A stretch of 64,000 nucleotides of DNA from an uncultured Bdellovibrionales bacterium. GTDB taxonomy: Bacteria; Patescibacteriota; Minisyncoccia; Moranbacterales; UBA2206. This document shows, in pieces, positions 1-64,000 of the stretch. Made by a program: the position numbers and the translations under genes. The stretch spans positions 7,906-71,905 of the forward strand of contig CAYOTC010000002.1 in NCBI GenBank assembly GCA_964406815.1. The letters are read 5' to 3'. Below the pieces are notes generated by a model. That model was not told the origin of the DNA. It made no database searches and was given only the letters and a program-made list of their open reading frames with translations. Position 1 is the first letter of the stretch; each line of letters starts with the position of its first letter.

Positions 1-1
1 A

Positions 2-532
2 ATAATAGAAAAAAAATATAGAAAAATCACTTTAGCGGTTATTTTTTTATCAATAGTAATCGTAGGCTTTCCCAGTCCTGTTTCTCAGAGATTTTTTTCT
101 ATTTTTGATTTGAAGGAAGGGTCTAATCTTGGCCGTATGGAGACATGGAAAAAAGCCATAGATATTGTAGCTTCAAATCCAATAATAGGAGTTGGGATTG
201 GCAACTATCCGCTTGAAATTAAGCCTACAGCCGATTACCGGGAGCCTATTTATGCGCATAGTGTCTATCTTGATGTTGCGGCAGAAACAGGAATTATCAA
301 TGCATTGATTTGGATGAGCGCACTTTTTTTAGTGTTTTTTTCTTATTTAAAAAAAGCAAAAAAGGATTTGATATATTTTGGGTTGGCGCTTAGTGTGTTT
401 ATTTTTTCTATTCATTCTATCGTTGAGACAGCTATATATTCTCAAACTGTTTTGGCTTTATTTTTGATGATAGCAAGTTGTGATGCGGTTTCTTGTAAGG
501 AAGATATTAATTACCGAAAAATATGTCCATAA
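2..532 (+). CDS. O-antigen ligase (Wzy_C) family membrane protein, C-terminal part; the reading frame is open to the window edge, so the gene starts upstream
   Basis: Frame is open from nt 2 through the annotated Met at 110. The 'IIGVGIGNYPLE...YAHSVYLDVAAETGI' region resembles the Wzy_C conserved core, followed by hydrophobic C-terminal TMs. Confidence 0.5.
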   Translation: MIEKKYRKITLAVIFLSIVIVGFPSPVSQRFFSIFDLKEGSNLGRMETWKKAIDIVASNPIIGVGIGNYPLEIKPTADYREPIYAHSVYLDVAAETGIINALIWMSALFLVFFSYLKKAKKDLIYFGLALSVFIFSIHSIVETAIYSQTVLALFLMIASCDAVSCKEDINYRKICP

Positions 533-1725
533 GAAAAACTTTTTTTGAGAGATTTATTTATTTGATAATATTTTTATTACCAACCTATCTTATAAAGATA
601 AGATTTTTTGAATTTTCGACAAATATTTTGGAAATAATCATCTTTATTTTTTTGTTGTTTTATTTTTCAAAAAAAGAAAGAACAAGAGAATTCTTTTATT
701 TTATAAAAAAGTATCGAAGTCTTTTTTTTGGAATTATTATTATTTTACTAGGAACAACAATATCCATAGTGATGAATGAAAAATATTTTGTCGGGATGGG
801 GATATTGAAAGGGTGGTTTTTAATTCCAATTTTATTTAGTTCAGTTTCGATTTCTTTTCTAAAAAGAGAAGGGATTAAAAAGATTTTTTTAAGCTATTAT
901 CTTTCTTCTCTAGTTGTTTCGTTAATTTCTTTAATATATTTTTTGCTAGAAGAAATAACTTTTGATGGTAGATTGGAAGGAATTTTTAATTCACCGAATT
1001 ATTTGGCAATGTATCTTGCGCCGGCTATGATTATCGGATTTATAGGTTTTTATAAAAATAAATCCAATATAGTCGAAGATGGCTGGAAAAGCGTAAACAC
1101 TGTTCATCTGATTACGATAATTATTATAATGATTTCTTTTTATTTAACCTATTCTTATGCGGCTTGGTTTTCTTTGGGATTAGCTATCTTGATATTTTTT
1201 ATTCTAAAAAATCACTTAAGTAAAAAAAACATATTTTTGATTATTTTAATTTTTGGAATCCTGCTTGTTTCTCAAGGCGATTCTTCGAAGCTTAAGAATG
1301 TGTTTATTGGAAATGGACGATCATCTCTTGATTCAAGAATTATGATTTGGCGATCAGCTGGAAAAATGATTGAAAACGACGGATTTTTCGGAATTGGACC
1401 GGGAAATTTTCAAGAAAAATACTTAGAATACCAAAAATATTATCCTCCATATCTGGAATGGGCCGTTCCTCATCCACATAATATTTTTCTCGCCTTTTGG
1501 CTTTATTCGGGAATATTGGGATTAATCGGTTTTTTTTGTATTCTTTATCTATTTTTTAAAAAAATATTTCTTAGAAAAAATAAAACTGCAATAATCTATA
1601 TGGCACTATTGATTATTATTGATGTATTGCTTCATGGATTTTTTGATACGACATATTTTAAAAACGATCTCGCAATTGTTTTTTGGATAGTAATCTTATT
1701 TGGATATTGTCATGAAAATGATTAA
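523..1725 (+). CDS. O-antigen ligase / Wzy-like polytopic membrane protein
   Basis: 400 aa with about 10 TM segments. The 'NSPNYLAMYLAPAM' and 'GIGPGNFQEKY...HPHNIFLAFWLYSGILGLIGF' regions resemble the Wzy_C family core. Confidence 0.55.
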   Translation: MSIRKTFFERFIYLIIFLLPTYLIKIRFFEFSTNILEIIIFIFLLFYFSKKERTREFFYFIKKYRSLFFGIIIILLGTTISIVMNEKYFVGMGILKGWFLIPILFSSVSISFLKREGIKKIFLSYYLSSLVVSLISLIYFLLEEITFDGRLEGIFNSPNYLAMYLAPAMIIGFIGFYKNKSNIVEDGWKSVNTVHLITIIIIMISFYLTYSYAAWFSLGLAILIFFILKNHLSKKNIFLIILIFGILLVSQGDSSKLKNVFIGNGRSSLDSRIMIWRSAGKMIENDGFFGIGPGNFQEKYLEYQKYYPPYLEWAVPHPHNIFLAFWLYSGILGLIGFFCILYLFFKKIFLRKNKTAIIYMALLIIIDVLLHGFFDTTYFKNDLAIVFWIVILFGYCHEND

Positions 1726-1733
1726 AACTAAAA

Positions 1734-1770
1734 AAAACAAACGAGCGCGAATAACGCTCGTTTGTTTTTC
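1734..1770. terminator. Bidirectional intrinsic terminator between convergent genes
   Basis: Hairpin aacaaacgagcg-cgaataa-cgctcgtttgtt followed by a T-run; it sits between the + gene ending at 1725 and the - gene ending at 1786. Confidence 0.5.
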
Positions 1771-1785
1771 CCAAATAAATCTTTT

Positions 1786-2946
1786 TTATAATGTTATTCT
1801 ATAGAGCTTGTCATCATAGCGGTTGATAAAAAATAGGATTCCTTCGTCTGGGCTTAAAAACAGCTCTTTGGCATCATATTTGTCTTTTATTTTATCAAGA
1901 TCTATTATTCTTTCTTTTTCTCCCGAAGAAAGATTTATTTTCCAAAAAGTATCAATAGAATTAAATTTTCCCTCATTATAGTCATTGGGCATTATTGATG
2001 AATCAGGAATTGATCCGGGAAGAGCGTAATAAACGGTTTCACTGTCTTTTGACCAAACACATTTAGATATTATCGTAGGAATATTTAAAGCTTTTATTTC
2101 CCCTCCATTTTCATTTAGAATAAAAAGCTGTATTTTATTGCTTGCTTCTTCATTAAGGCGACTCATTAATATTTTTGTTCCATTGTTATTCCACAAATAA
2201 TCTGCTCCATAGCCATTATTAAAAATAATCTTTTCTTCGCTTCCAATTATAGAAATTTTTTTCAAGATTGTTTCAGAATAAGCATCAGGTTTATTCCAAA
2301 AAGAAACCGAACCTGTTTGAGGAATTTGAGCAATAGAGATATTTCTAAAAGATATATCCGTTAATTTTTTCCAGTTTTTCCCGTCGGGATCGGCTATATT
2401 AAGAGTTCTTTGTTTTGTAGATGGTTCAAAATGTTTATAAAATATCTTATTGTTGTTTTTATGCCAAACTATCTCGTCTATATTATCTTTTAATTGAACT
2501 CCTTTATTTTCAATATAATCATAATAATAAAAACGAGGAATCATTTTTAGATTAACAAATTTAGATATAACCTTACTTTTATCGCTTGACCAAAAAACAT
2601 TGTTTAAACCGATAAGTTCTTTTTCGGAAATAGCTCTTTTTCCGTTTCCTTCAAAGTCTATTTGAAATGCTTTGCCATTATTTTTTGAATAGTATTTTAT
2701 TGTATTTCCATTTTCTGAAATTATCGGAGAAATAACAGCTTCGTCTGAAATAAGAGATATTTCTGAAGAAGATGATTTTTTAATAATACCCGCTTCTTCA
2801 GAATTATTTTCTTCCTCAAGGGTATTTTCTGAAATTTCTTCTTTTGAAGCGTCGGATTTGAAGGAAATGTTATAAACTCCCCAAAAAAGAAGGGACAAGC
2901 AAAAAACCAATAAGGAGAGAAAAAACATTTTTTTTATCCAAGCCAT
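1786..2946 (-). CDS. Secreted beta-propeller (TolB/PD40-like) repeat protein, hypothetical
   Basis: N-terminal signal/TM (MAWIKKMFFLSLLVFCLSLLFWG), an acidic linker, then a repetitive beta-rich region typical of WD40-like periplasmic propellers. Confidence 0.35.
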   Translation of the reverse strand: MAWIKKMFFLSLLVFCLSLLFWGVYNISFKSDASKEEISENTLEEENNSEEAGIIKKSSSSEISLISDEAVISPIISENGNTIKYYSKNNGKAFQIDFEGNGKRAISEKELIGLNNVFWSSDKSKVISKFVNLKMIPRFYYYDYIENKGVQLKDNIDEIVWHKNNNKIFYKHFEPSTKQRTLNIADPDGKNWKKLTDISFRNISIAQIPQTGSVSFWNKPDAYSETILKKISIIGSEEKIIFNNGYGADYLWNNNGTKILMSRLNEEASNKIQLFILNENGGEIKALNIPTIISKCVWSKDSETVYYALPGSIPDSSIMPNDYNEGKFNSIDTFWKINLSSGEKERIIDLDKIKDKYDAKELFLSPDEGILFFINRYDDKLYRITL

Positions 2947-2990
2947 AAAATAAAATTTAAAATAAAAACGAGACTTTTATTTTTACTTTC

Positions 2991-3722
2991 CTAAGGTCGA
3001 AAAAGCTCATTGGCTCCTTTTTTCAAACAGTCAATGGAGGTTGATATGAATATATTTCTTCCAATAATAGAGTAATTGATGGAACTTTTTTGATCATTGG
3101 GAAGTTTAATTTCGGTGTATCTGGCCAAACCATCTTTAAAAATCAAATTCTGGCTTAATTCTGACGGAGAAAAAACAATCTTTGGAAAAATAATATTATG
3201 TAAATCTTTGAGTATGGTATTCTCCCATTTTTTCATATCGATTGAAATGGAATATTCTGGGGATGAACTTTGAGCATCGTTTTCATCAATTGTTTGGGTG
3301 TTTAGTTTTATGCCAAAATCAATCGACTTTTCCGGATAGTAGCAAGAAAAAAACTGGTAGTCGTCGGGAATAATTTTTTCTGATAATTCTTGTCCCATAC
3401 TAAATTCGAGTGCCGGCATGGTTGTGTTTAAGGAAATAGAGCTTTTATTCGGATCAATTATTTCTGTGTGTAAAAAACCTTCAAAAGTTTTTTTTGCTCG
3501 GGAATTTGTGACAAATGTTTCGAATTGTTTTTTTATCTCTACATCAGAAAGCGGGGGTTGTTTATTTTCAGAAATAGGTAACCCTTGAGATGTCCCCAGG
3601 TCTTCTTTTGAAATTTCTTCTTGTTGTGTGTTTCTGTTTTGAAAACTGTTAAAAATGGAAAGAGCTGTTGCAGAAACAACCAAAATAATAACTAAAAGTA
3701 TGAATATTTTCTTTTTTGACAT
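2991..3722 (-). CDS. Hypothetical secreted/membrane-anchored protein
   Basis: N-terminal TM (IFILLVIILVVSATAL). No recognisable catalytic motif. Confidence 0.4.
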   Translation of the reverse strand: MSKKKIFILLVIILVVSATALSIFNSFQNRNTQQEEISKEDLGTSQGLPISENKQPPLSDVEIKKQFETFVTNSRAKKTFEGFLHTEIIDPNKSSISLNTTMPALEFSMGQELSEKIIPDDYQFFSCYYPEKSIDFGIKLNTQTIDENDAQSSSPEYSISIDMKKWENTILKDLHNIIFPKIVFSPSELSQNLIFKDGLARYTEIKLPNDQKSSINYSIIGRNIFISTSIDCLKKGANELFRP

Positions 3723-3731
3723 AATAATAAC

Positions 3732-4655
3732 TTATTTACATCCGCACTTGGCATTGTTAACACTGGCGTGTATGTGTTTTGTGTGTCCTATCGAGAGGTC
3801 TGTTTTTCCAGAAACCCATTCTTTATTATTAAAATAAACAGTATCAAAACCGCATTCAACAGCTGCTTTGGCAACAGGCTCATTGTTTGCTGAGTCAATA
3901 TCTGCCGCTTGAGATGTTCCTTTGCAGTTTTGTCCTCCAAAGTGGCAGGAATTTTTAGCATGAATGCAATAGCCACTTCCCACATAACTATTAACACATT
4001 TTTCACACCAATCGGGTTTGCTTACTGTAATGCTGGTTATTTTTGCTCCGACATTTTTTCCTTTTAAACATGCAAGTTTATGAACTAATTCAGGAGAAGT
4101 GAAATTGCAAACATCAGGAGATGTTTCGCTAACAACTACTTCAAGTTCGCCACAGCCATTATTTGTTGGAGCACAAGTGAAAGATGATGGTGTGGTTGAG
4201 GAAGATGCTCCAGCAGTTGAATTAGGGGCGGTACTGCCTTTTGTTGAGGTTGTTTTATCACAAGTAAAAATATTCCATTTGACAACCCCGATTCCGAGGT
4301 CGGTTTTTACTGCTAAGAGCCAAATAGTCACACTTACCATCAACCAAGCGGATTGAATGACCAAAAACCCTATAAGAGAGGCGGTAATAAATTTCTTAGC
4401 TTGTTCCTTGAGACTGGTTCCGGCAGAAATAACATACATCGCTCCGGCAATGGTTATTCCGGCAATGGCAAATAAAGTCGCAATGTTTCTTACCCACAAA
4501 ATAAAGCCGTTTATTCCGATTATGAAATGGCAAAGGGTACAAATATCTTCTCCCGGTCCTCCGCAAGGAACTAATCCGTCTGCAAAAGCGGAAAGAGGAG
4601 CGAGTAATGCTAAAAGGGAAAATAGTACAAAAAATTTTTTACTAAAAAATGACAT
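3732..4655 (-). CDS. T4SS pilin-like protein (VirB2/TrbC-like, CPR 'T4SS_pilin' type) fused to a ~170-aa Cys-rich C-terminal domain
   Basis: Signal peptide, then a 'LVPCGGPGEDICTLCH' Cys motif and two TM helices with 'AGITIAGAMYVISAGTSLKEQAKKFI'. The C-terminal half contains more than 14 Cys. Confidence 0.5.
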   Translation of the reverse strand: MSFFSKKFFVLFSLLALLAPLSAFADGLVPCGGPGEDICTLCHFIIGINGFILWVRNIATLFAIAGITIAGAMYVISAGTSLKEQAKKFITASLIGFLVIQSAWLMVSVTIWLLAVKTDLGIGVVKWNIFTCDKTTSTKGSTAPNSTAGASSSTTPSSFTCAPTNNGCGELEVVVSETSPDVCNFTSPELVHKLACLKGKNVGAKITSITVSKPDWCEKCVNSYVGSGYCIHAKNSCHFGGQNCKGTSQAADIDSANNEPVAKAAVECGFDTVYFNNKEWVSGKTDLSIGHTKHIHASVNNAKCGCK

Positions 4656-4679
4656 TTTTTATTTTTTTTCGAGTTTATT

Positions 4680-5303
4680 TTATTTAAAATTTTGTAAATT
4701 CATCTCAAGCAAATCTGGGTTTAGCGTTTTTAATAATAAATAAGCAATAAACGCCAGAATAAGTCCGGCAATGGCATCGGTAATGAATTTTTTGGCTTTT
4801 CCGGTACTACTTGAATTTCCGGCGCTGGTAATATACATAAATCCTCCAAGAGTAATCATAAGAAGGGCGGCGATCCCAATTGTCCAAAGGCCGAATTTAT
4901 AAATTGCATTTATATATTCAGGAAGATTCGTTGAAACACCTTCAAAACCGGGTATTTTTTCTAATAAAGTATATGTATATCCAGAGGATTTAGGGGATAT
5001 TTTTTTCCCAAAATCAGATTTTATTAAAGTATTTGCAATTTCTTCTTGACTTGCGTTCTTATTATTATCTATGAAATCATTTATTTTAGCAGTGGTTTTT
5101 TCTCCATATTCCTTTCGACAAGAATTTAAAAAAGCAGTTTTATCGGCATCTGTCTTAATTTGTTTTAAAATTCCCTTAGAAATCATTAAATTCATCATAT
5201 TTTCGCAATCATCAGCATAGACTGTTGGAACTAAAAAAAATAACAAAATAAAAACATTAAAAAGAGCGAATGTTATATTTATTTTTTTTTCATTAATCAC
5301 CAT
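4680..5303 (-). CDS. T4SS pilin-like protein (paralog)
   Basis: Signal/TM N-terminus and two C-terminal TM helices with 'LGGFMYITSAGNSSSTGKAKKFITDAIAGL', the same motif as the neighbouring pilin-like gene. Confidence 0.5.
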   Translation of the reverse strand: MVINEKKINITFALFNVFILLFFLVPTVYADDCENMMNLMISKGILKQIKTDADKTAFLNSCRKEYGEKTTAKINDFIDNNKNASQEEIANTLIKSDFGKKISPKSSGYTYTLLEKIPGFEGVSTNLPEYINAIYKFGLWTIGIAALLMITLGGFMYITSAGNSSSTGKAKKFITDAIAGLILAFIAYLLLKTLNPDLLEMNLQNFK

Positions 5304-7725
5304 ATTCTTTTGTTTTTGGAGTAAAGGAAAAAATTATTTTTATTATAAATACTATTAATCCTACCGAAATAATCGTTTTTAGGAGAAAAGCGATATAAGA
5401 AGGCAAGCCGGAAATAACCGTGGCAAATATTTTTTTTGTGGTTGGTTTTTGAGAAACATCAGATGACAAATCTCCAAAAAAGCTGTCAACCATATTTATT
5501 CTTATCGAATCGGAATATTGCTTCTCATAGAAATTATTATAGTTTACTTCATAGTATTTGTTAAGCGCTTTTTTAGTATTAACATCTTGAGTGTAGTTAG
5601 CTACTACGCTTACATCGTAAAATTCATCAGTATTTTTTCCAGGAAGAATAAGGACATTATCTTCAATTTGATAATTAGTTCCATCAACCAACTCATTATT
5701 AACATACCATAGGTAAGTGGTTTTTGCAGAGCTTCCACCGCTTGGAACGGCACGAAGCTTTATTTTGTTATTAGATAGAGCTTCAAAATTGTCCTTGTCG
5801 TAATCAGGATATTCCTTTCCGTCAAGATCTGTAAAATGACCCAAGAGTTTTCCTCGAGAAGTGTTTTGATCAGCAGATATTATTTTTATTTCCGGCTCAA
5901 CAATTGAAAAATATCTCGAAAGACTTATTTTCTCGCCATTATTCTTATTAATTGCTTCCAATGTAGCTGTGAAGTTTTTTCCAACTTCTTTTAATATTGG
6001 GAAAAATGAAAGATTCTTATAACTTTCATTATTTGTTCCGCAAATATCGGGAAATACGCATTCAATCGGTTTTCCATCTATTTTCCAGCTAAAATCGTTA
6101 AAATCGGAAGAATCGGAAATTTTTAATGCGATAAGTTCATTTTTATATACATTACAAATTGATTCTGGAAGAGCGTTTGTTTTTCCATTAGAATTTTCTT
6201 TTAGACAAATCTCTTTTTCATTTATAGTGGCATTGGAGAGATTTTCTGAAACAGAAGCAGTATATATTTTGAGATATTCGGAAGACGATATTATAGGGAG
6301 AATAGTTTCAGTAGTGCCCCTGTCGGTGCTTTTTTTTGATTTTGGATTAGTAACTGTGACCCGAGCTTTTATGTATTTATTATTCTTTATAATATCTTCC
6401 TTGAGGTTCATATTAAACTTGAAAGTGTTGATTCCAATTCCGCTTGTTTGGGATGCGTTTGGAAGCTTGCTTTTAATAAGGGCCGTTCCCCAGTCTGTTG
6501 GATTCATTGATTCGGCTAGAAAAATTTCCCATTGATAATTTAAATAGGATTGATCGGAAACATTAGAAACGGATGCAATAAAAGAAAGTTCGTCTCCAGC
6601 TTGTCCCTCCGGAGACGCATCGTTAATAGGTGAAGACGGACTACTAATCAGGCTAATATCTATTTTTGAGTTTATCCCAGTCTCTTCCGAAGGAGAGATA
6701 AAATTATACATAAGGCATTTTTTATTGAAATCGCTAACTTCTTTTGGGATAGTTTCACATTTATTTTTTAAAAGTGCCCACATTGTTTTATAGGAAGAAT
6801 CATATTCTTGGACTGTATCACTTGATATTCCTTCAACAACAACCCCTATCTCATCATCAGCTAAATATATCCAGGAAAATTCTGTAGCCCCAAGGCCAAT
6901 GATAGTAGCCTCATCAACTGTGCCGACCCCAGCCGTATCCGGATCGTCCGGATTAGATTGCCAGAAATGTTCTTTGGAAGCATCATTTTCATCAAAAAGA
7001 CCTTTTCCCATTTGGCCGCCATCTTTTCTTATATTTCCACTTGCATCCATTGAATAAGAGGAGGGAAATAAGTGGCCACAGTTAGGTAATTCTTTATCTT
7101 TGCCTGTTTTTACATCATGGTAAAAACAATATTCTTTTTTTCCGCCTTGATCAGCTCCTCCAGTAGGAGCTTTATAGGAATCTCCATCAGCAGAGAGTCC
7201 TTTACTTCTTCTTTCTTGGGAGGAATAAATCGCTCCATTTTTATCATACCCGCTGTTTACTCTTATTTGAGCCGCTTTTATTTTATAATCTTCTATATCA
7301 ACTATTTCGTCTTCATTAAGGTCGCAAATTTTTTTTATTCTATCTCTTGTTTCTTTACTGGCTTCTTTATAGGCGCTTTCTTTTTCGTATTTTTTGCATT
7401 CCGCATTACGCAGATACCAAGTAAAGTATAGATTTTTAAAATCATTCATAAAATACATCGGCATAGCTGTAGCAGTTATTTTTTCTCCCGGAATAGGATT
7501 TTTCGGACTAAAAACTAGGGAAACTTGGGGTGGATTTTTTTTGAAATTGGAAACATTAAATGTTTGTGCGGTATCTTTTACTGAATCTTTTTCTATACCT
7601 AAATCTTCAAAAATATCATTCATGGCTTCTCTTGGGTCTATCAAGCTACTACCAAGAGCAAAAACACCAGAAATGTTAGAGGTAAAAAAGTATACAAGGA
7701 AAACTGAAAGAATTATTTTTTTCAT
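5293..7725 (-). CDS. Large (810 aa) secreted surface protein with C-terminal TM anchor, hypothetical
   Basis: N-terminal signal (MKKIILSVFLVYFFTSNISGVFA) and C-terminal hydrophobic anchor (ISVGLIVFIIKIIF). Beta-rich, Ser/Asn-rich. Confidence 0.45.
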   Translation of the reverse strand: MKKIILSVFLVYFFTSNISGVFALGSSLIDPREAMNDIFEDLGIEKDSVKDTAQTFNVSNFKKNPPQVSLVFSPKNPIPGEKITATAMPMYFMNDFKNLYFTWYLRNAECKKYEKESAYKEASKETRDRIKKICDLNEDEIVDIEDYKIKAAQIRVNSGYDKNGAIYSSQERRSKGLSADGDSYKAPTGGADQGGKKEYCFYHDVKTGKDKELPNCGHLFPSSYSMDASGNIRKDGGQMGKGLFDENDASKEHFWQSNPDDPDTAGVGTVDEATIIGLGATEFSWIYLADDEIGVVVEGISSDTVQEYDSSYKTMWALLKNKCETIPKEVSDFNKKCLMYNFISPSEETGINSKIDISLISSPSSPINDASPEGQAGDELSFIASVSNVSDQSYLNYQWEIFLAESMNPTDWGTALIKSKLPNASQTSGIGINTFKFNMNLKEDIIKNNKYIKARVTVTNPKSKKSTDRGTTETILPIISSSEYLKIYTASVSENLSNATINEKEICLKENSNGKTNALPESICNVYKNELIALKISDSSDFNDFSWKIDGKPIECVFPDICGTNNESYKNLSFFPILKEVGKNFTATLEAINKNNGEKISLSRYFSIVEPEIKIISADQNTSRGKLLGHFTDLDGKEYPDYDKDNFEALSNNKIKLRAVPSGGSSAKTTYLWYVNNELVDGTNYQIEDNVLILPGKNTDEFYDVSVVANYTQDVNTKKALNKYYEVNYNNFYEKQYSDSIRINMVDSFFGDLSSDVSQKPTTKKIFATVISGLPSYIAFLLKTIISVGLIVFIIKIIFSFTPKTKEYGD

Positions 7726-7742
7726 CTTCTTAAGGTTAAAAT

Positions 7743-8402
7743 TTATCTTAAATTAGCAATCAAATAAGCATCTAATATTATTATAGATAAAAATCCAGAA
7801 ATATACGAATATAAAATTGATTTGCTCAAATAGCTTGTTAATCCTCCAGTGGTGGCCAGGATTAGAAATGGAAGCATTTGCCAAGAAAATGATTTTGTTA
7901 ATAATAAAAATAAGGCAAAAACGATAAATTGTATCAAAATTGCAAAAGATCCAATTGATTTCTTGAGAGAAAAAAGCATAAATCCCCGGAAAAAATATTC
8001 ATTAAAGATAAGATATAAATTCACAAAAACAATTTCATAAAGAACAAACGTCCAGAATTTTGAAACAACAATTTCCGGTAGTATATAGTTTTTAGAAAAA
8101 TTAGAATATTTGAAGAGAAATAAAAAAATAATCAGATTTAAAATTAAGGCACTGATTGATAGGATTACTCCTGTTTTTTTGTTTCCTAAGCCGATGCCGT
8201 ATTCAGTAAGTTTCTCTTTGGTTATGAATTTTATAAAAAGTAGAGGCAATAATATGAGAAAAAACAATCCCTTTGTTAGGGCTTGAATTGATCCTGAAGA
8301 GGGGAAAAAAATAAACAATGCCAAAGAAAAAATAATCACAACTAAAGAAGCAATTTGTTTATTTTTTTCTTTATAAAAATTGAAATCTAATCCCGGATTC
8401 AT
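7743..8402 (-). CDS. Polytopic membrane protein, CPBP/Abi-like (possibly non-catalytic)
   Basis: 6-7 TMs. 'FNEYFFRGFM' resembles CPBP motif 1 (EExxxR/FRG), but the protein contains no His at all, so catalytic motifs 2 and 3 are absent. Confidence 0.3.
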   Translation of the reverse strand: MNPGLDFNFYKEKNKQIASLVVIIFSLALFIFFPSSGSIQALTKGLFFLILLPLLFIKFITKEKLTEYGIGLGNKKTGVILSISALILNLIIFLFLFKYSNFSKNYILPEIVVSKFWTFVLYEIVFVNLYLIFNEYFFRGFMLFSLKKSIGSFAILIQFIVFALFLLLTKSFSWQMLPFLILATTGGLTSYLSKSILYSYISGFLSIIILDAYLIANLR

Positions 8403-8422
8403 ATTTTTTATTACTAAATAAA

Positions 8423-8932
8423 CTATCGATCATTATCCTGCCTTTCTTTAAGGGTAAGAATGAATGTTATGATTACAGTTATTGTTTGAATGGGTAGAAA
8501 ATTTATACCTAAAACTAATTCCATAGCAGTTCCTCCAGCCAGTGTTCCGTATTTTTTGACCAAGGAATTGGCGTTATTTTTTTTGGATGAGGCGCCGGCT
8601 AAAAGGAGGGTAAAAAAGATTAAAACTGAAGCCATAAAAGTTATCAACCATCCGATTCCAAAAAAAATAATTCCAAAATAATCAAAAATATCTTTCAGGG
8701 CTGCCATAGCAAGCGCGATTCCGAACATCCAATCAGTAAAAGGATTGAGATAAGCTGCAAGACTTATTGCTTCTTTTATTCCTTGTTTTTTTTCTTTTAA
8801 AACAGAACTAATTGCGCTTTTTTCATTTTTCTTTTTTTCTTCCTCTGAATTTTTAACAGGCATATTTTTGTCTGTATTGTCTCCATTTCTAATTTCCTCA
8901 AGTCTTTTTTTGTGTTCTATTTCCTGTTCCAT
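8423..8932 (-). CDS. Small membrane protein with charged N-terminus, hypothetical (T4SS-locus associated)
   Basis: A Lys/Glu-rich N-terminal 60 aa, then 3-4 TMs. Confidence 0.4.
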   Translation of the reverse strand: MEQEIEHKKRLEEIRNGDNTDKNMPVKNSEEEKKKNEKSAISSVLKEKKQGIKEAISLAAYLNPFTDWMFGIALAMAALKDIFDYFGIIFFGIGWLITFMASVLIFFTLLLAGASSKKNNANSLVKKYGTLAGGTAMELVLGINFLPIQTITVIITFILTLKERQDNDR

Positions 8933-8978
8933 AAGGTCAAATCTTAGTTAATTCATTTTCCGATATATCAAAAAAAAA

Positions 8979-10823
8979 CTATTCCAAGCCTTCTTCATCG
9001 GCAAATTCTCTTTTGGCTTGTTCAATTTCCAGAAGTTGGGAAGGATCAGTGGTAATTATCTGGTCTTCGGAATATGATGCTAATATTTTGATAGCAGCGT
9101 GTTTGGCGCCGGCAAAAAATATGCCTTCTCCGACATTGCTTTCAAGAAGAAGGAATTTTTCCTGATCAGTAAGATAGAAAGTTTCAGAAATAACGTCAAT
9201 TCCGGCCGGAGATTGCTTGAGAAGAAGTTGCAGGGAGGAGTTGGTAACGATAGCTTTTCCATAACGGGAAGTTAAAAAGTCATTTACATCCTGAGTAATT
9301 GTTGTTAGTCCGGTATAATATTTACGACAACGCTTGGCAACGCCGAACAAAAATGATGCTGCGTCGTCATATTTCATCATAACCCAAGCTTCATCAACCA
9401 TAACCAGGCGACGTTTACGATTAGCCCGCATTTCATTCCAGATGAATTGCAAAATCACATACATTGCAATCGGTCGCAAAGATTCTTCCATATCGCGGAT
9501 ATTGAAGACAACCAATTGGTTATCTGTTTTTATGTTGGTCGGATGATTCAGAAATCCGGAAAATACCCCTTCGGTATATTTTTCCAATCTTACCGCCAAA
9601 TCATCTCCCCCATCCATACTTTTAAGAACTTGATATAAATCAGACATTGTCGGAAAAGATTCTTTTGGAATGGAATTAAAATCAGTCTCAATAGAAATGT
9701 CACGAATAGCATAAGTTTCATGAACGGCTCGATCCAGGATAGAATCTTCTTCCGGAGTTATGTTTCCAAGCATAATATGAAGAAGTCCGAGCAGATTGGC
9801 GATATTATTTCTTAGGATATCTTCCTGATTTTCGTCTTCTTTGACTTGGGGTAAGTCAAATGGGTTGATGTGATCGCTGGAATTAAGAGAAATTCGGATA
9901 AATGTTCCGCCAACCGTGTCGCAAAGATGCTTGTATTCATTTTCCGGATCAATGATAATAACTTCCGTTCCAAGCATTAAAGAGCGAAGGACATCAAGTT
10001 TGACGGCATAACTTTTTCCGGCTCCAGATTTGGCGAAAACAACCATATTGGCGTTTTCCATCTCAAAACGGTCGAAAATTATCAAACTGTTGTTGTGGCG
10101 ATTGATTCCATAAAGCACTCCGGTGTTAGTGGAAATAGTTGAAGAAACAAAGGGAAAAGTGGTTGAAAGCGGAGCGCTGTTCATATTTGTTCCACTATTC
10201 AACTCGTCATTAGCTAGAGGGATTGTTGAGTTATATCCTTGCTCGGTTTTAAAAATTGCCGGTTTGACATAAACCAATTGGGCTTCCAAAATAGCTTCTA
10301 TGCTTTTCATTATCTCCCCCACTTCTTTTTCAGTATCTCCATAAGCGGTAATATATAGTCCGAATTTGAAAAATTTCTCCGTTCCTTGTTGGAGTTTATC
10401 GCGGAGTTCCTCAATATCTTGAATGGCGGTTTCAAGGACGGGATTTCTGATAAGTCCTTTTTCCTGTTCGATATTGATTTGAGATTCGACTTGCGTGGCG
10501 CTTTTTTTCAGGTTTTTTAATATATCATAAGTTTCAATTGGATGAACAAACATCGCTATATCAATCGGCATATCGATATTTATAATAGGAGAAAACCAGT
10601 TACTCTGGAGATATCTTGGATAAGCCATAGCAAAAAGTGTTCCGGCATAAGTCTGACCAACCTGGATATATTTCGGAGAAATGTTTATAGCGGCCGGCGC
10701 CAAAAGATCCTGGAGTTTGGCTAAGCCTTCCTGGTATATTTTTTCCGAGGCGATTACTTCATCTTCAATCTGTTTTGATTGGACAGGCGACGTCTTTTTT
10801 TGTTTTCCAAAAAAATCAAGCAT
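8979..10823 (-). CDS. virB4: VirB4/TrbE/CagE-family conjugative ATPase (central and C-terminal ATPase part)
   Basis: Walker A 'FAKSGAGKSYAVK' and Walker B 'LVMVDEAWVMM'. Length and motif order match the VirB4 ATPase domain. Confidence 0.8.
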   Translation of the reverse strand: MLDFFGKQKKTSPVQSKQIEDEVIASEKIYQEGLAKLQDLLAPAAINISPKYIQVGQTYAGTLFAMAYPRYLQSNWFSPIINIDMPIDIAMFVHPIETYDILKNLKKSATQVESQINIEQEKGLIRNPVLETAIQDIEELRDKLQQGTEKFFKFGLYITAYGDTEKEVGEIMKSIEAILEAQLVYVKPAIFKTEQGYNSTIPLANDELNSGTNMNSAPLSTTFPFVSSTISTNTGVLYGINRHNNSLIIFDRFEMENANMVVFAKSGAGKSYAVKLDVLRSLMLGTEVIIIDPENEYKHLCDTVGGTFIRISLNSSDHINPFDLPQVKEDENQEDILRNNIANLLGLLHIMLGNITPEEDSILDRAVHETYAIRDISIETDFNSIPKESFPTMSDLYQVLKSMDGGDDLAVRLEKYTEGVFSGFLNHPTNIKTDNQLVVFNIRDMEESLRPIAMYVILQFIWNEMRANRKRRLVMVDEAWVMMKYDDAASFLFGVAKRCRKYYTGLTTITQDVNDFLTSRYGKAIVTNSSLQLLLKQSPAGIDVISETFYLTDQEKFLLLESNVGEGIFFAGAKHAAIKILASYSEDQIITTDPSQLLEIEQAKREFADEEGLE

Positions 10824-10854
10824 AAATTCTTATTACTTCGTGTTTTATTTGATA

Positions 10855-11541
10855 TTATTTTAATTCTATGTTTGAAATATCTCCTAGTCCGGAATTGTTG
10901 GCAGTAGAAGGATTATAGCTGTTGAACATCAACTCGATGAGCTCTTGAGTTTTAAGCGGGATTATTTTCAGTCCTATTCCGGATAAAGCGGCAACTACTT
11001 GGTCAATGCGCTGGTTAAGCTGGGATTTATATATTTCGAAATTCTCTCTTTTTTCCAATATATTTTTTTTGGGATCAAGAAGGCTTTGCAGATTTTTGAA
11101 AAAACCGCCTTCTTTGTTTTCAATCGGAGAAAATGGAACAATGATATAAAAACTTTTATCCATTATATTGGATACGGAAATCAGTTGTCTTATGAAATTT
11201 CTATATTCGGATATTTGGAGGCGCATCAGTTCACTAGACTGTTGTTTTTCTTTATCAGTCAGAAAATCAAGATATTTATCCATATTGATTTTTCTTGAAC
11301 TGATCAATATTTGAACGGGAAAATCGACGGAATTGAGAAAACTTTGGTAATGACCAATAACTGCTTCCTGTTCCTCGGTTGATTTTAGATCGAAATTTAT
11401 GGAAGAAACTCCAAGCACGGCGCGCAAAGCGCCGTTTTTCAAAACAATCACATCTTCCTTTATTTCAGCCACGTCAATGAATTGCTGAGTGGCGGAAGTG
11501 GTGGTTTTTTTTGTATTTTTTTCTGAGTAAAGTTTTTCCAT
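10855..11541 (-). CDS. VirB4 N-terminal-domain-like protein encoded as a separate ORF 32 nt upstream of the VirB4 ATPase ORF
   Basis: 'FIDVAEIKEDVIVLKNGALRAVLGVSSINFDLKSTEEQEAVIGHYQSFLNSVDFPVQILI' resembles the VirB4/TraC N-terminal region. Same strand as virB4. Combined length 228+614 aa matches full-length VirB4. Confidence 0.45.
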   Translation of the reverse strand: MEKLYSEKNTKKTTTSATQQFIDVAEIKEDVIVLKNGALRAVLGVSSINFDLKSTEEQEAVIGHYQSFLNSVDFPVQILISSRKINMDKYLDFLTDKEKQQSSELMRLQISEYRNFIRQLISVSNIMDKSFYIIVPFSPIENKEGGFFKNLQSLLDPKKNILEKRENFEIYKSQLNQRIDQVVAALSGIGLKIIPLKTQELIELMFNSYNPSTANNSGLGDISNIELK

Positions 11542-11620
11542 AGATGAATTATAACACGGTTTTTATTTTTTATTTTACAAAAATAATAAATTCTAAAATT
11601 TAAAATATGATCTTTTGAGA

Positions 11621-12022
11621 TTATTTTCTTTTATTTATGTCAAGCGACTCAGAAATTTGGGAGAGCTCGTCAAAAGAAGCGGTTTTTCGAAGATTTTTTT
11701 TTGGAGCTGTTTTTAAAATGGTGTTTTTTGCTTGATTTTTTTCCGTGATTTTTTTCCAAATATACATTCTTGGTCTCATAAAAAAGTAAAATATCGAGCC
11801 GACAAGAAAAACAAAAGGCTGGCCATAGGGGCGATAAAAAGCAAAAGCTAGGGCGATAGCCAGAACCGGAATTGCTGCGATATAGAATATTTGAGTTTCA
11901 AGGAAGGTATAAAGAAGAAGCACGATTATTCCCCCTAAAAAAAGCCAACCGAGCTGTTTGGCGGTCAGTGGACCGACAATCTTGTCTTCGACATTTATAA
12001 ATTGTGGAACATTAAACATCAT
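11621..12022 (-). CDS. PrgI/VirB3-like small membrane protein
   Basis: 133 aa with 2 TMs. The N-terminus 'VPQFINVEDKIVGPLTAKQLGWL' matches the PrgI-family pattern (..eDki.GplT.rQ). Immediately upstream of virB4, as in Gram-positive T4SS loci. Confidence 0.5.
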   Translation of the reverse strand: MMFNVPQFINVEDKIVGPLTAKQLGWLFLGGIIVLLLYTFLETQIFYIAAIPVLAIALAFAFYRPYGQPFVFLVGSIFYFFMRPRMYIWKKITEKNQAKNTILKTAPKKNLRKTASFDELSQISESLDINKRK

Positions 12023-12119
12023 AAATTCTTATAACATATATCATATAACATATATCATATAACATATATCATTGTAACACGTAATAAAATATTTTATTTG
12101 TATTTATTAATTTGAAAAA

Positions 12120-13283
12120 TCAATTCTCTTTTAGGTTGACGACATTTTTCTGGGAAAAATTGTCTTTGACAGGATTTTTCAATTGAATATTGCTCAAGTC
12201 AACAGTTGAATTTGAGAATGCTTTTTTAGGTTCGGCTGGCGGGAAATTTTTTTGTGAGTTTATTTTTTCTATGGGAAATTTATGCGGAGAGGAAAAGTTG
12301 ATATTGTTTTGATTTTCCGGAGCGGGGTTTTCATTTTTTGGATTCAAATCTCTTCTCCAATTGCTCAATCTTTCTTCTACATTGACTTCCGGTTTTTTTT
12401 CGGAAGGTCTTAGGTTGATTGAAGACGAGAATGAGGCTGGTTTTGCTGAAGGTTTTTCTTGAGGTCTCAGAAAGATTACCTGTTTTCTGTCGGCATCAAT
12501 TGAAAGCGGAGTATTTTCATCAAATGATTTGGCGATATCGGTCAATTTTTCTCTTTCAGAAGAAGAAAGTTTCTGCGTGTTGATGTTTCGAAAAAGATAA
12601 TCCATTCGCACCATCTGATCGTGATTGTTTATTCCGACGTTGAACATATAATCAGAAATCCAATTCTTGATCGATGGCCGGACCGGTTCAGGGAATGATT
12701 TCAATCGGATGTGTTCAGATGTAATAAGCTGTTCGCCAATTTCCGGAAATTTTTTCATCGCGTCGGAGATGTTGAGGTTTAGGAGATTTTGGGGAGTTTG
12801 ACGAATTTCTTCCTTTTTTATTTCTTCCATCTTTTCTTTTTCTTCATCCTCTTTTTCCCTGATTATCCAAGGCTCTATTTCTAAAACTTTTTGCCAAGCA
12901 GCATCTTCGGAAATAATTGGTGTAGTTTTTAATCGTTCCCATTTGTATAAAAGTTCTGGTGCATTAGTAAAATAATCGGGAAATTTAGCAAAAAGTCTTT
13001 TGTTTATTTCATATGAAATTCCAAAAGCTATATTATCGGCAATATTATTTTGTTTGACTATGTGAGGTAGATTTTCCAATTTTTCTTCGCCTACAAAGAT
13101 TAATCCTACGGGTGTAGATAATTGTTCAATAATTTTTTCTTGTTCACTATAAAGAAAGCAAGATTTTTCAAGTTCAAAACGAAAATCATTTGAACCAAAA
13201 AATTCTCTTTCTGAATCTGGTAATTTTGAAATTTTTTCAAAAAAATCCATAGAATAAAAATAATTAAAGCTATTTGTATGCAC
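12120..13283 (-). CDS. Hypothetical cytoplasmic protein (T4SS locus)
   Basis: 387 aa, no TM, Glu/Lys-rich central region. Confidence 0.4.
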   Translation of the reverse strand: MHTNSFNYFYSMDFFEKISKLPDSEREFFGSNDFRFELEKSCFLYSEQEKIIEQLSTPVGLIFVGEEKLENLPHIVKQNNIADNIAFGISYEINKRLFAKFPDYFTNAPELLYKWERLKTTPIISEDAAWQKVLEIEPWIIREKEDEEKEKMEEIKKEEIRQTPQNLLNLNISDAMKKFPEIGEQLITSEHIRLKSFPEPVRPSIKNWISDYMFNVGINNHDQMVRMDYLFRNINTQKLSSSEREKLTDIAKSFDENTPLSIDADRKQVIFLRPQEKPSAKPASFSSSINLRPSEKKPEVNVEERLSNWRRDLNPKNENPAPENQNNINFSSPHKFPIEKINSQKNFPPAEPKKAFSNSTVDLSNIQLKNPVKDNFSQKNVVNLKEN

Positions 13284-15648
13284 GCAATTGAGGATCTCTG
13301 TCGATAGTTTTTTTCAATGATTGAACATTAGGATCGGTGCCTGGTGCAGAATTATAAATATATCTAACAATGTTTCTTGCTTTAGTATTGTCCATATTAC
13401 TCACCATCTCTTTGAATTTTCCAATACTAATATTTCTAGCAAAGGATTCTTTATGGAAAGTGCTTACAGTTGAAATGTCAAAATCAGAGAGAGTGTCTTT
13501 ATTTCCTTTTTCATAAATATATTTCTCTAGAGAAGGGTCTATACTGGCTGATAGTTTTCCTGTTGTTGCTGTGTAAGCTCTCTGAACAAATTTAGAAGTT
13601 GAATCTCCTGGAACATTGTATGTACTATTAGAAGCAAGTTTATTCAATGAAATTTCTAGATTATTTTTAAAAGAAGCTCCTTTTTTCTTTAATTTTACAA
13701 TATCATCAATATTTGCAGCATCCTCTTTAGCTACAATTTCCATAAATGCAGCATTTTTATAAGTATCACTTTTATAATTGTCAAGTCTGAATTGACTACT
13801 TTTCACAAAATCTTCCATATGCTTAGTATTGAAATTTATATCTCCAGTTGTTGGATCTGTGTCGATTGTTCCATCTGATTTGAAATTTGCAAAAGCCAAT
13901 TCTGGTCTAATTGATCTTACTTTATAAGCAAGTTGTTTAAATTCTTGAGAAGCTTCTCCAAAGGTTCTTCTGAAATCTTCAAAATCAGTATCTTCTATTA
14001 TGCCATGTTTATCAGCTAATTCTTTAATGGCTGCAGCTCGTGTATATTTATCAGAGCTTGTTGCAAGAGTCTTAAGATCAGATGCCATCTTATTGCTCAT
14101 ATCATTATCATCATAAGCCTCTTTAACTTTCTTGGCATTAAGTTTATCTTGAGCGCCTTTAACTCCCATTCTAGCTGCCAATTTAGCCTCTCTTTCCTCA
14201 GCTCTTTCAGAACCAAGCCAACCTGATTTTTTAAACTGCGCAAAGCGCTGTTTCATTCCGCCCGGAATACCGGTTTTTTTAAATCCCCATGAAGCTAAAG
14301 GTCTTATACCGCCGAGATTTTTGGCGAAAGATTTTCCGTGTTTAGTGACGCTGCCTACGATTGCGCTTGCGCCGATTAGACTGCTTTTTTTAGCTACCAT
14401 CATTCCCATCCAGAGAATAATAACCGGAATGGAAAAATAAGCTGCTGAGCCTATGAGTCTTTGCAGAGAGCTAATTTTAGTATTATCTTCTGCTAAAGAT
14501 GAAAACTGATTTTGTATGCCTGCCATTTCTCCTATTATTTGCAATGAAATAAAAACGAAAAAAAGCATTATCGGTCCGAAAAAAGCGGCATCCATCAATT
14601 TTTTCCACCACTCGCCGGCTTTTCCGGAAAGTTCCGATCCGGGAAGCGTCGGACCGACAAAAGCTATGGGGGAAAAAATAATCAGAATTGCCAATGTGAC
14701 AACTCGGACAAGCAAAAGAAGCGCTAAAACAATAAAAGTCATTGCCAGAATAAATGTGAAAACTATGGAGGCGATTATAAACATAACATCTGGATTGGGT
14801 GTTGTTATAATTTTTTCCATTTCGCTAGCATCCGCTATGTTTGCTAATGTTCCGGTGGGTGATAATTGATTGATGAAAAAATACATAATAACATTAGCAA
14901 CATCGATGATGAAGCGGGTTATGGGATAACTGAAATTAACAAGAAGCGCCATTAGGATGAGGTTGGGAACAACCTTTGACCAATGATATTTATCCACTTG
15001 GAAAACTGTGCAGAAAGCGCTATAGAGAAGAACAAAGATAAAAACAATATTTAGAAAATCTCTGACTAGTGACCATGCAAAGTAAATAGCTTCATTATTT
15101 ATTATGGTGCTTAGGACAGTGGGGTTAATTATGGCATCAAAGATTACCCCAGCAATGCTTAATAAAACTACCACGAAGCTAAGTATGTGAAGAAGTGGGC
15201 ACTTCAGAAGATAATTACCCAGATTTGATATGCCAGAAGGAAGATTAGCACAGACGCTGGTATTATTTTCAACTGCCTTAGACGATCCGGCTCTGTAATG
15301 TTTATCGTGATTTTTAATTTCTGAAGTTGGTTTTATTCCTTGACCTCCATTATTCCAATATTCTATTCCGTCAAACTTAATATGAGGATTGGGAACTGCC
15401 ATATTTGAAAATCCATCGTTGATTTTTTCTTTCTGACAAATTTCATAACATTTTTCTTTGTCGGAAGCTTCTAATGGGTATTTATCGTTATAAAAAACAG
15501 ATTCTTTTGCATATCCAGAGCCTGATCGTCCACAAATACATTCTCCCGCCTGCGCTTTTTCTGCTCCAAATAATCCAAAAAAAGCCGTTATTGCCAAAAC
15601 AAAAACAGCAAAAAGAATAATTGTTTTTAAAAATTGATTATTTTTCAC
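13270..15648 (-). CDS. VirB6/TrbL-like polytopic channel protein with Cys-containing N-terminal ectodomain and long C-terminal soluble domain
   Basis: Signal peptide, 'GECICGRSGSGY', at least 7 TMs in the middle, then a ~330-aa hydrophilic tail. The architecture is typical of Gram-positive VirB6 homologs (e.g. TcpH/PrgH-like). Confidence 0.45.
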   Translation of the reverse strand: MKNNQFLKTIILFAVFVLAITAFFGLFGAEKAQAGECICGRSGSGYAKESVFYNDKYPLEASDKEKCYEICQKEKINDGFSNMAVPNPHIKFDGIEYWNNGGQGIKPTSEIKNHDKHYRAGSSKAVENNTSVCANLPSGISNLGNYLLKCPLLHILSFVVVLLSIAGVIFDAIINPTVLSTIINNEAIYFAWSLVRDFLNIVFIFVLLYSAFCTVFQVDKYHWSKVVPNLILMALLVNFSYPITRFIIDVANVIMYFFINQLSPTGTLANIADASEMEKIITTPNPDVMFIIASIVFTFILAMTFIVLALLLLVRVVTLAILIIFSPIAFVGPTLPGSELSGKAGEWWKKLMDAAFFGPIMLFFVFISLQIIGEMAGIQNQFSSLAEDNTKISSLQRLIGSAAYFSIPVIILWMGMMVAKKSSLIGASAIVGSVTKHGKSFAKNLGGIRPLASWGFKKTGIPGGMKQRFAQFKKSGWLGSERAEEREAKLAARMGVKGAQDKLNAKKVKEAYDDNDMSNKMASDLKTLATSSDKYTRAAAIKELADKHGIIEDTDFEDFRRTFGEASQEFKQLAYKVRSIRPELAFANFKSDGTIDTDPTTGDINFNTKHMEDFVKSSQFRLDNYKSDTYKNAAFMEIVAKEDAANIDDIVKLKKKGASFKNNLEISLNKLASNSTYNVPGDSTSKFVQRAYTATTGKLSASIDPSLEKYIYEKGNKDTLSDFDISTVSTFHKESFARNISIGKFKEMVSNMDNTKARNIVRYIYNSAPGTDPNVQSLKKTIDRDPQLRAYK

Positions 15649-15674
15649 TGGATTTTATTTCTGAAAAACTATAA

Positions 15675-16619
15675 TTATCTTCTATTGGCTGATTGATAGG
15701 CGGCAGATGGTCCATATTGGTTTACGGAATCATTAATATTTTGATTGACGCGACTATTGACAGAGTTTATTTCTTTGTTGATTGATTTTTTCACGTTTCC
15801 AATCCCGGCTTGAACGGATTGGGTGATCATTTGGGAAACTACCGTTGAAATAATTTCTCCCATACTGGTTGCTCCGGCAATAGTTTTGTTTCCCAAATCA
15901 TAGGCATTGACAGTATTGCCATATAAGATTGATCCGGGAATATAAATTTGTCCACTGCCATCTTCATCTCCGCCCCCTTTAAATCCGCTATATGCAACTG
16001 ATTTTGCTTGGGCTATTTCTTTTTCTTCTTCCAAATAGGCATTGTATTTATTTTTTATATAAAAGTCCATCGCCCAAGGATTGTTTACTCCTTCCATGTA
16101 TGAATTAAGCCCGGAAAAGTTATAGTTATTTCCGCTCCTGAACATGCTGTCAGAATTGGAAAAATTTACCTGCAAGGGTTCGTTTTCAGAAGCTGATCCC
16201 TTGGCAATGCCTTCCATTAATTTAAAATAATTACTTCCATTGGCATTTATATAATTAGAACTTCCCTTGCCACCGAGAGTGTAACTTATTTGGTCATTAA
16301 TGTAACGATTCGTTCTTTCAGTTGGTTGATTTATTAAATAATCTTCCCAATTAGTTATGAATTTTGTATCAGAAAGGCTGTTTCCGGAAAGCATACTTTC
16401 AGTTTGTTTAATCATCATATTAGCCGCTTGTTTTTTCTCTACTCCTCTCAGTACTCCATTCATAAGTGACTTTAATTCCTCAACGCCAGCTCCTATGATA
16501 GCTGCCGGGATTGACATCCAAGCATTAGCACATTTTGTAGGAAAAGATGAAAAAATAAAAAACAAGATAAGAAGAATAAAAATCTTTTTTCCAAAAAGTA
16601 ATTTATTTTTTTTAACCAT
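15675..16619 (-). CDS. Secreted hypothetical protein (T4SS locus)
   Basis: N-terminal signal/TM (IFILLILFFIFSSF). Asn/Ser/Gly-rich. Confidence 0.4.
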   Translation of the reverse strand: MVKKNKLLFGKKIFILLILFFIFSSFPTKCANAWMSIPAAIIGAGVEELKSLMNGVLRGVEKKQAANMMIKQTESMLSGNSLSDTKFITNWEDYLINQPTERTNRYINDQISYTLGGKGSSNYINANGSNYFKLMEGIAKGSASENEPLQVNFSNSDSMFRSGNNYNFSGLNSYMEGVNNPWAMDFYIKNKYNAYLEEEKEIAQAKSVAYSGFKGGGDEDGSGQIYIPGSILYGNTVNAYDLGNKTIAGATSMGEIISTVVSQMITQSVQAGIGNVKKSINKEINSVNSRVNQNINDSVNQYGPSAAYQSANRR

Positions 16620-16620
16620 T

Positions 16621-17706
16621 TTATTTGTCTAGATTAATTTGAAAATCTTCTTCTGGGGCAAATAGACCGATATCTTTTAATTTTTTCTTTAAATTTTCAT
16701 CGTATTTCAAATCATATTCACTGAATTTTTGGGTTATCTCTGTTGAATAGTTTAAAATTTCTCCTAGAAGAGCTTCAATTTTTCCATAAGAAATTATTTG
16801 AGAAATAGGATCATCAGTTTTGATTGCTATGTCATTTTTAAGAGAAAGAGAATAATAAGCGAAACGTAATCCCCTGGTGTGTAGTTCAATTAAATCTTCT
16901 GGAACCTCAACTTCTTTCATTTGTTCGATTATTTTTTCAGAATTTTCAGCGAATTCTTTTATTGAATCAGTGTTTCCTGTTGAGATAGCTGAAATAATTT
17001 GATTTGTTGGCTCGGCAAAGAAATTGGAAATATCTGATCCGGAAGTTATCGGTTTGTCAGAATTGCTGGAAAAAATATAATAAATGGCAATTATATAATT
17101 GGTGAAATCTTCTTTCTTCTTTTCTATCTGACGTTCCTTGCTCAGTTTCCCATAATTCTGTTTTTTTATTTTTATATCATCGGTATTTATTTCCGGCATA
17201 TCATCTTCATTTATTTCACTGGAAGATTTTAGGATTTCATCTACTATGGCTTGAGTTTCTTCCAGGGTAATTTCTTGATCCTCAGAATCTTTGCTGCTGG
17301 AAAGAATGCTTATTTTTTCCGCCATTTTCTGGGTAAGATTTTCTTCCGATTCGTAACTGGATTTATTGTTTGTATTTTTTTCATTTTCTATTATTCTATC
17401 CCCCGGAGCGGGAATAGTCGGATTATAACCGCTTTTAACTTCGATTCCATCAGAATAGCTGTCGCTATCGGTGTCGCGATTTTGCGGATCGGTTCCATAT
17501 ATCTTTTCTTCTTCATCAGAAAGCCCATCCTGATCGCTGTCAAGAAAAATACTTTTAGTATTGGTTGAATTTTCTGCGACAGCATAAAAGGAAAAAGTCA
17601 ACGCTAAAAGAAACAGCAACACCAAAAAAGAAAGATTGATATTTTTCATTTTCATATTGAAATAATTATAGCATAATTTTTTCCAATACAAAAATATTTT
17701 ATCCAC
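16621..17706 (-). CDS. Secreted acidic protein with DxDxDG-type Ca-binding motifs
   Basis: Signal peptide, then 'DSDQDGLSDEEEKIYGTDPQNRDTDSDSYSDGIEVKSGYNP' (thrombospondin-type-3 / EF-hand-like Asp repeats). Confidence 0.4.
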   Translation of the reverse strand: MDKIFLYWKKLCYNYFNMKMKNINLSFLVLLFLLALTFSFYAVAENSTNTKSIFLDSDQDGLSDEEEKIYGTDPQNRDTDSDSYSDGIEVKSGYNPTIPAPGDRIIENEKNTNNKSSYESEENLTQKMAEKISILSSSKDSEDQEITLEETQAIVDEILKSSSEINEDDMPEINTDDIKIKKQNYGKLSKERQIEKKKEDFTNYIIAIYYIFSSNSDKPITSGSDISNFFAEPTNQIISAISTGNTDSIKEFAENSEKIIEQMKEVEVPEDLIELHTRGLRFAYYSLSLKNDIAIKTDDPISQIISYGKIEALLGEILNYSTEITQKFSEYDLKYDENLKKKLKDIGLFAPEEDFQINLDK

Positions 17707-17772
17707 AACTGAAATAGTTTTAAGCTTTTGAGATGATTTGCTTAAATAAAAGAAGATTGCTAGATTTAATGT

Positions 17773-19401
17773 ATGAAAATACTTATTGATTTTTTTAAAA
17801 AAGCCATAGAGAAAAATGTGTCTTTGGAAAATGTTTTTTTTGGTTTTTTGAGCCTGATTTTTTTGCGAGTTTTTGTTGAAAAATTCCTGGCTGTTTCAAG
17901 AGAAACTGACATTTATTCAACTATTTTGGAATTTGTTCACAATGTGCTATTTTTTTCTATTATTTTTCTTATAGTCTGGATATTTTTAGCTTTTTTTCTC
18001 AAAATAAACCCAAAAGAAATGATAAATCTCTTTTTATGGGGTTCTTTCTTGATTATTTTTCCGCCAGTATTAGATATGATAAAAACCGGCGGGGAGGTAT
18101 ATTGGAGTTTTTATCTTTTGAGCAGTTTTGATGATTTAATTTCTCAATTCTTGAGTGTTTTTGGCCACCTGCCTTCCGGTATAATGTATTTTGGGACAAA
18201 GATAGTTTTCATTTTGGCAGTAATAATGTTGGCTATTTTTGTTTTATATAAGACAAAAAGTTTCATAAAAACAATTACTTCAGCTTTGGTTGTTTATATT
18301 CTGATTTTTTTTATGTGTGCGTTTCCAACGATTTTTTTCTTTGTTTATTCAATTGTTACGGGTGGGATGAGAATCGAGGATGTTCAAGGTTTCAATGTGG
18401 CTCAATTTTTTATAGGAAACTCAAAAATTTTTGGAATAGAAGCGGAAAATCTGAGTTATGCTTTTATTTATAGGTTGGATTTTGTTCTTTATCCGTTTCT
18501 GATTATTTTATTGACAGTGATTTTTTTAATGATTGATAAAAAAAAGGTCTATGCTGTCATCGGCAATTCTCGCTGGCCTCAAGTTTTATATCATTTCGGC
18601 TTATTTTTGGTAGGAATTGCCTTTGGAGTTTTTAAAAATCCGGAAAATTTCAGTTTGAATATGTTTTCTTTTTTTGCCATAGTCACACTTCTTTTGGGAA
18701 TTTTTTTCAGTTGGAAAGCTTCCGTAGTAGTCAATGATTTTTATGATCAAAAAACGGACGTTATTACCAATCCCAATCGTCCGCTTTCGGGAAAAACCAT
18801 TCCACCCGAAGAATATCGTTCTCTGGGCGTAATGTTTTTTATTCTAGCTCTTTTGGCGGGAATAATTGTCGGTTTTAAATTTTTTTTCATATTTTTTACA
18901 TATCAAACAGTAGCCTGGATTTATTCTGCTGAGCCTTTTAGACTCAAGCGTTTTCCGATTATTGCGACTTTGGTAAGTTCTTTTGCTTTGATTTTGATAT
19001 TTTTTATGGGATACATAATGCTTTGTCAGGATCAAACAACTAACAATATTCCATTTGGAATAATCATACTTATGGTTATCGCTTATACAATTTCCATTCC
19101 TCTTAAGGATTTTAAAGATATTGAAGGTGATAAAGCGGATGGAGTAAAAACTATTCCGGTTATTTTTGGTGAAAAAAATGGAAGAATAATAGTAGCTTCA
19201 GGGATTTTTATTTCTTTTGTTTTAAGTGTTTTTTTGCTTAATGAAAAAAAACTTTTCTTTTGGGCAGTTATTTTTGGGATTATTAACTATATTATTGTTG
19301 TTAGCAATAAAATAAAACCTCGTTTTTTGCTCTGGAGCATACTTGCCACGGCCTTTTTTTACGGATGTATATTGGTTTGGGTGGCAATTTTATCATTTTA
19401 G
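17773..19401 (+). CDS. UbiA-family prenyltransferase domain fused to an N-terminal ~300-aa polytopic membrane domain
   Basis: C-terminal half has both UbiA Asp-rich motifs, 'NDFYDQKTD' and 'DFKDIEGDKADG', within TM helices. The N-terminal half is an additional multi-TM domain. Confidence 0.55.
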   Translation: MKILIDFFKKAIEKNVSLENVFFGFLSLIFLRVFVEKFLAVSRETDIYSTILEFVHNVLFFSIIFLIVWIFLAFFLKINPKEMINLFLWGSFLIIFPPVLDMIKTGGEVYWSFYLLSSFDDLISQFLSVFGHLPSGIMYFGTKIVFILAVIMLAIFVLYKTKSFIKTITSALVVYILIFFMCAFPTIFFFVYSIVTGGMRIEDVQGFNVAQFFIGNSKIFGIEAENLSYAFIYRLDFVLYPFLIILLTVIFLMIDKKKVYAVIGNSRWPQVLYHFGLFLVGIAFGVFKNPENFSLNMFSFFAIVTLLLGIFFSWKASVVVNDFYDQKTDVITNPNRPLSGKTIPPEEYRSLGVMFFILALLAGIIVGFKFFFIFFTYQTVAWIYSAEPFRLKRFPIIATLVSSFALILIFFMGYIMLCQDQTTNNIPFGIIILMVIAYTISIPLKDFKDIEGDKADGVKTIPVIFGEKNGRIIVASGIFISFVLSVFLLNEKKLFFWAVIFGIINYIIVVSNKIKPRFLLWSILATAFFYGCILVWVAILSF

Positions 19402-20189
19402 GAAAATTCTTTAGTTAAAACCTTCCAATCCTCGACTGATAATTCTTGTGCTCTTATTTCTAGCTGAAAACCGTGTTTTTTTATTTTTTCTTCGACATAT
19501 TTTTTATTCAAATGGAAACTGGCAGAAAGATTGTTAATCAAAGTTTTTCTTTTGGAACTAAATCCGGCTCTGACAACGCGGAAAAATCTTTTAATCTCAT
19601 CTTTTCTTGGGAATTCGTTTTCAATGGTTATTCGAATAACAGCGCTATCAACTTCTGGTACTGGCCAGAAGGAGGATTTGTCGACATAAAAAAGTATTTC
19701 CGGTTTGGCATAATATTGGACTGATACAGCCAAAATACTCATATCCCCGGGTTTTCCACAGATTCTTTCAGCCACTTCTTTTTGAACCATCAAAATCATC
19801 TCATTGGGCCGGTATTTTGTTTCCAAAAATAGTTGGATTATTGATGAAGTTATATAATATGGTATATTTGCCACCAATTTATATTTTTTATCACCTATTT
19901 TATGCTTTTCTAAAACTTCAGGAAGATTTATCCCCATTATATCCCCATGGATTATTTCAAATTTTTTGCTTTCTTTAAAGCTTTTATTCAATTTTTCTGC
20001 TAAAATATCATCTTTTTCCACAGCTATCACATGACCAGCTTTTTTGGCCAGTTTTTCAGTTAATACTCCAGTTCCTGGCCCTATTTCCAAAACAAAATCA
20101 TCCGGTTTTAATTCGGCCGATTTGATTATCTTATCCAACACCTTTTCATCTTTCAGAAAATTTTGTCCGAGGGATTTTTTAGGTTGCAT
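19398..20189 (-). CDS. rsmA: 16S rRNA (adenine1518/1519-N6)-dimethyltransferase RsmA/KsgA
   Basis: 'LGQNFLKD', SAM motif 'VLEIGPGTGVLT', and family length of ~260 aa. Confidence 0.85.
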   Translation of the reverse strand: MQPKKSLGQNFLKDEKVLDKIIKSAELKPDDFVLEIGPGTGVLTEKLAKKAGHVIAVEKDDILAEKLNKSFKESKKFEIIHGDIMGINLPEVLEKHKIGDKKYKLVANIPYYITSSIIQLFLETKYRPNEMILMVQKEVAERICGKPGDMSILAVSVQYYAKPEILFYVDKSSFWPVPEVDSAVIRITIENEFPRKDEIKRFFRVVRAGFSSKRKTLINNLSASFHLNKKYVEEKIKKHGFQLEIRAQELSVEDWKVLTKEFS

Positions 20190-20199
20190 ATTTTTATTA

Positions 20200-21144
20200 T
20201 TAATTCAATATTTGTTCAACTTTTACTCCGATAACTCCGGCGCCTAAGGGTGCAAGTTTTTCAAAAGCGACTTTATCAAGGTCGATTATCCGGCCTTTGC
20301 CTTGCGGACCGTAGTCGTTAATCTGCACAACAATAGTTTTTCCGCTGGCTGTGGCAGTCACTTTTACATAAGCGCCCTTAGGAATGGTCGTTGAAGCGGC
20401 GAACATTCCGCCTTTCCAGGCATACCAAGTTCCCAGTCCTTTATTCGCTTTGCCAAGTTTCATATAAGTTCCCTGGGTTTCAACTTGAGTTACTGGATCT
20501 TTTATGATTTCCTGAGAAAGTTTTATACGCGAGATTTCTTTTCCATTTTTATAGGTTATCCTGTATTTAACTTCTTTAATCCCCTTTTCTCCTTGAGTTG
20601 TTATCTTTTTTTCCCGCCAACCCAACTCTGAGTCATTTTTAGTAGTTGTTTTAAAATCTATTTCTTCTTTTTTTATTACTTCTTCAACGTTTATCCGGGT
20701 AATGATTATCGTTTCGTTTTTTTGTAAAGATTTTTCCGTGCCAGGAGAAACCTTATCCAGTTTTCCTAGAATTAGGTTATTCTCTGCGATTATTTTTTCA
20801 ATATTCCTTTCCAGAGTGTGATTTTCGATGGTTTTTCCGTCAACTTCGATTTTTATTTCCATTGCCCTCCGGATTTCAATATTCATTCCGGGAAAAATTT
20901 TGGATTCAGGATTAGGAGATATTTTGTCGTGATTTCCTATTTTTATTCTATTTTCTTCGAGCAAATCTTTCAGGGCGTTTTTTTCTGATATTATTTCCGA
21001 TTGAAATCCATTATCATTAATATGGATTTTTTTTGGCTTATTGTTGAAATCAATTTTTTCCTTAGAATCGGAAAAAAATGCAAAAACCCTGAAAGCAGCA
21101 AAGAGTATTGCCAATAAAATTAGGAATTTCAATAATTTCCGCAT
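20200..21144 (-). CDS. YabE-like cell-wall protein: N-terminal TM, G5 domain, C-terminal 3D (RlpA/MltA-like DPBB) domain
   Basis: 'TQGEKGIKEVKYRITYKNGKEISRIKLSQ...VETQGT' (G5) and 'GTWYAWKGGMFAASTTIPKGAYVKVTATASGKTIVVQINDYGP' (3D domain). Confidence 0.55.
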   Translation of the reverse strand: MRKLLKFLILLAILFAAFRVFAFFSDSKEKIDFNNKPKKIHINDNGFQSEIISEKNALKDLLEENRIKIGNHDKISPNPESKIFPGMNIEIRRAMEIKIEVDGKTIENHTLERNIEKIIAENNLILGKLDKVSPGTEKSLQKNETIIITRINVEEVIKKEEIDFKTTTKNDSELGWREKKITTQGEKGIKEVKYRITYKNGKEISRIKLSQEIIKDPVTQVETQGTYMKLGKANKGLGTWYAWKGGMFAASTTIPKGAYVKVTATASGKTIVVQINDYGPQGKGRIIDLDKVAFEKLAPLGAGVIGVKVEQILN

Positions 21145-21226
21145 AATTATTCAATCGATTAGACTCAAGAATATTATAGCGGGAGCAGTAGTTTTTATCC
21201 AGTTAGTTCTAAAAAACATTTTACTT

Positions 21227-21391
21227 GCTTTCTTTGACAGCAAAGAAAGCGAATAGAAAGAAACTGTCGAACAGGCTCGCGCTGGCAGGATTATGACGAT
21301 TACTCACTAAAATTTACATTTCGCTTCGCTACATTTCAAAATTTTTGACGTTCGTAATCTGTAATCCGGAAACACGCTTCGCAAAGTTCGG
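21227..21391. repeat. Composite intergenic repeat, copy 1 (hairpin gctttctttg-acag-caaagaaagc ... acgcttcgcaaagttcgg)
   Basis: Shares the 5' 10-bp-stem hairpin and the 3' 'ACGCTTCGCAAAGTTCGG' end with the copies at 56524 and 58143. Contains a degenerate tgtc...caggattatgaca segment. Confidence 0.55.
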
Positions 21392-21426
21392 AAAAAACTA
21401 CCAATTACAAACTACCAGCTAATAAC

Positions 21427-22992
21427 TTATTCCGACTTGAAGCGATATTGAATTGATTCGGCGATGTGTTGCGGGAGGATATTGTCTGATCCGGATAAAT
21501 CGGCAATAGTTCGAGCGACTTTGATTATGCGAAAATAGGATCGGGCGCTTAAATGAAACCGGGAAACGGCATTTTTCATAAGTTCCAATGATCCGCCGTC
21601 TAGTGTACAGAATTTTTTTATTTCATCACTTTCCATCTCACTATTAGTGATTATTTTTGAATTTTGAAACCTTTTTTTCTGTATTTTTCTGGCTTTTTCT
21701 ACTCGATTTCTTATATTTTCCGAACTTTCCTCACGGCTCTCTTCGGACAATTTTTCAAATTTTACCCGTGGAACTTCTACGTGAAGATCGATGCGATCCA
21801 ATATCGGACCGGAAATTTTGGCTTGATAGCGAATAATGTTGGTCGGACTACAGGAGCATATTTTTTCCGGATCGGTAGCATTGCCGCAAGGACAAGGGTT
21901 CATCGCGGCAATAAGGGTAAATCTGGCAGGAAAATCTAATGTTCCTTGAGCACGGGAAACACTGATTTCTCCATTTTCCAATGGTTGCCTAAGATTTTCC
22001 AGAACGGAACGAGAAAATTCGGGGAATTCATCCAGAAAGAGTATACCGCGATGAGCGAGGCTAATTTCACCCGGGCGAGGAAACGTTCCCCCACCGACTA
22101 ATGAGACAGCTGAGGCGCTGTGGTGAGGCGAGCGAAAGGGTCTTTGAGTGATTAGTCCGGATTTTTTTTGCAATAATCCAGCAACAGAAAATATTTTTGT
22201 TACTTCAAGTGCTTCTTCGATAGTTAGTCTTGGAAGAATTGAAGTGAGCGTTTTAGCTAGGAGTGTTTTCCCGGAACCAGGAGGACCATTTAAAATTACA
22301 TTATGCGCTCCGGCAGCGGCAATTTCTAGGGCTCTTTTAGCGTGTTCTTGACCTTTGATATTTGCCATATCAAGAAAGTTTTTTTCTTGGGCGAAAAATT
22401 TTTCCAAATCGGGTTTGGGAGTGGGGGTAATTTTTGAAACTCCTTGGAGATGAGAAATTAATCCTTTTAGATTAGAAACCGGGATTATATCCAAATCACT
22501 TATGATTGAAGCTTCGGCGGCATTTTCTTCCGGCACATATATTTCTTTCAAGCCTTTTTCTTTGGCTAAGATTGCCATTGGCAGAACGCCTTTTATCGGA
22601 CGGATTTTCCCTTCCAAAGAAAGCTCTCCGATAAACATTTTATTCTTATAATCAAATTCAGTTTGTCCGGTTGTAAGAAGAAATCCTAAGGCCATAGGCA
22701 AATCATATATCGGACCTTCTTTTTTTATATCAGCCGGAGCAAGATTAACCGTTATTCTTCCGCAACGATGAGGTGGTACAAAACGGCTGTTTCTTATGGC
22801 TGCTCCAACCCGATCCTGGGATTCTTTTACCGCCATATCAGGCAATCCGACTATATTAAATCTATGAAGTCCGGCGGAAACAGCATCAACTTCAACTTCA
22901 ATAAGTTCGCTTTTTAGGCCGATTGTAGTGGCAGATAATACTTTAGAAGATGTGGACATTATGGTTAATTTGTGGATAAAAAAACAAAGCAC
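21427..22992 (-). CDS. comM: YifB/ComM family Mg-chelatase-like AAA+ ATPase
   Basis: Lon-like N-terminal domain, AAA+ Walker A 'NGPPGSGKTLLAK', Walker B 'GILFLDEFPEF', and the family C-terminal domain. Confidence 0.85.
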   Translation of the reverse strand: MLCFFIHKLTIMSTSSKVLSATTIGLKSELIEVEVDAVSAGLHRFNIVGLPDMAVKESQDRVGAAIRNSRFVPPHRCGRITVNLAPADIKKEGPIYDLPMALGFLLTTGQTEFDYKNKMFIGELSLEGKIRPIKGVLPMAILAKEKGLKEIYVPEENAAEASIISDLDIIPVSNLKGLISHLQGVSKITPTPKPDLEKFFAQEKNFLDMANIKGQEHAKRALEIAAAGAHNVILNGPPGSGKTLLAKTLTSILPRLTIEEALEVTKIFSVAGLLQKKSGLITQRPFRSPHHSASAVSLVGGGTFPRPGEISLAHRGILFLDEFPEFSRSVLENLRQPLENGEISVSRAQGTLDFPARFTLIAAMNPCPCGNATDPEKICSCSPTNIIRYQAKISGPILDRIDLHVEVPRVKFEKLSEESREESSENIRNRVEKARKIQKKRFQNSKIITNSEMESDEIKKFCTLDGGSLELMKNAVSRFHLSARSYFRIIKVARTIADLSGSDNILPQHIAESIQYRFKSE

Positions 22993-23026
22993 CGGACAAA
23001 TGGCTTAAATTAGGATTTATTTTGGT

Positions 23027-23449
23027 TTATTTATTTTTTATTTTATTTATTCGGAGGTTTTTTGGAAAAATATTTTTAGTTATCAACAGGATGGCTCCGG
23101 CGGAAATCAAAATATCAGCAATATTGAAAATCGGCCAAACCTTTATATCAATAAAATCTATAACACAACCAAAAAATAAACGATCAATAATGTTTGAAAA
23201 AGCGCCAGAAAGGATTAACAATAAGCTAAAAATAGTTAATTTCGATCGACTTTTGAATATTAACAGCACAATTGCTGTGATTATAATAATCCAAAGAAGG
23301 TAAAAAATTCCTAAACTCAGGTGTATTCCAAAAGAAATTCCAGAATTACAAATATAAAATCCGCCCGATGAGCGGATAATATATTTTGAAAGTTGGTCGA
23401 TGATAACCAATGCTGATACTGTAAGTGATTGTTTAAGGATTAAATTCAT
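23027..23449 (-). CDS. lspA: Lipoprotein signal peptidase II
   Basis: 4 TMs. 'NSGISFGI' and '[14 protein letters not shown]' correspond to the LspA catalytic-Asp motifs. Confidence 0.75.
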
Positions 23450-23465
23450 TTTTATGCAAAGCTAC

Positions 23466-23819
23466 TCAGCATTTTATGCAGGTTGTGGCGGCCGGATTGG
23501 CTTTTAGTCTGTCAATTTCAATTTCCTTTTGGCAGTTTTCACAGAAGCCATAAGCTCCCTTTTCCATCCGATCAAGAGCGGCAATTATTTCTTGAAGTCT
23601 TTTCTCTAGGGTGATCTCTACTGGAAGGTCATCAGTGTATTGATCAACTTCAGAAGCATTATCTTCCCGATCAGAACCAATTTCTTCAAAAGAAGTTTCA
23701 TAATCGCCAGCTTTCTGATTTATCGGTTTGGCAATTTTAGAAATATTTTCTTCTATTTCTTTTTTTTCCACAAGGAGCATGTTCTTGAGTTCATTCAGGT
23801 CTTTTTTGTCGATAGCCAT
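23466..23819 (-). CDS. DksA/TraR-family C4 zinc-finger protein (YteA-like)
   Basis: C-terminal 'CENCQKEIEIDRLKANPAATTCIKC' four-Cys finger with an N-terminal coiled-coil. Confidence 0.65.
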   Translation of the reverse strand: MAIDKKDLNELKNMLLVEKKEIEENISKIAKPINQKAGDYETSFEEIGSDREDNASEVDQYTDDLPVEITLEKRLQEIIAALDRMEKGAYGFCENCQKEIEIDRLKANPAATTCIKC

Positions 23820-23899
23820 ATTGTTTTCATTTAAAATTAAAAAGTTTTTATTATTAACTACAGCATCATTTTAACAGAAAGGTTTTTTTGTGTCTATTA

Positions 23900-24292
23900 T
23901 TACAAACAGATTATATGTTTAATTTCTGACTTTTCTGGAAAAGCTTCATCTATTAAGACAGAAATGGCATCAAATCGATAACCGCAATGGAAAAGCTTTT
24001 TTTGATTTAAATAGGCATTTGAAATACGTTCAAGTCTTCTGAGTTTCGGATAAGTTATATTTTCTTCCGGTAGGGTTTGACCATATTTGATCCGGTCACG
24101 AGTCTTAACTTCAACAAAAACGATGTCATCGCTCTTCAGGTCTTTGGCGATGATATCAATTTCCCCTAGTTGTCTTCCGGATGTATTAGAATAGTTCATT
24201 TCCAGGATTTTATATCCCTTGCTTTTGAGGTAGTTAGCCGCCAATTTCTCGCCAATATCGCCAATTTTTCTTTTAGAAGTTGGATTATTCAT
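23900..24292 (-). CDS. yraN: YraN-family (UPF0102) endonuclease-like protein
   Basis: 'GDIGEKLAANYLKSKGYKILEMNY...GEIDIIAKD...IVFVEVKTR' core. The track ORF extends to 24337, but the second Met fits family length better. Confidence 0.55.
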   Translation of the reverse strand: MNNPTSKRKIGDIGEKLAANYLKSKGYKILEMNYSNTSGRQLGEIDIIAKDLKSDDIVFVEVKTRDRIKYGQTLPEENITYPKLRRLERISNAYLNQKKLFHCGYRFDAISVLIDEAFPEKSEIKHIICL

Positions 24293-25107
24293 ATCAAAAT
24301 TATAGCTTAAAAAAGGAAAAAAGCAATAAAAAAACACCTTCCTGGTGCCATTAATCTTTTTTAAAAAAGTATGGAAACCAGGCGCCTCGTACGCCGAATA
24401 ATATATAAATTTGGCTTGAAGCGCCCGGCATTCGTCATGCTAACATACGACATTGAAACTTCTTAGCCTTCGGGTGAGGGAGGCATCAGTAGTTATTTTA
24501 TGCATATGTATTTTATGCACGACTTCGTTTTTTCTTATTTCTGACTTATAAGATTCTTATTCTACTATTCTCTGGTGATTACACCTTTGAATTTAAAGAA
24601 CTTTATTTTTTATTTGTTTTTATTTTTTAATAAAAAATATTTATTTTTGTTTTAGGGTCTCTGATGTCAGATATCAGAGCGATTGAAATGCATTGATTTC
24701 AATACTTGAACAGTAGAACGGTTTTCAATCGCAAATAGGGGGAAATTGCGATTGAAAGCTGTTCCACCGTTATAATTTCGAGTTTTTAATGTTCAGTAAT
24801 TCCATTATAGCAAAAAAAAAGGCAAAAGTCAATGTTTTAAGCGTTAAATTTTTAAAAACATCATTTTTTCTAGAATTTATTAGAAAAAAGTTTCTTTCTG
24901 AAAAATTTTGAAAAAAATATTATTTTTTCAAAAAATACAATTAAAATTTAAAATTATTTTTAAATATTTGCTAGGAAAAATTGAAAAAATTTTTATTGCC
25001 AACAAGTTATCCACAGATCTGTTTATTGAATAAAAAAACAAACAATTTTTCTAAAAGCATCTTTGTTTGTTTTTTTAATTTTCAATTTTGATTCTAGGTT
25101 TATTGGT

Positions 25108-26265
25108 TTATTGGTTGGTTGTTTCTGGTGTGTTTTGAGATGTTTCAATTTCTTCCAAATTTTTAGCGGGGAGAATTTCTTCTTTTGAAATAATATTTTC
25201 ATTTTCCGGCTTTGATAAACGGTCTATTATCGATCGCAGAGTGTCTTTAGATGTTCCAATAATAAGAAGATTGCCATAGGTTGTATAATCGATTGAAAGC
25301 GGTTCAGATGACTCGAGGTTTTGATAACGTATTTTGGCGCTTTTATATTCACTATTTCCAAATTCTTTACCAGAATTGAAATTTTCCGTAAACATTATAG
25401 GTTTCAATTCATTCGCTAAATTAATTTCTTCGTCGAGCATTATTTTTTCCATAGTTTCTCGATTTTTTGTTTCAATAGATAATCCTATCTTAGGAGTAGT
25501 GTCATTGAAAATAAAAATATTGAAATTATCGCCAAGATTAGAAATTACTGCAGGAGATAATCCTAATCCTATCTTTGATGCGAATTCACTAAAGGTTATG
25601 CGTTTGTTAGTGCTATCAGTAATTACAAATTCCAGGGCGTGTAAGTATTTTTCATCTCTCACGACATCCATAAATTTTTTAAGTTCTTTTTGGAGTTGGA
25701 GACTATCTATTGTTTCGAATTCAAGCTGTATATAATTTGGATTTTCTTGTGAATATGACAAGGTCGGAGCAATTTCTTCCGGCTCATTCGTTGTTTCCGG
25801 TATGTTTATGGTTTCTTCGGTGACTTTTTGCTTGTTTATTCCCCAAAAATAATAACCAAGAGATATGAGCGCAATAACAAGTACAGCAACTATTATGTAA
25901 AAAAAAGTATCGAATTTTTTTCCTGAAACAGATTGCGGATGTTCTATTGAAACTGTTGATGGAAGTTCGGAAGTTTCCGGAATGATGTTTTCAGGTCTTG
26001 TTGGCGAAGGAGTGTTCCCTATCGGATTATTCATAAAAGGGCTGGTTTTTTGTTTTGGAGTCAATTCCTCTTCCGGAGATTTTTCCTGGAGGTCATTTTG
26101 AAATGCGGTTTTCTTTAAAGAAGGATTTTTAAGAAACTCCAAATCTTCTTTCATCGTGTGGATTGGAATATCATTGATATTAAAATTTTTTTTCTGTGAA
26201 AGATTAAGCATTTTCGATGCTTCTTCTTGCAGGGAATCATTGGAAGTGTTTGGATTTTGTATCAT
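25108..26265 (-). CDS. Single-pass membrane protein with Pro/Thr-rich cytoplasmic N-terminus, hypothetical
   Basis: One TM (FYIIVAVLVIALISLGYYFWGI) and no known motif. Confidence 0.4.
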   Translation of the reverse strand: MIQNPNTSNDSLQEEASKMLNLSQKKNFNINDIPIHTMKEDLEFLKNPSLKKTAFQNDLQEKSPEEELTPKQKTSPFMNNPIGNTPSPTRPENIIPETSELPSTVSIEHPQSVSGKKFDTFFYIIVAVLVIALISLGYYFWGINKQKVTEETINIPETTNEPEEIAPTLSYSQENPNYIQLEFETIDSLQLQKELKKFMDVVRDEKYLHALEFVITDSTNKRITFSEFASKIGLGLSPAVISNLGDNFNIFIFNDTTPKIGLSIETKNRETMEKIMLDEEINLANELKPIMFTENFNSGKEFGNSEYKSAKIRYQNLESSEPLSIDYTTYGNLLIIGTSKDTLRSIIDRLSKPENENIISKEEILPAKNLEEIETSQNTPETTNQ

Positions 26266-26382
26266 TTTTTTTTAAAGCTCTAAAATTTTTAGAAGCTTGT
26301 GATTAAAATAAAAGAAAGATTGTTTTAATTGTTTATATTCTACAACAAAATTATTTTTTTGGCTACAGTCTTATTTGAAAAT

Positions 26383-26412
26383 CGGCGGTTTGCGACTTGT
26401 CGCAAACCGCCG
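26383..26412 (-). terminator. Intrinsic terminator downstream of cca
   Basis: cggcggtttgcgac-ttgt-cgcaaaccgccg perfect 13-bp stem, with a U-run on the minus strand. Confidence 0.5.
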
Positions 26413-26435
26413 AGCATTATAATCTGAGACAATTT

Positions 26436-28040
26436 CTATTCCACCCGATACTTCTCTTTCATTAATTCCTCTTCTTTTTTCTTTTCTTCTTCAATTTTTT
26501 TCTTAGCCATATCGCGAAGTTCCTCTAAGTCTTTATTATTAAGATCTTTAGCTAACTCAAGAAGTTTTGTTTTTTCATTCAATTTTTGGTCGTCAATAAC
26601 CAAGGCCAGAAGAACATCCAAAATTGTGCCGATTTTCGGTCCAGGAGCTATGTTTAGTTTTTCCATCAAATCATTTCCGTTAATTTTCAGTTGTTTGACG
26701 GAAATAGCATCGTAAGAAACTTTTTCCACCATAAACTTGAAGTGGCGAAGCTTATACGGCACAGCTTTTGGTACTCCAGAGCCCAATCTGTCCGCTATCC
26801 TGACATCAATAAGATCGTTGATATTTTCCAAACCGACTTTTTGGATGACACGTCGCACCCCCGACTCCCCGACTTCATCAACGTTGTAATAAAACATATG
26901 GTTTTTCACGAGAAGTGCGGTTTTATCGATGATATTTTTGGAAAATTTCAAGCGTTCAAGAATTTTTTTTGCAAGGCGTGCCCCCGCATATTCATGAGCA
27001 TAAAAAGTGGCATTCTCCCCTTTTCCGCGCTTGGTTTCCGGCTTTCCTATATCATGAAGAAGAGAAGCCAGTCGCACTTCCAATTTTTTTGACGGACATT
27101 TTTCCAAACTGGCAATAAGATGTTTATAAACCGTATTATATGGTCCGTAATAATGATGATGGCTCTGCTCTACTTCTATTCCGATTTCGATTTCCGGAAT
27201 TATATATTGCAATAGGCCGGTTTCATGGAGTATTTCTACGCCTTTGGCCGGTTGAGCTGAAAGCATGATTTTCCCAAATTCGTCCCGAATTCTTTCGGCT
27301 GAAATGAATTTAAGGTTTTTAGCATTGCCTTTTATCGCTTTTAGGGTTTTATCTTCAATTTCAAAACCAAGTTGGACAGCAAAACGGACAGCCCGCATCA
27401 TTCGGAGCGCATCTTCATTGAATCTGTCAGTAGGCTTCCCTACTGCCCGGATAATTTTATTTTTCAAATCATTTTGTCCGTCGAATAAATCAATTATCTC
27501 AAAATCAATGTTTTTAATCTTAAGGGCCATAGCATTTATCGTAAAATCCCGGCGACTCAAGTCTTCTTCCAAGTTTTTGGCAAATTTTATGGCATCAGGA
27601 TGACGTTTGTCGGTATATTTCGACTCGATTCTATATGTCGTAATCTCTACAACTTCTACTTTCTCCGATTCTTGATCCTTATTTTCTGTTTCTTGTTTTC
27701 TGATTTTTACGCCGACTGTGCCAAAATCATTTTCATAAACACTATCTGGAAATATTTTCACGATTTCATTAGGTTTAGCATTAGTTGCGATGTCCCAATC
27801 TTTCGGTTCGACAGGCTCACCGTGGATGATTCTAATGAGAAAATCTCGCACACATCCGCCGACGATAAAAGCCTCAAAGCCGTTCTTTTCGAGCTCATTT
27901 GTCACTTCCAATATATACGGTGGAATTTTTTCAATCATATTATTGTCTTTATCATATACTTCTTCGCCATAAAAAGGCAAATCAAAAATTCCGGAAAATT
28001 TCCGGAGTTTTTTCGTTTGTGCCCTCAGCAGGAATTTCAC
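26436..28040 (-). CDS. cca: CCA-adding enzyme / poly(A) polymerase-family tRNA nucleotidyltransferase with HD domain
   Basis: 'FIVGGCVRD' (GGxVRD), 'RRDFTINAMA', and HD motif 'LLHDIGKP'. Confidence 0.8.
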   Translation of the reverse strand: MKFLLRAQTKKLRKFSGIFDLPFYGEEVYDKDNNMIEKIPPYILEVTNELEKNGFEAFIVGGCVRDFLIRIIHGEPVEPKDWDIATNAKPNEIVKIFPDSVYENDFGTVGVKIRKQETENKDQESEKVEVVEITTYRIESKYTDKRHPDAIKFAKNLEEDLSRRDFTINAMALKIKNIDFEIIDLFDGQNDLKNKIIRAVGKPTDRFNEDALRMMRAVRFAVQLGFEIEDKTLKAIKGNAKNLKFISAERIRDEFGKIMLSAQPAKGVEILHETGLLQYIIPEIEIGIEVEQSHHHYYGPYNTVYKHLIASLEKCPSKKLEVRLASLLHDIGKPETKRGKGENATFYAHEYAGARLAKKILERLKFSKNIIDKTALLVKNHMFYYNVDEVGESGVRRVIQKVGLENINDLIDVRIADRLGSGVPKAVPYKLRHFKFMVEKVSYDAISVKQLKINGNDLMEKLNIAPGPKIGTILDVLLALVIDDQKLNEKTKLLELAKDLNNKDLEELRDMAKKKIEEEKKKEEELMKEKYRVE

Positions 28041-28061
28041 CCCGCAACCATTTTTTGTTTG

Positions 28062-28133
28062 TCTCCTCAGTAGGAATCGAACCTACATCTCATCCTTAGG
28101 ACGGATTTGCTCTATCCATTGAGCTATGAGGAG
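28062..28133 (-). tRNA. tRNA-Arg (anticodon CCT)
   Basis: Manually folded. Acceptor CTCCTCA/TGAGGAG, D-arm GCTCAATGGATAGAGC, anticodon loop GTCCTAA, T-arm GTAGG-TTCGATT-CCTAC, discriminator A. Confidence 0.8.
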
Positions 28134-28165
28134 GAATATTAATTTTAAAAATGGTGCGAGGCAGG

Positions 28166-28238
28166 CCTACATCTCATCCTTAGGACGCCTGCCTGCCAGT
28201 AGGCAGGGATTTTCTCTATCCATTGAGTTATAGAAGCT
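28166..28238 (-). pseudogene. Truncated tRNA-Arg(CCT)-like pseudogene carrying a GC-rich hairpin insertion in the anticodon arm
   Basis: The 5' acceptor, D-arm and anticodon loop are near-identical to the adjacent tRNA-Arg. A 20-22 nt insert (gcctgcctgccagtaggcaggg) is present, and the T-arm is replaced by flank sequence. Overlaps the 3' end of the hydrolase ORF. Confidence 0.45.
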
Positions 28239-28802
28239 TGATATTATTTCAGTTATTTTTTTGTCGTATTTTTCATTCCAATCATGCTCCACGTTTTCCA
28301 TATCTATTATCGGGATATTTTTAGAATACAAATAATCTCGCATTATTTTATCACAATAAACATAATCTTTTTCTCCGCAAATCACAATCAGTTTATCTTT
28401 CGGAATTTCATTTAAAATAGCATCGAAATCATATCTTAGCAATTGCCAGCATTTTTTGATACTAAAAATATAATTTCTGAAGCCCTGTATATGTTTTTTT
28501 GTTGCAGGAGTTTTTTCGCGTCTGTGGAAAGTTATCCATTTTCCAAACCATGTAAAAATACTTCTTTTTGGAATTAAAGGATTCACCAAGATAAGATTTT
28601 GATTCTTGTTTTTTTTCCAATTGAGCAAAGCCCAATTGCATCCTAAACTATGACAGATTAAAAAATCAGCGGATATTGGATATGTTTCGGCTAATCGTTC
28701 TTTCCATATTTCTAGGACTGTATGTAGAGAATTTTTTCCAATATACATCCCCCCTTCATTCAGCCAACCGGGAATCAGAAGTATTTTTTTATTATTTTCC
28801 AT
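28167..28802 (-). CDS. Alpha/beta-hydrolase-fold protein (esterase-like)
   Basis: 'ILLIPGWLNEGG' and a nucleophile-elbow-like 'CHSLGC'. The track ORF's N-terminal extension to 28916 runs across tRNA genes and is taken as spurious. The C-terminal 18 aa are read out of the pseudo-tRNA. Confidence 0.45.
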   Translation of the reverse strand: MENNKKILLIPGWLNEGGMYIGKNSLHTVLEIWKERLAETYPISADFLICHSLGCNWALLNWKKNKNQNLILVNPLIPKRSIFTWFGKWITFHRREKTPATKKHIQGFRNYIFSIKKCWQLLRYDFDAILNEIPKDKLIVICGEKDYVYCDKIMRDYLYSKNIPIIDMENVEHDWNEKYDKKITEIISSFYNSMDRENPCLLAGRRPKDEM

Positions 28803-28817
28803 TTTATTTATCTTATG

Positions 28818-28860
28818 TGGACTTGAGGAGATTTGAACTCCTGACCCCTGCAATGCGCCA
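28818..28860 (-). pseudogene. tRNA 3'-half remnant (T-arm AGGAG-TTCAAAT-CTCCT plus acceptor strand) directly downstream of tRNA-Ala(CGC)
   Basis: Canonical T-arm and a 3' acceptor strand CAAGTCC-A are present. No matching D-arm or 5' acceptor. Confidence 0.35.
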
Positions 28861-28880
28861 CGCATCAAAACAAATTCTTG

Positions 28881-28953
28881 TGGACTGTACCGGAGTCGGA
28901 CCGGTGACCTCCGCAATGCGAATGCGGCGCTCTACCAACTGAGCTAACAGCCC
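28881..28953 (-). tRNA. tRNA-Ala (anticodon CGC)
   Basis: Acceptor GGGCTGT/ACAGTCC with the G3:U70 Ala identity pair, D-arm GCTCAGTTGGTAGAGC, anticodon loop TTCGCAT, and an unusual T-loop TCCGACT. Confidence 0.8.
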
Positions 28954-28975
28954 TAATAATTTTTTGTGCGGTGTA

Positions 28976-29103
28976 AAAATGCAGTGCTCGGACCCTGTCC
29001 GCCCTCTGGCGGAAACTGAGCTACAAGCCCGTCGAATCAGTGAACAATACTGGACTCGGACCAGTGACCTCTATAGTGCTTGCCCCGCACAAATTTATAA
29101 ATA
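28976..29103 (-). pseudogene. Rearranged tRNA-Ala-like fragments bounded by inverted GTGCGG/CCGCAC
   Basis: A 3' half (AGGTC-ACTGG-TCCGAGT-CCAGT-ATTGTTC-A), a 10-nt spacer, then a 5' half (GGGCTTG-TA-GCTCAGTT... with a CCGCCAGAGGGCGG hairpin in the D-loop). Both halves resemble the intact tRNA-Ala. Confidence 0.35.
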
Positions 29104-29220
29104 TATTTGCAGGCACAATCTTTTTAACGGAAATGTTTTTAATAATCTGAGACATTCAGTAAATTATTTGTTGCGGGGTGAAAATGTAGCGCTCTAACTT
29201 CACCCCGCACCATTTTTTTG

Positions 29221-29294
29221 TGGACCTGTCCAGGTTCGAACTGGAGACCTCGCCGATGTGAACGGCGCACTCTAACCAGCTGAGCTACAGGTCC
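29221..29294 (-). tRNA. tRNA-Val (anticodon CAC)
   Basis: Acceptor GGACCTG/CAGGTCC, anticodon loop TTCACAT, T-arm TCCAG-TTCGAAC-CTGGA. Confidence 0.85.
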
Positions 29295-29353
29295 ATAAAA
29301 ATGGTGCGGGGCAAGACTGAGCTAATTGTCCGAATTAAATTTTTATAAATTAG

Positions 29354-29426
29354 TGGACCTGAGGAGACTCGAACTCCTGACCTCTTCCATGCCATGGAAG
29401 CGCTCTACCAGCTAAGCTACAGGCCC
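29354..29426 (-). tRNA. tRNA-Ala (anticodon GGC)
   Basis: Acceptor GGGCCTG/CAGGTCC with G3:U70, D-arm GCTTAGCTGGTAGAGC, anticodon loop ATGGCAT, T-arm AGGAG-TTCGAGT-CTCCT. Confidence 0.85.
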
Positions 29427-29577
29427 GAAATAAAAATGTTACTCAAAAATTTTACCTCGACTATCCCCTTTTAGTCAAACTTCCTGATCGATTAAGTTTG
29501 TATAAAGTAATTTTTTAGACAAGAATAATTTTATATTTGCGATAATTCACTCACAATACTAGAATAAATATATTCCT

Positions 29578-31065
29578 ATGACTGATTTATTAAGAAAAAT
29601 TAAGGCAGAACTGCACGTCTGGTTTTTCTATGGTTTTATTTTGACTTTTTCTCTTACAATCAGGAAAGTTATTTGGCATTTTCCTCTTGAAGGATTATTT
29701 AATGAACATTCCGGACTGTATTTTTATTTATCAGATATTTTTCTGGTTGCGACACTTATTTTATGGGTTATATCATTATATAACAATAAAAAGGATAAAT
29801 TGTCAAGTTATAAGTTGTGGAAAACTATTCCTATCCACAGATTATCCATATTTTTACCGCTTATTTTAGCGGTTTTTTCATTTTTATCAATTTTCTGGTC
29901 AGAAAATAAGATCGTAGCTATTTTTAGATCAATTAAATTATTAGAACTATACCTTCTTTATATATACATTTATTTTCAAAATGTTCCACGTGGAACATTT
30001 TTAAAAAACATTTTAAGAATAATTATAGCCATTGGATTAATTCAATCAGTAATAGCTATTTGGCAATTTATTGTTCAGCATTCAATCGGACTTAGATTTT
30101 TTCAAGAAAGCATAATTTCACCATTTATTCCGGGAGTAGCTAAAGTTATCTTAAACGATAATATATTCATTCGTGCTTATGGGTTAATGCCACATCCGAA
30201 TATTTTGGGATGTTTCTTGCTTTTCTCGATTATTTTAACGATACTGTGCAAAAAATTGTTCCACGTGGAACAATTTAGATATTTATTAAAATTAGTTTTA
30301 TTTATTCAGTGTGTCGCCTTAATATTAACTTTCTCTAAATCTGCAATGATTGGCTTGATTATATCAATTATATATACTAATGTTCCACGTGGAACATTAG
30401 TAGAATCTAAAAATTTGTTTAAAGTGATTTTTAATAATATTAAAAAATTGTTCCACGTGGAACAATATAGGAGATGGATATTAAGCGGAGCAATTATTAT
30501 TGTATTAGTTTTTATTATAATTAAGCCAAATTTAAGCTCTTTATTTACTAAATCACTAGGGGAGCGTTTATTTTATTTAAATGTTTCACGTGGAACAATT
30601 TTGGATAATCCAGTTCTTGGTGTGGGAATAGGGCAGTTTGTAATGAATATTCCAAATTATGTTTCTAGTAGTTTTGAAGCGTTCCAATATCAGCCGGTTC
30701 ATAATGTATTCTTACTAATCTGGTCAGAGCTGGGGATTATTGGTTTAGGATTATTTATTATTTGGATCTGGAAAGTTATTTTTGATGATAGGAAAATGTT
30801 CCACGTCTGCCTGTCTGGTAGGCAGGTGGAACATTTAAAAGAAGATTATTATAAAGAAAATATTGTAATGGGGGATAGTAATACTATATTAGAACATAAT
30901 AATAATATACTGTCAATAAAGACGATAGAAGTTTATTTTGAAGCAATTCTGGTTGGATTTTTGTTTATAATGCTTTTCGATCATTATTTTTGGGATATCT
31001 GGCAAGGACAAATTATTTTTTGGCTAACGATGGGAATAATTGCTGGAATTAAATTTAGGCATTAA
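29578..31065 (+). CDS. O-antigen ligase / Wzy-like membrane protein interrupted in-frame by six palindromic insertions
   Basis: Polytopic membrane protein. C-terminal 'VLGVGIGQFVMNIPNY...QYQPVHNVFLLIWSELGIIGLGLF' resembles the Wzy_C core. The palindromes translate as NVPRGT / LFHVEQ in loop regions. Confidence 0.5.
   Translation: MTDLLRKIKAELHVWFFYGFILTFSLTIRKVIWHFPLEGLFNEHSGLYFYLSDIFLVATLILWVISLYNNKKDKLSSYKLWKTIPIHRLSIFLPLILAVFSFLSIFWSENKIVAIFRSIKLLELYLLYIYIYFQNVPRGTFLKNILRIIIAIGLIQSVIAIWQFIVQHSIGLRFFQESIISPFIPGVAKVILNDNIFIRAYGLMPHPNILGCFLLFSIILTILCKKLFHVEQFRYLLKLVLFIQCVALILTFSKSAMIGLIISIIYTNVPRGTLVESKNLFKVIFNNIKKLFHVEQYRRWILSGAIIIVLVFIIIKPNLSSLFTKSLGERLFYLNVSRGTILDNPVLGVGIGQFVMNIPNYVSSSFEAFQYQPVHNVFLLIWSELGIIGLGLFIIWIWKVIFDDRKMFHVCLSGRQVEHLKEDYYKENIVMGDSNTILEHNNNILSIKTIEVYFEAILVGFLFIMLFDHYFWDIWQGQIIFWLTMGIIAGIKFRH
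29978..30836. repeat. Six dispersed copies of the perfect palindrome (A)AATGTTCCACGTGGAACATT(T) or its AATTGTTCCACGTGGAACAATT variant
   Basis: Copies at ~29978-30002, 30253-30276, 30379-30398, 30446-30466, 30579-30600 (one mismatch) and 30794-30836 (split by a nested 21-nt hairpin). Spacing is irregular (68-275 bp). Confidence 0.7.
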
Positions 31066-31182
31066 ACTGTAAATAGGTTCGTATAAAAACGAGTTAGCTG
31101 AAATACTGTTCTTTTTAAAACGAATATTTGTTTTTCTGATTTAATTGAATTTATTTCCATAAATAATTATTAAAATAAAAAT

Positions 31183-31569
31183 ATGTTTAAAGAGTTTAAG
31201 GAGTTTGCTGTAAAAGGCAACATAATTGACTTAGCTGTCGGTATCATTATAGGATCGGCTTTTGGAAAAATTGTCAGCTCATTGGTTCAGGATATTATTA
31301 TGCCACCCATTGGTTTGTTGCTTGGAGGAATTGATTTTTCCAGTTTTATGATTACTCTTAAAAAAGCAACTGAAGTTTCTGAAGCTGTAACGATAAATTA
31401 CGGTATTTTTATCAATAATTTAGTCGATTTTATAATTATCGCATTCGCGATATTTGTGGTTATAAAACAGATAAATAAATTAAAGAAAAAAGAAGAAGTG
31501 AAACCAGTGGAACCGGCAGAAGAAATTTTATTGCTGAGAGAAATAAGAGATCAGCTTAGACAAAAATAA
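31183..31569 (+). CDS. mscL: Large-conductance mechanosensitive channel
   Basis: '[31 protein letters not shown]' N-terminus, 2 TMs, charged C-terminal helix. Confidence 0.85.
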
Positions 31570-31622
31570 AAATATCAAATTGATAAGTATATATTTTTAC
31601 GATTTATTATAAGTGAATCGGT

Positions 31623-32060
31623 ATGTTTAAAATAGGAGTTTTTGGAATTATTACAGATGAAAAAGATCGCGTTTTGTTCTGCCATAGGTGTGATTATGAT
31701 CTTTGGAATTTGCCCGGAGGCGGTGTTGAAGAAGGGGAAAGTCCTTGGGAGGCGCTTGTTCGGGAGATCAGAGAGGAAACCGGTCTTGAAGTAGAGCCTG
31801 TTAATTTGAGTGGCGTTTATAGCAAGCCGGAAAAAAATGAAATCGTATTTTCTTTCTTTTGTAAAATTATTGGAGGTGAAATTAGATTGACTGATGAAGC
31901 TGATAGGATTGAATATTTCGAAGTTGAGAAAATTCCAAAGAATACTTCGTTAAAACAAGCCGAGAGAGTGAATGAATATTTTTCCAATAAAAACAAAACT
32001 CACTTTCACGTTCAAATGGGACCGTCTTCAATTGATTTGATAAGAGAAGGAAGGATATAG
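31623..32060 (+). CDS. NUDIX hydrolase
   Basis: Nudix box 'GGGVEEGESPWEALVREIREETGL'. Confidence 0.75.
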   Translation: MFKIGVFGIITDEKDRVLFCHRCDYDLWNLPGGGVEEGESPWEALVREIREETGLEVEPVNLSGVYSKPEKNEIVFSFFCKIIGGEIRLTDEADRIEYFEVEKIPKNTSLKQAERVNEYFSNKNKTHFHVQMGPSSIDLIREGRI

Positions 32061-32094
32061 ATTATTTGAAAAAATTTTAATATTTATAATCATT

Positions 32095-32622
32095 ATGAAA
32101 CAGTTGGATTTTCCAGAAATAAAACAGACGTATAAATGGGATTGCGGTGCGGATGTTCTTGAAGCGGTTCTGACATATTATGGAATTGAAATCCGCGAAG
32201 AGCTTTTGATAGATTATGCCAAGACGAATTGCAAGACGGGAACTTCGAAAAAGGACATGCTTAGGACGCTTGAGAAATTCGATTTGAAGTATGATGCCAG
32301 AAGTATGACGATTGAAGATCTGAAAAATTATATCGATAAAAATATTCCTGTGGTGATTCTTTTGCAAGCATGGAATAGAAAAGGCGTCATTGATTATAAG
32401 AATGATTTTCATGATGGGCATTGGGTTGTGGCAATAGGACACAATAAAAATGAAATAATTTTTGAAGATCCATATGTTCTCCAGCGGACGTTTTTGAAAA
32501 AAGAAGAACTCGAGGAGAGATGGCATGATAAGGAAGGTGATAGCAAAATATATAATTTCGGCATTGCAGTTTTTGGGAAAAAGCCAGCTTATAATCAGAA
32601 AAAGCTGGTGCATATGAATTAA
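32095..32622 (+). CDS. Stand-alone peptidase-C39-like (papain-fold) domain protein
   Basis: 'QTYKWDCGADVLEAVLTYYG' (catalytic-Cys context of C39 domains) and a downstream 'HDGHWVVAIGHN' His. No ABC-transporter domain. Confidence 0.5.
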   Translation: MKQLDFPEIKQTYKWDCGADVLEAVLTYYGIEIREELLIDYAKTNCKTGTSKKDMLRTLEKFDLKYDARSMTIEDLKNYIDKNIPVVILLQAWNRKGVIDYKNDFHDGHWVVAIGHNKNEIIFEDPYVLQRTFLKKEELEERWHDKEGDSKIYNFGIAVFGKKPAYNQKKLVHMN

Positions 32623-32650
32623 TTTTTTAATATCATTAGAAGTCTTTATT

Positions 32651-33238
32651 ATGAAGAATGATTTTGAGAAAGCTTTGGAATGTTTGAAGGATGGGGGAGT
32701 GATTATTTATCCCAGTGAGAGTTGTTATTCTTTCGGATGCGACGCGAAAAATGAAATAGCGGTCAAAAAAATACATGAAATTAAAAATGAATCGATTAAC
32801 AAACCAATAACTTTATTGGTTTCCGATCTGAAGCAGATTGAAGAATTTGGAATCATAAATGAAACGGCGGAAAAAATTAGTGAAAAACTTATGCCGGGGA
32901 AAATCAGTCTGATCATTGAAAAAAAAGATCCGGAAAAATATGGATATCTTAGCGAGAATGGGATTTGTTTTCGTATTCCTGACAACAAAATCGCTTTTGA
33001 TCTTTGCGCGAATTTTGGCGGAGCAATTACGACTACTTCAGTGAATATCCATAAGGAGCCTTCGATGTATAAAATTTCAGAAGTGATTGAAAAATTTGGA
33101 AATAAAGTTTCAACTATAATAGAAACAGGGGATAGGGATGAAAATATTCCGGTTAGCACTATTTATGATACGATGGAAAATAAAATAATTAGGCGCGGCC
33201 CGGTGAGCGAGGAAATTATAATGAAAATATTGGCGTAA
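32651..33238 (+). CDS. tsaC: L-threonylcarbamoyladenylate synthase TsaC/YrdC-domain protein
   Basis: YrdC-fold N-terminus 'GGVIIYPSESCYSFGCDAKNEIAVKKIHEIKNESINKPITLLVSD'. Confidence 0.7.
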   Translation: MKNDFEKALECLKDGGVIIYPSESCYSFGCDAKNEIAVKKIHEIKNESINKPITLLVSDLKQIEEFGIINETAEKISEKLMPGKISLIIEKKDPEKYGYLSENGICFRIPDNKIAFDLCANFGGAITTTSVNIHKEPSMYKISEVIEKFGNKVSTIIETGDRDENIPVSTIYDTMENKIIRRGPVSEEIIMKILA

Positions 33239-33255
33239 TTTTAAAAATTAAAAAT

Positions 33256-33561
33256 ATGGAACACAATAAACTTGTTCGAGACAAGATTCCTGAAATAATT
33301 GAACAAAATGGAGATAGGGCAATTACACATATAGCCAATGATGAAGAATATAAAAAAGCGTTGGAAGAAAAATTATACGAAGAAATAGCGGAGTTTTTGA
33401 AAGATTCTTGTGTTGAAGAGGCGGCGGATATCATGGAAGTGCTTGAGGCGATTTGCAAATTAAAAGGTGATGATTTAGGCGATGTCGAAAAAGTTCGATT
33501 GGAAAAAGCCGAGAAGCGGGGGAGATTTGAAAAAAGAATCATACTCGAAAAGACGGAATAA
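33256..33561 (+). CDS. Small all-alpha MazG/HisE-like nucleoside-triphosphate pyrophosphohydrolase
   Basis: 'KLVRDKIPEII' N-terminus and E/D-rich helices. ~100 aa, as in house-cleaning NTP-PPases. Confidence 0.45.
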   Translation: MEHNKLVRDKIPEIIEQNGDRAITHIANDEEYKKALEEKLYEEIAEFLKDSCVEEAADIMEVLEAICKLKGDDLGDVEKVRLEKAEKRGRFEKRIILEKTE

Positions 33562-33626
33562 CTTTAAAAATATTTTTTGAAAATTTTTAAAAGCCCGAGG
33601 AAAATATTTTCCTGCGGGCTTTTATT

Positions 33627-34742
33627 TTAATAATCTATCAGGCCAGTTGCATTATTATAGGTTGCGCCGGAAATATCCCAACGACTATAAACGAAGTAAA
33701 CAACACTTCCGTTTTTCATTAGCAATGATAGATTTCCGGAGTCGTGGCTTGGAATAGAAATCTCTGCATAGTAATTCCCTTCAGCATCCTTATTGATAAT
33801 GCTATATGCAGAAGAATTTCCTCTCCAGCCGACCTTGTCAGAACTCCATTGGACTCTTTGGATAGCTGATGGATCGATTCCGAAATTTGATATCCCACAG
33901 ATGATATCGGTGTTAAAGTTTATAGTGATATGTCCATTTTCAAATGCCAGATCTGATTGAGAATAGTTTCCATATTCCAACTCATCATCTTCTGTCAGTA
34001 TGGCATTAGAAATATCCCATTGGTCATAGGAAAACCAAATTTCAGTTCCATCTTCAAGTATTAAAGAAAGAACCCCGATGTCATTGTTAGGAATTTCAAT
34101 ATAGGCAGAAAAAAATCCAGTTTGCATATTTTTTTCGAGAGGAGCGGTTGCTGTACTTTGACCATCCCAACCAACTCGATCTGAATTCCACTGCACCCAT
34201 TCGACATCCGAAGGATCTATCCCGTATTCCGACAAACCTATAAGCATAGTATCGTTAAATTCCACAGCAATATGATTTGTTGAGAAAAGCAATTCTGGTT
34301 TGGAATAAGTACCATATTTTAGTAGATTATCCCTAGTTAATTCCGCCCCAATAATTTTCCATTGAGAATAAGATAGCCATATAAATGATCCATTAGTAAG
34401 TAATACGGATATATTACCAATGTCATTATGAGGAATTCTATTTATTGTAGCGGAATATTTTCCTCCAGAACTTACTATTTTTCCATAAGCAATGCTTTGG
34501 TTTCTCCAACCAACTCTGTCCGAGTTCCATTGGATGTGAACAATATCAGACAGATTCACTTGCTGAGATAGTCCGGAAATAGTATTTTCGTTAAAATTAA
34601 TAATTATTTCACTAAAATCAGGATTGAAGGTTATTTTTCTTGAGGCAGTGTTTGTTTCGGAATTGCTTCCATCGCCTCCGCCATTGCAACCTATTAAAAT
34701 AAAAAGAACTAAGATTGCCAACAAAAGATTGATTTTTTTCAT
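33627..34742 (-). CDS. Lipoprotein with three ~115-aa internal repeats
   Basis: Lipobox 'LFILIGCNGG'. The repeat core is VQWNSDRVGW...NDIG..SLLL..GS.IW.SYSQW.I. Confidence 0.45.
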   Translation of the reverse strand: MKKINLLLAILVLFILIGCNGGGDGSNSETNTASRKITFNPDFSEIIINFNENTISGLSQQVNLSDIVHIQWNSDRVGWRNQSIAYGKIVSSGGKYSATINRIPHNDIGNISVLLTNGSFIWLSYSQWKIIGAELTRDNLLKYGTYSKPELLFSTNHIAVEFNDTMLIGLSEYGIDPSDVEWVQWNSDRVGWDGQSTATAPLEKNMQTGFFSAYIEIPNNDIGVLSLILEDGTEIWFSYDQWDISNAILTEDDELEYGNYSQSDLAFENGHITINFNTDIICGISNFGIDPSAIQRVQWSSDKVGWRGNSSAYSIINKDAEGNYYAEISIPSHDSGNLSLLMKNGSVVYFVYSRWDISGATYNNATGLIDY

Positions 34743-34910
34743 TTTTACCTCCTATTTTAAAAAGTTTTAGTTTTTTTGTAAATTTGTTGGACAGAAAAAT
34801 ATATCATATTACAGTTAAGAAGTCAAGAGGCAAGTGATTTTGGGATAAATAAAAAACCCTGCTACTAAATTTATTAGTAACAGGGCTTAAGAAATACGAA
34901 AACCTAGGAA

Positions 34911-36281
34911 TTAAATAAGAAGAACAATAGCTTTGCAATCCTCGATCTCTTCTAGAAGTTTTTCTCCATCAATCTCATTAGCCAGAGGAGATTTTTCTTT
35001 GGCGATAGCTTTAAAAAGTTCTGCAATAGCTTTCTTAACAGCCGGATATCTTTCAACGTTTATCAGACAAGATTTGTTCCCGTCAACTTTTTTATTGGCT
35101 TTTTCTTCCGGTCTTGTTTCTTTTACATCTTCTATTGCTTCCTTTTTATTGCTCCTGACATTTCTGGTTCTTGAAGAGGTATTCTTTTTAGCAATCTCTC
35201 TCTCGGCAATTTCGGAAAATTTAATCTTTTCTTCTTCAGAAAGATTGAATAGAACTATAAGGTTATCAACTAAATCTCTGATTGTATCATTTGAAATTTT
35301 ATCAAAGTTGTTTTGTTTGAAATGGGAAATATGATATTGCGAGAAATGCAACATTTCAGCTATCTTATTCTGTTTCAAGTCATTCCTTTTGAGATATTTA
35401 AAAAACAAATCACCTAGACGAACTTCCTCATTAATTTCATCGTCTAATGCAGTATCTTTATCCGTCTGAATTTCTTCAATTACAGTTTCTTCTTCGGATA
35501 TTTCCTCGATGGATATTTCTTTTTTCTTTCTACCGCTTCTTTTTTTAGGAGTGCTCTTTTTCAGGGCAATCTCTTTTTCAAGAGTTTGATAAAAGGTATC
35601 TCTATCTTTAGATGAAAGACTTAAGAAATTGGATATTTTTTCGATTAAAGATCTGGCTTTTTCATCAGATATTCCATAAAGGTTACTGTTAAGAAGATGG
35701 CTAAGGTGAGGCCAAATAATTCCAGTTTCTTCATGCAGTTTTCTTCCACTACTACTTGCAAGCTTCAGATATTTTTTCAGAAGATCGCCCAATCTTATTT
35801 CAGGAGATTTTTCTTCTTCCTCAATGATGTCAGAATCTCCATTTGTTTCGATAGTTGGACTTTCCGGATTATCTTTAATAACTCCATCTGTCGCGGTTTC
35901 TACAATTTCATCTGGCTTAGTGTTAGTAATTTCTTCTGTTTTGGTCTCTTCTGATAAATCTTTTTGGACATTATTATTTTCAAGATGCAGATGTCCGTTT
36001 TTTCTAATGGAATTAAATTCCTCCTCCGTCAGTTCTACCTTTCCTTTAAAGAAGGCGATATTACATTTACCTCTTTGTTCTGTATTAAGGAGACCAGCAT
36101 CAATCAGAGTTTGGAACTTTTCTTTTGTTAGCTGTCTTCTTCCTTGGAGTATTTCTGTTGTTTCTTTTAATTCAAATCCAAAATCTAAACATTTTTCTGG
36201 CACAAGATTGCCATCTAAAAGCATACCGATTCTTTGGCAAATAGCTGAAATTATTTGCGTTAAGAAATAATATGAACTCAT
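34911..36281 (-). CDS. Hypothetical acidic protein with two tandem HTH-like segments
   Basis: Repeated '(E)(I/V)RLGDL(L/F)KKYLK...' modules resembling XRE-type HTH, separated by Glu-rich linkers. Confidence 0.4.
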   Translation of the reverse strand: MSSYYFLTQIISAICQRIGMLLDGNLVPEKCLDFGFELKETTEILQGRRQLTKEKFQTLIDAGLLNTEQRGKCNIAFFKGKVELTEEEFNSIRKNGHLHLENNNVQKDLSEETKTEEITNTKPDEIVETATDGVIKDNPESPTIETNGDSDIIEEEEKSPEIRLGDLLKKYLKLASSSGRKLHEETGIIWPHLSHLLNSNLYGISDEKARSLIEKISNFLSLSSKDRDTFYQTLEKEIALKKSTPKKRSGRKKKEISIEEISEEETVIEEIQTDKDTALDDEINEEVRLGDLFFKYLKRNDLKQNKIAEMLHFSQYHISHFKQNNFDKISNDTIRDLVDNLIVLFNLSEEEKIKFSEIAEREIAKKNTSSRTRNVRSNKKEAIEDVKETRPEEKANKKVDGNKSCLINVERYPAVKKAIAELFKAIAKEKSPLANEIDGEKLLEEIEDCKAIVLLI

Positions 36282-36404
36282 AGCTGATATCCTCCCAATA
36301 ATATTATTTTTTAAATGAACTTATTTTCCCCATTTTATTATCTTGAAAGTTAGCGAATTAAAGGAAAATAGTCAAGAAGCGTAAGGGAATGTGAGGGTAT
36401 AATA

Positions 36405-36434
36405 AGACCGCGCCGACTTTTGTCGGCGCGGTCT
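36405..36434 (-). terminator. Intrinsic terminator downstream of gyrA
   Basis: gaccgcgccgac-tttt-gtcggcgcggtc perfect stem. Shares its loop core CCGACTTTTGTCGG with the rpsA terminator. Confidence 0.5.
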
Positions 36435-36463
36435 TTAAATTCCTAACATTCTTTTATTTATCC

Positions 36464-38908
36464 TTACAATATCGTAATAGCACCTACTTTATCTCCGGTT
36501 TGCGGTCGCATTACGCGCACTCCTTGTGTCGCTCGGCCGAGGACTGAAACGGAAGAAAGCGGGATGCGGATTATCTGGCCTTTATCGGAAGTTAGAATCA
36601 GGTCAGTTTCGATAGCATCGATATTGATTACTATTGCACCGATTAGTTTTCCGGTCTTAGTGGTAACGGACGCAGTTTTGATTCCTGAGCCTCCACGTTT
36701 TTGAATCTTATAGGCCTTGATGTCTGATCTTTTTCCAAATCCGTTTTCGGAAATTACAAGAAGCTGATTGCCTTTCTGGGCTTTGAACATTACATCCATT
36801 CCGACCACGCGATCATCTTTTCTTAGTTTTATTCCGCGAACTCCAGTGGCTGATCTTCCCATTGAGCGGACATCGCTTTCTTTGAAATGGATTGCTTGGC
36901 CCGCGCCAGTCGTGATAATAACTTCGTCGCTTCCGGTTGTCGGACTGACCCAGCTTAGGGCGTCGCCTTTATCAAGTTTTATGGCAATGAGTCCGGAACG
37001 TCTGACATTTTCAAATTCGTCGAGAGTGGTCTTTTTCACGGTTCCCATCTCGGTTGCCATAAAGAGATATTTATAATTGTCATCTTTATTGAAAGCAATC
37101 ATAGCAGTGATTTTTTCTTCCTGTGACAGTTGGAGGAAATTCACGATCGATTGTCCTTTGGAAATACGGGAAGACTCAGGAATTTCATAGGCCTTGGTTT
37201 GGAAAACTTTTCCGGTGTTGGTGAAGAATAAAAGATTATCGTGAGTCATTACTCCGACTAATTTTTCGATTTCATCGCCTTCTTTGGTTGTGGCGCCAAT
37301 CACTCCTTTGCCTCCGCGTTTTTGCACTTTGTATACTCCGGGATTCATCCGTTTGATGTAACCTTCTTTGGAAATAGTGATTATCGCTTCCTCATTCGGA
37401 ACCAAATCTTCTTGGCGGAATTCAGTGATGCCGGTTTTTATTATTTTTGTTTTCCTTTCATCCCCGAATTTTTCCTTGACGCGAATAAGTTCATCCTTAA
37501 CAATGCCGAAAAGTTTCTTTTCGCTTTTCAGGATTGCTTCTAGTTCAGCGATAAGTTTCAGTTTTTCTGCGAGTTCGTCTTCAATCTTTTTTCTTTCGAG
37601 TCCGGCCAAAGTCTGTAGCCTCATTTCAAGAATAGCGGTCGCTTGTCTTTCGGAAAGCTTAAATTTTTTCATGAGGTTGGCATGGGCTTCCTCTTTGGTT
37701 TTGGATTTTTTGATAGTTTCAATAACATCATCAATATGATCAAGGGCTTTTTTGAGTCCTTCCAGGATGTGAGCTCGATCTTTGGCTTTATCGAGATCAA
37801 ATTGTGTTCTTCGGGTAACAACAATTTTTCTGTGAGCGATGTAATATTCAAGGATTGATTTAAGATTAAGAACAGTCGGTTCAATTCCATCTACAAGTGC
37901 CAGCATATTCACTCCGAAATTTTTCTGCAGATCGGTGAGGGAATAAAGCTTGTTGAGAACTTTTTGCGGATAAGCATCTTTTTTCAGTTCAATCACTATA
38001 CGTACGCCTTCTTTATTGGATTCATCGCGCAGATCTTTAATGCCGACAATTTTGCCATCCTTTATAAGTTCGGCTATTTTTTCAATTAAAGTTGATTTGT
38101 TGGTAGCATAAGTTATTTCTGTCACAACAATTTTAAACATTCCATTTTTCGTTTCTTCAATATTGGTTTTTGCGCGGGTGAGAATTTTCCCTCGTCCAGT
38201 TCGATAAGCTTCGACAATATCTTTTTGATTATAAATTATTCCTCCAGTTGGAAAATCCGGACCTTTCACAAAATTGCACAGTTCTTCTACGCTTGCTTGT
38301 GGATTATCAATAAGATGAGTTATTCCGTCGATAAGTTCCGTAAGATTGTGGGAAGGAATATTTGTCGCCATTCCAACCGCAATTCCCATTGAACCATTGA
38401 GGAGAAGTTGAGGAAGATTGGCTGGAAGCACTGTCGGTTCTTTATGCTGGCCGTCAAAATTAGGAACGAAATCAACCGTATTTTTTTCAATATCCAAAAG
38501 CATCTCTTCTGCCATTTGGGAAAGCTTGGCTTCAGTGTAACGATAAGCCGCCGCAGAGTCGCCATCCATCGAACCGAAATTTCCTTGTCCGCGAACCATC
38601 GGATATCTGAGAGAAAAATCCTGAGCCATTCTGACCATTGATTCATAAACTGCCGAGTCTCCATGCGGGTGATATTTTCCCAGCACTTCTCCAACGACAG
38701 TGGCTGATTTTCTAAATTTTGCATTGGATTTCAACCCGGAATTCCACATAGAATATAAAATCCGGCGATGAACGGGTTTCAATCCATCGCGAACATCAGG
38801 CAAGGCACGCGATACGATAACACTCATCGCATAGTCCAAATAGGATTGCTGGATTTCCGTGGTAATTTCGCGTTCGTGGATATTTTCCAATTGAAGTTTG
38901 CTTTCCAT
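36464..38908 (-). CDS. gyrA: DNA gyrase subunit A
   Basis: '[26 protein letters not shown]' with active-site Tyr context, 814 aa, C-terminal beta-pinwheel repeats. Confidence 0.95.
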
Positions 38909-39026
38909 AGTATCAATAAATTAAACCAAATCGGCAGCAAAAAACGCCGCCGGAGATTGATTTATTTTTTTAAATATATTTTTTCTTGGTAATTATTTTC
39001 TGCTTATTCTGGCTGTCTGTTGAGTT

Positions 39027-39320
39027 CTATTCTTTGCTTTCATTTGTGGGAATATTTCCTTGTATTTTAGTTGGCAGTTCTCTGAGTTTTTTAGTCGCAT
39101 CTTCCAATGATTCTTTTTGGTTTTTTATATATTCCATTTCTTCACTTTTTATCAAATCTAATATTGATGCTGTGTTATTTTTTTGTCTAAAAAGACTGAA
39201 AGATATGAGCCACAACAAAACTATAAAAAACATTGAAACAAAAACTGAAATCTGGACATAACGCATCCTTTCCTTTTCTGGTTTTTGGCGTAGTTGTTCA
39301 ATTTTTTTTCTTAAATTCAT
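39027..39320 (-). CDS. Small single-TM protein, hypothetical
   Basis: 97 aa with one TM. Confidence 0.3.
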   Translation of the reverse strand: MNLRKKIEQLRQKPEKERMRYVQISVFVSMFFIVLLWLISFSLFRQKNNTASILDLIKSEEMEYIKNQKESLEDATKKLRELPTKIQGNIPTNESKE

Positions 39321-39352
39321 TTTTATTTCTTAAAATTCTGATTCTGTTTAGC

Positions 39353-40012
39353 CTAGTCAATGCCCATTACTATGACTTCCATCTTTTTTCCATCAATTTC
39401 GCTTTTTTTCAAATTAATCTTGGAGGGATGATTGGCGGAACAATTTCCAATTTCATTACAAAATTTCTTCTCATCATCTATGTCAACAGTGGAATTTTTC
39501 ATCTTAAAATGCATTGGTATTATCATGTTCGGTTCGATCATTTTTATAATATCAATAGCCTCTTTATGATTAATGGTATATTTTCCACCAATCGGAATCA
39601 TAAGAACATCAACTTCTCCCATAGCCTCTACTTGTTTTTCAGTAAGTTCACAGCCTAAGTCTCCCAAGTGGCAAATTCTGATATCCTCGCATTCTATGAC
39701 ATAAATCGTGTTTAGTCCTTGTTTGGACCCTTGTTGCGAGTCATGAAAAGAGCCAATGCCGATAATGTTTATTCCTTTCAAAGAATATTCTCCCGGAATA
39801 TTAATAATTTTCGGTTCACCTTTTAATGCCTCAATATTATTATGGTCGTGATGATTATGGGTAACAAGGACAAAATTAGCTTGTCCTTGAGGCGGGCGAA
39901 GGCCGACAGATTTGTCGAATGGATCAATGAAAAAAGTTACTTCTTCCTGACCGCGACCGGCGGGTTTAGCTGAGATTTTGAAGCATGAATGACCGTAATA
40001 TTGAATGTTCAT
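39353..40012 (-). CDS. MBL-fold metallo-hydrolase
   Basis: 'VLVTHNHHDHNN' (HxHxDH) and downstream His/Asp ligands. Confidence 0.7.
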   Translation of the reverse strand: MNIQYYGHSCFKISAKPAGRGQEEVTFFIDPFDKSVGLRPPQGQANFVLVTHNHHDHNNIEALKGEPKIINIPGEYSLKGINIIGIGSFHDSQQGSKQGLNTIYVIECEDIRICHLGDLGCELTEKQVEAMGEVDVLMIPIGGKYTINHKEAIDIIKMIEPNMIIPMHFKMKNSTVDIDDEKKFCNEIGNCSANHPSKINLKKSEIDGKKMEVIVMGID

Positions 40013-40111
40013 ATTTTTTTAAAATGGTAAAATTTAAAAAATTTCAAATTGAAATCTAATTCATTTTAACACCAAAAAATAGGTTTGTCGAGGCGAAAAG
40101 CGGTTCTGTTT

Positions 40112-40139
40112 TTGACAAAATTATCATTTAATTTATAAT
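40112..40139 (+). promoter_or_regulatory. Sigma70-type promoter upstream of rpsA
   Basis: TTGACA, 16-nt spacer, TATAAT. A second TTGACA-17-TATACT lies at ~40191-40219. Confidence 0.4.
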
Positions 40140-40323
40140 GCCATGTTAGTAAGTCAATGTTTCTTTTTTAAAGCTAAAATTGATTGCTTTATTGACATAT
40201 TCAGAGTAGTCGGATATACTTCCTTTGAGGATTAATCATTAAGAAAATTCAATAGGAAATGCTTTAATTTCCATATTTTATAACCTTTTTGATTTTTCAA
40301 AGGTTTTTTGTTTTTCTAGGAGC

Positions 40324-41652
40324 GTGTCCCATTTAATAATTAAAAAGCAGTTTCATAGGGACAAAACTGCAAATTATAATAAAATGAATCAAATGCTTGA
40401 TAATTTAGCGCGTGAAGTCGACCGGATTTCCGAAACAGGAGGAGTTTCTTCGGAGGAAAAAACTACCAAAAAAGAAGAAAAAGACGATATTCAATCGGAA
40501 AAACCTACTTCTTTGATGGGAAAATTGCTTAATCAAAATCCGATAAATTTCCCTCAAGTAGGAGAAACAATAATTGGAAAAGTGATCGAAATATCTTCCA
40601 ATGAAATATATTTGGATCTTGCTCCTTTCGGAACAGGAATAGTTTTAGGAAAGGAAATGAAAGACGGAATGGGGAGTAATCGCCTGAAGATTGGTGATGA
40701 AGTTACTGCTTCTGTTATCGAATTGGAAAATGAAGATGGATATATAGAACTTTCGATTAGAGAAGCTTCCAATGAAAAGGCTTGGGAAGATATTGAAGTG
40801 AAGCTTGATAATAAGGAAAAGGTTTCTACCAAGATTCTTAGCGCCAATAAAGGAGGGCTTCTTGTTGAAGTTAATGGAATAACCGGATTTTTGCCTGTTT
40901 CCCAACTTTCCAGTAAGAATTATCCGCGCGTGGAGGATGGAGATAAAAATAAAATTCTTAATTTGCTTAAGAAAATGGTCGGGACAGAAATGGAAGTGCG
41001 CATAATCGACGCTGATAAAGAAACAGAAAAGCTTATTGTTAGCGAAAAAGCGGCGATGAGCGAGAGAGAAAAGGAGGCAATTTCCAATTTCAATGTCGGA
41101 GATGTGATTTCTGGAGAAATCAGCGGAGTGGTTGATTTCGGAGCGTTTGTTAAATTTACTCCAAGAAATGATGATGGAAATGAGGATGAAGGCAAAGATA
41201 AATTGGAAGGATTGGTTCATATTTCCGAATTGGCTTGGCAATTAATCGAAGATCCACGCACAATCATCAAAGTTGGTGATAAAGTTGAAGCCAAAATTAT
41301 CGGAATTGATAATGAAAAAATTTCTCTTTCCATCAGAGCGTTGCAGAAAGATCCGTGGAGCGATATTGAGGAAAAATATAAGATTGGCGATATTGTTAAA
41401 GGAAAAGTGCACAAGATTAATCATTTCGGATGTTTTGTATATCTCGACAAAGATATCCACGGATTAGCTCATATTAGTGAAATGTCAGAAGCTTTTCCGG
41501 GAAAAAATCTCAATGATTTGGTGAAGGCTGATGAAGAATATGATTGGAAAATTCTTTCTATTGAAGCCAAGACTCACAGAATGGGTCTGGTGCTAGTGGA
41601 TAAAAAAGGAGAAAAGAAGGAAGATAAGAAAGGAGAAAAGAAAGAGAAATAA
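40324..41652 (+). CDS. rpsA: 30S ribosomal protein S1
   Basis: Four OB-fold S1 repeats (e.g. 'VGDVISGEISGVVDFGAFVKF', 'IGDIVKGKVHKINHFGCFVYL') and a Lys/Glu C-terminal tail. The true start may be an internal Met. Confidence 0.8.
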   Translation: MSHLIIKKQFHRDKTANYNKMNQMLDNLAREVDRISETGGVSSEEKTTKKEEKDDIQSEKPTSLMGKLLNQNPINFPQVGETIIGKVIEISSNEIYLDLAPFGTGIVLGKEMKDGMGSNRLKIGDEVTASVIELENEDGYIELSIREASNEKAWEDIEVKLDNKEKVSTKILSANKGGLLVEVNGITGFLPVSQLSSKNYPRVEDGDKNKILNLLKKMVGTEMEVRIIDADKETEKLIVSEKAAMSEREKEAISNFNVGDVISGEISGVVDFGAFVKFTPRNDDGNEDEGKDKLEGLVHISELAWQLIEDPRTIIKVGDKVEAKIIGIDNEKISLSIRALQKDPWSDIEEKYKIGDIVKGKVHKINHFGCFVYLDKDIHGLAHISEMSEAFPGKNLNDLVKADEEYDWKILSIEAKTHRMGLVLVDKKGEKKEDKKGEKKEK

Positions 41653-41678
41653 TCTTCAGATTATATAGGGGTTTTTTA

Positions 41679-41710
41679 TGAGCCGCTCCGACTTTTGTCG
41701 GAGCGGCTCA
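41679..41710 (+). terminator. Intrinsic terminator downstream of rpsA
   Basis: tgagccgctccgac-tttt-gtcggagcggctca hairpin. Confidence 0.5.
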
Positions 41711-41792
41711 TGTTGTCTCTATTAAAATATTTTCAAATTAGTTATAATGAAGTAAACAAAATCTTAAAAAAATAATTTCAAAAAATAATAAA

Positions 41793-42344
41793 ATGGGAAA
41801 AATTTTCATCATCTCCGGTTCATCCGGTTCCGGCAAAGACGCTTTAATGAAAAGATTGAAAGAAAAAATTGATTTTGACAGGATAATCACCACAACTACT
41901 CGCGAAATAAGACCTGAGGACAAAGAAGGTAGTACTTATTATTTCATCAGCAAAGAAGAATTTGAAAAAGGCATTAAGGAAAATCGTTTTTTTGAATATG
42001 CCTTGCAAGATCGCGGAAATTATTATGGCGGAACTTATTCCGAACTTGAAAGAGTGAAGAAAAGCCCAAAGCCGGTTCTTTGGAAACTTGATTATAAAGG
42101 AGTAATCACGGCCAAAAAATTAATGCCGGAAGCTAAATCTATTTTTATCCATATCCCGCTTGAACTAAAAAAAGACAGGCTTCGTAAGCGAGGAGAAAGT
42201 GAAGAGATGATTGAAAAACGTCTCGAATATGATAAAGGATGGTATGAGAATGAGAATATTTTCGATTACAAAATTACGAATGAAGAAGGGAAGCTGGATG
42301 AAGCGGTGGAAAAATTTTTAGGAATCATTAAAGAGAACCTTTAG
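41793..42344 (+). CDS. gmk: Guanylate kinase
   Basis: P-loop 'ISGSSGSGKDAL', 'TTTTREIRPEDKEGSTYYFI', 183 aa. Confidence 0.85.
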   Translation: MGKIFIISGSSGSGKDALMKRLKEKIDFDRIITTTTREIRPEDKEGSTYYFISKEEFEKGIKENRFFEYALQDRGNYYGGTYSELERVKKSPKPVLWKLDYKGVITAKKLMPEAKSIFIHIPLELKKDRLRKRGESEEMIEKRLEYDKGWYENENIFDYKITNEEGKLDEAVEKFLGIIKENL

Positions 42345-42414
42345 AATATCTTTTGAAAAAAGTAAAAAGCCAAGTTTATGTAATAATAAATTTGGCTTTT
42401 ATTTTGCGAAGGTA

Positions 42415-42963
42415 CTAGAAGCTGAACTTCAGTGCTAACTTACTTCCAGAATCATAATATGCGCCCCAGACAGTAAGCTTGGTATTGGGAATATCGATTT
42501 CAACAAGAGGTGCAGCATCAAGGCCTTTTTCCAAAAGAGTACCAACTCTGAAACCTTTTTTTACATTGATTGTCGACTTTACCTTCCACCAAGTATCTTT
42601 ACTATCGGCTCCTCTTTCATAGAAAGCTATGACTGAACCGACTTTATTTCCCATCCAGAGCGAGCTTGCATAACGGACTGGACTGCCGGACTCGACACTT
42701 TGCACGCCGATCGAAGCGGACAGTGAAAGCCAAGACTTTGGTGACCAGTTCGGACCAATATAGGCTTCTGACCAATACTTATTTGTCTGGAAATACCCGG
42801 ACCAACCGAAACTGCCTTTTACTTGTCCATCGACGTATCCAATAAGAGTGTGGATAGTTTCGGCTTTCCTAAATGTTGCCCGTTCTTCTACAAATCCTCC
42901 AGCTAATACGTTAGAAGACATCATAACTATTACCATAACTATAATTGCTGTATATTTCTTCAT
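42415..42963 (-). CDS. Secreted small beta-rich protein ending in aromatic-x-Phe; possible 8-strand beta-barrel
   Basis: Signal peptide, alternating hydrophobic pattern, C-terminal 'LALKFSF'. Confidence 0.3.
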   Translation of the reverse strand: MKKYTAIIVMVIVMMSSNVLAGGFVEERATFRKAETIHTLIGYVDGQVKGSFGWSGYFQTNKYWSEAYIGPNWSPKSWLSLSASIGVQSVESGSPVRYASSLWMGNKVGSVIAFYERGADSKDTWWKVKSTINVKKGFRVGTLLEKGLDAAPLVEIDIPNTKLTVWGAYYDSGSKLALKFSF

Positions 42964-43169
42964 ATTATCTCCTTCGGCCGATGGCCTATATATAATGTAG
43001 TGGTTTTAATCCCTCTGTTTTTAATGTTCTGTTGTTACGAGTTTTTATTTCTTTTCGTTATTTCATCGTAACAAGCTATTATATCTCAAAATTGGCAAAA
43101 TGTCAATTTAACTCCAATAAATATCAATAAAAATATAAAATAAATCTTTTATTAAGCTATATAATTGTG

Positions 43170-43199
43170 TTGACATAGTTTCAACAACAGAGTATAATA
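43170..43199 (+). promoter_or_regulatory. Consensus sigma70 promoter (TTGACA-18-TATAAT) ending 7 nt before the ATG at 43207; implies a leaderless or near-leaderless mRNA
   Basis: ttgacatagtttcaacaacagagtataat, seen directly in the sequence. Confidence 0.45.
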
Positions 43200-43206
43200 T
43201 AGGCAT

Positions 43207-43986
43207 ATGGTAGAAGAAATACTAAAAGAATTAGGTTTTAATGAAAAAGAAGTCCAGGTTTATCTGGAGGCTTTAAAGTTGGGACGAACCACACCGGCCA
43301 GAATATCCAAAAACACTGGAATTAATCGGTCCACTGTCTATAGTGTGGTTAAAAATCTTATAAAAAAAGGTGTAATTGCCGAAGATATCGGGGGAAAATT
43401 TGATTATGTTGTAGCTTTGCCGCCGGATAGTTTAGAGAAAATCCTGGATGAAAAGAAAAGACAGCTCAAAAAAGAGAGCGGTTTGGTGGAAAAAGCCATT
43501 GATGAGTTGGAAAAACTGCCTTCCGGCATAAAATTCTCCATTCCCAAGATTCGTTTTGTGGAAGAGTTGGATATTGAGGATTTTATGATAAAGGAATCGG
43601 ATAAATGGAATGAAAGCATAAAAAGTACGGATGGTATTTGGTGGGGCTTTCAAGATCCGACTTTTGTGGAAAATTATCAAAAATGGCTGAAGATTTATTA
43701 TAGTTTGAATTCCACTGTTGGATTAAAGGTCAATCTTCTATCAACCAAGTCTGAAATTGAAAATAAAATGGAGCAGTGGAAAGAAGAAAGGCGGAAAATC
43801 CGCTTTTGGAAAGATAATATTGATTTCACTTCAACTTTGTGGGCGATTGGGAATTATACGATTATAATCCAGACCAATGAGCGGCCATTCTATCTAATTG
43901 AAATCTATAATCCGGAACTGACGCATAATCTTCGAGAAATGTTTCGCGGGATTTGGGAGAATATGGATAAGATAGTGGAAAATTAG
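43207..43986 (+). CDS. TrmB-family HTH transcriptional regulator
   Basis: N-terminal 'LGFNEKEVQVYLEALKLGRTTPARISKNTGINRSTVYSVVKNLIKKG' winged HTH and a C-terminal effector-like domain. Confidence 0.6.
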   Translation: MVEEILKELGFNEKEVQVYLEALKLGRTTPARISKNTGINRSTVYSVVKNLIKKGVIAEDIGGKFDYVVALPPDSLEKILDEKKRQLKKESGLVEKAIDELEKLPSGIKFSIPKIRFVEELDIEDFMIKESDKWNESIKSTDGIWWGFQDPTFVENYQKWLKIYYSLNSTVGLKVNLLSTKSEIENKMEQWKEERRKIRFWKDNIDFTSTLWAIGNYTIIIQTNERPFYLIEIYNPELTHNLREMFRGIWENMDKIVEN

Positions 43987-44090
43987 AAGCATATTTATTT
44001 TTGGGAAAATCAAAAAGGCAACTGCCACGATGGGTAGTTGCCTTTTAGCCATCTGCGCGAGCTTTTTTCGGTATAAATACCGAAAAAGTT

Positions 44091-44921
44091 TTATTTTATG
44101 GCTAGATTTGACAAATATTGTTGATAGGCTTTTTCGTCGTGCAAATGCACCCAGTCCCGGCCTAATTGATATCCATAAAGCTCACCTTGTTCGGATAATG
44201 TTGGAAAAATATCATATTCCATTGATAAATTAGACTTCTTGGCCAAGGCCAAAACTCCCGGCTCAAGAAAATATACTCCACCGCTCGATAAATGTGATAC
44301 TTTCTCTTCAGATCCAGGCTTTTCCTTAAAACTGACGATCCTTGGTCCTTTCATAATAATCGAACTAAGTCTGGTTGTATCATCCACATCAGCCACGCTG
44401 ATTGTCGCAAGAGCGCCTTGCCGCTTATGATAATTGTACATGTCTTCGATATCGATTTTATCCAGAAGAATGTCACCGTTCATCATTAGGAATGTTTCTT
44501 TGAAATGTTTTTTCAAATGTACAAACATCCCAGCTGTGCCACCTTCCCCTTCTTCATAATATTGGATTCCTATACCAATCTTTTCTCCATTTCCAATCAC
44601 ATTATTAATATCATGAATCCATTCACGGGCTGAGATAATAACCTCGCTAACACCAAATGATTTTAATGTTTCAAGGTTTTTTTCCAAAAGAGTCGTTTTT
44701 CCAATCGGCAGTAAAACCTTGGCGATAGTCTTATTATTCAATTCTACTCCTTGTCCACCGGCCAAAATTACAGCCTTATTAAGAATATGATGCTTGAAAT
44801 GTTTTAGGACTATGGTTTCGATAGCATTAGACCGATTTCGCACTGTTTCACCGTCAATGATGGTATCAATCTTATTGATTACATCATTTCGAATAGTAAT
44901 AGTAATTCTTTCGCGTCGCAT
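44091..44921 (-). CDS. Sugar-phosphate nucleotidyltransferase with an N-terminal ribbon-helix-helix-like extension
   Basis: 'AVILAGGQGVELNNKTIAKVLLP' (NTP_transferase G-loop). N-terminal 45 aa 'RITITIRNDVINKIDTIIDGETVRNRSNAIETIV' is RHH/CopG-like. Confidence 0.55.
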   Translation of the reverse strand: MRRERITITIRNDVINKIDTIIDGETVRNRSNAIETIVLKHFKHHILNKAVILAGGQGVELNNKTIAKVLLPIGKTTLLEKNLETLKSFGVSEVIISAREWIHDINNVIGNGEKIGIGIQYYEEGEGGTAGMFVHLKKHFKETFLMMNGDILLDKIDIEDMYNYHKRQGALATISVADVDDTTRLSSIIMKGPRIVSFKEKPGSEEKVSHLSSGGVYFLEPGVLALAKKSNLSMEYDIFPTLSEQGELYGYQLGRDWVHLHDEKAYQQYLSNLAIK

Positions 44922-44990
44922 ATTAATATATATTATCTAGAATTAGATAATCATATTATATCATACTTTAAAAGGGCATTTTAGGGGGGG

Positions 44991-45024
44991 TTGACAAAAT
45001 ATTAATAGTATGATAGTATCATAC
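44991..45024 (+). promoter_or_regulatory. Promoter (TTGACA-17-TAGTAT) overlapped by the palindrome gtatgata/gtatcatac; candidate operator
   Basis: The palindrome spans the -10 region. It is divergent from the RHH-nucleotidyltransferase gene and upstream of the three-gene small-membrane-protein cluster. Confidence 0.4.
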
Positions 45025-45082
45025 GTTAAGTTCTTTAACAATTTATCGACGTTTATAAACCTAAAATAAAAAGGAGAAAAAT

Positions 45083-45430
45083 ATGGATTTATTAATAATC
45101 AGCATTCCGGCTATTGTTTCTGCTTTTATAGCGATAATAGTAGGGTATTTAACGGGTGGATTAGACGCAGTTCTTTCGCTATCAGTCTATATGGGACTAT
45201 TGTATCTTTTTTCGCAGATACAGTTAGGTATGTGTTCGTATGCATCAATACGATTTCCTAAGATCAAATGGCTTTTATTCTTGATTTCATTTTGCATTAT
45301 GTTTTTGGGGAATCACAATGAAAAAGTTGTTTCGGCATTTTCTTCAATGTCGATAATAAGCCTGGTTATTTTCCAGTTATCCCTATTTGTATTTGGATTT
45401 TTCATTGCAATGACGATAGATTACTTCTGA
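45083..45430 (+). CDS. Small polytopic membrane protein 1 of 3, hypothetical
   Basis: 115 aa, 3-4 TMs, strong SD (aaaaggag) 8 nt upstream. Confidence 0.4.
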   Translation: MDLLIISIPAIVSAFIAIIVGYLTGGLDAVLSLSVYMGLLYLFSQIQLGMCSYASIRFPKIKWLLFLISFCIMFLGNHNEKVVSAFSSMSIISLVIFQLSLFVFGFFIAMTIDYF

Positions 45431-45448
45431 TAAAAAAGGAGAACAAAA

Positions 45449-45784
45449 ATGGTTTCATATATGGAAATTTTATATTGGGTTGGATTAGCTTTATTGGTAG
45501 TAGCAGTATTAAAAGTCGGTGCTATAAAAAATAGCAACAATATAAACCTATTCTTTATTATAACTTTAATAATGGCGGGAGGATTGTGTTATTCGATTGG
45601 TGCTAAATATCAAAAAGCCAATGAATTCTACAGCATATTGGCAGAGGAGGTTGATTTGAAACAGGTTTCAGCGCATGGAATTAGTACATTTCGTATGCAG
45701 GTGGATCTGGTTTATGAGAATGGGAAATTGAGAAAACTTTTCTTGGTTCCTAAAACAACTACAAAATTAACAGTAGCTAAATAG
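45449..45784 (+). CDS. Small membrane protein 2 of 3, hypothetical
   Basis: 2 TMs plus a soluble C-terminus, SD aaaaggag. Confidence 0.4.
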   Translation: MVSYMEILYWVGLALLVVAVLKVGAIKNSNNINLFFIITLIMAGGLCYSIGAKYQKANEFYSILAEEVDLKQVSAHGISTFRMQVDLVYENGKLRKLFLVPKTTTKLTVAK

Positions 45785-45863
45785 GACTGCTGGAGGAGAA
45801 AATCCAAAAAAGAAGCCGTTGCAACATTCTGCAGTGGCTTCTTATAAGAAAAAAGGAGAAAAA

Positions 45864-46226
45864 ATGGGAGATAAAACAAAAATTATGACTATTGTTGTAA
45901 TAATAGCAATAATAATGTTGCTATTGTCGGGTGAAAAGGCGTTGTCTGCTCTAGCAGTGATGTCTCCTCGTTCAATGCTGGTTTTTTTCATTACTCAGAT
46001 ATTTCTTAGTGTGGGGTACTACGTATTATTTTCCCATAATAGAAATCTCTGGTCCTTGATTTTATTCATTATGGTTTTTTTGATATCAGCCATAATGAAG
46101 TCCGTAACAGGAGCAAGGATAATAATGAACTCTCTACCGTTATGGGTAGATTTGGGGTTTAATAGTTCAATAAATATGATAGGCGTTCTTATCGCCTATT
46201 GTGCAGATTGGCCAAGGGGAAGGTGA
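45864..46226 (+). CDS. Small polytopic membrane protein 3 of 3, hypothetical
   Basis: Start chosen at 'MGDKTK' after SD aaaaggag; 4 TMs. Confidence 0.4.
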   Translation: MGDKTKIMTIVVIIAIIMLLLSGEKALSALAVMSPRSMLVFFITQIFLSVGYYVLFSHNRNLWSLILFIMVFLISAIMKSVTGARIIMNSLPLWVDLGFNSSINMIGVLIAYCADWPRGR

Positions 46227-46336
46227 TTAAATGAATGGCGCTGAAGTAGAATACTTCAGCGCCTCTTTTATTCTTAGATTCGAATTTCATATTGATTTTT
46301 ATCCTATTTTAGTGTAAGCTAGAGCAACTTAATGAT

Positions 46337-47293
46337 ATGAAAAATCTGGTTAAAACAATCCAAAATACGGTTTTTCGGCAGGAGATTTTTGCGCGCAAAG
46401 GCAAAATTATCCTGGCGGTTTCGGGCGGACCGGACAGCGTTTTTATGTTGGATATTTTCTCTAAATTAAAGCCTAAATATGGTTTGGAACTGGCGATTGC
46501 TCATGTTAATTATGGGCTTCGCGGGCCGGAAAGCGACAAAGATGAAGCATTTGTGCGGAAATTGGCGGAAAAATATAATATTCCAGTTTTTGTATTAAAT
46601 CCTAGGGTCAAAGAAAAAAGCAATCTGGAAAACAAACTGCGAGATATCCGATATGATTTTTTTGAAAAAGTGCGCCGGGATAATAAATTTAACCATATTT
46701 CAGTTGCGCACAATTTGGATGATCAAGTGGAAACATTTCTAATGAGGCTTATTCGCGGATCGGGAATGGCCGGACTTTCGGGAATGCAGTTTAAAAACGG
46801 CAAGATTATCCGGCCGATTTTGGAAATTACCCGCCAGGAAATAATGGATTATCTGAAATTAAATAAATTAAAATATAGGATTGATAAGACTAATCTAGAA
46901 ACGGTATTTTTTCGGAACAAAATCAGGCTCAATCTTATTCCTTTCTTAGAAAAAAAATTCAATCCGAACATCAAAGATACACTTTTTAAATCCAGTCGAT
47001 CAATTGCGCAGGATTATGATTTGATTTCGGAAATTTCGAAAAAAACCATTAACAATAAAAATAATGAATTAAGTGTGAAAAAAATCCTGAAACTTGCGCC
47101 GTCCTTGCAAAAAATGGCTCTTCGCGAGGTAATACTCCAGAGAAAATCCAATCTAAAAAATATCGACGCCGCCCATATTGAAGAAATTTTGAAAGCTTTG
47201 AAAAGCTCTAAGGGAAAAAATCAAGTCGTTTCTTTCCAAGGATTGAAAATGAAGAGAAAGGGTGATAAGATAAATCTAGAAATAATAAAATAG
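46337..47293 (+). CDS. tilS: tRNA(Ile)-lysidine synthetase
   Basis: PP-loop 'ILAVSGGPDSVFML' and conserved tilS-ftsH adjacency. Confidence 0.85.
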   Translation: MKNLVKTIQNTVFRQEIFARKGKIILAVSGGPDSVFMLDIFSKLKPKYGLELAIAHVNYGLRGPESDKDEAFVRKLAEKYNIPVFVLNPRVKEKSNLENKLRDIRYDFFEKVRRDNKFNHISVAHNLDDQVETFLMRLIRGSGMAGLSGMQFKNGKIIRPILEITRQEIMDYLKLNKLKYRIDKTNLETVFFRNKIRLNLIPFLEKKFNPNIKDTLFKSSRSIAQDYDLISEISKKTINNKNNELSVKKILKLAPSLQKMALREVILQRKSNLKNIDAAHIEEILKALKSSKGKNQVVSFQGLKMKRKGDKINLEIIK

Positions 47294-47331
47294 AGAAAAG
47301 TTTTAAATAACATTTAAATATATCAAATATA

Positions 47332-49218
47332 ATGAAGAATTTAGTCAAAAATTTAGGTCTGGTTCTGTTGGTTTTTCTTTTTATTTCTGGAATTTTCGTG
47401 CTTTATGGAGCGCCAGAAAAAAAACCGGAACAAATTTCTCTTTCCACTCTGGTTTCCCAGGTGAATGAAGGGCGGGTAAAAACTATCACAGTTAAGAATG
47501 AAAATCTCGAAATTTTGCTTAATGACGGAACGAAAGAGAAGTCTATCAAGGAAGCCGAGTCTGGAATCACGGAAACTTTGAAAAATTATGGCGTCAATCA
47601 GGAAAGATTGAACGGAGTCGGAATCGAAGTCAAGACGGATTCTTCTTTTTCTCTTTGGATGGGAGCCATTTTGCCATTCCTTTTGCCGTTCCTTCTTATT
47701 GCCGGCTTTATCTGGTTTATGCTCAGACAGGCACAAAGAGGAAATAATCAGGCGATGTCGTTTGGATCTTCCCGGGCCAGAATGTTTGATCCGAAAGATA
47801 AGAAGAACCGGATAACCTTCAAGGATGTGGCCGGAGCCAAGGAAGCCAAGGAAGAACTTTATGAAATAGTGGAGTTTTTGCGCAGTCCCAAGAAATTTTT
47901 GGGGCTTGGGGCAAAAATCCCCAAAGGTGTTTTGCTCTTAGGTAATCCGGGAACCGGAAAAACTTTAATCGCTCGGGCGGTGGCTGGTGAAGCTAATGTT
48001 CCATTTTTCAATATTTCCGGATCGGAATTTGTGGAAATGTTTGTGGGAGTCGGAGCGTCGCGTGTGAGAGATCTTTTTAAACAAGCCAAGAAAAATGCTC
48101 CTTCCATTGTTTTTATCGATGAGATTGATGCAGTCGGACGGCACAGAGGTGCAGGACTTGGAGGTGGACATGATGAAAGAGAGCAGACTTTGAATCAAAT
48201 CTTGGTTGAAATGGACGGATTTGAAACTGGAACGAATGTAATTGTAATTGCGGCGACTAATCGTCCGGATGTTTTGGACCCGGCACTTTTGCGACCGGGA
48301 CGGTTTGACCGGCGAGTAGTTATGGATCTTCCGGATATTGAAGAGCGACTTTCTATTCTAAGTATTCATTCGAAAAATAAACCGATTGCAAAAGGAGTTG
48401 AAATGAAAACTATTGCGCAAAGGACGCCGGGATTTTCCGGAGCAGATCTTTCCAACCTTCTTAATGAGGCGGCAATTTTGGCAGCCAGAAGGAATAAAAA
48501 AATTATTGAGATGTCAGAACTTACTGAGGCAATCGAAAAAGTAATTTTGGGTCCAGAGAGAAAAAGTCGAAGAATTGATGAGGATGAGAAAAAAATCGTA
48601 GCTTATCACGAGGCGGGGCATGCAATAGTAGCAGCAAGCCTTAAAAATGCCGATCCGGTGCAAAAAGTTTCCATAATTTCTCGCGGGTCAGCCGGCGGAT
48701 ATACTTTGTCTGCTCCGACTAAAGACAAGATGCTTCACTCAAGAGGATATTTTATCGATGAACTTTCTGTTCTTTTGGGGGGATACATAAGTGAGAAAGT
48801 TACTTTTGGCGATGTAACAACCGGCGCTTCGAATGATTTGGAAAGGGCTACGAATATTGCTCGAAAACTCGTGACTCGTTATGGAATGAGCGAACTTGGT
48901 CCGCGGACATATGGCCATAAAGAAGATATGGTTTTCTTGGGGAAAGAAATGCATGAAGAAAAAAATTATTCCGAAGAAACAGCGCGACAAATTGACAATC
49001 AAGTTTCTAAATTTATCAGCGATGCTTATGTGGTGACGGAAAAAATAATAGTTGATAAAAAAATAGTTTTGGACAAGATTTCAAATGTTCTTCTTGAAAA
49101 AGAGACCATAGAACAAAAAGAGTTTAATGAAATTGTCGGAATAAAAAATGAAAATAAGAATACTGACGATATTGTAAAGGAAGAAGTTGAAAATAAATCA
49201 GAAAAGACTATTGAATAA
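47332..49218 (+). CDS. ftsH: ATP-dependent zinc metalloprotease FtsH
   Basis: N-terminal TMs, AAA Walker A 'GNPGTGKTL', SRH, Zn motif 'HEAGHAIVA'. Confidence 0.95.
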
Positions 49219-49245
49219 AAATAATTTATAAATCTAGGTGAAAAT

Positions 49246-50259
49246 ATGTTACAGATAGATTACACCGGTCTTATAAAAAAATCATGGCTAGTCACTTGGA
49301 AAAACCGTTTCTTGTGGAAATTCGGAGGGATTTTGGCTTTGACTGGACTTTTGGGAAATTTTTCAAGAGTTAGTGATATTTCAAAAGACGATAAAATTTA
49401 TTCCACTCATCAAGATGCGATTATGAATTTTGTTCAAGCCAATCTTGGCTGGATAATTATCGCCGGGATAGTTTTTTTTGTTGTTTATTTGGCAATTGCA
49501 GTCTTGGCTATTTTGGCTCAAGCAGGGTTGATTGATTCTTTGAAAAAAGTTTTAGTCGGAGAAAAAACTTCTTTTTTATCCGGAATGAAAACAGGAAAAG
49601 CTTTTTTTTGGAAAATGTTGGGAATGAAAGTTATAATTGGCATTGCGACATTTTTTTCTATTCTGATTTTGGTTATCCCGATAATTATTTTGATTTATTA
49701 CGGAGATGTCGTTGCTTCCATAATTCTTGGAATTATTGCACTAGTCATTATTGTCTCAATCATTGTCATTGGATCTTTTTTGAATAATTTTGGACAGATG
49801 TATTTGGTTTTAGGAAATATCGGAATTTTGTCGGCTTTTGAAAATTCTTATGCGCTTTTCAGAAGATATCTTTCTAATAATATTCTTCTTCTTCTTATTT
49901 TTATTCCGATTGGAATAGCAGTTTCTTTTATTTATATTTTGGCGGTTATGGTTATTGCGGCTATTTTTACTCCGATTGGAGCGCTGACATATTATTTAGT
50001 TGGAAAAACCGGAATAATGATTATAGCAGTTTTAGGCGGACTGATTGCGCTTCTGGTCTTATGGGTCGTGCAATCGATTTTTCAGGTTTTTTTACAATCT
50101 TTGTGGATGCTTTATTTTTATGAGATTGCCAAGGAGCAGAAAAAAGAATTAGCAGAAAATCTGATAAAAGAACTTAAATTGAAAGAAGGGGGGATTTCTG
50201 AAACCGATCCGGTTATGCGTATAGAAAATAAGGCTGAAATAGAAGATGATGCGAAGTGA
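49246..50259 (+). CDS. Polytopic membrane protein, hypothetical
   Basis: 6-7 TMs, no catalytic motif. Confidence 0.4.
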   Translation: MLQIDYTGLIKKSWLVTWKNRFLWKFGGILALTGLLGNFSRVSDISKDDKIYSTHQDAIMNFVQANLGWIIIAGIVFFVVYLAIAVLAILAQAGLIDSLKKVLVGEKTSFLSGMKTGKAFFWKMLGMKVIIGIATFFSILILVIPIIILIYYGDVVASIILGIIALVIIVSIIVIGSFLNNFGQMYLVLGNIGILSAFENSYALFRRYLSNNILLLLIFIPIGIAVSFIYILAVMVIAAIFTPIGALTYYLVGKTGIMIIAVLGGLIALLVLWVVQSIFQVFLQSLWMLYFYEIAKEQKKELAENLIKELKLKEGGISETDPVMRIENKAEIEDDAK

Positions 50260-50314
50260 TTGACTAGGCGGGAATTTTAAAATAAGATAAGAAAGTGTTT
50301 TAAAATTTGATTTT

Positions 50315-50389
50315 GGTCGCTTAGCTCAGTTTGGTTAGAGCGTCACATTGACATTGTGAAGGTCAGTGGTTCGAGTCCACTAGTGACCA
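50315..50389 (+). tRNA. tRNA-Val (anticodon GAC)
   Basis: Acceptor GGTCGCT/AGTGACC, D-arm GCTCAGTTTGGTTAGAGC, anticodon loop TTGACAT, T-arm AGTGG-TTCGAGT-CCACT. Confidence 0.85.
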
Positions 50390-50432
50390 CTAGTCAGTTT
50401 ATAAAGTTAAAAGTTCATAAAGTTGGAAGATT

Positions 50433-50777
50433 ATGAAAGCTGAAAGGTTTGAAGATTTATTATTTTGGAAAAAGGCGGAGCAATTAGTGTTATTCATTTA
50501 TAAAGAATTTGGAAAATGCAAGGATTATTCTTTTTGTGATCAAATTAGGCGTGCGAGTGTTTCAGTTATGAATAACATTGCTGAAGGATTCGAAAGAAAA
50601 TCCAATAATGATTTTAAGAATTTCCTTTTTATTGCTAAAGGGTCATGCGGGGAAGTCAGATCTATGCTGTATTTAGCTTTAGAGTTAAAATATATTAATG
50701 AAAGAGAATATAAAGAGTTAAATTTTTTAGCAACAGAAATATCAAAAATGATTTCTGGATTCATAAAGACTTTGTGA
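50433..50777 (+). CDS. Four-helix-bundle protein (23S rRNA intervening-sequence protein family)
   Basis: 'LLFWKKAEQLVLFIYKEF...NNIAEGFERKSNNDFKNFLFIAKGSCGEVRSMLYLA' matches the TIGR02436/PF05635 signature. Sits between two tRNA genes. Confidence 0.65.
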   Translation: MKAERFEDLLFWKKAEQLVLFIYKEFGKCKDYSFCDQIRRASVSVMNNIAEGFERKSNNDFKNFLFIAKGSCGEVRSMLYLALELKYINEREYKELNFLATEISKMISGFIKTL

Positions 50778-50829
50778 ATTTCGTGTACTTTAAAAACTTT
50801 ATGAACATTATTAACTTTTAACTTAATTT

Positions 50830-50901
50830 GGGACCATAGCTCAGCGGTAGAGCAGGCGACTCATAATCGCTTGGTCGCTGGTCCGAATCCAGCTGGTCCC
50901 A
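50830..50901 (+). tRNA. tRNA with CAT anticodon (elongator Met or tRNA-Ile2/lysidine substrate)
   Basis: Acceptor GGGACCA/TGGTCCC, anticodon loop CTCATAA, T-arm GCTGG-TCCGAAT-CCAGC, G1:C72 pair (not an initiator). Confidence 0.8.
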
Positions 50902-50903
50902 CA

Positions 50904-50962
50904 CTCAAAAAATCTTGGCGACTTTTCGCAATCGCTTGGTCGCCCCGCCCGTGGCGGGGCTG
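50904..50962 (+). pseudogene. Partial duplicate of the CAT-tRNA anticodon arm and 3' end
   Basis: ggcgacTTTTCGCAatcgcttggtcgc + CCCGCCCGTGGCGGGG + ctggtcccac: an expanded 10-nt loop, with the T-arm replaced by a GC hairpin. Confidence 0.35.
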
Positions 50963-50974
50963 GTCCCACGAATA

Positions 50975-51010
50975 AAAAGCAAAAAACTCCTGAAAGGAGT
51001 TTTTTGCTTT
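50975..51010 (+). terminator. Intrinsic terminator after the tRNA cluster
   Basis: gcaaaaaactcc-tgaa-aggagttttttgc followed by ttt. Confidence 0.55.
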
Positions 51011-51420
51011 ACTATACTATTATTAAGTTAAAAAATAACGGCATTCAGACTAGATTAGTCTGAATGCCAAAGAAAGTTAACGTAATTCATTGAAATCCTT
51101 ATTCTGACTGTTATCAATTTTTTTTCCGAAAGATGAATGTTTTAAAGAAGAGCTTAAAAAACATAAAAATACACCAATAAGTATTAATAAAATTCTTACA
51201 TCCATTTTTTACCCCCTTTAAATTTAATTTGGAAAAAACTAAATCCCTGAATACATATATTCTAGCATAGATTTTTGTCAGATTGCATCATTGCAAAATA
51301 ATAAGAGTATGCCAAAGTGTTTTAATGTTATATTATTAACAAATTCAGTACTATTAAAAACTTAATAATCAATATAAGATATAAAATTAAAAAACCTTTA
51401 AATTATGGGAGGATGGGAAG

Positions 51421-52077
51421 ATGGATTTAGAGATGAAAATAAGGATCGCTATTGTTGTGATAGCTGTTGTGTCCATTGGGGCCTTATATTTTTTGCGAGA
51501 CAGCAATTATGCCTTTTGCAAGAAATATAGAGAAAAAAGATTTTTAATGATTTCAATAAAAATCATATGCACAGTAGCTGTATTGGGCGCAGCGTCAATA
51601 TTGCTCAGGGAAATATATTTAAAAAGAGATAGGATTGAGAATTTAATAGCTTCAAGTGAAAAAACTGAATCTACCGACAGCACTGCAGAAAAACCGGATT
51701 CTATTGAAAAAGGAAAAGAGATTAAAAATCCGATAGCTTCGAGTGAAAAAATCAAACTAGATGACAGCACTAGAAAAATATTTGAGTCTATCTTGGAAGA
51801 TAATATTAGGCTGAAAAAAAACTTGCAGTTAGCTTTTTCTGAGAATATTGGTGATTTAAAGGCTGTAATATTGGAAAACGGCAAAATCATTAAAAGTTTT
51901 GAAAATGATTTTATAATTCTGGAAAAGGAAGAGAAAAAAGTGAAGGATACTTTTGTTTTAGGTAAAATTGCTCATTTGAAAAAAAATATAAAAGAAACGC
52001 TGCCGGCTCTTTATGCGCTGGACACTACCTTGAATAGAAAAGTGGAATTATTATCAAAGGAAAAAACAGCGAAATAG
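51421..52077 (+). CDS. Membrane-anchored hypothetical protein, paralog A of a tandem duplication
   Basis: 2 TMs; 'ALYFLRDSNYAFCKKYREKRFLM' parallels paralog B's 'LLYVFLRYADFSFCKKLRKSNFLM'. Confidence 0.45.
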   Translation: MDLEMKIRIAIVVIAVVSIGALYFLRDSNYAFCKKYREKRFLMISIKIICTVAVLGAASILLREIYLKRDRIENLIASSEKTESTDSTAEKPDSIEKGKEIKNPIASSEKIKLDDSTRKIFESILEDNIRLKKNLQLAFSENIGDLKAVILENGKIIKSFENDFIILEKEEKKVKDTFVLGKIAHLKKNIKETLPALYALDTTLNRKVELLSKEKTAK

Positions 52078-52260
52078 GATTATTTCCTAAAAAGAGAAAA
52101 ATTAAAAAGCCAATGCGAAAAATCGCGGAGGCTTTTTATTTTTTCCTTATTTATCTGGAAAAATTGACAAAATAGCTTGGGCGCTTTAGACTGTTTTAAT
52201 GTTATATTATTAACAAAATTTAGTACTATTAAAAACTTAATATTTTTCGGGGAGGGTGAA

Positions 52261-52734
52261 ATGGAATATTGGGCAAAATCAATTATTATGGGTGCGATGG
52301 CTATTACATTTGCATTGCTATATGTTTTTTTACGATATGCAGATTTTTCTTTTTGCAAAAAATTGAGAAAAAGTAATTTCTTGATGAATGTGATAATAAT
52401 TCTTTCAGTCGCATCTTTTCTGGGTATTGCAATATTTCAACTTAAGGATCCGTCGCTGGATAAAACAGAAAGTTTTCCTATGAGGAAAATCGCAGTTATC
52501 AAGATGTTGGAAGACGAGATTGCGGTAAATAAAAATAGTTACGATTGGTTTGTTAGTCAGAAAAATGCACCTTATGTTGGTGTCGAGCTGAAAAATATAA
52601 AGGCGGCAAAGACTTATAGGGAGGATATGGAAAGCGGAATGAATAGTTGTATCAAGCTGGAAAAATCATATAAAAAAATTCTGGAATCATTGGAAAAATC
52701 CAAAGAAAAGTCTGTTTCCATATTGATAGAATAA
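52261..52734 (+). CDS. Membrane-anchored hypothetical protein, paralog B
   Basis: Start at 'MEYWAKS' after RBS ggggagggtgaa. Same N-terminal architecture as paralog A. Confidence 0.45.
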   Translation: MEYWAKSIIMGAMAITFALLYVFLRYADFSFCKKLRKSNFLMNVIIILSVASFLGIAIFQLKDPSLDKTESFPMRKIAVIKMLEDEIAVNKNSYDWFVSQKNAPYVGVELKNIKAAKTYREDMESGMNSCIKLEKSYKKILESLEKSKEKSVSILIE

Positions 52735-52916
52735 TAATATCTTCCGATGAAAAATTAAGAAGCCAATGTGAAAAAAAATCGCATTGGCTTCTGTTATTTT
52801 AGTAATAAGATTGACAGGGATTAAAAATAAGTGTATGATTGTAAGACAAATAAATGCGCAGCTCAAAGGGCGTATTTTTTGTTGGTCGATTAACAAACCC
52901 ATAATTTTGAAAAACT

Positions 52917-53231
52917 ATGATGATCCTATTTTTCGTAGGAGTCATAGAAATGATGATTGTCACGCTTTGGACAAGAGTTGTCACCAAAAGCCAAGTTCTT
53001 ATGAGCGGCACGGTGACTATGGTCAACATCCTTATCTGGTATTATGTTTTGGATAAGATTGTAAATGACATTTCCAATTGGAAATTGGTCCTGCTCTATG
53101 CTCTGGGATGTTCCATCGGAACTTCGCTGAGCACCTATATCTATAAGATTCTGGAAGACAGGGAAGCGGCCAAAAAGGAAGAAGAAGCGGAAGTGGCTCT
53201 TGATGGAGAGCCGGCTCAAATAGAGGCCTAA
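52917..53231 (+). CDS. Small membrane protein with acidic C-terminal tail, hypothetical
   Basis: 3 TMs plus 'EDREAAKKEEEAEVALDGEPAQIEA'. Confidence 0.3.
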   Translation: MMILFFVGVIEMMIVTLWTRVVTKSQVLMSGTVTMVNILIWYYVLDKIVNDISNWKLVLLYALGCSIGTSLSTYIYKILEDREAAKKEEEAEVALDGEPAQIEA

Positions 53232-53424
53232 TCATCATTCGTTTCTATTTTTTACCTAAAAAATGGAAGAAGACTCTCAACCGTAAAAACCGTCTATCGC
53301 GAGCGACAAGGCGGTTTTTACTTTTTTGACTTTTTTTAGGAAATCCCGTAAAATCAAATATCATTAAAATTGTTAGTAACTTAAAAATATATATAAATTC
53401 TTTGAAAGGAGGCAAAGGGGAAAG

Positions 53425-54282
53425 ATGAAAAAAGAAAAGAAATTGGAAATTTTTGTATTCGGATGGATTTTTATTGTTATTCTTATTCTTTTAGGTGGAA
53501 TATATAAAGAAACGATAGGATCTGATCAAGTAAAATCTGACGAAGTGGCCTATCAGCAACAAATTGAAGAAGCTCTTAAAAATCGACAAAATAAATATAT
53601 TGACCAACTATATGAAGGAGTAGATTTTAAGACGAAGGCTAATGAATTTGTTATGAACTTTCCTGATTCAATTGATAGAGTGAAAGTTGTAAAATTCATT
53701 GAAAAGAACGCGAATGATGTGATAATCCATATAAGGCAGATACATTTTTCTCCGAACGATTATGATTTTGAAGAAGTTAATCAAACAAATCAGGTCCAAG
53801 ATAATATATATGAAATTGTGATGTGGCTTCATAAGAATTATGGTTTGAAGTATATTTTCGGAGAGGGACGTTATGGGGATGTGCAGGATAAATTTGAAAA
53901 GGAAAAAAATGATAATCAAATGATAGATGAATTTTATAGCAGCAGTGATATTGATTTGAAAAATAATCTTAAGGAAAATTGGTTTGAGATGGTCAATTCA
54001 AAGGAGGAATTAAGAATCCTTTCAAAAGAACTTGAATTTGAAAAAGACCCTCTTCAAAGAGCAGATATTCTGGTTGATATTGAAAGAACTAAGATTGATG
54101 CTGAAAAATCTGAAAGTCTTTTCATTTTAAACAGAAACATATTATTTTTGAGGTATGAAATTACCGAGAGATTATTGAATGAAAAAATTGTTTCTGTGAA
54201 ACCGGCAGAAATAGAGTTTTTCTATAATCGGGCTAGTGCGGTCGATGAAAAAATTAGGTCCTTCTTATGGAAAGGGAAATGA
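53425..54282 (+). CDS. N-terminally anchored hypothetical protein
   Basis: SD aaggaggcaaagggg, one TM, soluble domain. Confidence 0.4.
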   Translation: MKKEKKLEIFVFGWIFIVILILLGGIYKETIGSDQVKSDEVAYQQQIEEALKNRQNKYIDQLYEGVDFKTKANEFVMNFPDSIDRVKVVKFIEKNANDVIIHIRQIHFSPNDYDFEEVNQTNQVQDNIYEIVMWLHKNYGLKYIFGEGRYGDVQDKFEKEKNDNQMIDEFYSSSDIDLKNNLKENWFEMVNSKEELRILSKELEFEKDPLQRADILVDIERTKIDAEKSESLFILNRNILFLRYEITERLLNEKIVSVKPAEIEFFYNRASAVDEKIRSFLWKGK

Positions 54283-54505
54283 TTTTCTGGATTCGGTTCA
54301 TGATAAAGCTGTTATGGAAGATAGGGAAAATGCAGCTATACAACTTATGGCTGATGATGATGGCTTTGTTCCGAAAGTAATAGTTTTCGGAGGAGCACAC
54401 AATTTTCATGATAATATTATTGATTGGAATGATAAAAACAAAAAGAAATTTTCTTTAATTGTCATTACTCCAATAAAATACGAAGAAGCGAATAAAAAAA
54501 AATAA
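54236..54505 (+). CDS. Possible frameshifted continuation of the upstream gene
   Basis: Overlaps the upstream ORF by 47 nt in the +1 frame. Confidence 0.2.
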   Translation: MRSMKKLGPSYGKGNDFLDSVHDKAVMEDRENAAIQLMADDDGFVPKVIVFGGAHNFHDNIIDWNDKNKKKFSLIVITPIKYEEANKKK

Positions 54506-54663
54506 ACTAAAAGACCAAAAACGGCAAAGCTGTTTTTGGTCTTTTATTATTTTTCCCAAATTGACACAAAAGGCTTTTTACGCTAGAGTGGTTGGAAGTT
54601 CTTAAGGCTATCAGTCAAAATTTTGACTGTAAATATTTCACAAATTTATATTAGAGGAGGCAA

Positions 54664-55027
54664 GATGCCAAAAAAATTATTAGTACGAGTTGTTTCAGGA
54701 AGTATTTTGCTTGGGATTAGTATACTTTTTTTGTTATTTTTTGCGGGAGGAATATATGGATCAATAGGTGCGATTATTTTACTTGTTGGTGGTAGACTGT
54801 CAATTCTTAATGCAAAAAAAGTTGGAGAATATGATTTAAAGAATGAATTGGTAAAGTACATAAAAATTCCTGAGGTTGAAGGTGATCTGGTTGTGGGATT
54901 TTCCGCCGATGCATTTTTTAGGGACGGGAAAATTGTATCAATAAAACCGATTGATACAAAAAATTATGTTTTCAGAAATCCGAATGAAAAAGATTATTCT
55001 GATCATGATGATGAGATGACTAGCTGA
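54664..55027 (+). CDS. Small membrane protein, hypothetical
   Basis: Start 'MPKKLL' after SD ttagaggaggcaag; 2 TMs plus a soluble C-terminus. Confidence 0.4.
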
Positions 55028-55029
55028 AA

Positions 55030-55076
55030 AGAGCCAATCGATAGTCGCGACTGTCGATTGGCTCTTATATTTTTTA
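55030..55076. terminator. Bidirectional terminator between convergent genes
   Basis: agagccaatcgatagtcgc-gactgtcgattggctct with T-runs on both sides. Confidence 0.5.
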
Positions 55077-55082
55077 AATTCT

Positions 55083-55490
55083 TCAAAGAAGTTCCCCAAG
55101 TTTTTTCAGGAACTTCCTTTTTGTTATGAAGATATAGGCCGCCAAAGAAACAATAGCGATTATCCATAATGTGCTTATAGTAATTCTTGGTATGTTTATT
55201 TCAGCTTCTGCCAATAATTCACTTACATAACATGAAACGAAAAGTGTGAATAATAATATCTCATAAATGAAGATCGTTTTGCTAGTTGATCTTTTCAAAT
55301 TCCAGTTGATTATTCTTATTAAAACTCCGATGTAGGTAACTGTTGCTAAAAATCCAAAAATTGTCCATTCGAAATAATTAGTTTTCTCATTCATCATTGT
55401 TGCTGCCACTATAAACATTGGTAATAAGTAACGAATATTTTTCTCCGCTGAATCCAATAGTTTAAGAAATAATTGCTTCATTACTTCCAT
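55083..55490 (-). CDS. Polytopic membrane protein, hypothetical
   Basis: 4 TMs. Confidence 0.4.
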   Translation of the reverse strand: MEVMKQLFLKLLDSAEKNIRYLLPMFIVAATMMNEKTNYFEWTIFGFLATVTYIGVLIRIINWNLKRSTSKTIFIYEILLFTLFVSCYVSELLAEAEINIPRITISTLWIIAIVSLAAYIFITKRKFLKKLGELL

Positions 55491-55542
55491 ATCTTCCTCC
55501 TCTATAATTATTTTGTTTTTAAAATGCTATTAATTATCTATT

Positions 55543-56487
55543 TTAATTTTTTCTTCTTTTACTATGAAAAGCTTTGTGGACTTCTTTGAGTTGTTTGTTG
55601 GTGACATGGGTATATATCTGAGTAGTGGTGATTGATGAATGGCCAAGCATGGCCTGGACGCTTCTGATATCGGCGCCGTTCATCAATAAATCAGTCGCGA
55701 AAGAATGACGAAGCGTATGCGGATGGACATTTTTCACGATACCGGCCTTGGTCGCGTAATATTTGACGATTCTTTGAATTGAACGGGGAGTGAGGCGCAA
55801 ATCACTTCTCTTGTTTTTTGTCTGGCTATTTTTTGATTCGAACTTTTCCAAAGCTTTCTGATTTCTCACAAAAAGTGCTGGGTCAACATCAGTTCTTTTG
55901 GATAAATAACCTTCCAAAGCTTTTTTGGCGTCATCGGAAATAAAAACCACCCGGACTTTTCCGCCTTTCCCGCGGATGCTAAGTTCGAGATGATTAAGGT
56001 CGATGCGATCTCTATTGATGCTAGTCAGTTCCGAAACACGAAGTCCGGCTGAGAATAGAAGTTCCAAAATAGCCCGATCCCGAAGTGATTTCAAATCTGA
56101 TCCGGAGGCAGCTTCGAAAATTCGCTCCACCTCGTCATTTTCCAAAAATTCCACTTCCCGTTCCGGAGTTTTTCCGATTTCCACCCTTTCAGCCGGCAGA
56201 GCTTCAATATCTTTTTTGGCTAGGAATTTCAAAAAACTCCGAATAGCAATGACATAATATCCCTGGGTAGCCTTTTTGAGGTTTTTGCCGTTCTTGTCTT
56301 CATAACGGTTAAGAAATATGCGGAAGTTCTTAACGAGATTATCTTTAATTTCATGAGCAGTCTTGATTTTCGCCCAATTCAAAAAGACTTCCAGATAATG
56401 GTCATAGTTCTCGATAGTCTTTTGCGACCGACCTTTCTCAATTTCCATGTACTCGAGGAATTCGGTTTTGAGTTCTCTGATGTTCAT
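55543..56487 (-). CDS. xerD: Tyrosine site-specific recombinase (XerC/XerD-type integrase)
   Basis: 'RDRAILELLFSAGLRVSEL', 'HPHTLRHSFATDLLMNGADIRSVQAMLGHSSITTTQIYTHV' (R..HxxR..Y catalytic set), and an N-terminal SAM-like domain. Confidence 0.8.
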   Translation of the reverse strand: MNIRELKTEFLEYMEIEKGRSQKTIENYDHYLEVFLNWAKIKTAHEIKDNLVKNFRIFLNRYEDKNGKNLKKATQGYYVIAIRSFLKFLAKKDIEALPAERVEIGKTPEREVEFLENDEVERIFEAASGSDLKSLRDRAILELLFSAGLRVSELTSINRDRIDLNHLELSIRGKGGKVRVVFISDDAKKALEGYLSKRTDVDPALFVRNQKALEKFESKNSQTKNKRSDLRLTPRSIQRIVKYYATKAGIVKNVHPHTLRHSFATDLLMNGADIRSVQAMLGHSSITTTQIYTHVTNKQLKEVHKAFHSKRRKN

Positions 56488-56523
56488 GTATTTATTTTAC
56501 AACAAAATAGCTAAATATATTAG

Positions 56524-56682
56524 CCCCCTTTCTTTGGTAGCAAAGAAAGGGGGCGGAAAAGTTGCTGTCCGCACGGAATTATAGAACATAATTTATTGTC
56601 ATTCTGGCCTCCGAGCCGGAATCTAGAAAATATAGATCCTAAAACAAGTTCAGGATGACAGAATATACTTCGCAAAGTTCGG
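56524..56682. repeat. Composite intergenic repeat, copy 2, with embedded MITE-like element
   Basis: ccccctttctttg-gtagc-aaagaaaggggg ... ctgtccgcacggaattatagaa ... [MITE] ... acttcgcaaagttcgg. Confidence 0.55.
56597..56660. mobile_element. MITE-like palindromic element, intergenic copy C
   Basis: tgtcattctgg...ccggaatct...gatcctaaaacaagttcaggatgaca; shares termini and internal hairpins with the two copies inside uvrD. Confidence 0.6.
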
Positions 56683-57043
56683 TATTAAATACAAAATATA
56701 AAATAAAAAATTAGGCTTCATTAAGCCTTTTTTAAGATTATTGATTGACGAAGAGGGTATTTTTGACTATACTGTATGCAAGTTAAATTTTTAAGGCTTT
56801 CGACTGGAATGCCGACATATCCTAGAGAAAATCTAGGATTTTTATAGGCAAAATCCGGTTAAAGCCACAAGAAAGGCTTATTATATTAGTAAATTAATCT
56901 ATTCTCTGACACAGACCCTTATAGGACGCGCCAATCTGAAAAAACTGATCTTCCGTATATATGAAAAACAAAGAAATATAGTAGGGTTTATCAAGGAGCA
57001 TAGGACTATAAAAGTACTCCACGTTTTTCGCAACTATTCTTCA

Positions 57044-58066
57044 ATGATAGTTGTTATAGTCAGTGCCATCTTAGTTTCAGCTACCAATCTGGTCGCGGGA
57101 CACGATTCCAGTGGTTTTTTATTTGGCTATTTTGGAGCTGGGGATAATTATGAAAACCCGCTTGAGAATAAGATGTTTCTTAAATCCGGCTTTAAAACAA
57201 ATCTGGCGATGGCACCTCTTATTGAACCAAAATCTTCTTCTGACTCTCAAGACAGGGATAATTTTTCGGAAGACGGAGAAGTTTTTGTGCAAGGACAAGC
57301 TTTGATTTCCGGAAACAGTCCAGTTCTTCGGGATCCGGAAGAAGATGGAGGAGTTATTATTTATGAAGTCAAGGATGGAGACACGGTTAGTTCTATCGCT
57401 TCTAGTCACAGAATCAGTATGAACACAATTCTTTGGGCCAATGAAATAGAGAATGTTGATATGATTAAGCCTGGAGATGAAATATTTATCCTGCCAATTA
57501 CCGGACTTTCATATATAGTGAAAAACGGAGATAATATAGACAGTATTTGCAAACAATTCAAAGCTGACAAAGAAAAAGTCATTGCTTTCAACTATCTTCC
57601 GGCTAACGGAAAAGTCAAAGAGGGGCAGGAAATTATGATTCCGGAAGGACAAAAAGAAGTTCCAAGAAGAGTAATTAGTGGAACATCAAACATTGCTCTT
57701 CGTCAATATGAATCTTTCAGCAGTTCTTCGGGAAAGAGTACTCTGAGTGGAAAAGCCGGTGCCGGGCACCGTTTCCCTTATGGTTATTGTACTTGGTATG
57801 TGGCTTCAAGAAGATATATCCCGTGGTCGGGAAACGCCGGAACTTGGTTATATCGGGCGAAGTCGATGGGTTATGCCACCAGTAAAACTCCGACGGTCGG
57901 ATCGATTATGGTTTCATCGGAGTCGTGGTGGGGGCATGTTGCGATTGTTGAGAAAATCAGCGGAGATATGATAACTATTTCGGAAATGAATTATAAAGGT
58001 TGGGCGAAAAAATCCAGCCGGACTTTGAGTTCTAAGAGTCGGGTGATTAAGGGGTTTATTAGATAA
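57044..58066 (+). CDS. Peptidoglycan hydrolase with two LysM domains and a C-terminal CHAP domain
   Basis: LysM 'YEVKDGDTVSSIASSHRISMNTILWANEI' and 'YIVKNGDNIDSICKQFKADKEKVIAFNYL'. CHAP 'GYCTWYVASRR...WWGHVAIVEKI' (Cys...His). Confidence 0.7.
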   Translation: MIVVIVSAILVSATNLVAGHDSSGFLFGYFGAGDNYENPLENKMFLKSGFKTNLAMAPLIEPKSSSDSQDRDNFSEDGEVFVQGQALISGNSPVLRDPEEDGGVIIYEVKDGDTVSSIASSHRISMNTILWANEIENVDMIKPGDEIFILPITGLSYIVKNGDNIDSICKQFKADKEKVIAFNYLPANGKVKEGQEIMIPEGQKEVPRRVISGTSNIALRQYESFSSSSGKSTLSGKAGAGHRFPYGYCTWYVASRRYIPWSGNAGTWLYRAKSMGYATSKTPTVGSIMVSSESWWGHVAIVEKISGDMITISEMNYKGWAKKSSRTLSSKSRVIKGFIR

Positions 58067-58142
58067 ATATTTAGAAAACTTGAATATAAAAAATAGGCAC
58101 GTCTCGCAACGCGAGAGACGGCCTTTTTTGTTTTTCTTTACT

Positions 58143-58352
58143 AACTTTTCTTGTCAGCAAGAAAAGTTACAAAAGAACTGTCCGCACGAATTCGCTCAGT
58201 ATAAATTTTCGCTCATTCGTTCAAAATCCAGGTTGTTCCTTCGGCAACAAGACCGGATTTTTTCACTCATTCGCTCAATTTATAAACCTCGCGAATTAAG
58301 TGCGGAATTATAGAATGCAAATTCTGGTTCTAGAAATACGCTTCGCAAAGTT
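58143..58352. repeat. Composite intergenic repeat, copy 3 (longest; internal ~95-nt insert bounded by ccgcacgaattcgc/gcgaattaagtgcgg)
   Basis: aacttttcttg-tcagc-aagaaaagtt ... ctgtccgcacg ... gtgcggaattatagaatgcaaattctggttctagaaatacgcttcgcaaagtt. Contains a UUCG-capped hairpin atccaggttgttcc-ttcg-gcaacaagaccggat. Confidence 0.55.
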
Positions 58353-58381
58353 AGAGATAATATACAAAAAATAATATGTCT

Positions 58382-59542
58382 CTAATTGCTATCCAATGAG
58401 TCAGGAATAAATCCATTTTCTCTTAGAGTATGTATCATTCCGCGAAGAAGATAATTATTTGCGAAACCAATAGTATAAATTCTACCATTTTCTTTAAGTG
58501 GTATGAGCATTGATTTATCCTTCAGTCTTTTTAATATTCTAGAGCGTTGTTGCGGAGATTCTTCTCCAAGAATTTTTTCAAGATCTACTGATTTTATAGT
58601 CATTTCTTGATTTTTAATAATAGCAGAAAGAATCTGGTATTCGCGTTTTGTTATATGTTCTCGCTCTAGAGAATATGAGAGCATTGGCAATAAAATTACA
58701 TTGATTATATAACGCAAATCAAGAAGGTTATCTATTTTTTCTATTTCAGTTCGTAATCCTTCAAGAACATACAAGCACCATTTTAAAACATTGTCCTCTT
58801 GTTCTGAATCAGCTAAGGAAAGCATTTTATAATATTTATTGCGATCCATGCAAAATATTGCTGTTGGATTTAATATTCTTCCACTCTTTACTTGAAAGCT
58901 TTGTTTTATAAGAAGTGCATATGTAAACATTCTTACAAGTCTGCCATTTCCATTATCAAAGGGATGTATCCATGCCATTTTATGGTGAGATAGGGCAATT
59001 GCTAGCAAGTGATATTGTGTATCAAGTGGTTGATTAACAAATTCCATAAGTTCATCAAATAATTCTGGAACCTTAATCGATTCTGGAGGAATATGATTTG
59101 ATTTTTTTATAGATACGTTTATTGGTCGTAATATTCCGGGATATCGAGAGCCCTCTCCTGTAGGTGGGGGCGTTAGGTTATTAACAAGTATTTTATGTAT
59201 TTCTGAAATAAGAGCTCTGTCAAACTTGGTTTTTTTATTTACATTTCTATCAATAAAATCGATTGCTTTATCTATATTTTCAATCTCTTTAAATTTTTCA
59301 TCCACAACAATTTTCTTTGATCTATTTTCAATAACCTTTTCAATATATTCAGCTAATGTTGTGTTATTGCCCTCTATTCTTGCAGATCCTAGACTTTCTA
59401 GCATTTGAAATATATCTTTTATTTGAAAAAAGACATGAGGAGAAACTGGTCCGCCTAATTTTTTAACTCGAAGTTTTTCTAGCTCAAAAATTACACTAGT
59501 AAGCTTGCTGCCATATTTAGGGTCATAAATTTTTATGGACAT
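58382..59542 (-). CDS. fic: Fic/DOC-family protein (AMPylator-like)
   Basis: Canonical Fic motif 'HPFDNGNGRLVRM' (HPFx[DE]GNGR). Confidence 0.8.
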   Translation of the reverse strand: MSIKIYDPKYGSKLTSVIFELEKLRVKKLGGPVSPHVFFQIKDIFQMLESLGSARIEGNNTTLAEYIEKVIENRSKKIVVDEKFKEIENIDKAIDFIDRNVNKKTKFDRALISEIHKILVNNLTPPPTGEGSRYPGILRPINVSIKKSNHIPPESIKVPELFDELMEFVNQPLDTQYHLLAIALSHHKMAWIHPFDNGNGRLVRMFTYALLIKQSFQVKSGRILNPTAIFCMDRNKYYKMLSLADSEQEDNVLKWCLYVLEGLRTEIEKIDNLLDLRYIINVILLPMLSYSLEREHITKREYQILSAIIKNQEMTIKSVDLEKILGEESPQQRSRILKRLKDKSMLIPLKENGRIYTIGFANNYLLRGMIHTLRENGFIPDSLDSN

Positions 59543-59708
59543 ATAGGTTATTTAACATTTATAATAATTATTATTTAACATTATATGCCAAATTATAGCT
59601 AAGTCAAGGTGTTTTATTAAAGTGAAAATATTATGTTATTTATCAATGGGTAAGTTAATATTTATCATCATTCATTTTACTTATTTAACAAAAGTAGGTT
59701 TTGATGTA

Positions 59709-59741
59709 AGAAAAAATAGGTCTAACAAACCTATTTTTATT
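59709..59741 (-). terminator. Intrinsic terminator downstream of uvrD
   Basis: aataggt-ctaacaa-acctatt flanked by A- and T-runs. Confidence 0.45.
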
Positions 59742-59764
59742 AGAAGTTATATATAAATTCAAAT

Positions 59765-62044
59765 CTATATCTTTCTAAGCGGTGCGATGGAAGCGGAAAG
59801 TTTTTTGAGGCCCACTTTTTTGAAAGCGACTGTTATCATATCGCCTTGCGAAGATACGACTGTTCCATCGCCGAAGACTTCGTGGGAAACTTTTTCTCCA
59901 CCCTTATACTTAGTATCTTGTATTTTGTATCTAGTATTTTGTATAAAATCTTTAGTATCTTTATAACTTTCCATTTCTGATTTTAGATTTACTTGGAAAT
60001 TTGAAATTTGACATTTGTCATTTTGCAGAAGGTGTTCCGGAATGTCATCCAAGAAACGTGACGGCGCATTTATTTGCGTGGAGCCGAAGATGGTCCGTTC
60101 CATTGTGAAAAGCAAATATACTTTTTCTTTTGCTCGGGTGATGCCAACATACATGAGTCTTCTCTCTTCTTCCATTTCTTCTTCACTTAACATACTCCTC
60201 GAATGCGGCAGAATTCCTTCTTCGAGTCCTACGATGAAAACAAAACGGAACTCCAATCCTTTGGCGCTATGCATCGTCATCAAATGCACGGCTTCTTTGG
60301 TCTGGTCGATATTGTCGGTGTCAGAAACCAAAGATACTTCTTCCAAAAATAAATTCAATCCTTCTTCGCTTTCCTCGTCATATTTTTTCGCGACCGAAAG
60401 AAGTTCTTGGACGTTTTCATATCTCATCTGTCCTTCCTCTGATCCGTCCAAGAGAGTTTTTTCATATCCGCTTTCGATGAAAACTTTCTGGATAAAATCA
60501 GTGAGAGATAATTTTTTTCTGGCCTCCGACATTCGTCCGATGAATTCGCAGAATTTGGAAATGGAATCTATTTTAGTATCTTGTATTTTGTATTTAGTAT
60601 CTGGTATGTTTGAAATTTTAAGTCCGCAGGAAATAAAATCCAGATTATTATTTTTAGCCAAAGTGATCCATTTGGAAAATGTGGCATCGCCGATTCCGCG
60701 TTTCGGTTCATTGATGATGCGCTCAAGTGAAACTTCATCGGAGAAATTATTGATGAGTCGAAGATAGGCAATCAGATCTTTTATTTCTTTCCTTTGATAG
60801 AATTTGAGTCCGCCGATAATCCGATAGGGCAGAGAATATTTAAGTAGCGCTTCTTCGATCACGCGGGATTGCGCGTTGGTCCGATATAGTATTACGAAAT
60901 CGGAAAGTCTACATTTGTCATTCCGGATTTGGTCCGGAATCTCTTTGGATCCTGAAACAAGTTCAGGATGACCTAGTCTTATTATTTCTTTCATTATATA
61001 TTCCGCTTCGTCTCTTTCATTGTCGGCTTCATAGGAAACCAAGAGATGGCCATCATTTTTTTCCGTCCAGACTTTTTTGTCTTTGCGGTTTACGTTTTTT
61101 GAAATGACGCCATAGGCCGCGTCCAGAATCGGCTGGGTCGAACGATAGTTCTGCTCCAGTTTGATGACGTGCGCCTCCGGATAATCTTTTTCGAAATTCA
61201 AAATGTTTCTGACATCGGCGCCGCGGAAAAGATAGATGCTTTGCCAATCGTCTCCGCAAACCCAGATGTTTTTGTGGGCGTCGCTGAGCATTTTGACGAG
61301 AATATACTGCGCGCGGTTGGTGTCTTGATATTCGTCCACCATAATATAGCGGAAAATATTTTGATATTTCTTGAGCACTTCGGGATAGGTTTCAAAAATT
61401 TTCACGGTGAGCATTATAATATCGTCGAAATCCAACGCGTTATTTTCTTTGAGCTTTTTTTGATAGGCGGTAAAAACTTTGGAAACCACTTCTTCCCAAT
61501 ATCCGCCGACCATCTCGCCAAATCTTTTGGCATCAATCAATTCATTCTTGGCTTTGGAAATCGCTCCCAGGATTCCTTTGGGATTGAACTGGGTGGTGTC
61601 GATTTCCAATTCCCGCATAGTTTTTTTTATGAGGGCCAGCTGGTCAAGAGAATCGAAAATATTGAAACTGCTTTTATAGCCGATCTTTTCAATCTCACTG
61701 CGAAGAATTTTTACACAAATGGCGTGGAAAGTGCCGATATGTGGCAGGTTGTACCTGTCATTCCGGACTTGGTCCGGAATCTCCTGAGATCCTGAAACAA
61801 GTTCAGGATGACAATTTAATAGTTCCGCCACTCGCTCTTTCATTTCACCGGCGGCTTTGTTGGTGAAAGTCACCGCCAGGATGTTTCCCGGACGGACATT
61901 CTTTTCACGGATAAGATACGCCACTCGATGGGTGAGCGCCCGGGTTTTTCCCGAACCGGCGCCGGCAATGACCAAAACCGGCCCTTCGGTCGTAATGACA
62001 GCTTCACGCTGAGGATCATTAAGTTTTTTCAAGATTTCATCCAT
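59765..62044 (-). CDS. pcrA: UvrD/PcrA-family ATP-dependent DNA helicase carrying four in-frame repeat insertions
   Basis: Walker A 'AGAGSGKT', 'VDEYQDTN', 'GDDWQSIYLFRGA', 'NYRSTQPIL', 'MTMHSAKGLEFRFVFIVGLEEG', 'VGITRAKEKVYLL', and the C-terminal 'GDGTVV' domain. Confidence 0.9.
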   Translation of the reverse strand: MDEILKKLNDPQREAVITTEGPVLVIAGAGSGKTRALTHRVAYLIREKNVRPGNILAVTFTNKAAGEMKERVAELLNCHPELVSGSQEIPDQVRNDRYNLPHIGTFHAICVKILRSEIEKIGYKSSFNIFDSLDQLALIKKTMRELEIDTTQFNPKGILGAISKAKNELIDAKRFGEMVGGYWEEVVSKVFTAYQKKLKENNALDFDDIIMLTVKIFETYPEVLKKYQNIFRYIMVDEYQDTNRAQYILVKMLSDAHKNIWVCGDDWQSIYLFRGADVRNILNFEKDYPEAHVIKLEQNYRSTQPILDAAYGVISKNVNRKDKKVWTEKNDGHLLVSYEADNERDEAEYIMKEIIRLGHPELVSGSKEIPDQIRNDKCRLSDFVILYRTNAQSRVIEEALLKYSLPYRIIGGLKFYQRKEIKDLIAYLRLINNFSDEVSLERIINEPKRGIGDATFSKWITLAKNNNLDFISCGLKISNIPDTKYKIQDTKIDSISKFCEFIGRMSEARKKLSLTDFIQKVFIESGYEKTLLDGSEEGQMRYENVQELLSVAKKYDEESEEGLNLFLEEVSLVSDTDNIDQTKEAVHLMTMHSAKGLEFRFVFIVGLEEGILPHSRSMLSEEEMEEERRLMYVGITRAKEKVYLLFTMERTIFGSTQINAPSRFLDDIPEHLLQNDKCQISNFQVNLKSEMESYKDTKDFIQNTRYKIQDTKYKGGEKVSHEVFGDGTVVSSQGDMITVAFKKVGLKKLSASIAPLRKI
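59899..59960. repeat. AT-rich 'tagtatcttgtattttgtat' tandem repeat, copy 1, in-frame in the uvrD 3' region
   Basis: Encodes 'NTRYKIQDTKYK'. Shares a ~26-nt core with the copy at 60572-60612. Confidence 0.5.
60572..60612. repeat. AT-rich 'tagtatcttgtattttgtat' repeat, copy 2, in-frame in uvrD
   Basis: Encodes 'PDTKYKIQDTKID'. Confidence 0.5.
60916..60973. mobile_element. MITE-like 58-bp palindromic element, copy B, in-frame inside uvrD
   Basis: tgtcattccggatttggtccggaatctctttggatcctgaaacaagttcaggatgac; encodes 'HPELVSGSKEIPDQIRNDK' in the helicase. Confidence 0.65.
61756..61813. mobile_element. MITE-like 58-bp palindromic element, copy A, in-frame inside uvrD
   Basis: tgtcattccggacttggtccggaatctcctgagatcctgaaacaagttcaggatgaca; encodes 'HPELVSGSQEIPDQVRNDR'. 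Confidence 0.65.
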
Positions 62045-62147
62045 AACTTAATCATTATAACATGACAGTAATTTTTCGTGATATGCCTAAGGTTGACTTT
62101 TTCTAGGGGGGGGTAAAATTGCTAATATAAACAATAATTTTAAAAAA

Positions 62148-62687
62148 ATGAACAAAGAAGCATATTTTCCAGATCCATTTGAGGCTAGAAAGGCTTGGGA
62201 TATGATGAGCGAAGAAGAAAAAGCTATGAGTAGAGAAAAAGGAAAAGAAAAAGTAGATAATAAATTAAGAGAAGCTATAATTAAAAATCCAGATTTGGTC
62301 CTTGATAATATGGGAGAAAGTAATTCGAACAAAAAACTTGATAAGTTTTATGCTCAACTAATGAAAGAATCAGGCATAGATGATTTCTATTTAACATCAT
62401 CTAATATGGCTTATATTAGAAAAAAAAGTAGAGGATTGAATGTTACTGAAATAAGATTTTGGGATTCTTTGCCCGAAATAGAAGGTGATGTGCATTTTTC
62501 TGATAGTGGTACCGGAAAAAAAATAGCCGATTGCTTAGGAAATATGGGTAATGTTCTAGAATTTTTTGAAAATGATGATGAGTACAACATTGAAACTGTG
62601 TATAAAAAAGAGTTTAGTGGTTGTTCAGAGGAAGAATGTAAGAGAGGAATTGTATATCATATAACAAAGAAAACTAAAGAGCAATAA
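62148..62687 (+). CDS. Hypothetical cytoplasmic protein
   Basis: 179 aa, charged, no motif recognised. Confidence 0.4.
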   Translation: MNKEAYFPDPFEARKAWDMMSEEEKAMSREKGKEKVDNKLREAIIKNPDLVLDNMGESNSNKKLDKFYAQLMKESGIDDFYLTSSNMAYIRKKSRGLNVTEIRFWDSLPEIEGDVHFSDSGTGKKIADCLGNMGNVLEFFENDDEYNIETVYKKEFSGCSEEECKRGIVYHITKKTKEQ

Positions 62688-62873
62688 TTAAATTAAAATT
62701 AGTTTAAATTATGAAGCTCGCGCAGGAATGGCGGGCTTTTTTTATCCCAAGTTTGCTAAAAGTCCGATTATATTATATTCTATCTTTAGTATTAAATAAT
62801 TTAATTAGCGAATGCTGGTTGTTGAAAGGGGGCTTTAACGCTTAAACAACAACGAACGTTTGGCTGAAAAACT

Positions 62874-63143
62874 ATGGCGTTAAACGCAAAGCAAAAGGAA
62901 AAAGCAACTAAAGAAGTAAAAAGGCATGAAAAAGATAGTGGTTCTCCGGAATATCAGATCGCACTTTTTACCGAAAAGATAAAAAAGTTGACTTCTCATC
63001 TTAAGAAAAATCAGAAAGATTTCAATTCCAGACGTGGATTATTAAAAATGGTTTCCAAAAGAAAGAAACTTATGGATTATCTAAAAAAGACCAATGAAAA
63101 GGAATATAAATCTCTGATCAAAAAATTGAATCTTAAAGGTTAG
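62874..63143 (+). CDS. rpsO: 30S ribosomal protein S15
   Basis: '[30 protein letters not shown]' matches the S15 core (H..D..SRRGLL..V..RR.LL.YL). Confidence 0.9.
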
Positions 63144-63200
63144 CATACTAATGTCCCAGTCTTAAAGGCTGGGACAATTTAATTTATTATAATAAAAAGA

Positions 63201-63698
63201 ATGTCTATTTATAAAGAACAAAGAGTGGGTGTTTTGGTGGATATCCAGAATTTATATTATTCCGCCAAAGTCATTTTTAAGAAAAAAGCCAATTTTGGAC
63301 AAATTCTGAAAGACGGCATAGGAGATCGAAAACTCATTCGAGCGATTGCTTATGGGATTAAAACCCTGGAAGGTCAGGAGGATAAGTTTTTTGAAGCGCT
63401 GGAAAAGCAAGGATTTGAAGTAAAAACCAAGGATTTGCAGATTTTTCCCGGCGGAGCAAAAAAAGGCGACTGGGACGTAGGAATTACAGTGGATGCAATC
63501 AAGCTTTCCAAAAGCTTGGATGTTATTATTCTTGTTTCCGGCGATGGGGACTACATTCCTCTTGTTGAATATATTCAATCAACTACTGGTTGTCGTGTTG
63601 AAGGAATGGCTTTTTTGGAATCAACCAGCGGAAAGCTGGTTGAAAAACTGGATAAATTCACCAATTTGAGTGAAAATAAGAAGAGGTTTTTGATATAA
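63201..63698 (+). CDS. NYN-domain (LabA/YacP-like) protein
   Basis: 'VGVLVDIQNLYYS' ... 'DVIILVSGDGDYIPLVEYI' matches the Asp pattern of NYN/PIN-like nucleases. Confidence 0.65.
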   Translation: MSIYKEQRVGVLVDIQNLYYSAKVIFKKKANFGQILKDGIGDRKLIRAIAYGIKTLEGQEDKFFEALEKQGFEVKTKDLQIFPGGAKKGDWDVGITVDAIKLSKSLDVIILVSGDGDYIPLVEYIQSTTGCRVEGMAFLESTSGKLVEKLDKFTNLSENKKRFLI

Positions 63699-63811
63699 AT
63701 TCTTTTTTGGGCTATAATTAGGGTACAATGAAATGGTAATAATATGTGCCATTTTTTGGGTACATTAAAAATAAAATAAACAGAAATAGAAAAACAAAAG
63801 AGGAGGGAAGA

Positions 63812-63949
63812 ATGGAAACTTTTAGAAAAATTTTATGTAAATTGGCGATGGGAATATTTTTCATTCCGCTTATGGCGCTGATCGGGAGACGTGTCTTATT
63901 GTGGGACGAAAATAGCGAGCCGGATTTCGGTGATAAGGAGGTGATATAA
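63812..63949 (+). CDS. Small membrane peptide, hypothetical
   Basis: Start 'METFRK' after SD agaggagggaag; one TM. Confidence 0.25.
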   Translation: METFRKILCKLAMGIFFIPLMALIGRRVLLWDENSEPDFGDKEVI

Positions 63950-64000
63950 AATGGCAGGAATTTTTTGGAGAAACTTAAAGGTGGCATTTTTATTGTTAGC

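Follow-up and report, generated by a model that had tools for sequence, protein, structure and literature searches.

Does a type IV secretion system (T4SS) with no relaxase beside it serve conjugation, DNA uptake or contact with a host cell when it sits in the genome of a Moranbacteria member (class Paceibacteria, Patescibacteria/CPR), and how would such a machine pass the cell wall? The question is raised by a compact run of 14 genes on the minus strand, between positions 1728 and 17706 of the 64-kb stretch of DNA analysed here (the window), that comprises a VirB4 ATPase together with a TrsD-like VirB4 N-domain encoded on its own, PrgI/VirB3, an extended VirB6, a pair of PF18895 pilins, a protein with TSP3 calcium repeats and a number of uncharacterised proteins (Table 1). 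With a probability of about 75%, we read it as a chromosomal, vertically inherited T4SS that belongs to a Patescibacteria-specific lineage derived from monoderm MPF_FATA conjugation machinery and that acts as a host-contact conduit with a hydrolase tethered to a pilin. Chromosomal T4SSs of Patescibacteria are already known from Wang 2023 (PMC10633639) and Quiñonero-Coronel 2025 (PMC12102498), and the class was described over 2023–2025 (see also PMC12857230). What is added here is a pilin gene fused to a putative wall peptidase domain of the Hedgehog/DD-peptidase type, which is absent from the literature searchable for this report; the main texts of PMC12102498 and PMC10633639 mention neither pilin-hydrolase fusions nor a CPBP/Rce1-type gene.

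Components and extent of the gene run

Table 1. Features of the T4SS gene run (window positions).
Position	Strand	Feature	Basis
1728..1774	-	Strong intrinsic-terminator-like hairpin closing the minus-strand run	20-bp stem, 6 G-C pairs, then T run
1786..2946	-	Membrane-anchored protein, weak TolB-type beta-propeller similarity; last gene before terminator	TIGR02800 22 bits, E 6.6e-5
2991..3722	-	Bitopic 243-aa lineage-specific protein	One TM segment, residues 6-24
3732..4655	-	Pilin-peptidase fusion protein (putative), 307 aa	PF18895 20.8 bits (below gathering); locus-derived pilin HMM 69 bits; AF2; Foldseek
4680..5303	-	VirB2-like T4SS pilin, cysteine-less class, unique ~95-aa N-terminal extension, no hydrolase domain	PF18895 T4SS_pilin 27.0 bits (gathering 26.6)
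5293..7725	-	810-aa surface protein, signal peptide and C-terminal TM anchor	Hydrophobic segments, residues 4-22 and 770-788
7743..8402	-	CPBP/Rce1-like six-TM protein	PF02517 23.3 bits (gathering 22.4)
8423..8932	-	Small membrane protein, three TM segments, charged N-terminus	TM scan
8979..10823	-	VirB4 ATPase	NF045971 conju_CD1110 369.9 bits (cut-off 325); lacks first ~177 positions of full-length family profile
10855..11541	-	TrsD-like protein: VirB4 N-terminal domain as separate gene	NF041427 TrsD 35.8 bits
11621..12022	-	PrgI/VirB3-like protein, two TM segments	PF12666 PrgI 35.1 bits (gathering 27); TM scan
12120..13283	-	Cytoplasmic 387-aa protein without TM segment	Alignment with homologues
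13270..15648	-	Extended VirB6-like polytopic membrane protein	TM scan; orthologue matches to PF04610
15675..16619	-	Bitopic protein: N-terminal TM or signal segment, then ~280 extracytoplasmic residues	Hydrophobic segment, residues 7-25
16621..17706	-	Secreted protein with bacterial thrombospondin type-3 (calcium-binding Asp) repeats	PF18884 TSP3_bac 31.5 bits (gathering 25)
17665..17691	-	Promoter-like element TTGTAT, 15 nt, TGcTATAAT (tentative)	Read from sequence

The locus encodes a cytoplasmic-membrane platform made of a VirB4 that is split into a TrsD-like N-domain and an ATPase, of PrgI/VirB3 and of an extended VirB6. The ATPase spans positions 178–729 of the 752 in the conju_CD1110 profile, matches P-loop_TraG (4e-29) and PDB 4ag5 (1.9e-54), and carries Walker A (AKSGAGKS, read from the translation) and Walker B (LVMVDE) motifs. 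The initial annotation had named a grouping with archaeal/bacterial FtsK-like or type IV pilus ATPases as an outcome that would speak against its reading; the top scores went to monoderm conjugative families (CD1110 370 bits, Mycoplasma ICE 310 bits), with F-type TraC (194), VirB4/CagE (115) and archaeal CedB (45) far below, and the closest plasmid VirB4s are monoderm without exception (26–35% identity). The adjoining TrsD-like gene, syntenic in 76 loci at a median identity of 63%, aligns solely to the N-terminal part of VirB4 models (conju_CD1110 1–120, VirB4_plasma 90–233). PrgI is syntenic in 73 loci. Upstream of PrgI and VirB4, the same placement as that of prgH in pCF10, lies a protein with a signal/TM segment, a Cys-rich ectodomain, six more TM segments and a hydrophilic C-terminal tail of 375 aa; it has no Pfam match of its own, but 4 of 25 orthologues match PF04610 TrbL/VirB6 (best 1e-8), which supports its annotation as a long-tailed, VirB6-like polytopic protein. 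Because of the VirB4, TrsD, PrgI and pilin family matches, the all-monoderm plasmid relatives of VirB4 and the VirB6 assignment through orthologues, the identity of the locus as a Patescibacteria T4SS is close to certain.

Every gene named in the initial annotation is present on the minus strand where it had been placed, and its description of a CPR-type T4SS of the Gram-positive (MPF_FATA-like) kind, with VirB2-like pilins and no relaxase, was correct and agrees with PMC12102498, PMC10633639 and PMC12857230; two conserved members, the TrsD-like and the CPBP/Rce1-like genes, had been overlooked. Domain searches of all presumed-gene ORFs of at least 100 aa found no relaxase and no T4CP/VirD4 domain anywhere in the 64 kb, and the locus is therefore considered not to be conjugative. 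The absence of VirD4 from a single 64-kb window is weak evidence, and a VirD4-like protein may be encoded elsewhere in the genome: according to the 2025 survey, most Patescibacteria genomes carry VirD4-like genes, mostly a long way from virB4 (PMC12102498). No VirB8-like component was found in the locus, and neither this role nor that of an adhesin, both of which had been proposed for the unannotated ORFs (12120–13283, 15675–16619, 16621–17706 and 8423–8932), can be assigned to any of them.

Among these four, the calcium-repeat protein, whose Asp repeats had been recognised from the start, probably begins at the ATG at 17655, which opens a signal peptide (MKMKNINLSF); it has weak NCBIfam matches to the cohesion/adhesion proteins MtsD and CglD and holds the same position in 45 related loci. 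The neighbouring bitopic protein is syntenic in 41 loci, and neither it nor its orthologues match Pfam, NCBIfam or PDB profiles. The 387-aa cytoplasmic protein, the start of which overlaps the virB6 stop by 14 nt, consists of a conserved central domain of ~110 aa and a poorly conserved Pro/Asn-rich tail that ends in a conserved PKNVVNLKE motif; it has no PDB-profile match, none of its 98 homologue clusters contains a Pfam domain, and the few named clusters come from Moranbacteria, Parcubacteria or Patescibacteria. AxLKDxLD and E...G...LP motifs are conserved in 59 orthologues of the small three-TM protein, which matches no family in Pfam or NCBIfam. The CPBP/Rce1-like protein (syntenic in 63 loci) contains no His, its 64 orthologues have no conserved His column, and E-F-F-x-G-F is the sole motif retained; judged by this loss of the catalytic histidines, it is probably a non-catalytic scaffold. 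The 810-aa surface protein (orthologues reach 1141 aa) has most of its invariant columns in the N-terminal ~350 aa, is more variable beyond, has no Pfam or PDB match and is a candidate adhesin.

The run starts at a 118-bp divergent region shared with ubiA, where the promoter-like element precedes the ATG at 17655 by 9 nt; its reading as a promoter is tentative, as shuffled sequences contain such sites at least as often. At the other end, the hairpin has no comparable minus-strand counterpart between 1774 and 17706, and the transcription unit probably reaches down to it, thus including the last two genes. Of these, the TolB-like gene is syntenic and co-oriented in 50 loci (45% identity) and has no PDB-profile match, while the 243-aa protein, without any family match, was detected in one of 80 related loci (a single tblastn match) and belongs to the T4SS only uncertainly.

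A peptidase-like domain carried by a pilin

Both genes proposed as VirB2/TrbC-like pilins hold up as pilins; the 307-aa one, however, is a fusion protein and not a plain pilin. As to the pilin fold, they match PF18895, which is hit by 76 of 81 pilin ORFs (best 9e-22), and the pilin part of the fusion protein is a two-helix hairpin in its AF2 model. An HMM built from pilin ORFs of the window and related loci gives the hydrolase-free pilin 96.6 bits (95.4 for the matched domain); this pilin also weakly matches NF045849, a Mycoplasma ICE pilin-like protein, and in most of the closely related loci the gene at its position bears a C-terminal SLT or SLT_3 domain instead. The fusion protein consists of a signal peptide, a Cys-containing VirB2-like hairpin (residues ~43–119), a Ser/Thr-rich linker and a C-terminal peptidase-like domain formed by the last 148 residues (160–307, window 3735–4178). 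The putative hydrolase of the locus, which had wrongly been sought among the unannotated ORFs, is thus placed on this pilin.

In the AF2 model (pLDDT 88.8, pTM 0.85), the C-terminal domain shares its fold and metal-ligand residues with LAS peptidoglycan peptidases (Hedgehog/DD-peptidase; MEROPS M15-like), a family in which the Streptomyces albus DD-peptidase (1lbu), VldE, MepA, LysB4, T5 endolysin and the Hedgehog N-domain are placed (Roelink 2018, PMC6027127). The best 16 PDB matches in Foldseek were Hedgehog N-domains (probability 0.98–1.0), followed by the zinc peptidases VldE, 1lbu, LysB4, MepA and T5 endolysin; phage M15 peptidases and tape-measure proteins were also matched. Residues H232, H238, D252, H294 and H296 show no variation and line up with the Hedgehog motifs HxxxSLH, ALD and HVH, and the His/Asp/His residues are invariant in sets of 14 and 12 homologues; E279 is a candidate catalytic Glu, its position being taken from an uncertain alignment. 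The domain also matches Hedgehog N-domains by profile, with marginal PDB sequence E-values (0.0018), and is assigned to no Pfam peptidase family (HH_signal 17 bits, below the gathering score of 22.1). Unlike known LAS peptidases, it has some ten conserved cysteines, its SxHxxG...AxD motif is split by an insertion, and it is found almost only as a C-terminal passenger of T4SS pilins: its homologues form 42 representative clusters among 1.84 billion proteins, and in 37 of the 51 collected the pilin domain precedes the peptidase, the remainder being mostly short, probably partial sequences. Animal Hedgehog shares the fold and the ligands, yet it is not an established wall hydrolase, and the fold is for this reason no proof of activity; we nevertheless regard an active wall peptidase as likely.

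Judging by domain matches, the fusion of putative hydrolases to pilins is systematic across related loci. Among the 81 pilin ORFs, Pfam finds SLT in 17 and SLT_3 in 8, the LAS motif occurs in 14, and clustering of the extensions places at least one pilin with a putative wall hydrolase in 38 of 49 pilin-holding loci.

Inheritance and affinities

Related loci, whose VirB4s are 66–81% identical to that of the window, occur in 80 genomes, the majority of which are labelled Moranbacteria or Parcubacteria. Apart from the gene for the 243-aa protein, the T4SS gene order is kept, as are the flanks ubiA, ksgA and wzy, and this conservation of order and housekeeping flanks (ksgA, ubiA) argues for vertical inheritance rather than a mobile element; ksgA lies near virB4 in other Patescibacteria as well (PMC12102498).

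With the Patescibacteria-clade T4SSs (PMC12102498; S. epibionticum SEML1_0006–0019, PMC10633639), the locus shares a chromosomal position close to ksgA, a FATA-type VirB4 with an adjoining TrsD-like gene, PrgI/VirB3, VirB6 and VirB2-like pilin genes next to virB4, and the lack of a nearby relaxase and a recognisable VirB8. It differs in having two pilins rather than arrays of up to 11, in carrying its putative hydrolase on a pilin gene, where the others have distinct genes for a peptidase and a lysozyme downstream of virB4, and in its conserved His-less CPBP-like, cytoplasmic 387-aa and anchored 810-aa proteins. With monoderm MPF_FATA conjugative systems (pCF10 prgH-prgI-prgJ-prgK-prgL; the CTn/CD1110 family; Mycoplasma ICE), it has in common the order VirB6, VirB3, VirB4, the VirB4 scores given above, a membrane-tethered wall hydrolase (putative here) and the absence of outer-membrane core components; in contrast to them, it lacks a relaxase, a T4CP (PcfC-like), a VirB8-like PrgL and LPXTG adhesins, possesses a split VirB4 and VirB2-like pilins, and, where PrgK has SLT plus CHAP domains, has a predicted LAS metallopeptidase borne by a pilin. 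Phage tail-associated lysins (M15 in tape-measure or tail proteins) would offer an analogy, as a wall peptidase of the same fold on an extracellular filamentous or needle-like, wall-crossing structure, but the carrier proteins are not homologous and the locus holds no phage genes.

Possible function and alternative readings

In the reading we prefer, the VirB4 platform would pull pilin subunits from the membrane and assemble them into a short pilus or conduit directed at a host cell. Given the predicted topology of the pilin, in which a signal peptide is followed by two helices and both termini face outward, the peptidase would lie outside the membrane on a Ser/Thr-rich tether of ~50 residues, confining cleavage to the site of the machine, and the wall cut could be the cell's own (a VirB1 role) or that of the host at the contact point. 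The system would thereby serve an epibiotic lifestyle, with macromolecule exchange rather than conjugation. In S. epibionticum, epibiotic growth requires both the T4SS and its pilin array, independently of ComEC (PMC10633639, PMC12857230). Where a cultivated parasitic relative meets its host, tubular structures have been proposed to represent T4SS pili (bioRxiv 10.64898/2026.06.21.733656).

Display of the peptidase on a polymerised pilus is a tentative element of this reading, and the ~190-residue passenger may be incompatible with polymerisation. A serious competitor, though held at less than even odds, is that no pilus is made and that the pilin domains of the 307-aa protein and of the SLT-fused pilins are mere membrane anchors or targeting modules that hold a VirB1-type hydrolase by the channel, analogous to the N-terminal TM segment of PrgK or TraG in Gram-positive conjugation, with the hydrolase opening the cell's own wall for assembly. 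Monoderm T4SSs need a membrane-anchored multi-domain hydrolase (discussed in PMC12102498), PrgK directly follows VirB4 in pCF10, and the pairing of a glycosidase-fused with a peptidase-fused pilin in the closest relatives mirrors PrgK, which likewise combines a glycosidase with a peptidase. The anchor reading is also in line with several related loci whose single pilin gene is the hydrolase-fused one, an arrangement that fits an anchor as well as a pilus. Against the anchor stand the essential pilin arrays and the interface tubes cited above, the unfused pilins (136–162 aa) found alongside fused ones in some loci, and the second, hydrolase-free pilin of the window.

A DNA-uptake machine, akin to the Ced system of archaea or working with competence proteins, is improbable, and nothing in the present data backs this role, which the initial annotation had suggested. 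It would accord with the missing relaxase and T4CP, with the position of comM/yifB, ~4 kb away from where the gene run ends, and with the co-localisation of class ABY1 T4SS loci with comF, recG and radA (PMC12102498); however, VirB4 scores just 44.7 bits against CedB (cut-off 700) and 18.7 against CedD, Pfam and NCBIfam searches reveal no similarity of any protein of the locus to DNA-binding or DNA-processing proteins, and deletion of comEC in S. epibionticum abolished transformation without affecting viability, the T4SS still being essential (PMC10633639). A conjugative element (ICE or integrated plasmid) or its decayed remnant, to which the CD1110-family VirB4 and a tyrosine recombinase ~38 kb away (55543–56487) could point, is very improbable: relaxase, T4CP, replication and integration genes are absent in and beside the locus, the nearest plasmid VirB4 is just 35% identical, the recombinase has the two-domain architecture common to XerC/D-type enzymes, the GC content of the locus (0.31–0.38) is similar to that of the remaining window, and the housekeeping flanks keep the same order in dozens of species.

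Gene content and layout of the type IV secretion locus

[quoted passage not shown] The run is closed by a terminator and preceded by a 118-bp divergent region common to a ubiA-family gene, in which we tentatively place a promoter-like element. Given this layout, the block 3732-17706 delimited in the initial annotation is real, and the run probably reaches about 2 kb farther downstream.

Coordinates of the T4SS gene run and of other features of the window
Window coordinates	Strand	Feature	Size and characteristics
523-1725		Wzy_C (O-antigen-ligase-like) protein	polytopic
1774-1728	-	terminator	20-bp stem
1786-2946	-	TolB-like protein	weak TolB-propeller similarity
2991-3722	-	243-aa protein	243 aa; bitopic
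3732-4655	-	fused pilin	307 aa; peptidase-like domain at residues 160-307
4680-5303	-	first pilin	unfused
5293-7725	-	810-aa protein	810 aa; signal peptide, C-terminal anchor
7743-8402	-	CPBP-like protein	
8423-8932	-	three-TM protein	conserved; three TM segments
8979-10823	-	VirB4 ATPase	
10855-11541	-	TrsD-like protein	
11621-12022	-	PrgI/VirB3 protein	two TM segments
12120-13283	-	387-aa protein	387 aa; cytoplasmic
13270-15648	-	VirB6-like protein	signal/TM segment, six more TM segments, 375-residue hydrophilic tail
15675-16619	-	314-aa protein	314 aa; bitopic
16621-17706	-	TSP3 protein	bacterial thrombospondin type-3 repeats
17699-17707		perfect DnaA box	upstream region of the T4SS operon
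20200-21144		secreted DUF348-G5-DPBB protein	RlpA-like lytic transglycosylase fold; RpfB/YabE-like architecture; adjoins ksgA
29578-31065		Wzy_C (O-antigen-ligase-like) protein	polytopic
57044-58066 and 58382-59542		LysM-LysM-CHAP wall hydrolase and Fic/DOC-domain protein	adjacent; distant from the T4SS

The VirB4 ATPase scored 369.9 bits against conju_CD1110 (NCBIfam cut-off 325), a model of monoderm conjugal ATPases, and 309.8 bits against the VirB4 model of Mycoplasma ICEs, with much lower scores against the F-type, P-type, Bacteroidetes and CedB models; these family scores, together with its plasmid relatives, assign it to the monoderm FATA type. Both of its Walker motifs, A (AKSGAGKS) and B (LVMVDE), are intact, and the solved C-terminal domain of a Thermoanaerobacter VirB4 matches it at 1.9e-54. 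The protein spans positions 178-729 only of the 752 in the CD1110 profile, and the absent N-terminal part is encoded upstream as a gene of its own, the TrsD-like gene that was missing from the initial annotation. Its product matches positions 1-120 of the CD1110 model and 90-233 of the Mycoplasma ICE VirB4 model, and scores 35.8 bits against NCBIfam TrsD, the most abundant component of Patescibacteria T4SS loci (PMC12102498). PrgI/VirB3 was recognized at 35.1 bits. No family matched the VirB6-like protein itself, and the alignment of its orthologues retrieved nothing better than E 0.2 from the PDB profiles; this candidate keeps its label by orthology, because Pfam TrbL/VirB6 PF04610 is matched by four of 25 orthologues (best 1e-8) though not by the window protein. 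The surroundings of virB4 thus hold TrsD-like, VirB3/PrgI, VirB6 and VirB2-like genes, VirB6 being recognized via orthologues only. In three loci VirB4 seemed to be fused to the downstream 169-aa protein, but this arose from tblastn alignments that had continued through stop codons and was rejected.

Inheritance and kinship with the described Patescibacteria system

A VirB4 scan limited to a single genome for each species found 80 related loci, labelled mostly as Candidatus Moranbacteria/Moraniibacteriota, Parcubacteria group or Patescibacteria group; a place inside the monophyletic Patescibacteria VirB4 clade is suggested indirectly by the identities, which were 66-81% to these loci vs at most 35% to plasmid VirB4s (best 26-35%, all Actinomycetota or Bacillota). 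Twelve of the 14 genes are each present in 41-80 related loci with order and orientation kept, the fused pilin gene is found in 30, and the non-T4SS flanks (ubiA-like, ksgA and a Wzy-like gene) are also conserved. The conserved order and flanks and the gap between chromosomal and plasmid identities mean that the locus is chromosomal, has monoderm ancestors and has been inherited vertically, and is not an ICE. The sole lineage-specific gene of the run, coding for the 243-aa protein, has a match in 1/80 loci; co-oriented with its neighbors, it sits between the fused pilin and TolB-like genes and is either a recent insertion or a very fast-evolving gene.

About 19 of the 80 loci are titled 'uncultured Bdellovibrionales'. 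Their VirB4 is 66-80% identical to that of the window (individual loci L020, L023, L029, L035, L036, L038, L040, L041, L047, L048 and others), many of these contigs carry the same T4SS operon, and the titles are almost certainly mislabelled.

Neither relaxase nor coupling-protein (T4CP; VirD4/TcpA) domains were detected in the window ORFs of at least 100 aa taken as genes (64 kb), so that the virB4 locus, with its conserved housekeeping flanks, is chromosomal and relaxase-less, and no DNA-processing genes lie nearby. A CedB-type ATPase, as in the archaeal Ced system, was not recognized in the window either (CedB 44.7 bits vs a cut-off of 700; CedD 18.7 bits). The initial annotation had used the lack of VirD4 and relaxase as an argument for a role other than conjugation; the absence was confirmed within the 64 kb, but that of VirD4 says little, because VirD4-like genes occur in most surveyed genomes and are usually distant from virB4 (PMC12102498).

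In the survey of Quiñonero-Coronel et al. 2025 (PMC12102498), 2,417 of the 3,035 Patescibacteria genomes (about 80%) had a VirB4, and these VirB4s formed a clade nested in MPF_FATA, with TrsD, PrgI, VirB6 and VirB2-like pilins near virB4, ksgA often close, relaxases almost absent and VirB8 almost undetectable. The window locus is the system described there. The reading as a relaxase-less CPR-type T4SS is supported by this match of the parts list and by the T4SS of S. epibionticum, which was reported to be without coupling and relaxase proteins (Wang et al. 2023, PMC10633639), and the system is therefore of an already known kind. Tn-seq of S. epibionticum, the sole species tested, showed the T4SS and its pilin array to be essential for epibiotic growth (PMC10633639), an essentiality that a 2025 review describes as independent of ComEC-mediated DNA uptake (PMC12857230). 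The locus adds no new system but is an ordinary example of one that is widespread and was described recently; its interest lies in a pilin-borne Hedgehog/DD-peptidase-like domain and in a lineage-wide pilin-hydrolase architecture.

Pilins and their C-terminal domains

With an HMM trained on pilin ORFs from both the window and its related loci, two pilins and no others were recovered in the window: the first pilin (~97 bits) and the fused pilin (about 69-70 bits). Against PF18895 the former scores just above the gathering threshold (27.0 vs 26.6 bits) and the latter below it (20.8 bits); in a census of 81 pilin ORFs from 49 loci, window included, 76 match this family at E<=0.01. The fused protein consists of a signal peptide, a hydrophobic two-helix hairpin with a short basic loop (SAGTSLKEQAKK, from the translation), a Ser/Thr-rich linker and a Cys-rich C-terminal domain; the hairpin was recovered by both TM scan and AF2 (helices 38-76 and 82-119, pLDDT about 50-70).

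A cysteine-containing class makes up 25 of the 81 pilin ORFs (e.g., the fused pilin of the window and, in two related loci, L009:16466-17350 and L056:7567-7983) and follows the pattern PCG...CxLC...W..F.C, with three cysteines ahead of the first helix and one directly past the second. We speculate that disulfides could staple the two extracellular pilin termini, which would recall the head-to-tail cyclisation of TrbC/VirB2 pilins. The first pilin weakly matches NCBIfam NF045849, the 'Mbov_0395 family pilin-like conjugal transfer protein' of Mycoplasma ICEs (E 8e-4), and the Mycoplasma ICE VirB4 model is matched well by both VirB4 and the TrsD-like protein. These matches hint that at least one MPF_FATA subgroup has a pilin-like component, and Patescibacteria pilins would therefore not need to come from diderm systems.

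Sequence searches with the C-terminal domain of the fused pilin against Pfam and PDB gave weak matches only, to the Hedgehog N-terminal domain; HH_signal, the only Pfam match, stayed below its gathering threshold (17 vs 22.1 bits), and none of the M15 family models matched. A domain profile of 14 orthologues raised the Hedgehog match to E 0.0018, and the invariant S-C-H-Y-G-G...A-V-D and N-H-V-H-V-S align exactly with Hedgehog S-L-H-Y-E-G...A-L-D and N-H-V-H-V-S-V. In Hedgehog structures these motifs (SLH, ALD, HVH) hold the zinc ligands, and their counterpart is the HxxxxxxD / HxH signature of the LAS (lysostaphin / D-Ala-D-Ala peptidase / Sonic hedgehog) enzymes. The ligand pattern H-x(n)-D and H-x-H is conserved: H232, H238, D252, H294 and H296 are invariant in the alignment of the closest homologues (A1), and so they are in two wider alignments (A6, A7), with the one exception that H294 is only nearly invariant in A7. 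The domain also contains ~10 cysteines.

A domain-only AF2 model (12 sequences; pLDDT 88.8, pTM 0.85) pointed to the Hedgehog/DD-peptidase fold: the best 16 Foldseek matches in the PDB were Hedgehog N-domains (probability 0.98-1.0, E 1.8e-4 to 8e-3), the next ones were VldE, the Streptomyces zinc DD-peptidase (1lbu), the LysB4 endolysin, MepA and the T5 L-alanoyl-D-glutamate peptidase, and the BFVD viral library returned phage M15 peptidases, cell-wall hydrolases and tape-measure proteins. Kinship between Hedgehog and DD-peptidases has been described (PMC6027127). A full-length model of the 307-aa protein (five-sequence alignment, pLDDT 58.5) yielded helical-bundle noise in Foldseek vs PDB and was discarded. 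From the motifs and the predicted fold we conclude that the domain is a putative LAS-type zinc peptidase, which probably acts on peptidoglycan. Exhaustive phmmer against 1.84 billion representatives gave 42 matches to it, and 37 of 51 collected homologues have a pilin domain N-terminal to the peptidase, the others being mostly short and probably partial sequences; with so few matches and such a linkage, the subfamily is essentially a pilin passenger.

C-terminal extensions of at least 100 aa are found in 55 of the 81 pilin ORFs. Pfam identified SLT in 17, SLT_3 in 8, glucosaminidase in 1 and phage lysozyme in 1; a LAS-type domain is present in 14, a second M15-like variant was assigned from sequence motifs on 3, and one has a sub-threshold NlpC/P60 match (15.3 bits). 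According to extension clustering, 38 of the 49 loci encode at least one hydrolase-fused pilin, and pilin-hydrolase fusion is, as judged from these domain assignments, the norm for the lineage. In the loci most closely related to the window, a glycosidase-fused pilin occurs together with a peptidase-fused one, recalling the VirB1-type hydrolases of Gram-positive conjugation, which combine glycosidase and peptidase in one protein (PMC12102498). The first pilin of the window is without a glycosidase, either lost or never present, and bears a unique N-terminal extension instead. A literature search of incomplete coverage found no description of such fusions; Pfam curators may have seen the pilin-SLT_3 architecture, as PF18895 (pilin) and PF18896 (SLT_3) are consecutive entries. 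VirB1 homologues are tied to virB4 mainly in Paceibacteria (PMC12102498), which fits pilin-borne hydrolases, and hydrolases covalently linked to VirB2-like pilins may account for the small number of separate VirB1 genes seen in surveys.

In terms of mechanism, the VirB4/TrsD/VirB3/VirB6 platform would dislocate pilins from the membrane and build a conduit. The pilin topology would leave the C-terminal enzyme flexibly tethered on the outer side of the membrane, and this tethering would confine wall cleavage to the machine, the target being either the cell's own wall (a VirB1 role) or that of the host. Fused subunits would either join the filament or remain in the membrane as anchors, and the latter is a fully live alternative that draws support from single-pilin loci whose sole pilin is fused. 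The reading that we put forward, tentatively and with a probability of roughly 0.3, is that Moranbacteria T4SS pilins carry wall-degrading enzymes (the zinc-peptidase fusion of the window, with a pilin-exclusive peptidase subfamily, and SLT/lysozyme-like fusions in relatives, often paired), and that, if the fused subunits enter the filament, the result would be an enzyme-decorated conjugative-type pilus that cuts the host wall. If true, this would offer a mechanism by which epibiotic CPR bacteria reach the host cytoplasm. The pilin-borne hydrolases point to wall breaching at the contact site, and their linkage to pilins gives a concrete, testable handle on the Patescibacteria T4SS.

Accessory proteins and genomic surroundings

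The CPBP-like protein passed Rce1-like/CPBP PF02517 marginally (23.3 vs 22.4), but of the catalytic motifs of this family (EExxxR, FxxxH and HxxxN/D) it lacks those with histidine; it contains no histidine at all, nor is there a conserved His column in the alignment of 64 orthologues. With these motifs absent, a scaffold is the likelier function than a protease. The 387-aa protein has homologues in 98 clusters, the few named ones being Moranbacteria, Parcubacteria or Patescibacteria, and no Pfam domain was found in them; because of its conserved C-terminal motif and the overlap of its gene with the VirB6 stop, we speculate that it could be a machine-associated factor or a substrate. The 810-aa protein has no recognisable domain, either in its own sequence or in its orthologues.

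Being bitopic, the 314-aa and 243-aa proteins qualify by topology alone as VirB8 candidates. The former had no Pfam, NCBIfam or PDB-profile match and the latter no Pfam or NCBIfam match. An hhalign comparison of the 314-aa protein with PrgL (probability 0.7%) says nothing about VirB8, as the positive controls failed too, and hhalign against single pCF10 Prg/Pcf sequences was generally uninformative (PrgI-PrgI and VirB6-PrgH controls failed). PDB profile searches with the orthologue alignments of the 314-aa, 387-aa, TolB-like and 810-aa proteins gave nothing better than E 0.2, and Pfam searches of the 810-aa and 314-aa orthologue sets gave weak, single-member matches only. The His-less CPBP-like, 387-aa, 810-aa, TSP3 and TolB-like proteins make up a conserved Moranbacteria accessory set, whose genes may fill the still missing roles of VirB8, adhesin and substrate.

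The window DNA is low in GC (about 0.29-0.43) and carries housekeeping genes (gyrA, ftsH, tilS, ksgA, comM/yifB, the CCA-adding enzyme, pcrA/uvrD and tRNAs). Gene orientation flips at ~29-31 kb: most genes at 1-29 kb lie on the minus strand and most at 29.6-33 kb and 40-55 kb on the plus strand, with a shift of the GC skew to strongly positive values. This switch may reflect a replication origin at a distance of 12-28 kb from the T4SS, which would match the closeness of T4SS and origin remarked in PMC12102498; neither a dnaA gene nor a DnaA-box cluster was found in the window, and its near-consensus DnaA boxes (36 vs 17 expected) are scattered, one perfect box lying upstream of the T4SS operon.

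Further genes of the window are listed as separate observations. A pooled scan of small ORFs at 22000-64000, not tied to individual ORFs, returned Peptidase_C39-type, 23S rRNA intervening-sequence, NYN-domain, MscL and DksA/TraR zinc finger proteins. The LysM-LysM-CHAP hydrolase and the Fic/DOC protein are possible host-interaction factors. The DUF348-G5-DPBB protein has a tblastn counterpart in 31 related loci, and of the two Wzy_C genes, the one at 523-1725 is a conserved neighbor of the T4SS block in 43.

Follow-up and report, generated by a model that had tools for sequence, protein, structure and literature searches.

Bacteria of the Moranbacteria type, which belong to the CPR, carry a hitherto undescribed family of two-hairpin intergenic repeats of about 175 bases, and three look-alike sequences in the 64,000-nt stretch of DNA analysed here (the window) are members of this family as judged from the sequences. 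Both hairpins are kept by compensatory change across the subfamilies. Moreover, copies are gained and lost, are swapped for variants of other subfamilies at one locus, have their second hairpin deleted at the base of the stem and leave solo arms. The family is read here, tentatively and with a confidence somewhat short of even, as a DNA repeat of the REPIN/BIME type that is non-autonomous and depends on its structure, resides in intergenic spacers and is moved by a putative mobiliser. The genomes of CPR bacteria (Patescibacteria) are tiny and are usually held to be poor in repeats and regulatory RNA; the structure of this family is well supported, and no paper mentioning the repeat sequence was found in the literature. 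In addition, the copies of the family indicate where genes have been gained, lost or rearranged, metagenome assemblies probably break at them, and the covariance model lets annotators flag the elements and supplies population genomics with a marker of strain-level variation.

The repeat unit and its copies in the window

The architecture of the unit was defined from relatives on 20 other contigs and consists of a first hairpin (HP1), an invariant A-rich tail AGAAAGAAAC, the linker CTGT and a second hairpin (HP2), which stands 3' of CTGT in every relative. HP1 of the family is CTTTCTTTG-NCAG-CAAAGAAAG; its lower stem varies, T-rich sequence precedes it, and (T)TAT/TTAC is often found 5' of it, the same sequence being able to pair with the tail as well. 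HP2 is an imperfect hairpin of about 125 nt with the closing helix CCGCAC/GTGCGG, and its interior contains a tandem mismatch that does not vary, in which TC faces TC (on the other strand, GA faces GA) and which is bordered by the conserved strands TCGCTAAAA and TTAACGCTC and has covarying pairs alongside. The 3' end of the unit is constant, GCGGA(A/G)AA(TCG), and the conserved flanking bases are a T at -7, present in 91% of copies, and the CTGT linker. Direct reading, as distinct from a tool result, gave no ORF conserved among the copies, and a small ORF or a type I toxin was rejected in the same way because the frames are not kept from copy to copy.

The A-rich tail mirrors the purine strand of HP1, and both change together: the canonical pair is CAAAGAAAG / AAAGAAAC, that of copy 3 (58158-58178) is CAAGAAAAG / AAAAGAAC, and poly-A is found in both places in L017 (tail at about 805-830, minus strand, by eye) and in L003 and L013. 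An intramolecular triplex of the tail on HP1 was rejected because the covarying lower stem sets the tail 6-7 bp from its partner, and an extended stem was likewise not convincing. A pseudoknot in which the HP1 loop (NCAG) would pair with the CTG linker was also discarded, since the loop varies (CCAT, GTAG) with no compensation.

The three copies had been described in the earlier note, and their positions are borne out by exact matches and by a covariance model free of the window; all three are on the plus strand (Table 1). The 12-mer CTTCGCAAAGTT has exactly three occurrences in the window, with 0.6 expected, while CTGTCCGCACG and GGAATTATAGAA have exact matches only in copies 2 and 3. Model R2, built from 20 sequences that all lie outside the window, gave 108.6 bits for copy 1 (E 2e-23), 94.7 bits for copy 3 (E 4e-20) and 46.5 bits for copy 2 (E 4.5e-9); the corresponding values with model R1 were 142.3, 131.6 and 42 bits, the last being a partial match. 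A convincing fourth copy was found in the window neither with R2 nor in a covariance-model search with the filters off. The hairpins fold as had been noted, with a perfect HP1 pattern in copies 1 and 2 and a compensated variant in copy 3, and the neighbours agree too: copy 1 lies by a G5/DUF348 protein and ComM, copy 2 by an XerD-like recombinase and a LysM-CHAP protein, and copy 3 by the same LysM-CHAP protein and Fic.

Table 1. Positions of the repeat copies, their parts and adjoining features in the window
Feature	Position	Strand	Basis or remark
Copy 1, full-length though eroding, nearest to subfamily A (64-67% identity)	21222..21395	+	Covariance model, identity matrix
Copy 1, HP1	21225-21252	+	
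Copy 1, tail AGAAAGAAAC and CTGT	21255-21266	+	
Copy 1, HP2, closed by TCGAAC/GTTCGG	21267-21391	+	Helix covaries with family CCGCAC/GTGCGG
Copy 2, derived from a copy-3-like composite by internal deletion	56522..56682	+	Partial covariance-model match, alignment to copy 3
Copy 2, HP1	56523-56554	+	
Copy 2, fused core, CTGTCCGCAC joined to GGAATTATAGAA, deletion point of HP2	56565-56586	+	116 nt of HP2 gone
REP/MITE-like double hairpin nested in copy 2 (TGTCATTCTGG..CCGGAATC and GATCCTAAAACAAGTTCAGGATGACA), separate repeat family	56597..56661	+	Aligns with two uvrD copies
Copy 2, solo 3'-arm fragment ACTTCGCAAAGTTCGG	56667-56682	+	
Intrinsic terminator of the LysM-CHAP gene, bidirectional-looking, just upstream of copy 3 and outside the element	58096..58130	+	Direct reading
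Copy 3, intact canonical unit, subfamily D, closest relatives L011 and L045	58139..58309	+	Covariance model, folding, alignment
Copy 3, HP1	58142-58169	+	Stem TAACTTTTCTTG / CAAGAAAAGTTA, loop TCAG
Copy 3, tail CAAAAGAAC	58170-58178	+	
Copy 3, HP2, closed by CCGCAC/GTGCGG	58182-58305	+	TTCG-capped tip
Region 3' of copy 3, REP-like hairpin remnant (ATTCTGG..CTAGAAAT) and solo 3'-arm fragment	58310..58356	+	Alignment with copies 1 and 2
Solo 3'-arm fragment ACGCTTCGCAAAGTTAG downstream of copy 3, copy-1 type	58338-58354	+	

Copy 3 folds with a z of -5.2 as RNA and of -4.9 to -5.3 as DNA. Its segment of about 95 nt that had been taken for an insertion turned out to be canonical HP2, which every full-length relative carries, so the idea of nested insertions stands for copy 2 and falls for copy 3, where the supposed insertion is the core of the element. 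Copy 1 had been called degenerate, and its HP2 indeed folds no better than shuffled sequences (z -1.2 as RNA, about 0 as DNA). From its closing helix it follows that the "conserved 3' end" CTTCGCAAAGTTCGG of copy 1 is the 3' strand of this helix (compare CTTCGCAAGTGCGGA in L016); the motif seen at the 3' ends is present in the three copies, but copies 2 and 3 have it downstream of the unit, as an additional solo remnant of a 3' arm.

Copy 2 is a duplicate of copy 3 that has suffered damage and bears a REP-like insert; copy 1 belongs to a different subfamily and is old. The deletion in copy 2 took the interior of HP2 between the strands of the closing helix (equivalent to 58188-58303), and over 109 aligned positions copy 2 is 88% identical to copy 3 minus HP2. 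This similarity extends about 20 nt past the element (ATACAAAAWATA), which indicates that the whole composite was duplicated. Copies 2 and 3 are direct repeats flanking the LysM-CHAP gene (56510-56700 and 58125-58375), and the LysM-CHAP terminator just upstream of copy 3 includes a terminator-like site on the minus strand, at 58113-58098.

That copy 2 embeds a MITE-like element, as had been proposed, was corroborated by alignment with the uvrD copies, and this double hairpin resembles palindromes flanking a RAYT-like gene in L017. It is also found twice in frame inside an intact UvrD/PcrA gene (uvrD, 59765-62044, minus strand), at 60915-60972 and 61756-61813. These insertions encode the extra peptides HPELVSGSQEIPDQVRND and HPELVSGSKEIPDQIRND, both of which are gaps in the orthologue of L056, and they resemble the in-frame RPE insertions of Rickettsia.

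Compensatory change and folding

Copies were sought beyond the window as well, and 22 full-length ones were aligned for the analysis of covariation, an earlier RNAalifold set having comprised eight. RNAalifold gave 46 pairs for the eight copies, 26 of them with compensatory changes. In the 22-copy alignment 94.2% of the pair cells are paired, compared with 37-54% in slid controls, and both sides have changed at 32 of the 46 pairs, which none of 500 shuffles matched. Since further copies exist and the covariation is strong, the family is real and structured. The mismatches in the 992 pair cells of this alignment include 18 G-U and 16 A-C, that is, no excess of G-U over A-C at paired positions. 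The reverse strand is the more stable one as RNA in 20 of the 22 copies, by 6.7 kcal/mol on average, and with DNA parameters both strands fold about equally.

The earlier note had left the choice between a structured non-coding RNA family and a non-autonomous mobile element. What holds of this is a real, structured family, for which mobile or selfish DNA fits somewhat better because of the presence and absence of copies, their replacement, deletion and solo arms, and the lack of a G-U excess.

When the window was searched with Rfam 15, tRNAs alone reached the gathering threshold, and copy 3 had no meaningful match at E up to 10. A hammerhead core, suggested by a resemblance to CUGANGA/GAAAC, was rejected because it is not conserved across the family. 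Apart from the repeat, a structured-looking leader (TAGC..CTGGTT..GGC(C/T)GAAAA) is found upstream of rpsO (S15) at 62800-62873 of the window, 7935-7989 of L034 and 5075-5142 of L056; it is conserved in all relatives and falls below every Rfam gathering threshold.

Hosts, distribution and turnover

Relatives were recovered by a scan of genome contigs with the pattern HP1 plus CTGTC, which gave 11, and by a scan of metagenomes with the pattern HP1 plus tail, which gave 14. Copies in the genome collection came from MAGs labelled Bdellovibrionales, Patescibacteria and Moranbacteria. More distant relatives, in which the HP1-tail-CTG module is followed by different second hairpins, were found in MAGs labelled Amoebophilaceae, Bacteroidia and Selenomonadales, these taxa being those of the record labels only. 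Viral contigs gave no match to the family, and carriage by phages was rejected. The core family is assigned to the Moranbacteria type on three grounds: the LysM-CHAP protein of the window, for which look-up gave no exact record, has named relatives in Moranbacteria, Parcubacteria and Patescibacteria; the AspRS of L002 has its closest named relatives among Moranbacteria/Patescibacteria proteins (67-70% identity); and L034 shares 74-78% DNA identity with genes of the window. The MAGs of L001, L011 and L014 (CAZXKY) and of L002 and L012 (CAYTRS) are titled "uncultured Bdellovibrionales", a label which, as far as the sequences tell, is probably wrong.

Subfamilies are common to several genomes, and several of them coexist inside one genome. 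Identity among the copies of one genome is just 50-87%, which gives no hint of a recent burst. The distribution is patchy, with three copies in the window versus none in about 70 kb of distinct Moranbacteria-type sequence at other loci (from about 129 kb in all, much of which is the same loci repeated).

Presence/absence polymorphism was found at several orthologous sites. The spacer between S16 and L10 holds a copy in L037 and none in L014, with flanks that are 93-94% identical, although the two spacers are too diverged to give a base-precise empty site. Three syntenic XerD-LysM/CHAP-UvrD loci have neither the element nor Fic, and the window, unlike L034, has no element upstream of rpsO. The Fic gene of the window (58382-59542) adjoins copy 3, and its absence from the LysM/CHAP-UvrD junction of the three syntenic relatives suggests that Fic and copy 3 occupy an insertion site. 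In the relative L058 the UvrD orthologue (11282-14668) has 1128 aa and contains an intein-splicing domain (PF14890).

Replacement is seen at an orthologous locus of L002 and L075, where the two copies are 83% identical to each other, while the L075 copy shares 90% identity with L012, a paralogue elsewhere in the genome of L002. Furthermore, the 3' end of the unit is the exact starting point of an indel of about 520 nt between these two strains. The strain-specific segment which abuts this end measures 616 nt in L002 (5629-6244) and 93 nt in L075 (4522-4614), and that of L002 comprises a promoter-like sequence of its own and a hydrophobic ORF of 125 aa that matched nothing in Pfam. L041 and L042 share 99.8% identity as far as the unit's 3' end, past which they are unrelated. 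A full unit with a solo 3' arm downstream occurs at copy 3 and in L042, L032 and L017.

Nature of the element and its likeness to known systems

The reading as a structure-dependent DNA repeat is based on the symmetric mismatches, the erosion and deletion of copies, the turnover between relatives, the patchiness and the lack of fixed transcription signals. A folded single strand, most likely of DNA, would be the substrate of a putative trans-acting enzyme. Only lineages still able to fold would propagate, and inserted copies would then decay, as may be the case for the eroding copy 1 and the deleted copy 2. The preference for the sense strand would come from selection, as HP2 read in reverse is always followed by CAGUUUCUUUCUUU and is terminator-like, and could be polar on downstream genes. 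Against a mobile DNA repeat count the tail and the internal-loop motifs (TC/TC, TTAACGCTC, TCGCTAAAA), whose conservation exceeds what a purely selfish palindrome would require, and also the sense bias, the promoter-like hexamers, the absence of any sign of a burst and the results of the search for a mobiliser and for insertion marks. If the repeat does move, the combination of two hairpins with neither inverted ends nor target duplications points to a route of mobilisation that has yet to be characterised.

No mobilising enzyme was found among the neighbour genes and the Y1/RAYT loci. RAYT-like genes are common in Moranbacteria, and one copy of the repeat, in L017, is 650 nt from a Y1_Tnp gene; the window has no such gene. 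The Y1_Tnp gene of L017 (938-2197; RAYT-like, 219 aa) lies between inverted copies of a 23-nt palindrome, TTCCGAGAGCCGAGCTCTCGGAA, of which a further copy is inside the ORF and another 500 nt off, the classical RAYT-REP layout; this palindrome resembles the first hairpin of the MITE-like unit of the window. A RAYT/Y1 transposase was rejected as the mobiliser, since the gene of L017 is flanked by this other palindrome and homologous loci are without the element. In 16 stretches of two other RAYT homologues (74.5 kb; two distinct loci, each from 8 samples) the covariance model had no match. Boundary offsets scanned for target-site duplications with k of 3-6 gave at best 5 of 22 for a 3-mer, which is chance in AT-rich flanks, and the unit ends carry no terminal inverted repeats.

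A structured RNA made from the plus (sense) strand is the strongest alternative, less likely but serious; it would be a 3'-UTR element, co-transcribed with the gene upstream, that protects or processes the 3' ends of mRNAs, or an sRNA with its own promoter, and the loop motifs would bind a protein. It draws on the strong covariation and the invariant unpaired motifs, but G-U pairs are about as frequent as A-C, unlike in curated RNA families, the opposite strand folds better as RNA in nearly all copies, and no Rfam family covers the element. The orientation favours an RNA, in that 17 of the 22 copies with a called upstream gene are on the strand of that gene, co-directional spacers hold seven sense copies to one antisense and six loci begin 4-10 nt past a stop codon; five copies, however, are divergent from the neighbouring gene (six copies are in convergent and three in divergent spacers). 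About 6 of 24 copies have promoter-like sites. The hexamers end 14-20 nt upstream of the HP1 upper stem (CTTTCTTTG) in L001, L011, L049, L050 and L053 (16-20 nt in the first three), and a 50-nt upstream module with TTAAAG-N17-TATAAT/TAAATA is common to the non-orthologous loci L014 (7270-7319) and L049 (reverse strand, about 108-160), which may represent an element of a "long form" that has a promoter of its own. These sites, too, support an RNA, yet no promoter or terminator was found at a fixed position relative to the unit. Several copies are directly behind a canonical terminator and ahead of the promoter of the next gene, and at least five of them have no room for a promoter. In the sense direction no U-tract comes after HP1 or HP2, the mean U content being 0.3 of 12 bases past HP1, as against 8.5 of 14 bases past HP2 on the antisense strand. 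The coexistence of distinct subfamilies in a genome and their recurrence across genomes are in favour of an RNA, whereas the fact that copies can be dispensed with, as seen in their absence from relatives, the erosion of copy 1 and the deletion in copy 2, is not. If the family is an RNA, it would be among the first clade-specific structured RNAs of Moranbacteria. As regards a replication-strand bias, the window has no origin marker, the candidate ORF being an O-antigen-ligase-like protein.

It is rather unlikely that the HP1-tail-CTG module together with HP2 is the substrate of a novel nucleic-acid-guided or structure-specific system which inserts or exchanges DNA exactly at the 3' end of the element, or else a new class of protein-binding RNA in the CPR. 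Either of these, if true, would make the family a new class of functional element and not decaying junk.

A recombination site or cassette boundary, in which the 3' arm of HP2 would be the crossover point for small gene cassettes and hybrid or solo arms would be left behind, is improbable. The similarity of the strain pairs L002/L075 and L041/L042 stops exactly at the 3' end of the unit, in favour of this reading, but the break in the latter pair could be an artefact of metagenome assembly at a repeat. Fic beside copy 3, the solo 3' arms and the different subfamilies at orthologous loci also speak for cassette exchange, to which it must be objected that most flanking genes are housekeeping genes and that no recombinase is consistently nearby, the XerD-like gene being a syntenic housekeeping neighbour in genomes without the element. 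Even more improbable is a domesticated one-way terminator or insulator, in which HP2 and the U-rich tract, entered from the 3' side, would stop convergent or antisense transcription before the upstream gene: the invariance of CAGUUUCUUUCUUU past HP2, the six copies between convergent genes and the lack of another terminator for incoming ComM (copy 1) and Fic (copy 3) agree with it, but the U-tract departs from the canonical form in its 3-nt spacer and its interspersed C residues, seven co-directional spacers have no incoming gene, the same genomes have ordinary terminators, and HP1, the invariant tail and the conserved loops are left unexplained.

Among known systems, those nearest to a mobile DNA repeat of this kind are the REPINs and BIMEs of E. 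coli and Pseudomonas, which are REP doublets mobilised by RAYT Y1-HUH transposases. Like them, the present repeat is non-coding, extragenic and multi-copy, has a long imperfect hairpin of two inverted arms with conserved mismatches and compensatory change, occurs as mosaic or composite copies and prefers the 3' ends of genes and convergent spacers. Unlike them, it has a 175-nt unit with an invariant polypurine tail and an extra, separate HP1 which has no counterpart in REPINs. The foot GT(A/G)G of REP is missing, the unit having T at -7 and the CTGT linker and no GTAG; the pairing of HP2 is kept by compensation, yet its arms carry direct motifs on the same strand (the TC/TC mismatch, CGCTC). 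Moreover, its copy number appears low and patchy, inverted copies of another palindrome, not of the repeat, flank the RAYT-like gene of L017, and no copy is near the other RAYT loci examined.

The Correia/NEMIS elements of Neisseria, the enterobacterial ERIC/IRU and the RPE of Rickettsia are palindromic MITE-like elements which are co-transcribed with neighbouring genes. The repeat shares with them a length of 100-200 nt, hairpin formation, intergenic location, insertion and deletion variants, presence/absence polymorphism among strains and the capacity to affect transcript ends. The known elements carry terminal inverted repeats, and Correia elements also a TA duplication, neither of which was found in this repeat; and these known families are restricted to a species or genus and nearly identical inside a genome, whereas the subfamilies here are 50-90% identical and common to several genomes.

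Imperfect hairpins that carry a function, have conserved unpaired bases and are read from one strand are also known, namely ssoA origins, the Frpo-type ssDNA promoters of the F plasmid and the end hairpins of IS200/IS605. The tandem G.A mismatches and the mini-hairpin motifs of the GCGAAGC type on the reverse strand are similar to these, and both are stable in DNA. The repeat differs in being chromosomal, dispersed and located beside housekeeping genes, with no Rep, relaxase or TnpA partner. Its two hairpins are dissimilar while those at the ends of IS200/IS605 are similar, none was found in viral contigs, and, with regard to IS200/IS605-derived PATEs, the Y1 genes of the clade are unlinked to the element. 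With 3'-UTR-derived or paralogous sRNA families it has in common the sense strand past stop codons, a conserved structure and several paralogous subfamilies per genome, but there is no 3' terminator and no G-U bias, and the copies erode and are dispensable.

The R/L boxes of integron attC sites (RYYYAAC...GTTRRRY) are absent from the consensus. In TIGR-Tas systems (PMC12045711) box C/D-like units are arranged in tandem, their spacers vary and a Nop-domain Tas gene adjoins them; a TIGR-Tas array was rejected because the copies are single and dispersed, with loops conserved rather than variable and no Tas-like neighbour. The element stands outside REP-RAYT, classical MITEs, attC, TIGR arrays and all Rfam families and is best filed as a structured intergenic repeat.

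Follow-up and report, generated by a model that had tools for sequence, protein, structure and literature searches.

The window, by which we mean the whole 64,000-nucleotide (64-kb) stretch of DNA that was analyzed, comes from a candidate-phyla-radiation bacterium and holds an array of four intact tRNA genes on the minus strand. All four, tRNA-Arg(CCT), tRNA-Ala(CGC), tRNA-Val(CAC), and tRNA-Ala(GGC), had been named in a preliminary description of this DNA and are called by both ARAGORN and Rfam RF00005 (61-65 bits). Three of them lie inside palindromic hairpin elements, here termed E, which in turn lie inside the pieces of older outer tRNA genes, here termed X, Y, and Z. The features are as follows.

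29353-29426, minus strand: tRNA-Ala(GGC), intact, first gene of the array, with neither interruption nor flanking element (ARAGORN; Rfam 64.6 bits)
29316-29331, minus strand: X piece 1, the 5' strands of the acceptor stem and D-stem plus the beginning of the D-loop (GGACAATTAGCTCAGT)
29199-29315, minus strand: E_Val, interrupting the X D-loop; CTTG, arm CCCCGCACCATTTTT, tRNA-Val(CAC), arm AAAAATGGTGCGGGG, TGAA
29220-29294, minus strand: inner tRNA-Val(CAC), intact, cargo of E_Val (ARAGORN; Rfam 61.6 bits)
29183-29198, minus strand: X piece 2, from the end of the D-loop through the D-stem 3' strand and the anticodon stem 5' strand to the first two anticodon-loop bases (GTTAGAGCGCTACATT)
29079-29182, minus strand: E2, cargo-less, interrupting the X anticodon loop; TTCA, arm CCCCGCAAC, interior, arm GTGCGGGG, CAAG
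29041-29078, minus strand: X piece 3, from the last three anticodon-loop bases through the 3' strand of the anticodon stem, the variable region, and the T-arm to the 3' strand of the acceptor and the discriminator
28978-29030, minus strand: Y 5' part, acceptor 5' strand GGGCTTG, D-arm, anticodon stem 5' strand CTGCA, then TT
28858-28977, minus strand: E_Ala, in the anticodon loop of Y, carrying tRNA-Ala(CGC); arms CACCGCACAA / TGATGCGTGG
28880-28953, minus strand: inner tRNA-Ala(CGC), intact, cargo of E_Ala (ARAGORN; Rfam 65.1 bits)
28818-28857, minus strand: Y 3' part, loop bases CGCAT, then TGCAG as 3' strand of the anticodon stem, variable region, T-arm, CAAGTCC as 3' strand of the acceptor, and discriminator
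28167-28802, minus strand: 211-aa ORF between outer Y and outer Z
28166-28237, minus strand: Z 5' part, acceptor 5' strand, D-arm, anticodon arm with CCT, and T-stem 5' strand GTAGG
28036-28165, minus strand: E_Arg, interrupting the Z T-loop; CCTG, arm CCTCGCACCATTTTT, tRNA-Arg(CCT), arm AAAAAATGGTTGCGGGG, TGAA
28061-28133, minus strand: inner tRNA-Arg(CCT), intact, cargo of E_Arg (ARAGORN; Rfam 61.2 bits)
28020-28035, minus strand: Z 3' part, final three bases of the T-loop, then CCTGC as 3' strand of the T-stem, TGAGGGC as 3' strand of the acceptor, and discriminator
26436-27938, minus strand: class II CCA-adding enzyme gene, directly downstream of the array (Pfam PolyA_pol, HD, and tRNA_NucTran2_2 in homologues)

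None of the four intact tRNA genes has an encoded CCA, with which the CCA-adding enzyme next door is consistent. The enzyme gene, 64% identical to the neighboring gene in locus L141, served as the synteny anchor for finding relatives. The 211-aa ORF, previously described as a hydrolase, matched no Pfam family at E ≤ 0.001; its final ~23 codons run through the remnant of Z, and it is a neighbor, not a component of the element. Elsewhere in the window, a tRNA-Met gene (50830-50902) is followed by an att-site-like partial 3' copy, and a 23S_rRNA_IVP gene is bracketed by a 24-nt inverted repeat.

The tRNA fragments of the array are the paired halves of three older genes, Val-CAC (X), Ala-CGC (Y), and Arg-CCT (Z), each broken within a loop by a hairpin element that encloses an intact tRNA of the same anticodon. 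The acceptor strand of X piece 1 pairs 7/7 with ATTGTTC at 29042-29048, across the intact tRNA (GGACAAT/ATTGTTC), and the strands of Y likewise pair 7/7 across theirs (GGGCTTG/CAAGTCC), including G3:U70. The intact Val gene of L141 begins with exactly the sequence of X piece 1, and its positions 19-34 match X piece 2. Three pieces (29316-29331, 29183-29198, and 28020-28035) had been overlooked in the preliminary description, which for that reason missed the pairing across the intact tRNAs. It had correctly picked out a truncated Arg copy with a hairpin, overlapping the ORF end (28166-28237), and a lone T-arm plus acceptor 3' half, which is the 3' part of Y. It had also singled out a 128-bp block with a 3' half preceding a 5' half. 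Both halves are there in that order (28978-29078), but the block is not one unit: it is the 3' end of one interrupted gene next to the 5' end of the following gene.

That description had offered two readings, a decaying tandem array or a permuted or split tRNA gene in the 128-bp block. Partial tRNA copies do exist, the block does have a 3' half ahead of a 5' half, and it gives a weak match to the Rfam family YrlA, a tRNA-like Y RNA (17.7 bits, E = 2.6). This match is, however, far under threshold. The acceptor strands within the block, ATTGTTC and GGGCTTG, pair at only 4/7 positions, whereas each pairs 7/7 across an intact tRNA, and the fold of the block is no better than that of shuffles (z = −1.5). 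Without the hairpin elements the pieces fit together exactly as three complete tRNA genes, and the nested architecture recurs in many genomes (~20 besides this one), neither of which fits decay of a tandem array. We therefore regard both readings as extremely improbable.

Once the four elements and the two small hairpins were taken out, ARAGORN called Val(CAC), Ala(CGC), and Arg(CCT). The ancestral order is Ala-GGC, Val-CAC, Ala-CGC, Arg-CCT, and then the CCA-enzyme gene. L002 and L141 have this gene order by the same CCA-enzyme gene with Val and Ala-CGC uninterrupted, and L005 has an uninterrupted Arg-CCT at the matching position. Reconstructed X is 94.6% identical to the intact Val gene of L141, whose loop TTCACAC is the exact loop predicted upon removal of E2, and reconstructed Z shares 90.3% identity with the uninterrupted Arg gene of L005. 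The inner Val, by comparison, shares just 67.6% identity with outer X and with the resident Val genes of the relatives. X has a C·A mismatch in its anticodon stem, and Z has one acceptor mismatch, three wobbles, and a broken D-stem pair. Both Y and Z bear extra hairpins (TCCGCC-AGAG-GGCGGA in the Y D-arm at 28994-29015; CTGCC-TACTG-GCAGG in the Z 5' part at 28188-28206). Because of these mismatches and hairpins, the ORF overlapping Z, and the fact that no single excision gives a 7-nt loop, we infer that the outer halves in the window are dead relics.

Each E is ~100-130 bp long and ends in conserved, GC-rich arms, CCCCGCACCA / TGGTGCGGGG, with 4-6 covarying base pairs directly inside them. The window has four copies, inserted in the D-loop and anticodon loop of Val, the anticodon loop of Ala, and the T-loop of Arg, and three of them carry a tRNA with the anticodon of the gene that was destroyed. 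Inverted flanks had been reported around tRNA-Arg and tRNA-Val, and this holds: perfect 15-nt inverted copies of AAAAATGGTGCGGGG stand on both sides of tRNA-Val(CAC), and near-perfect ones (1 mismatch, 1 inserted base) bracket tRNA-Arg(CCT). No coding-strand copy lies upstream of tRNA-Ala(GGC), where the motif had also been placed; the further copies, at 29079-29097 and 29169-29182, belong to E2, the interior of which is ~76 nt, A+T-rich, and without a tRNA. The arms of E_Ala are decayed (arm-like 10-mers at 2 mismatches), and L100 holds an intact counterpart of its architecture. When the 64-kb window was scanned, all arm-like 10-mers at ≤1 mismatch fell within 28040-29311, and GTGCGGGG occurred 3 times against 0.34 expected.

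The proposal that the flanks form a processing helix extending the acceptor stem was borne out in part: the helix is real and 15-19 bp long. The RNA of E_Val folds at −64.7 kcal/mol (z = −8.4), and E_Arg folds as a cloverleaf within a 16-bp helix (z = −5.1). Helix positions 11-14 covary: changes on both sides number 25, compared with 9.3 in shuffles (0/500 shuffles as high). On the tRNA-sense strand G·U occurs 22 times but A·C only 4 times. Pairing at the RNA level is also indicated by compensatory arm changes among four E copies in an RNase P RNA gene. Given this covariation across genomes and the bias toward G·U, the arms are very likely paired as a helix in the primary transcript.

The hairpin family is widespread in candidate phyla radiation bacteria, and we did not find it in the literature searched. 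At least 100 other genomes contain E, most of them Patescibacteria. The search pattern CCCCGCACCA-N80-110-TGGTGCGGGG matched at least 120 genome loci, where by our own estimate chance would give ~30; among the matches listed are ~65 named Patescibacteria lineages and ~11 GC-rich, chance-like ones. A tRNA is carried in 27/120 loci among the matches listed, 2-8 nt from the arms, and ~20 of these 27 lie inside an outer tRNA of the same isoacceptor. The other 93/120 lack a tRNA and lie between genes at sites unrelated to one another, in many cases flanked by exact 4-nt repeats. Where a cargo-less element splits a tRNA, an intact copy stands alongside (L027, L128).

The helix could also be a processing stem evolved by the host, old in Patescibacteria tRNA operons and comparable to the RNase III stems around rRNAs, with the fragments as by-products of local duplication. 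The covariation and G·U bias, which point to selection on RNA pairing, agree with this, as do arms so close to the tRNA, arm sequence kept across very distant lineages, and the failure to find a transposase beside the copies. Against it stand the many tRNA-less copies just described and close relatives that have these tRNAs without the helix. The flanks are also missing from the window's other tRNAs (Ala-GGC, Val-GAC, and Met), and local duplication leaves the 68% identity between inner and outer Val unexplained. We consider this explanation unlikely.

Several signs point instead to a mobile element. Exact 4-nt direct repeats, mostly TCAA or TAAA and never longer than 4 nt, flank 28/119 copies, against ~3 in shuffled pairings; there are multiple copies per locus or genome; and orthologous sites exist both filled and empty. 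From these we infer that E is a past or present non-autonomous mobile DNA element of the MITE/palindromic-repeat kind. No transposase or recombinase was found beside any E copy, so the signs of mobility are indirect. Identical flanks occur in only 24% of perfect-arm copies, which is low for young DDE-type insertions, and the window's own copies show no simple target-site duplications. At tRNA loops the junctions follow a rule, a CA (or TG) dinucleotide becoming TTCA-E-CA(A/G)G, and in the T-loop TTCR becomes CYYG-E-TGAA. Such stereotyped junctions are not predicted by plain cut-and-paste. The conservation of the 10-bp helix in very distant lineages could reflect a conserved host factor instead of recent spread.

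Tyrosine integrases that target tRNA genes reportedly cross over, classically, in the anticodon loop or the T-loop. The fragments might thus be scars of an island or prophage that entered such a loop, brought tRNA sequence, and was then mostly deleted. Flanking bases do seem to travel with the element, and the partial 3' copy behind tRNA-Met is what an att site would give. However, integrases produce direct repeats of the tRNA 3' part and not a complete nested gene, insertions occur in D-loops too, and between the arms there is only a tRNA, with no integrase or island remnant. A scan of 2.9 million viral contigs with the exact-arm pattern also gave no true copy. An origin as integrase scars appears very unlikely to us.

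Outside the window, the outer genes of L059, L074, L026, and L100 have all four stems intact, which could reflect recent insertion or a residual structural role. One RNase P RNA gene holds four E copies at the P3 and P9 hairpin positions, with compensatory changes within the 10-mer arms, so E is tolerable inside a functional RNA. These cases, the compensatory changes that distinguish the inner from the outer gene in L074, and a GC-rich, covarying helix joining the outer halves at a loop would suit an RNA-level intervening sequence, an intron or rRNA-type IVS, with the outer tRNAs still functional. RNase P and a 3' nuclease would free the inner tRNA while the arms held the outer halves in the manner of Nanoarchaeum, and the halves would be ligated (e.g., by RtcB) or used as a two-piece tRNA. 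Yet a 9-nt anticodon loop remains once TTCA-E or E-CAAG is taken out, and in T-loop copies TTCR is gone. Bulge-helix-bulge geometry is absent, and the host is a bacterium; the archaeal splicing endonuclease is not known from bacteria. The D-/T-loop flanks CYYG-E-TGAA are the reverse complement of the anticodon-loop flanks TTCA-E-CARG, which fits a recognition signal at the DNA level and not at the RNA level. Moreover, the outer gene never brings a new anticodon, cargo-less interrupters of tRNAs adjoin an intact copy, and the window's outer genes are visibly decayed. We judge a functional intervening sequence quite unlikely.

Taken together, we favor with moderate confidence an account in which a mobile palindromic element exchanges tRNA genes for others of the same kind and leaves dead outer halves behind, with its arms paired as a helix in the transcript. 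A hit in a single-copy, essential tRNA gene would be survivable only if the element brought a working copy, after which it could not be lost; for that reason nested like-for-like replacements would accumulate, while other insertions would be purged from streamlined genomes. Such a retention bias might account for the ~20 of the 27 cargo copies that sit in a cognate gene. Resident promoters would drive transcription of the array, and the paired arms would stack below the acceptor stem of the inner tRNA, stopping the GC-rich arms from disturbing tRNA folding and perhaps serving as a site for double-strand-specific cleavage. The inner tRNAs would then be matured by RNase P, a 3' nuclease, and the neighboring CCA-adding enzyme.

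E shares features with several known systems. Transposing tRNA introns of Thermoproteales are cited in PMC10714607, and such archaeal intervening sequences act as mobile units, as E appears to. Split and multi-intron tRNAs of archaea (Nanoarchaeum equitans; Thermoproteales) are similarly interrupted in the D-, anticodon, or T-loop, with a GC-rich complementary pair after the 5' piece and before the 3' piece. In contrast, E has a bacterial host, no bulge-helix-bulge, and an excision that restores no canonical loop; it holds a whole tRNA, and the interrupted gene, redundant with the cargo, decays. The 23S rRNA IVS removed by RNase III are also extended stem-loops in a hairpin loop of a stable RNA, co-transcribed and with a paired stem, whereas the hosts of E are tRNAs and RNase P RNA, and the host tRNA does not survive insertion.

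Integrative elements that target tRNAs insert in the anticodon loop or T-loop with sequence that keeps the tRNA functional, and this function ties the element to its host, as with E. Theirs is only the 3' portion of the tRNA at the attachment site, with an integrase gene and a 3' direct repeat, while E carries a complete gene with its acceptor stem and both old halves stay. Dada DNA transposons of eukaryotes are said to target small RNA genes, inserting specifically inside those for tRNA or snRNA, which recalls the insertion of E into tRNA genes. Unlike E, Dada encodes a transposase and targets multicopy genes, so it needs no replacement copy.

E also resembles the bacterial MITEs and palindromic elements. 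Rickettsia palindromic elements, Correia, and ERIC are ~100-130 bp without an ORF and have terminal inverted repeats and a whole-unit hairpin; as with E, many copies are flanked by short direct repeats, and a genome holds several copies. They, too, sit in functional genes, as E does in RNase P RNA with no obvious destruction. E differs from them in its stereotyped tRNA-loop junctions, which are not simple duplications, and no partner transposase was found for it. Its 10-bp termini are conserved across many Patescibacteria classes, and its interior is replaceable: in about one-fourth of the copies it is a complete tRNA, the isoacceptor of the interrupted gene.

Four intact tRNA genes, Ala-GGC, Val-CAC, Ala-CGC, and Arg-CCT, lie on the minus strand between positions 29426 and 28020 of the window. 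ARAGORN and the Rfam tRNA model agree on all four, as the preliminary description had it. None of them (0/4) encodes CCA, and a class II CCA-adding enzyme gene is found directly 3' of the array. By its protein matches, the organism belongs to the Patescibacteria, near Moranbacteria. Read on the coding strand, each tRNA-like piece between these genes has its partner across an intact tRNA and not in its immediate neighbor. They make up three interrupted outer genes, termed X, Y, and Z.

29331-29316, minus strand: start of outer Val (X), GGACAATTAGCTCAGT
29078-29041, minus strand: last piece of outer Val (X); the ATTGTTC at its end is the acceptor partner of the X start
29030-28978, minus strand: 5' part of outer Ala (Y), which begins GGGCTTG
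28857-28818, minus strand: 3' part of outer Ala (Y), which ends CAAGTCCA
28237-28166, minus strand: Arg-like copy of outer Arg (Z), in the tail of an ORF
28035-28020, minus strand: piece that completes outer Arg (Z) across the intact tRNA-Arg, ATTCCTGCTGAGGGCA

Between the start and the end of X are a hairpin element bearing tRNA-Val, a 16-nt middle piece (3' side of the D-arm plus 5' side of the anticodon stem), and a second hairpin element without cargo. The acceptor strands of Y pair at 7 of 7 positions, G3:U70 included, across the intact tRNA-Ala(CGC). The outer genes were reconstructed by deleting four elements and two small GC hairpins, and ARAGORN at a slightly relaxed threshold called the products tRNA-Val(CAC), tRNA-Ala(CGC), and tRNA-Arg(CCT), with the same anticodons as the intact genes nested in them. 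As they stand in the window, the relics carry mismatches and extra small hairpins, and one is read through by an ORF.

This arrangement speaks against the permuted tRNA gene that had been considered for a 128-bp block bounded by GTGCGG/CCGCAC, in which a tRNA-Ala-like 3' half precedes a 5' half. ATTGTTC and GGGCTTG pair at only 4 of 7 positions, each half is perfectly partnered elsewhere, and as one unit the block folds no better than shuffled sequence (z = -1.5). Since the pieces reassemble into outer genes across intact tRNAs, the block comprises the 3' end of outer Val and, after it, the 5' end of outer Ala. The overlapping ORF (28167-28802, minus strand), previously called a hydrolase, does contain an HSLG motif, but it has no Pfam match at an E value of ≤0.001. 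The tRNA-Arg relic, with its hairpin, supplies the coding sequence for the C-terminal ~23 residues of this ORF and its stop codon. In one relative (L141) a different small ORF occupies this intergenic slot, and in a second (L002) the slot is empty; therefore, the spacer gains and loses genes. The small GC hairpins inside the interrupted outer tRNAs of the window (TCCGCC...GGCGGA at 28994-29015 and CCTGCC...GGCAGG at 28188-28206) are of two kinds, both of which recur in loops of interrupted outer tRNAs in unrelated genomes (loci L059, L073, L084, L109, and L141). The tRNA-Arg(CCT) of L141 is surrounded by CCTGCC-type arms.

The inverted motif reported around two of the tRNAs is real, with perfect 15-nt copies of AAAAATGGTGCGGGG flanking tRNA-Val and near-perfect copies flanking tRNA-Arg. 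A scan with the 10-mer CCCCGCACCA and its complement, allowing up to 2 mismatches, gave eight arm-like sites that form four pairs, all in 28040-29311; elsewhere in the 64-kb window there was no arm site with ≤1 mismatch. The element so defined is 100 to 130 bp in length, has no ORF, and ends in 10-bp conserved arms with a 4- to 6-bp extension. The extension pairs vary between true copies yet remain complementary. In an alignment of 23 copies, we counted 25 double-sided changes versus 9.3 in shuffles, and 0 of 500 shuffles scored as high. On the strand coding for the cargo tRNA, the helix extensions have 22 G.U versus 4 A.C pairs, a count that includes some acceptor-stem pairs; a hand count leaving these out gave ~14 versus 3. 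The helix spans 15 to 19 bp, and when the Val and Arg units are folded in silico, it stacks under the tRNA (z = -8.4 and -5.1, respectively), with a clean cloverleaf predicted for the Arg unit. As in RNase III-type stems and intervening sequences (IVS), there is a probably co-transcribed helix of ~1.5 to 2 turns in which selection keeps the pairing. From these patterns of base change, the arms very probably pair in the transcript, where the helix may serve to stay clear of tRNA folding or may also be a candidate cleavage site.

Relatives of this array were located through the neighboring CCA-enzyme gene and a scan for the predicted uninterrupted outer-Val D-arm, and the loci so found have the same array adjoining the same CCA-enzyme gene. 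In L002, Ala-GGC, Val-CAC, and Ala-CGC are compact and uninterrupted, and Arg-CCT is enclosed by the same type of hairpin, which interrupts an outer tRNA-like gene in its T-loop. At the corresponding position of L005, Arg-CCT is plain. In L141, whose CCA enzyme is 64% identical to that of the window, Val-CAC and Ala-CGC are uninterrupted, and the anticodon loop of Val (TTCACAC) is exactly the one predicted from deleting the second element. The reconstructed outer Val is 94.6% identical to the L141 Val, while the inner Val has 67.6% identity to either one. These identities imply that the outer genes are the resident orthologues and that the inner Val, at least, is an import. The outer Arg is 90.3% identical both to the L005 gene and to the inner Arg, so the Arg cargo is of local type. 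At another nested locus, L051, the inner gene may likewise stem from local duplication or gene conversion. L001, the relative whose CCA enzyme is most similar (83% identity), lacks a tRNA array at the corresponding position and is uninformative; the array is also missing there in L006 and L007.

The same outer halves could be read as parts of an intron-containing or split tRNA that the arms reunite, a reading under which split tRNAs, or tRNA introns other than group I, would be described in bacteria for the first time. Many outer genes do have intact stems, as this reading expects. Nevertheless, we disfavor it, because a 7-nt loop needs TTCA-element-CAAG to become CA, and no single excision gives that loop back; the product has 9 nt or costs T-loop bases. 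Moreover, copies in D- and T-loops have a flank pair that reads as the reverse complement of the one at the anticodon loop, the outer gene never adds decoding capacity, and wherever a copy without cargo interrupts a tRNA, an intact copy lies alongside. An archaeal-type intron or split gene also lacks its structural signature here. There is no bulge-helix-bulge and there are no 3-nt bulges 4 bp apart; the junction runs from anticodon stem through unpaired X-TTCA and CAAG-Y to the long helix. No splicing endonuclease or ligase gene was noticed among the ORFs checked in the 64-kb window. Group I introns have a core of ~200 nt or more and sit in the anticodon loop; these inserts measure 96 to 130 nt and occur in D- and T-loops as well, and Rfam Intron_gpI gave no match even at an E value of ≤10. 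At that same cutoff, weak matches of the region to YrlA, permuted-tmRNA, and Plastid-ycf2 were attributed to chance or antisense tRNA, and in the window the tRNA family alone matches at the curated threshold. The scar of an integrase att site, for which a direct repeat of the tRNA 3' segment around an integrase-bearing island would be expected, was rejected as well, as a whole tRNA is flanked by 5' and 3' pieces of one gene with neither island nor integrase between them.

A scan of one genome per prokaryotic species with the pattern CCCCGCACCA, 80 to 110 bases, TGGTGCGGGG matched at least 120 loci, where our own rough estimate of the chance expectation is ~30. Among the matches listed, ~65 come from named lineages in many classes of Patescibacteria; further ones bear labels such as Bdellovibrionales, Planctomycetota, and Thermodesulfobacteriota, and ~11 are chance-like, being GC rich, in coding sequence, and without further pairing. 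At 27 of the 120 listed loci, the arms enclose a tRNA whose ends come within a few bases of the helix, and ~20 of those 27 copies sit in the D-, anticodon, or T-loop of an outer tRNA of the same isoacceptor. At the listed loci, nested copies involve Arg, Val, Ala, Glu, Thr, Asp, Met, Gly, and Pro. The exact-arm pattern had one match in viral contigs, which was GC rich, chance-like, and without a tRNA. On metagenome contigs L161 (4700-5200) and L185, which are identical in sequence, an outer tRNA-Val with the window-type D-arm is interrupted in its anticodon loop (TTTA-TTCA-CCCCG...) by a copy bearing tRNA-Val(CAC), with two further arm pairs nearby.

Copies without a tRNA have features of their own. 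In 23 of the 93 tRNA-less listed copies (e.g., L045 421-531 and L117 3713-3822), the motif AGCCG-n(1-2)-AGGCG, with a small hairpin after it, lies at a fixed 44 to 46 nt from one end; the motif is found in either orientation relative to the flanks. Rfam searches of tRNA-less copies (15 loci at the gathering threshold and 8, 4 of them shared, at an E value of ≤0.001) gave no match on the element. On one Parcubacteria contig (L048, 100-960, minus-strand gene), four copies lie in a gene for RNase P RNA that scores 52 bits with the class A model of Rfam, less than the curated threshold; the sites they occupy include those of the P3 and P9 hairpins. Within the conserved 10-mer, the arms of these copies have changed on both sides in a compensatory manner, as in TCCCGC.../...GCGGGA and CCCAGC.../...GCTGGG. 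Five loci from different Patescibacteria (L042, L050, L081, L092, and L117) share the context ...ATTGAGCA, element, TAAGGTTTT..., then a conserved inverted repeat. This context matches no Rfam family and may be an unrecognized RNA gene or regulatory region.

Several observations point to mobility. Direct repeats of 4 nt, mostly TCAA or TAAA and never longer, abut 28 of the 119 listed copies versus ~3 in shuffled pairings. The window has four copies, extra copies occur in L048, L074, L075, L086, L090, L097, and L109, and in each of several metagenome-assembled genomes (MAGs) at least 3 contigs matched. Orthologous sites are filled or empty, the empty ones being those of L002, L005, and L141. 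[quoted passage not shown] As for an autonomous partner, no transposase or recombinase was found near any copy, the ORFs lying between widely spaced arms encode EF-Tu, helicases, and the like, all of them housekeeping genes, and ~0.9 Mb of fetched loci held no arm pairs 0.2 to 4 kb apart with flanking repeats.

In place of 4-nt repeats, the four window copies and other tRNA-nested copies have TTCA...CA(A/G)G flanks. These tRNA-loop junctions are stereotyped and not duplicated, with TTCA-element-CA(A/G)G standing in place of CA (or of TG when the opposite strand is read). This holds at both outer-Val sites when compared to the empty site of L141 and also for Glu, Met, and three other Val genes elsewhere. 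At T-loops, TTCR is replaced by CYYG-element-TGAA. Six 4-mers (TTCA, CTTG, TTGA, TTTA, TCAA, and TAAA) account for nearly half of all those flanking the ends. Formally, a staggered cut of 2 or 4 bases in the hexamer TTCAAG would yield both junction types; as the tRNA loops have no such hexamer, the element seems to bring its flanking bases along. No one insertion mechanism giving both the 4-nt repeats and the TTCA...CAAG junctions could be derived.

Known mobile or repeated sequences were compared and rejected. Integron attC sites were set aside for want of R-box sequences, and IS200/IS605 or REP-type hairpins because the variable 4-nt repeats resemble true duplications. CRISPR I-E-like repeats have the CCCCGC/GCGGGG stem alone in common with the element. 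IS91 targets (CTTG/GTTC) do not fit T-loops, where GTTC is not kept, and serine-recombinase crossover at CA predicts X-CA-element where X-TTCA-element is observed. At four loci (L102 1590-1740, L082, L121, and L015), the insertion point coincides exactly with the -35 box of a promoter resembling the sigma-70 type (TTGA, element, TTGACA-17 nt-TATAAT), and promoter elements may thus be disturbed or supplied by such copies.

Taken together, these observations would be explained most economically by a palindromic element that is mobile and swaps tRNA genes like for like. The inner tRNA genes would be the working copies and the outer halves relics. A retention bias, which is an argument and not a measurement, might contribute: a nested replacement could not be lost, and other insertions would be purged. 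A bolder and rather unlikely proposal is that the unit is an addictive tRNA-replacement cassette, a selfish ~110-bp unit that homes actively into the cognate tRNA gene, guided perhaps by homology between cargo and target tRNA or by recognition of tRNA-gene loops. Such a cassette would become indispensable because it destroys the resident gene and supplies its own copy, and it would bring horizontal tRNA-gene turnover across Patescibacteria.

Two further features lie elsewhere in the window. In 50830-50970 (plus strand), tRNA-Met(CAT) is followed after 14 nt by a partial second copy, from anticodon stem to 3' end, with an altered anticodon loop and a GC hairpin (CCCCGCC-CGT-GGCGGGG) in place of the T-arm; the genome thus has one more tRNA relic that bears a hairpin. 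Between tRNA-Val(GAC) and this tRNA-Met is a 23S rRNA intervening-sequence protein gene (50433-50777, plus strand; Pfam 23S_rRNA_IVP, E = 5e-37). It is flanked by a 24-nt, 88% complementary inverted repeat (50401-50827) and resembles an IVS cassette outside rRNA.

Because tRNA finders report the inner genes only and gene callers extend ORFs into the remnants, the nesting and the element family have been overlooked in thousands of Patescibacteria genomes. The like-for-like swap describes a tiny selfish element made irremovable by substituting its own copy for an essential single-copy gene. It also offers a route for tRNA-gene exchange between lineages, the resident Val having been replaced by one only 68% identical. 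A hairpin that is tolerated in an RNase P RNA gene and kept paired around tRNAs lends itself to asking how precursor helices are dealt with in bacteria whose RNA-processing machinery is reduced and how structured RNAs gain expansion segments. Saccharibacteria are now culturable and show natural competence (PMC10633639). The conserved 10-bp arms provide a search handle for all copies. Full-text searches of an incomplete literature collection gave no description of the element, of tRNA-in-tRNA genes, or of such RNA-gene insertions in Patescibacteria; a preprint on tRNA group I introns, a prokaryote-wide MITE survey, and the TIGR-Tas paper are unrelated to it. In kind, the element belongs with known small palindromic insertion elements and with the intervening stem-loops of stable RNAs. 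Its tRNA cargo, like-for-like nesting, and breadth across Patescibacteria appear to be new.
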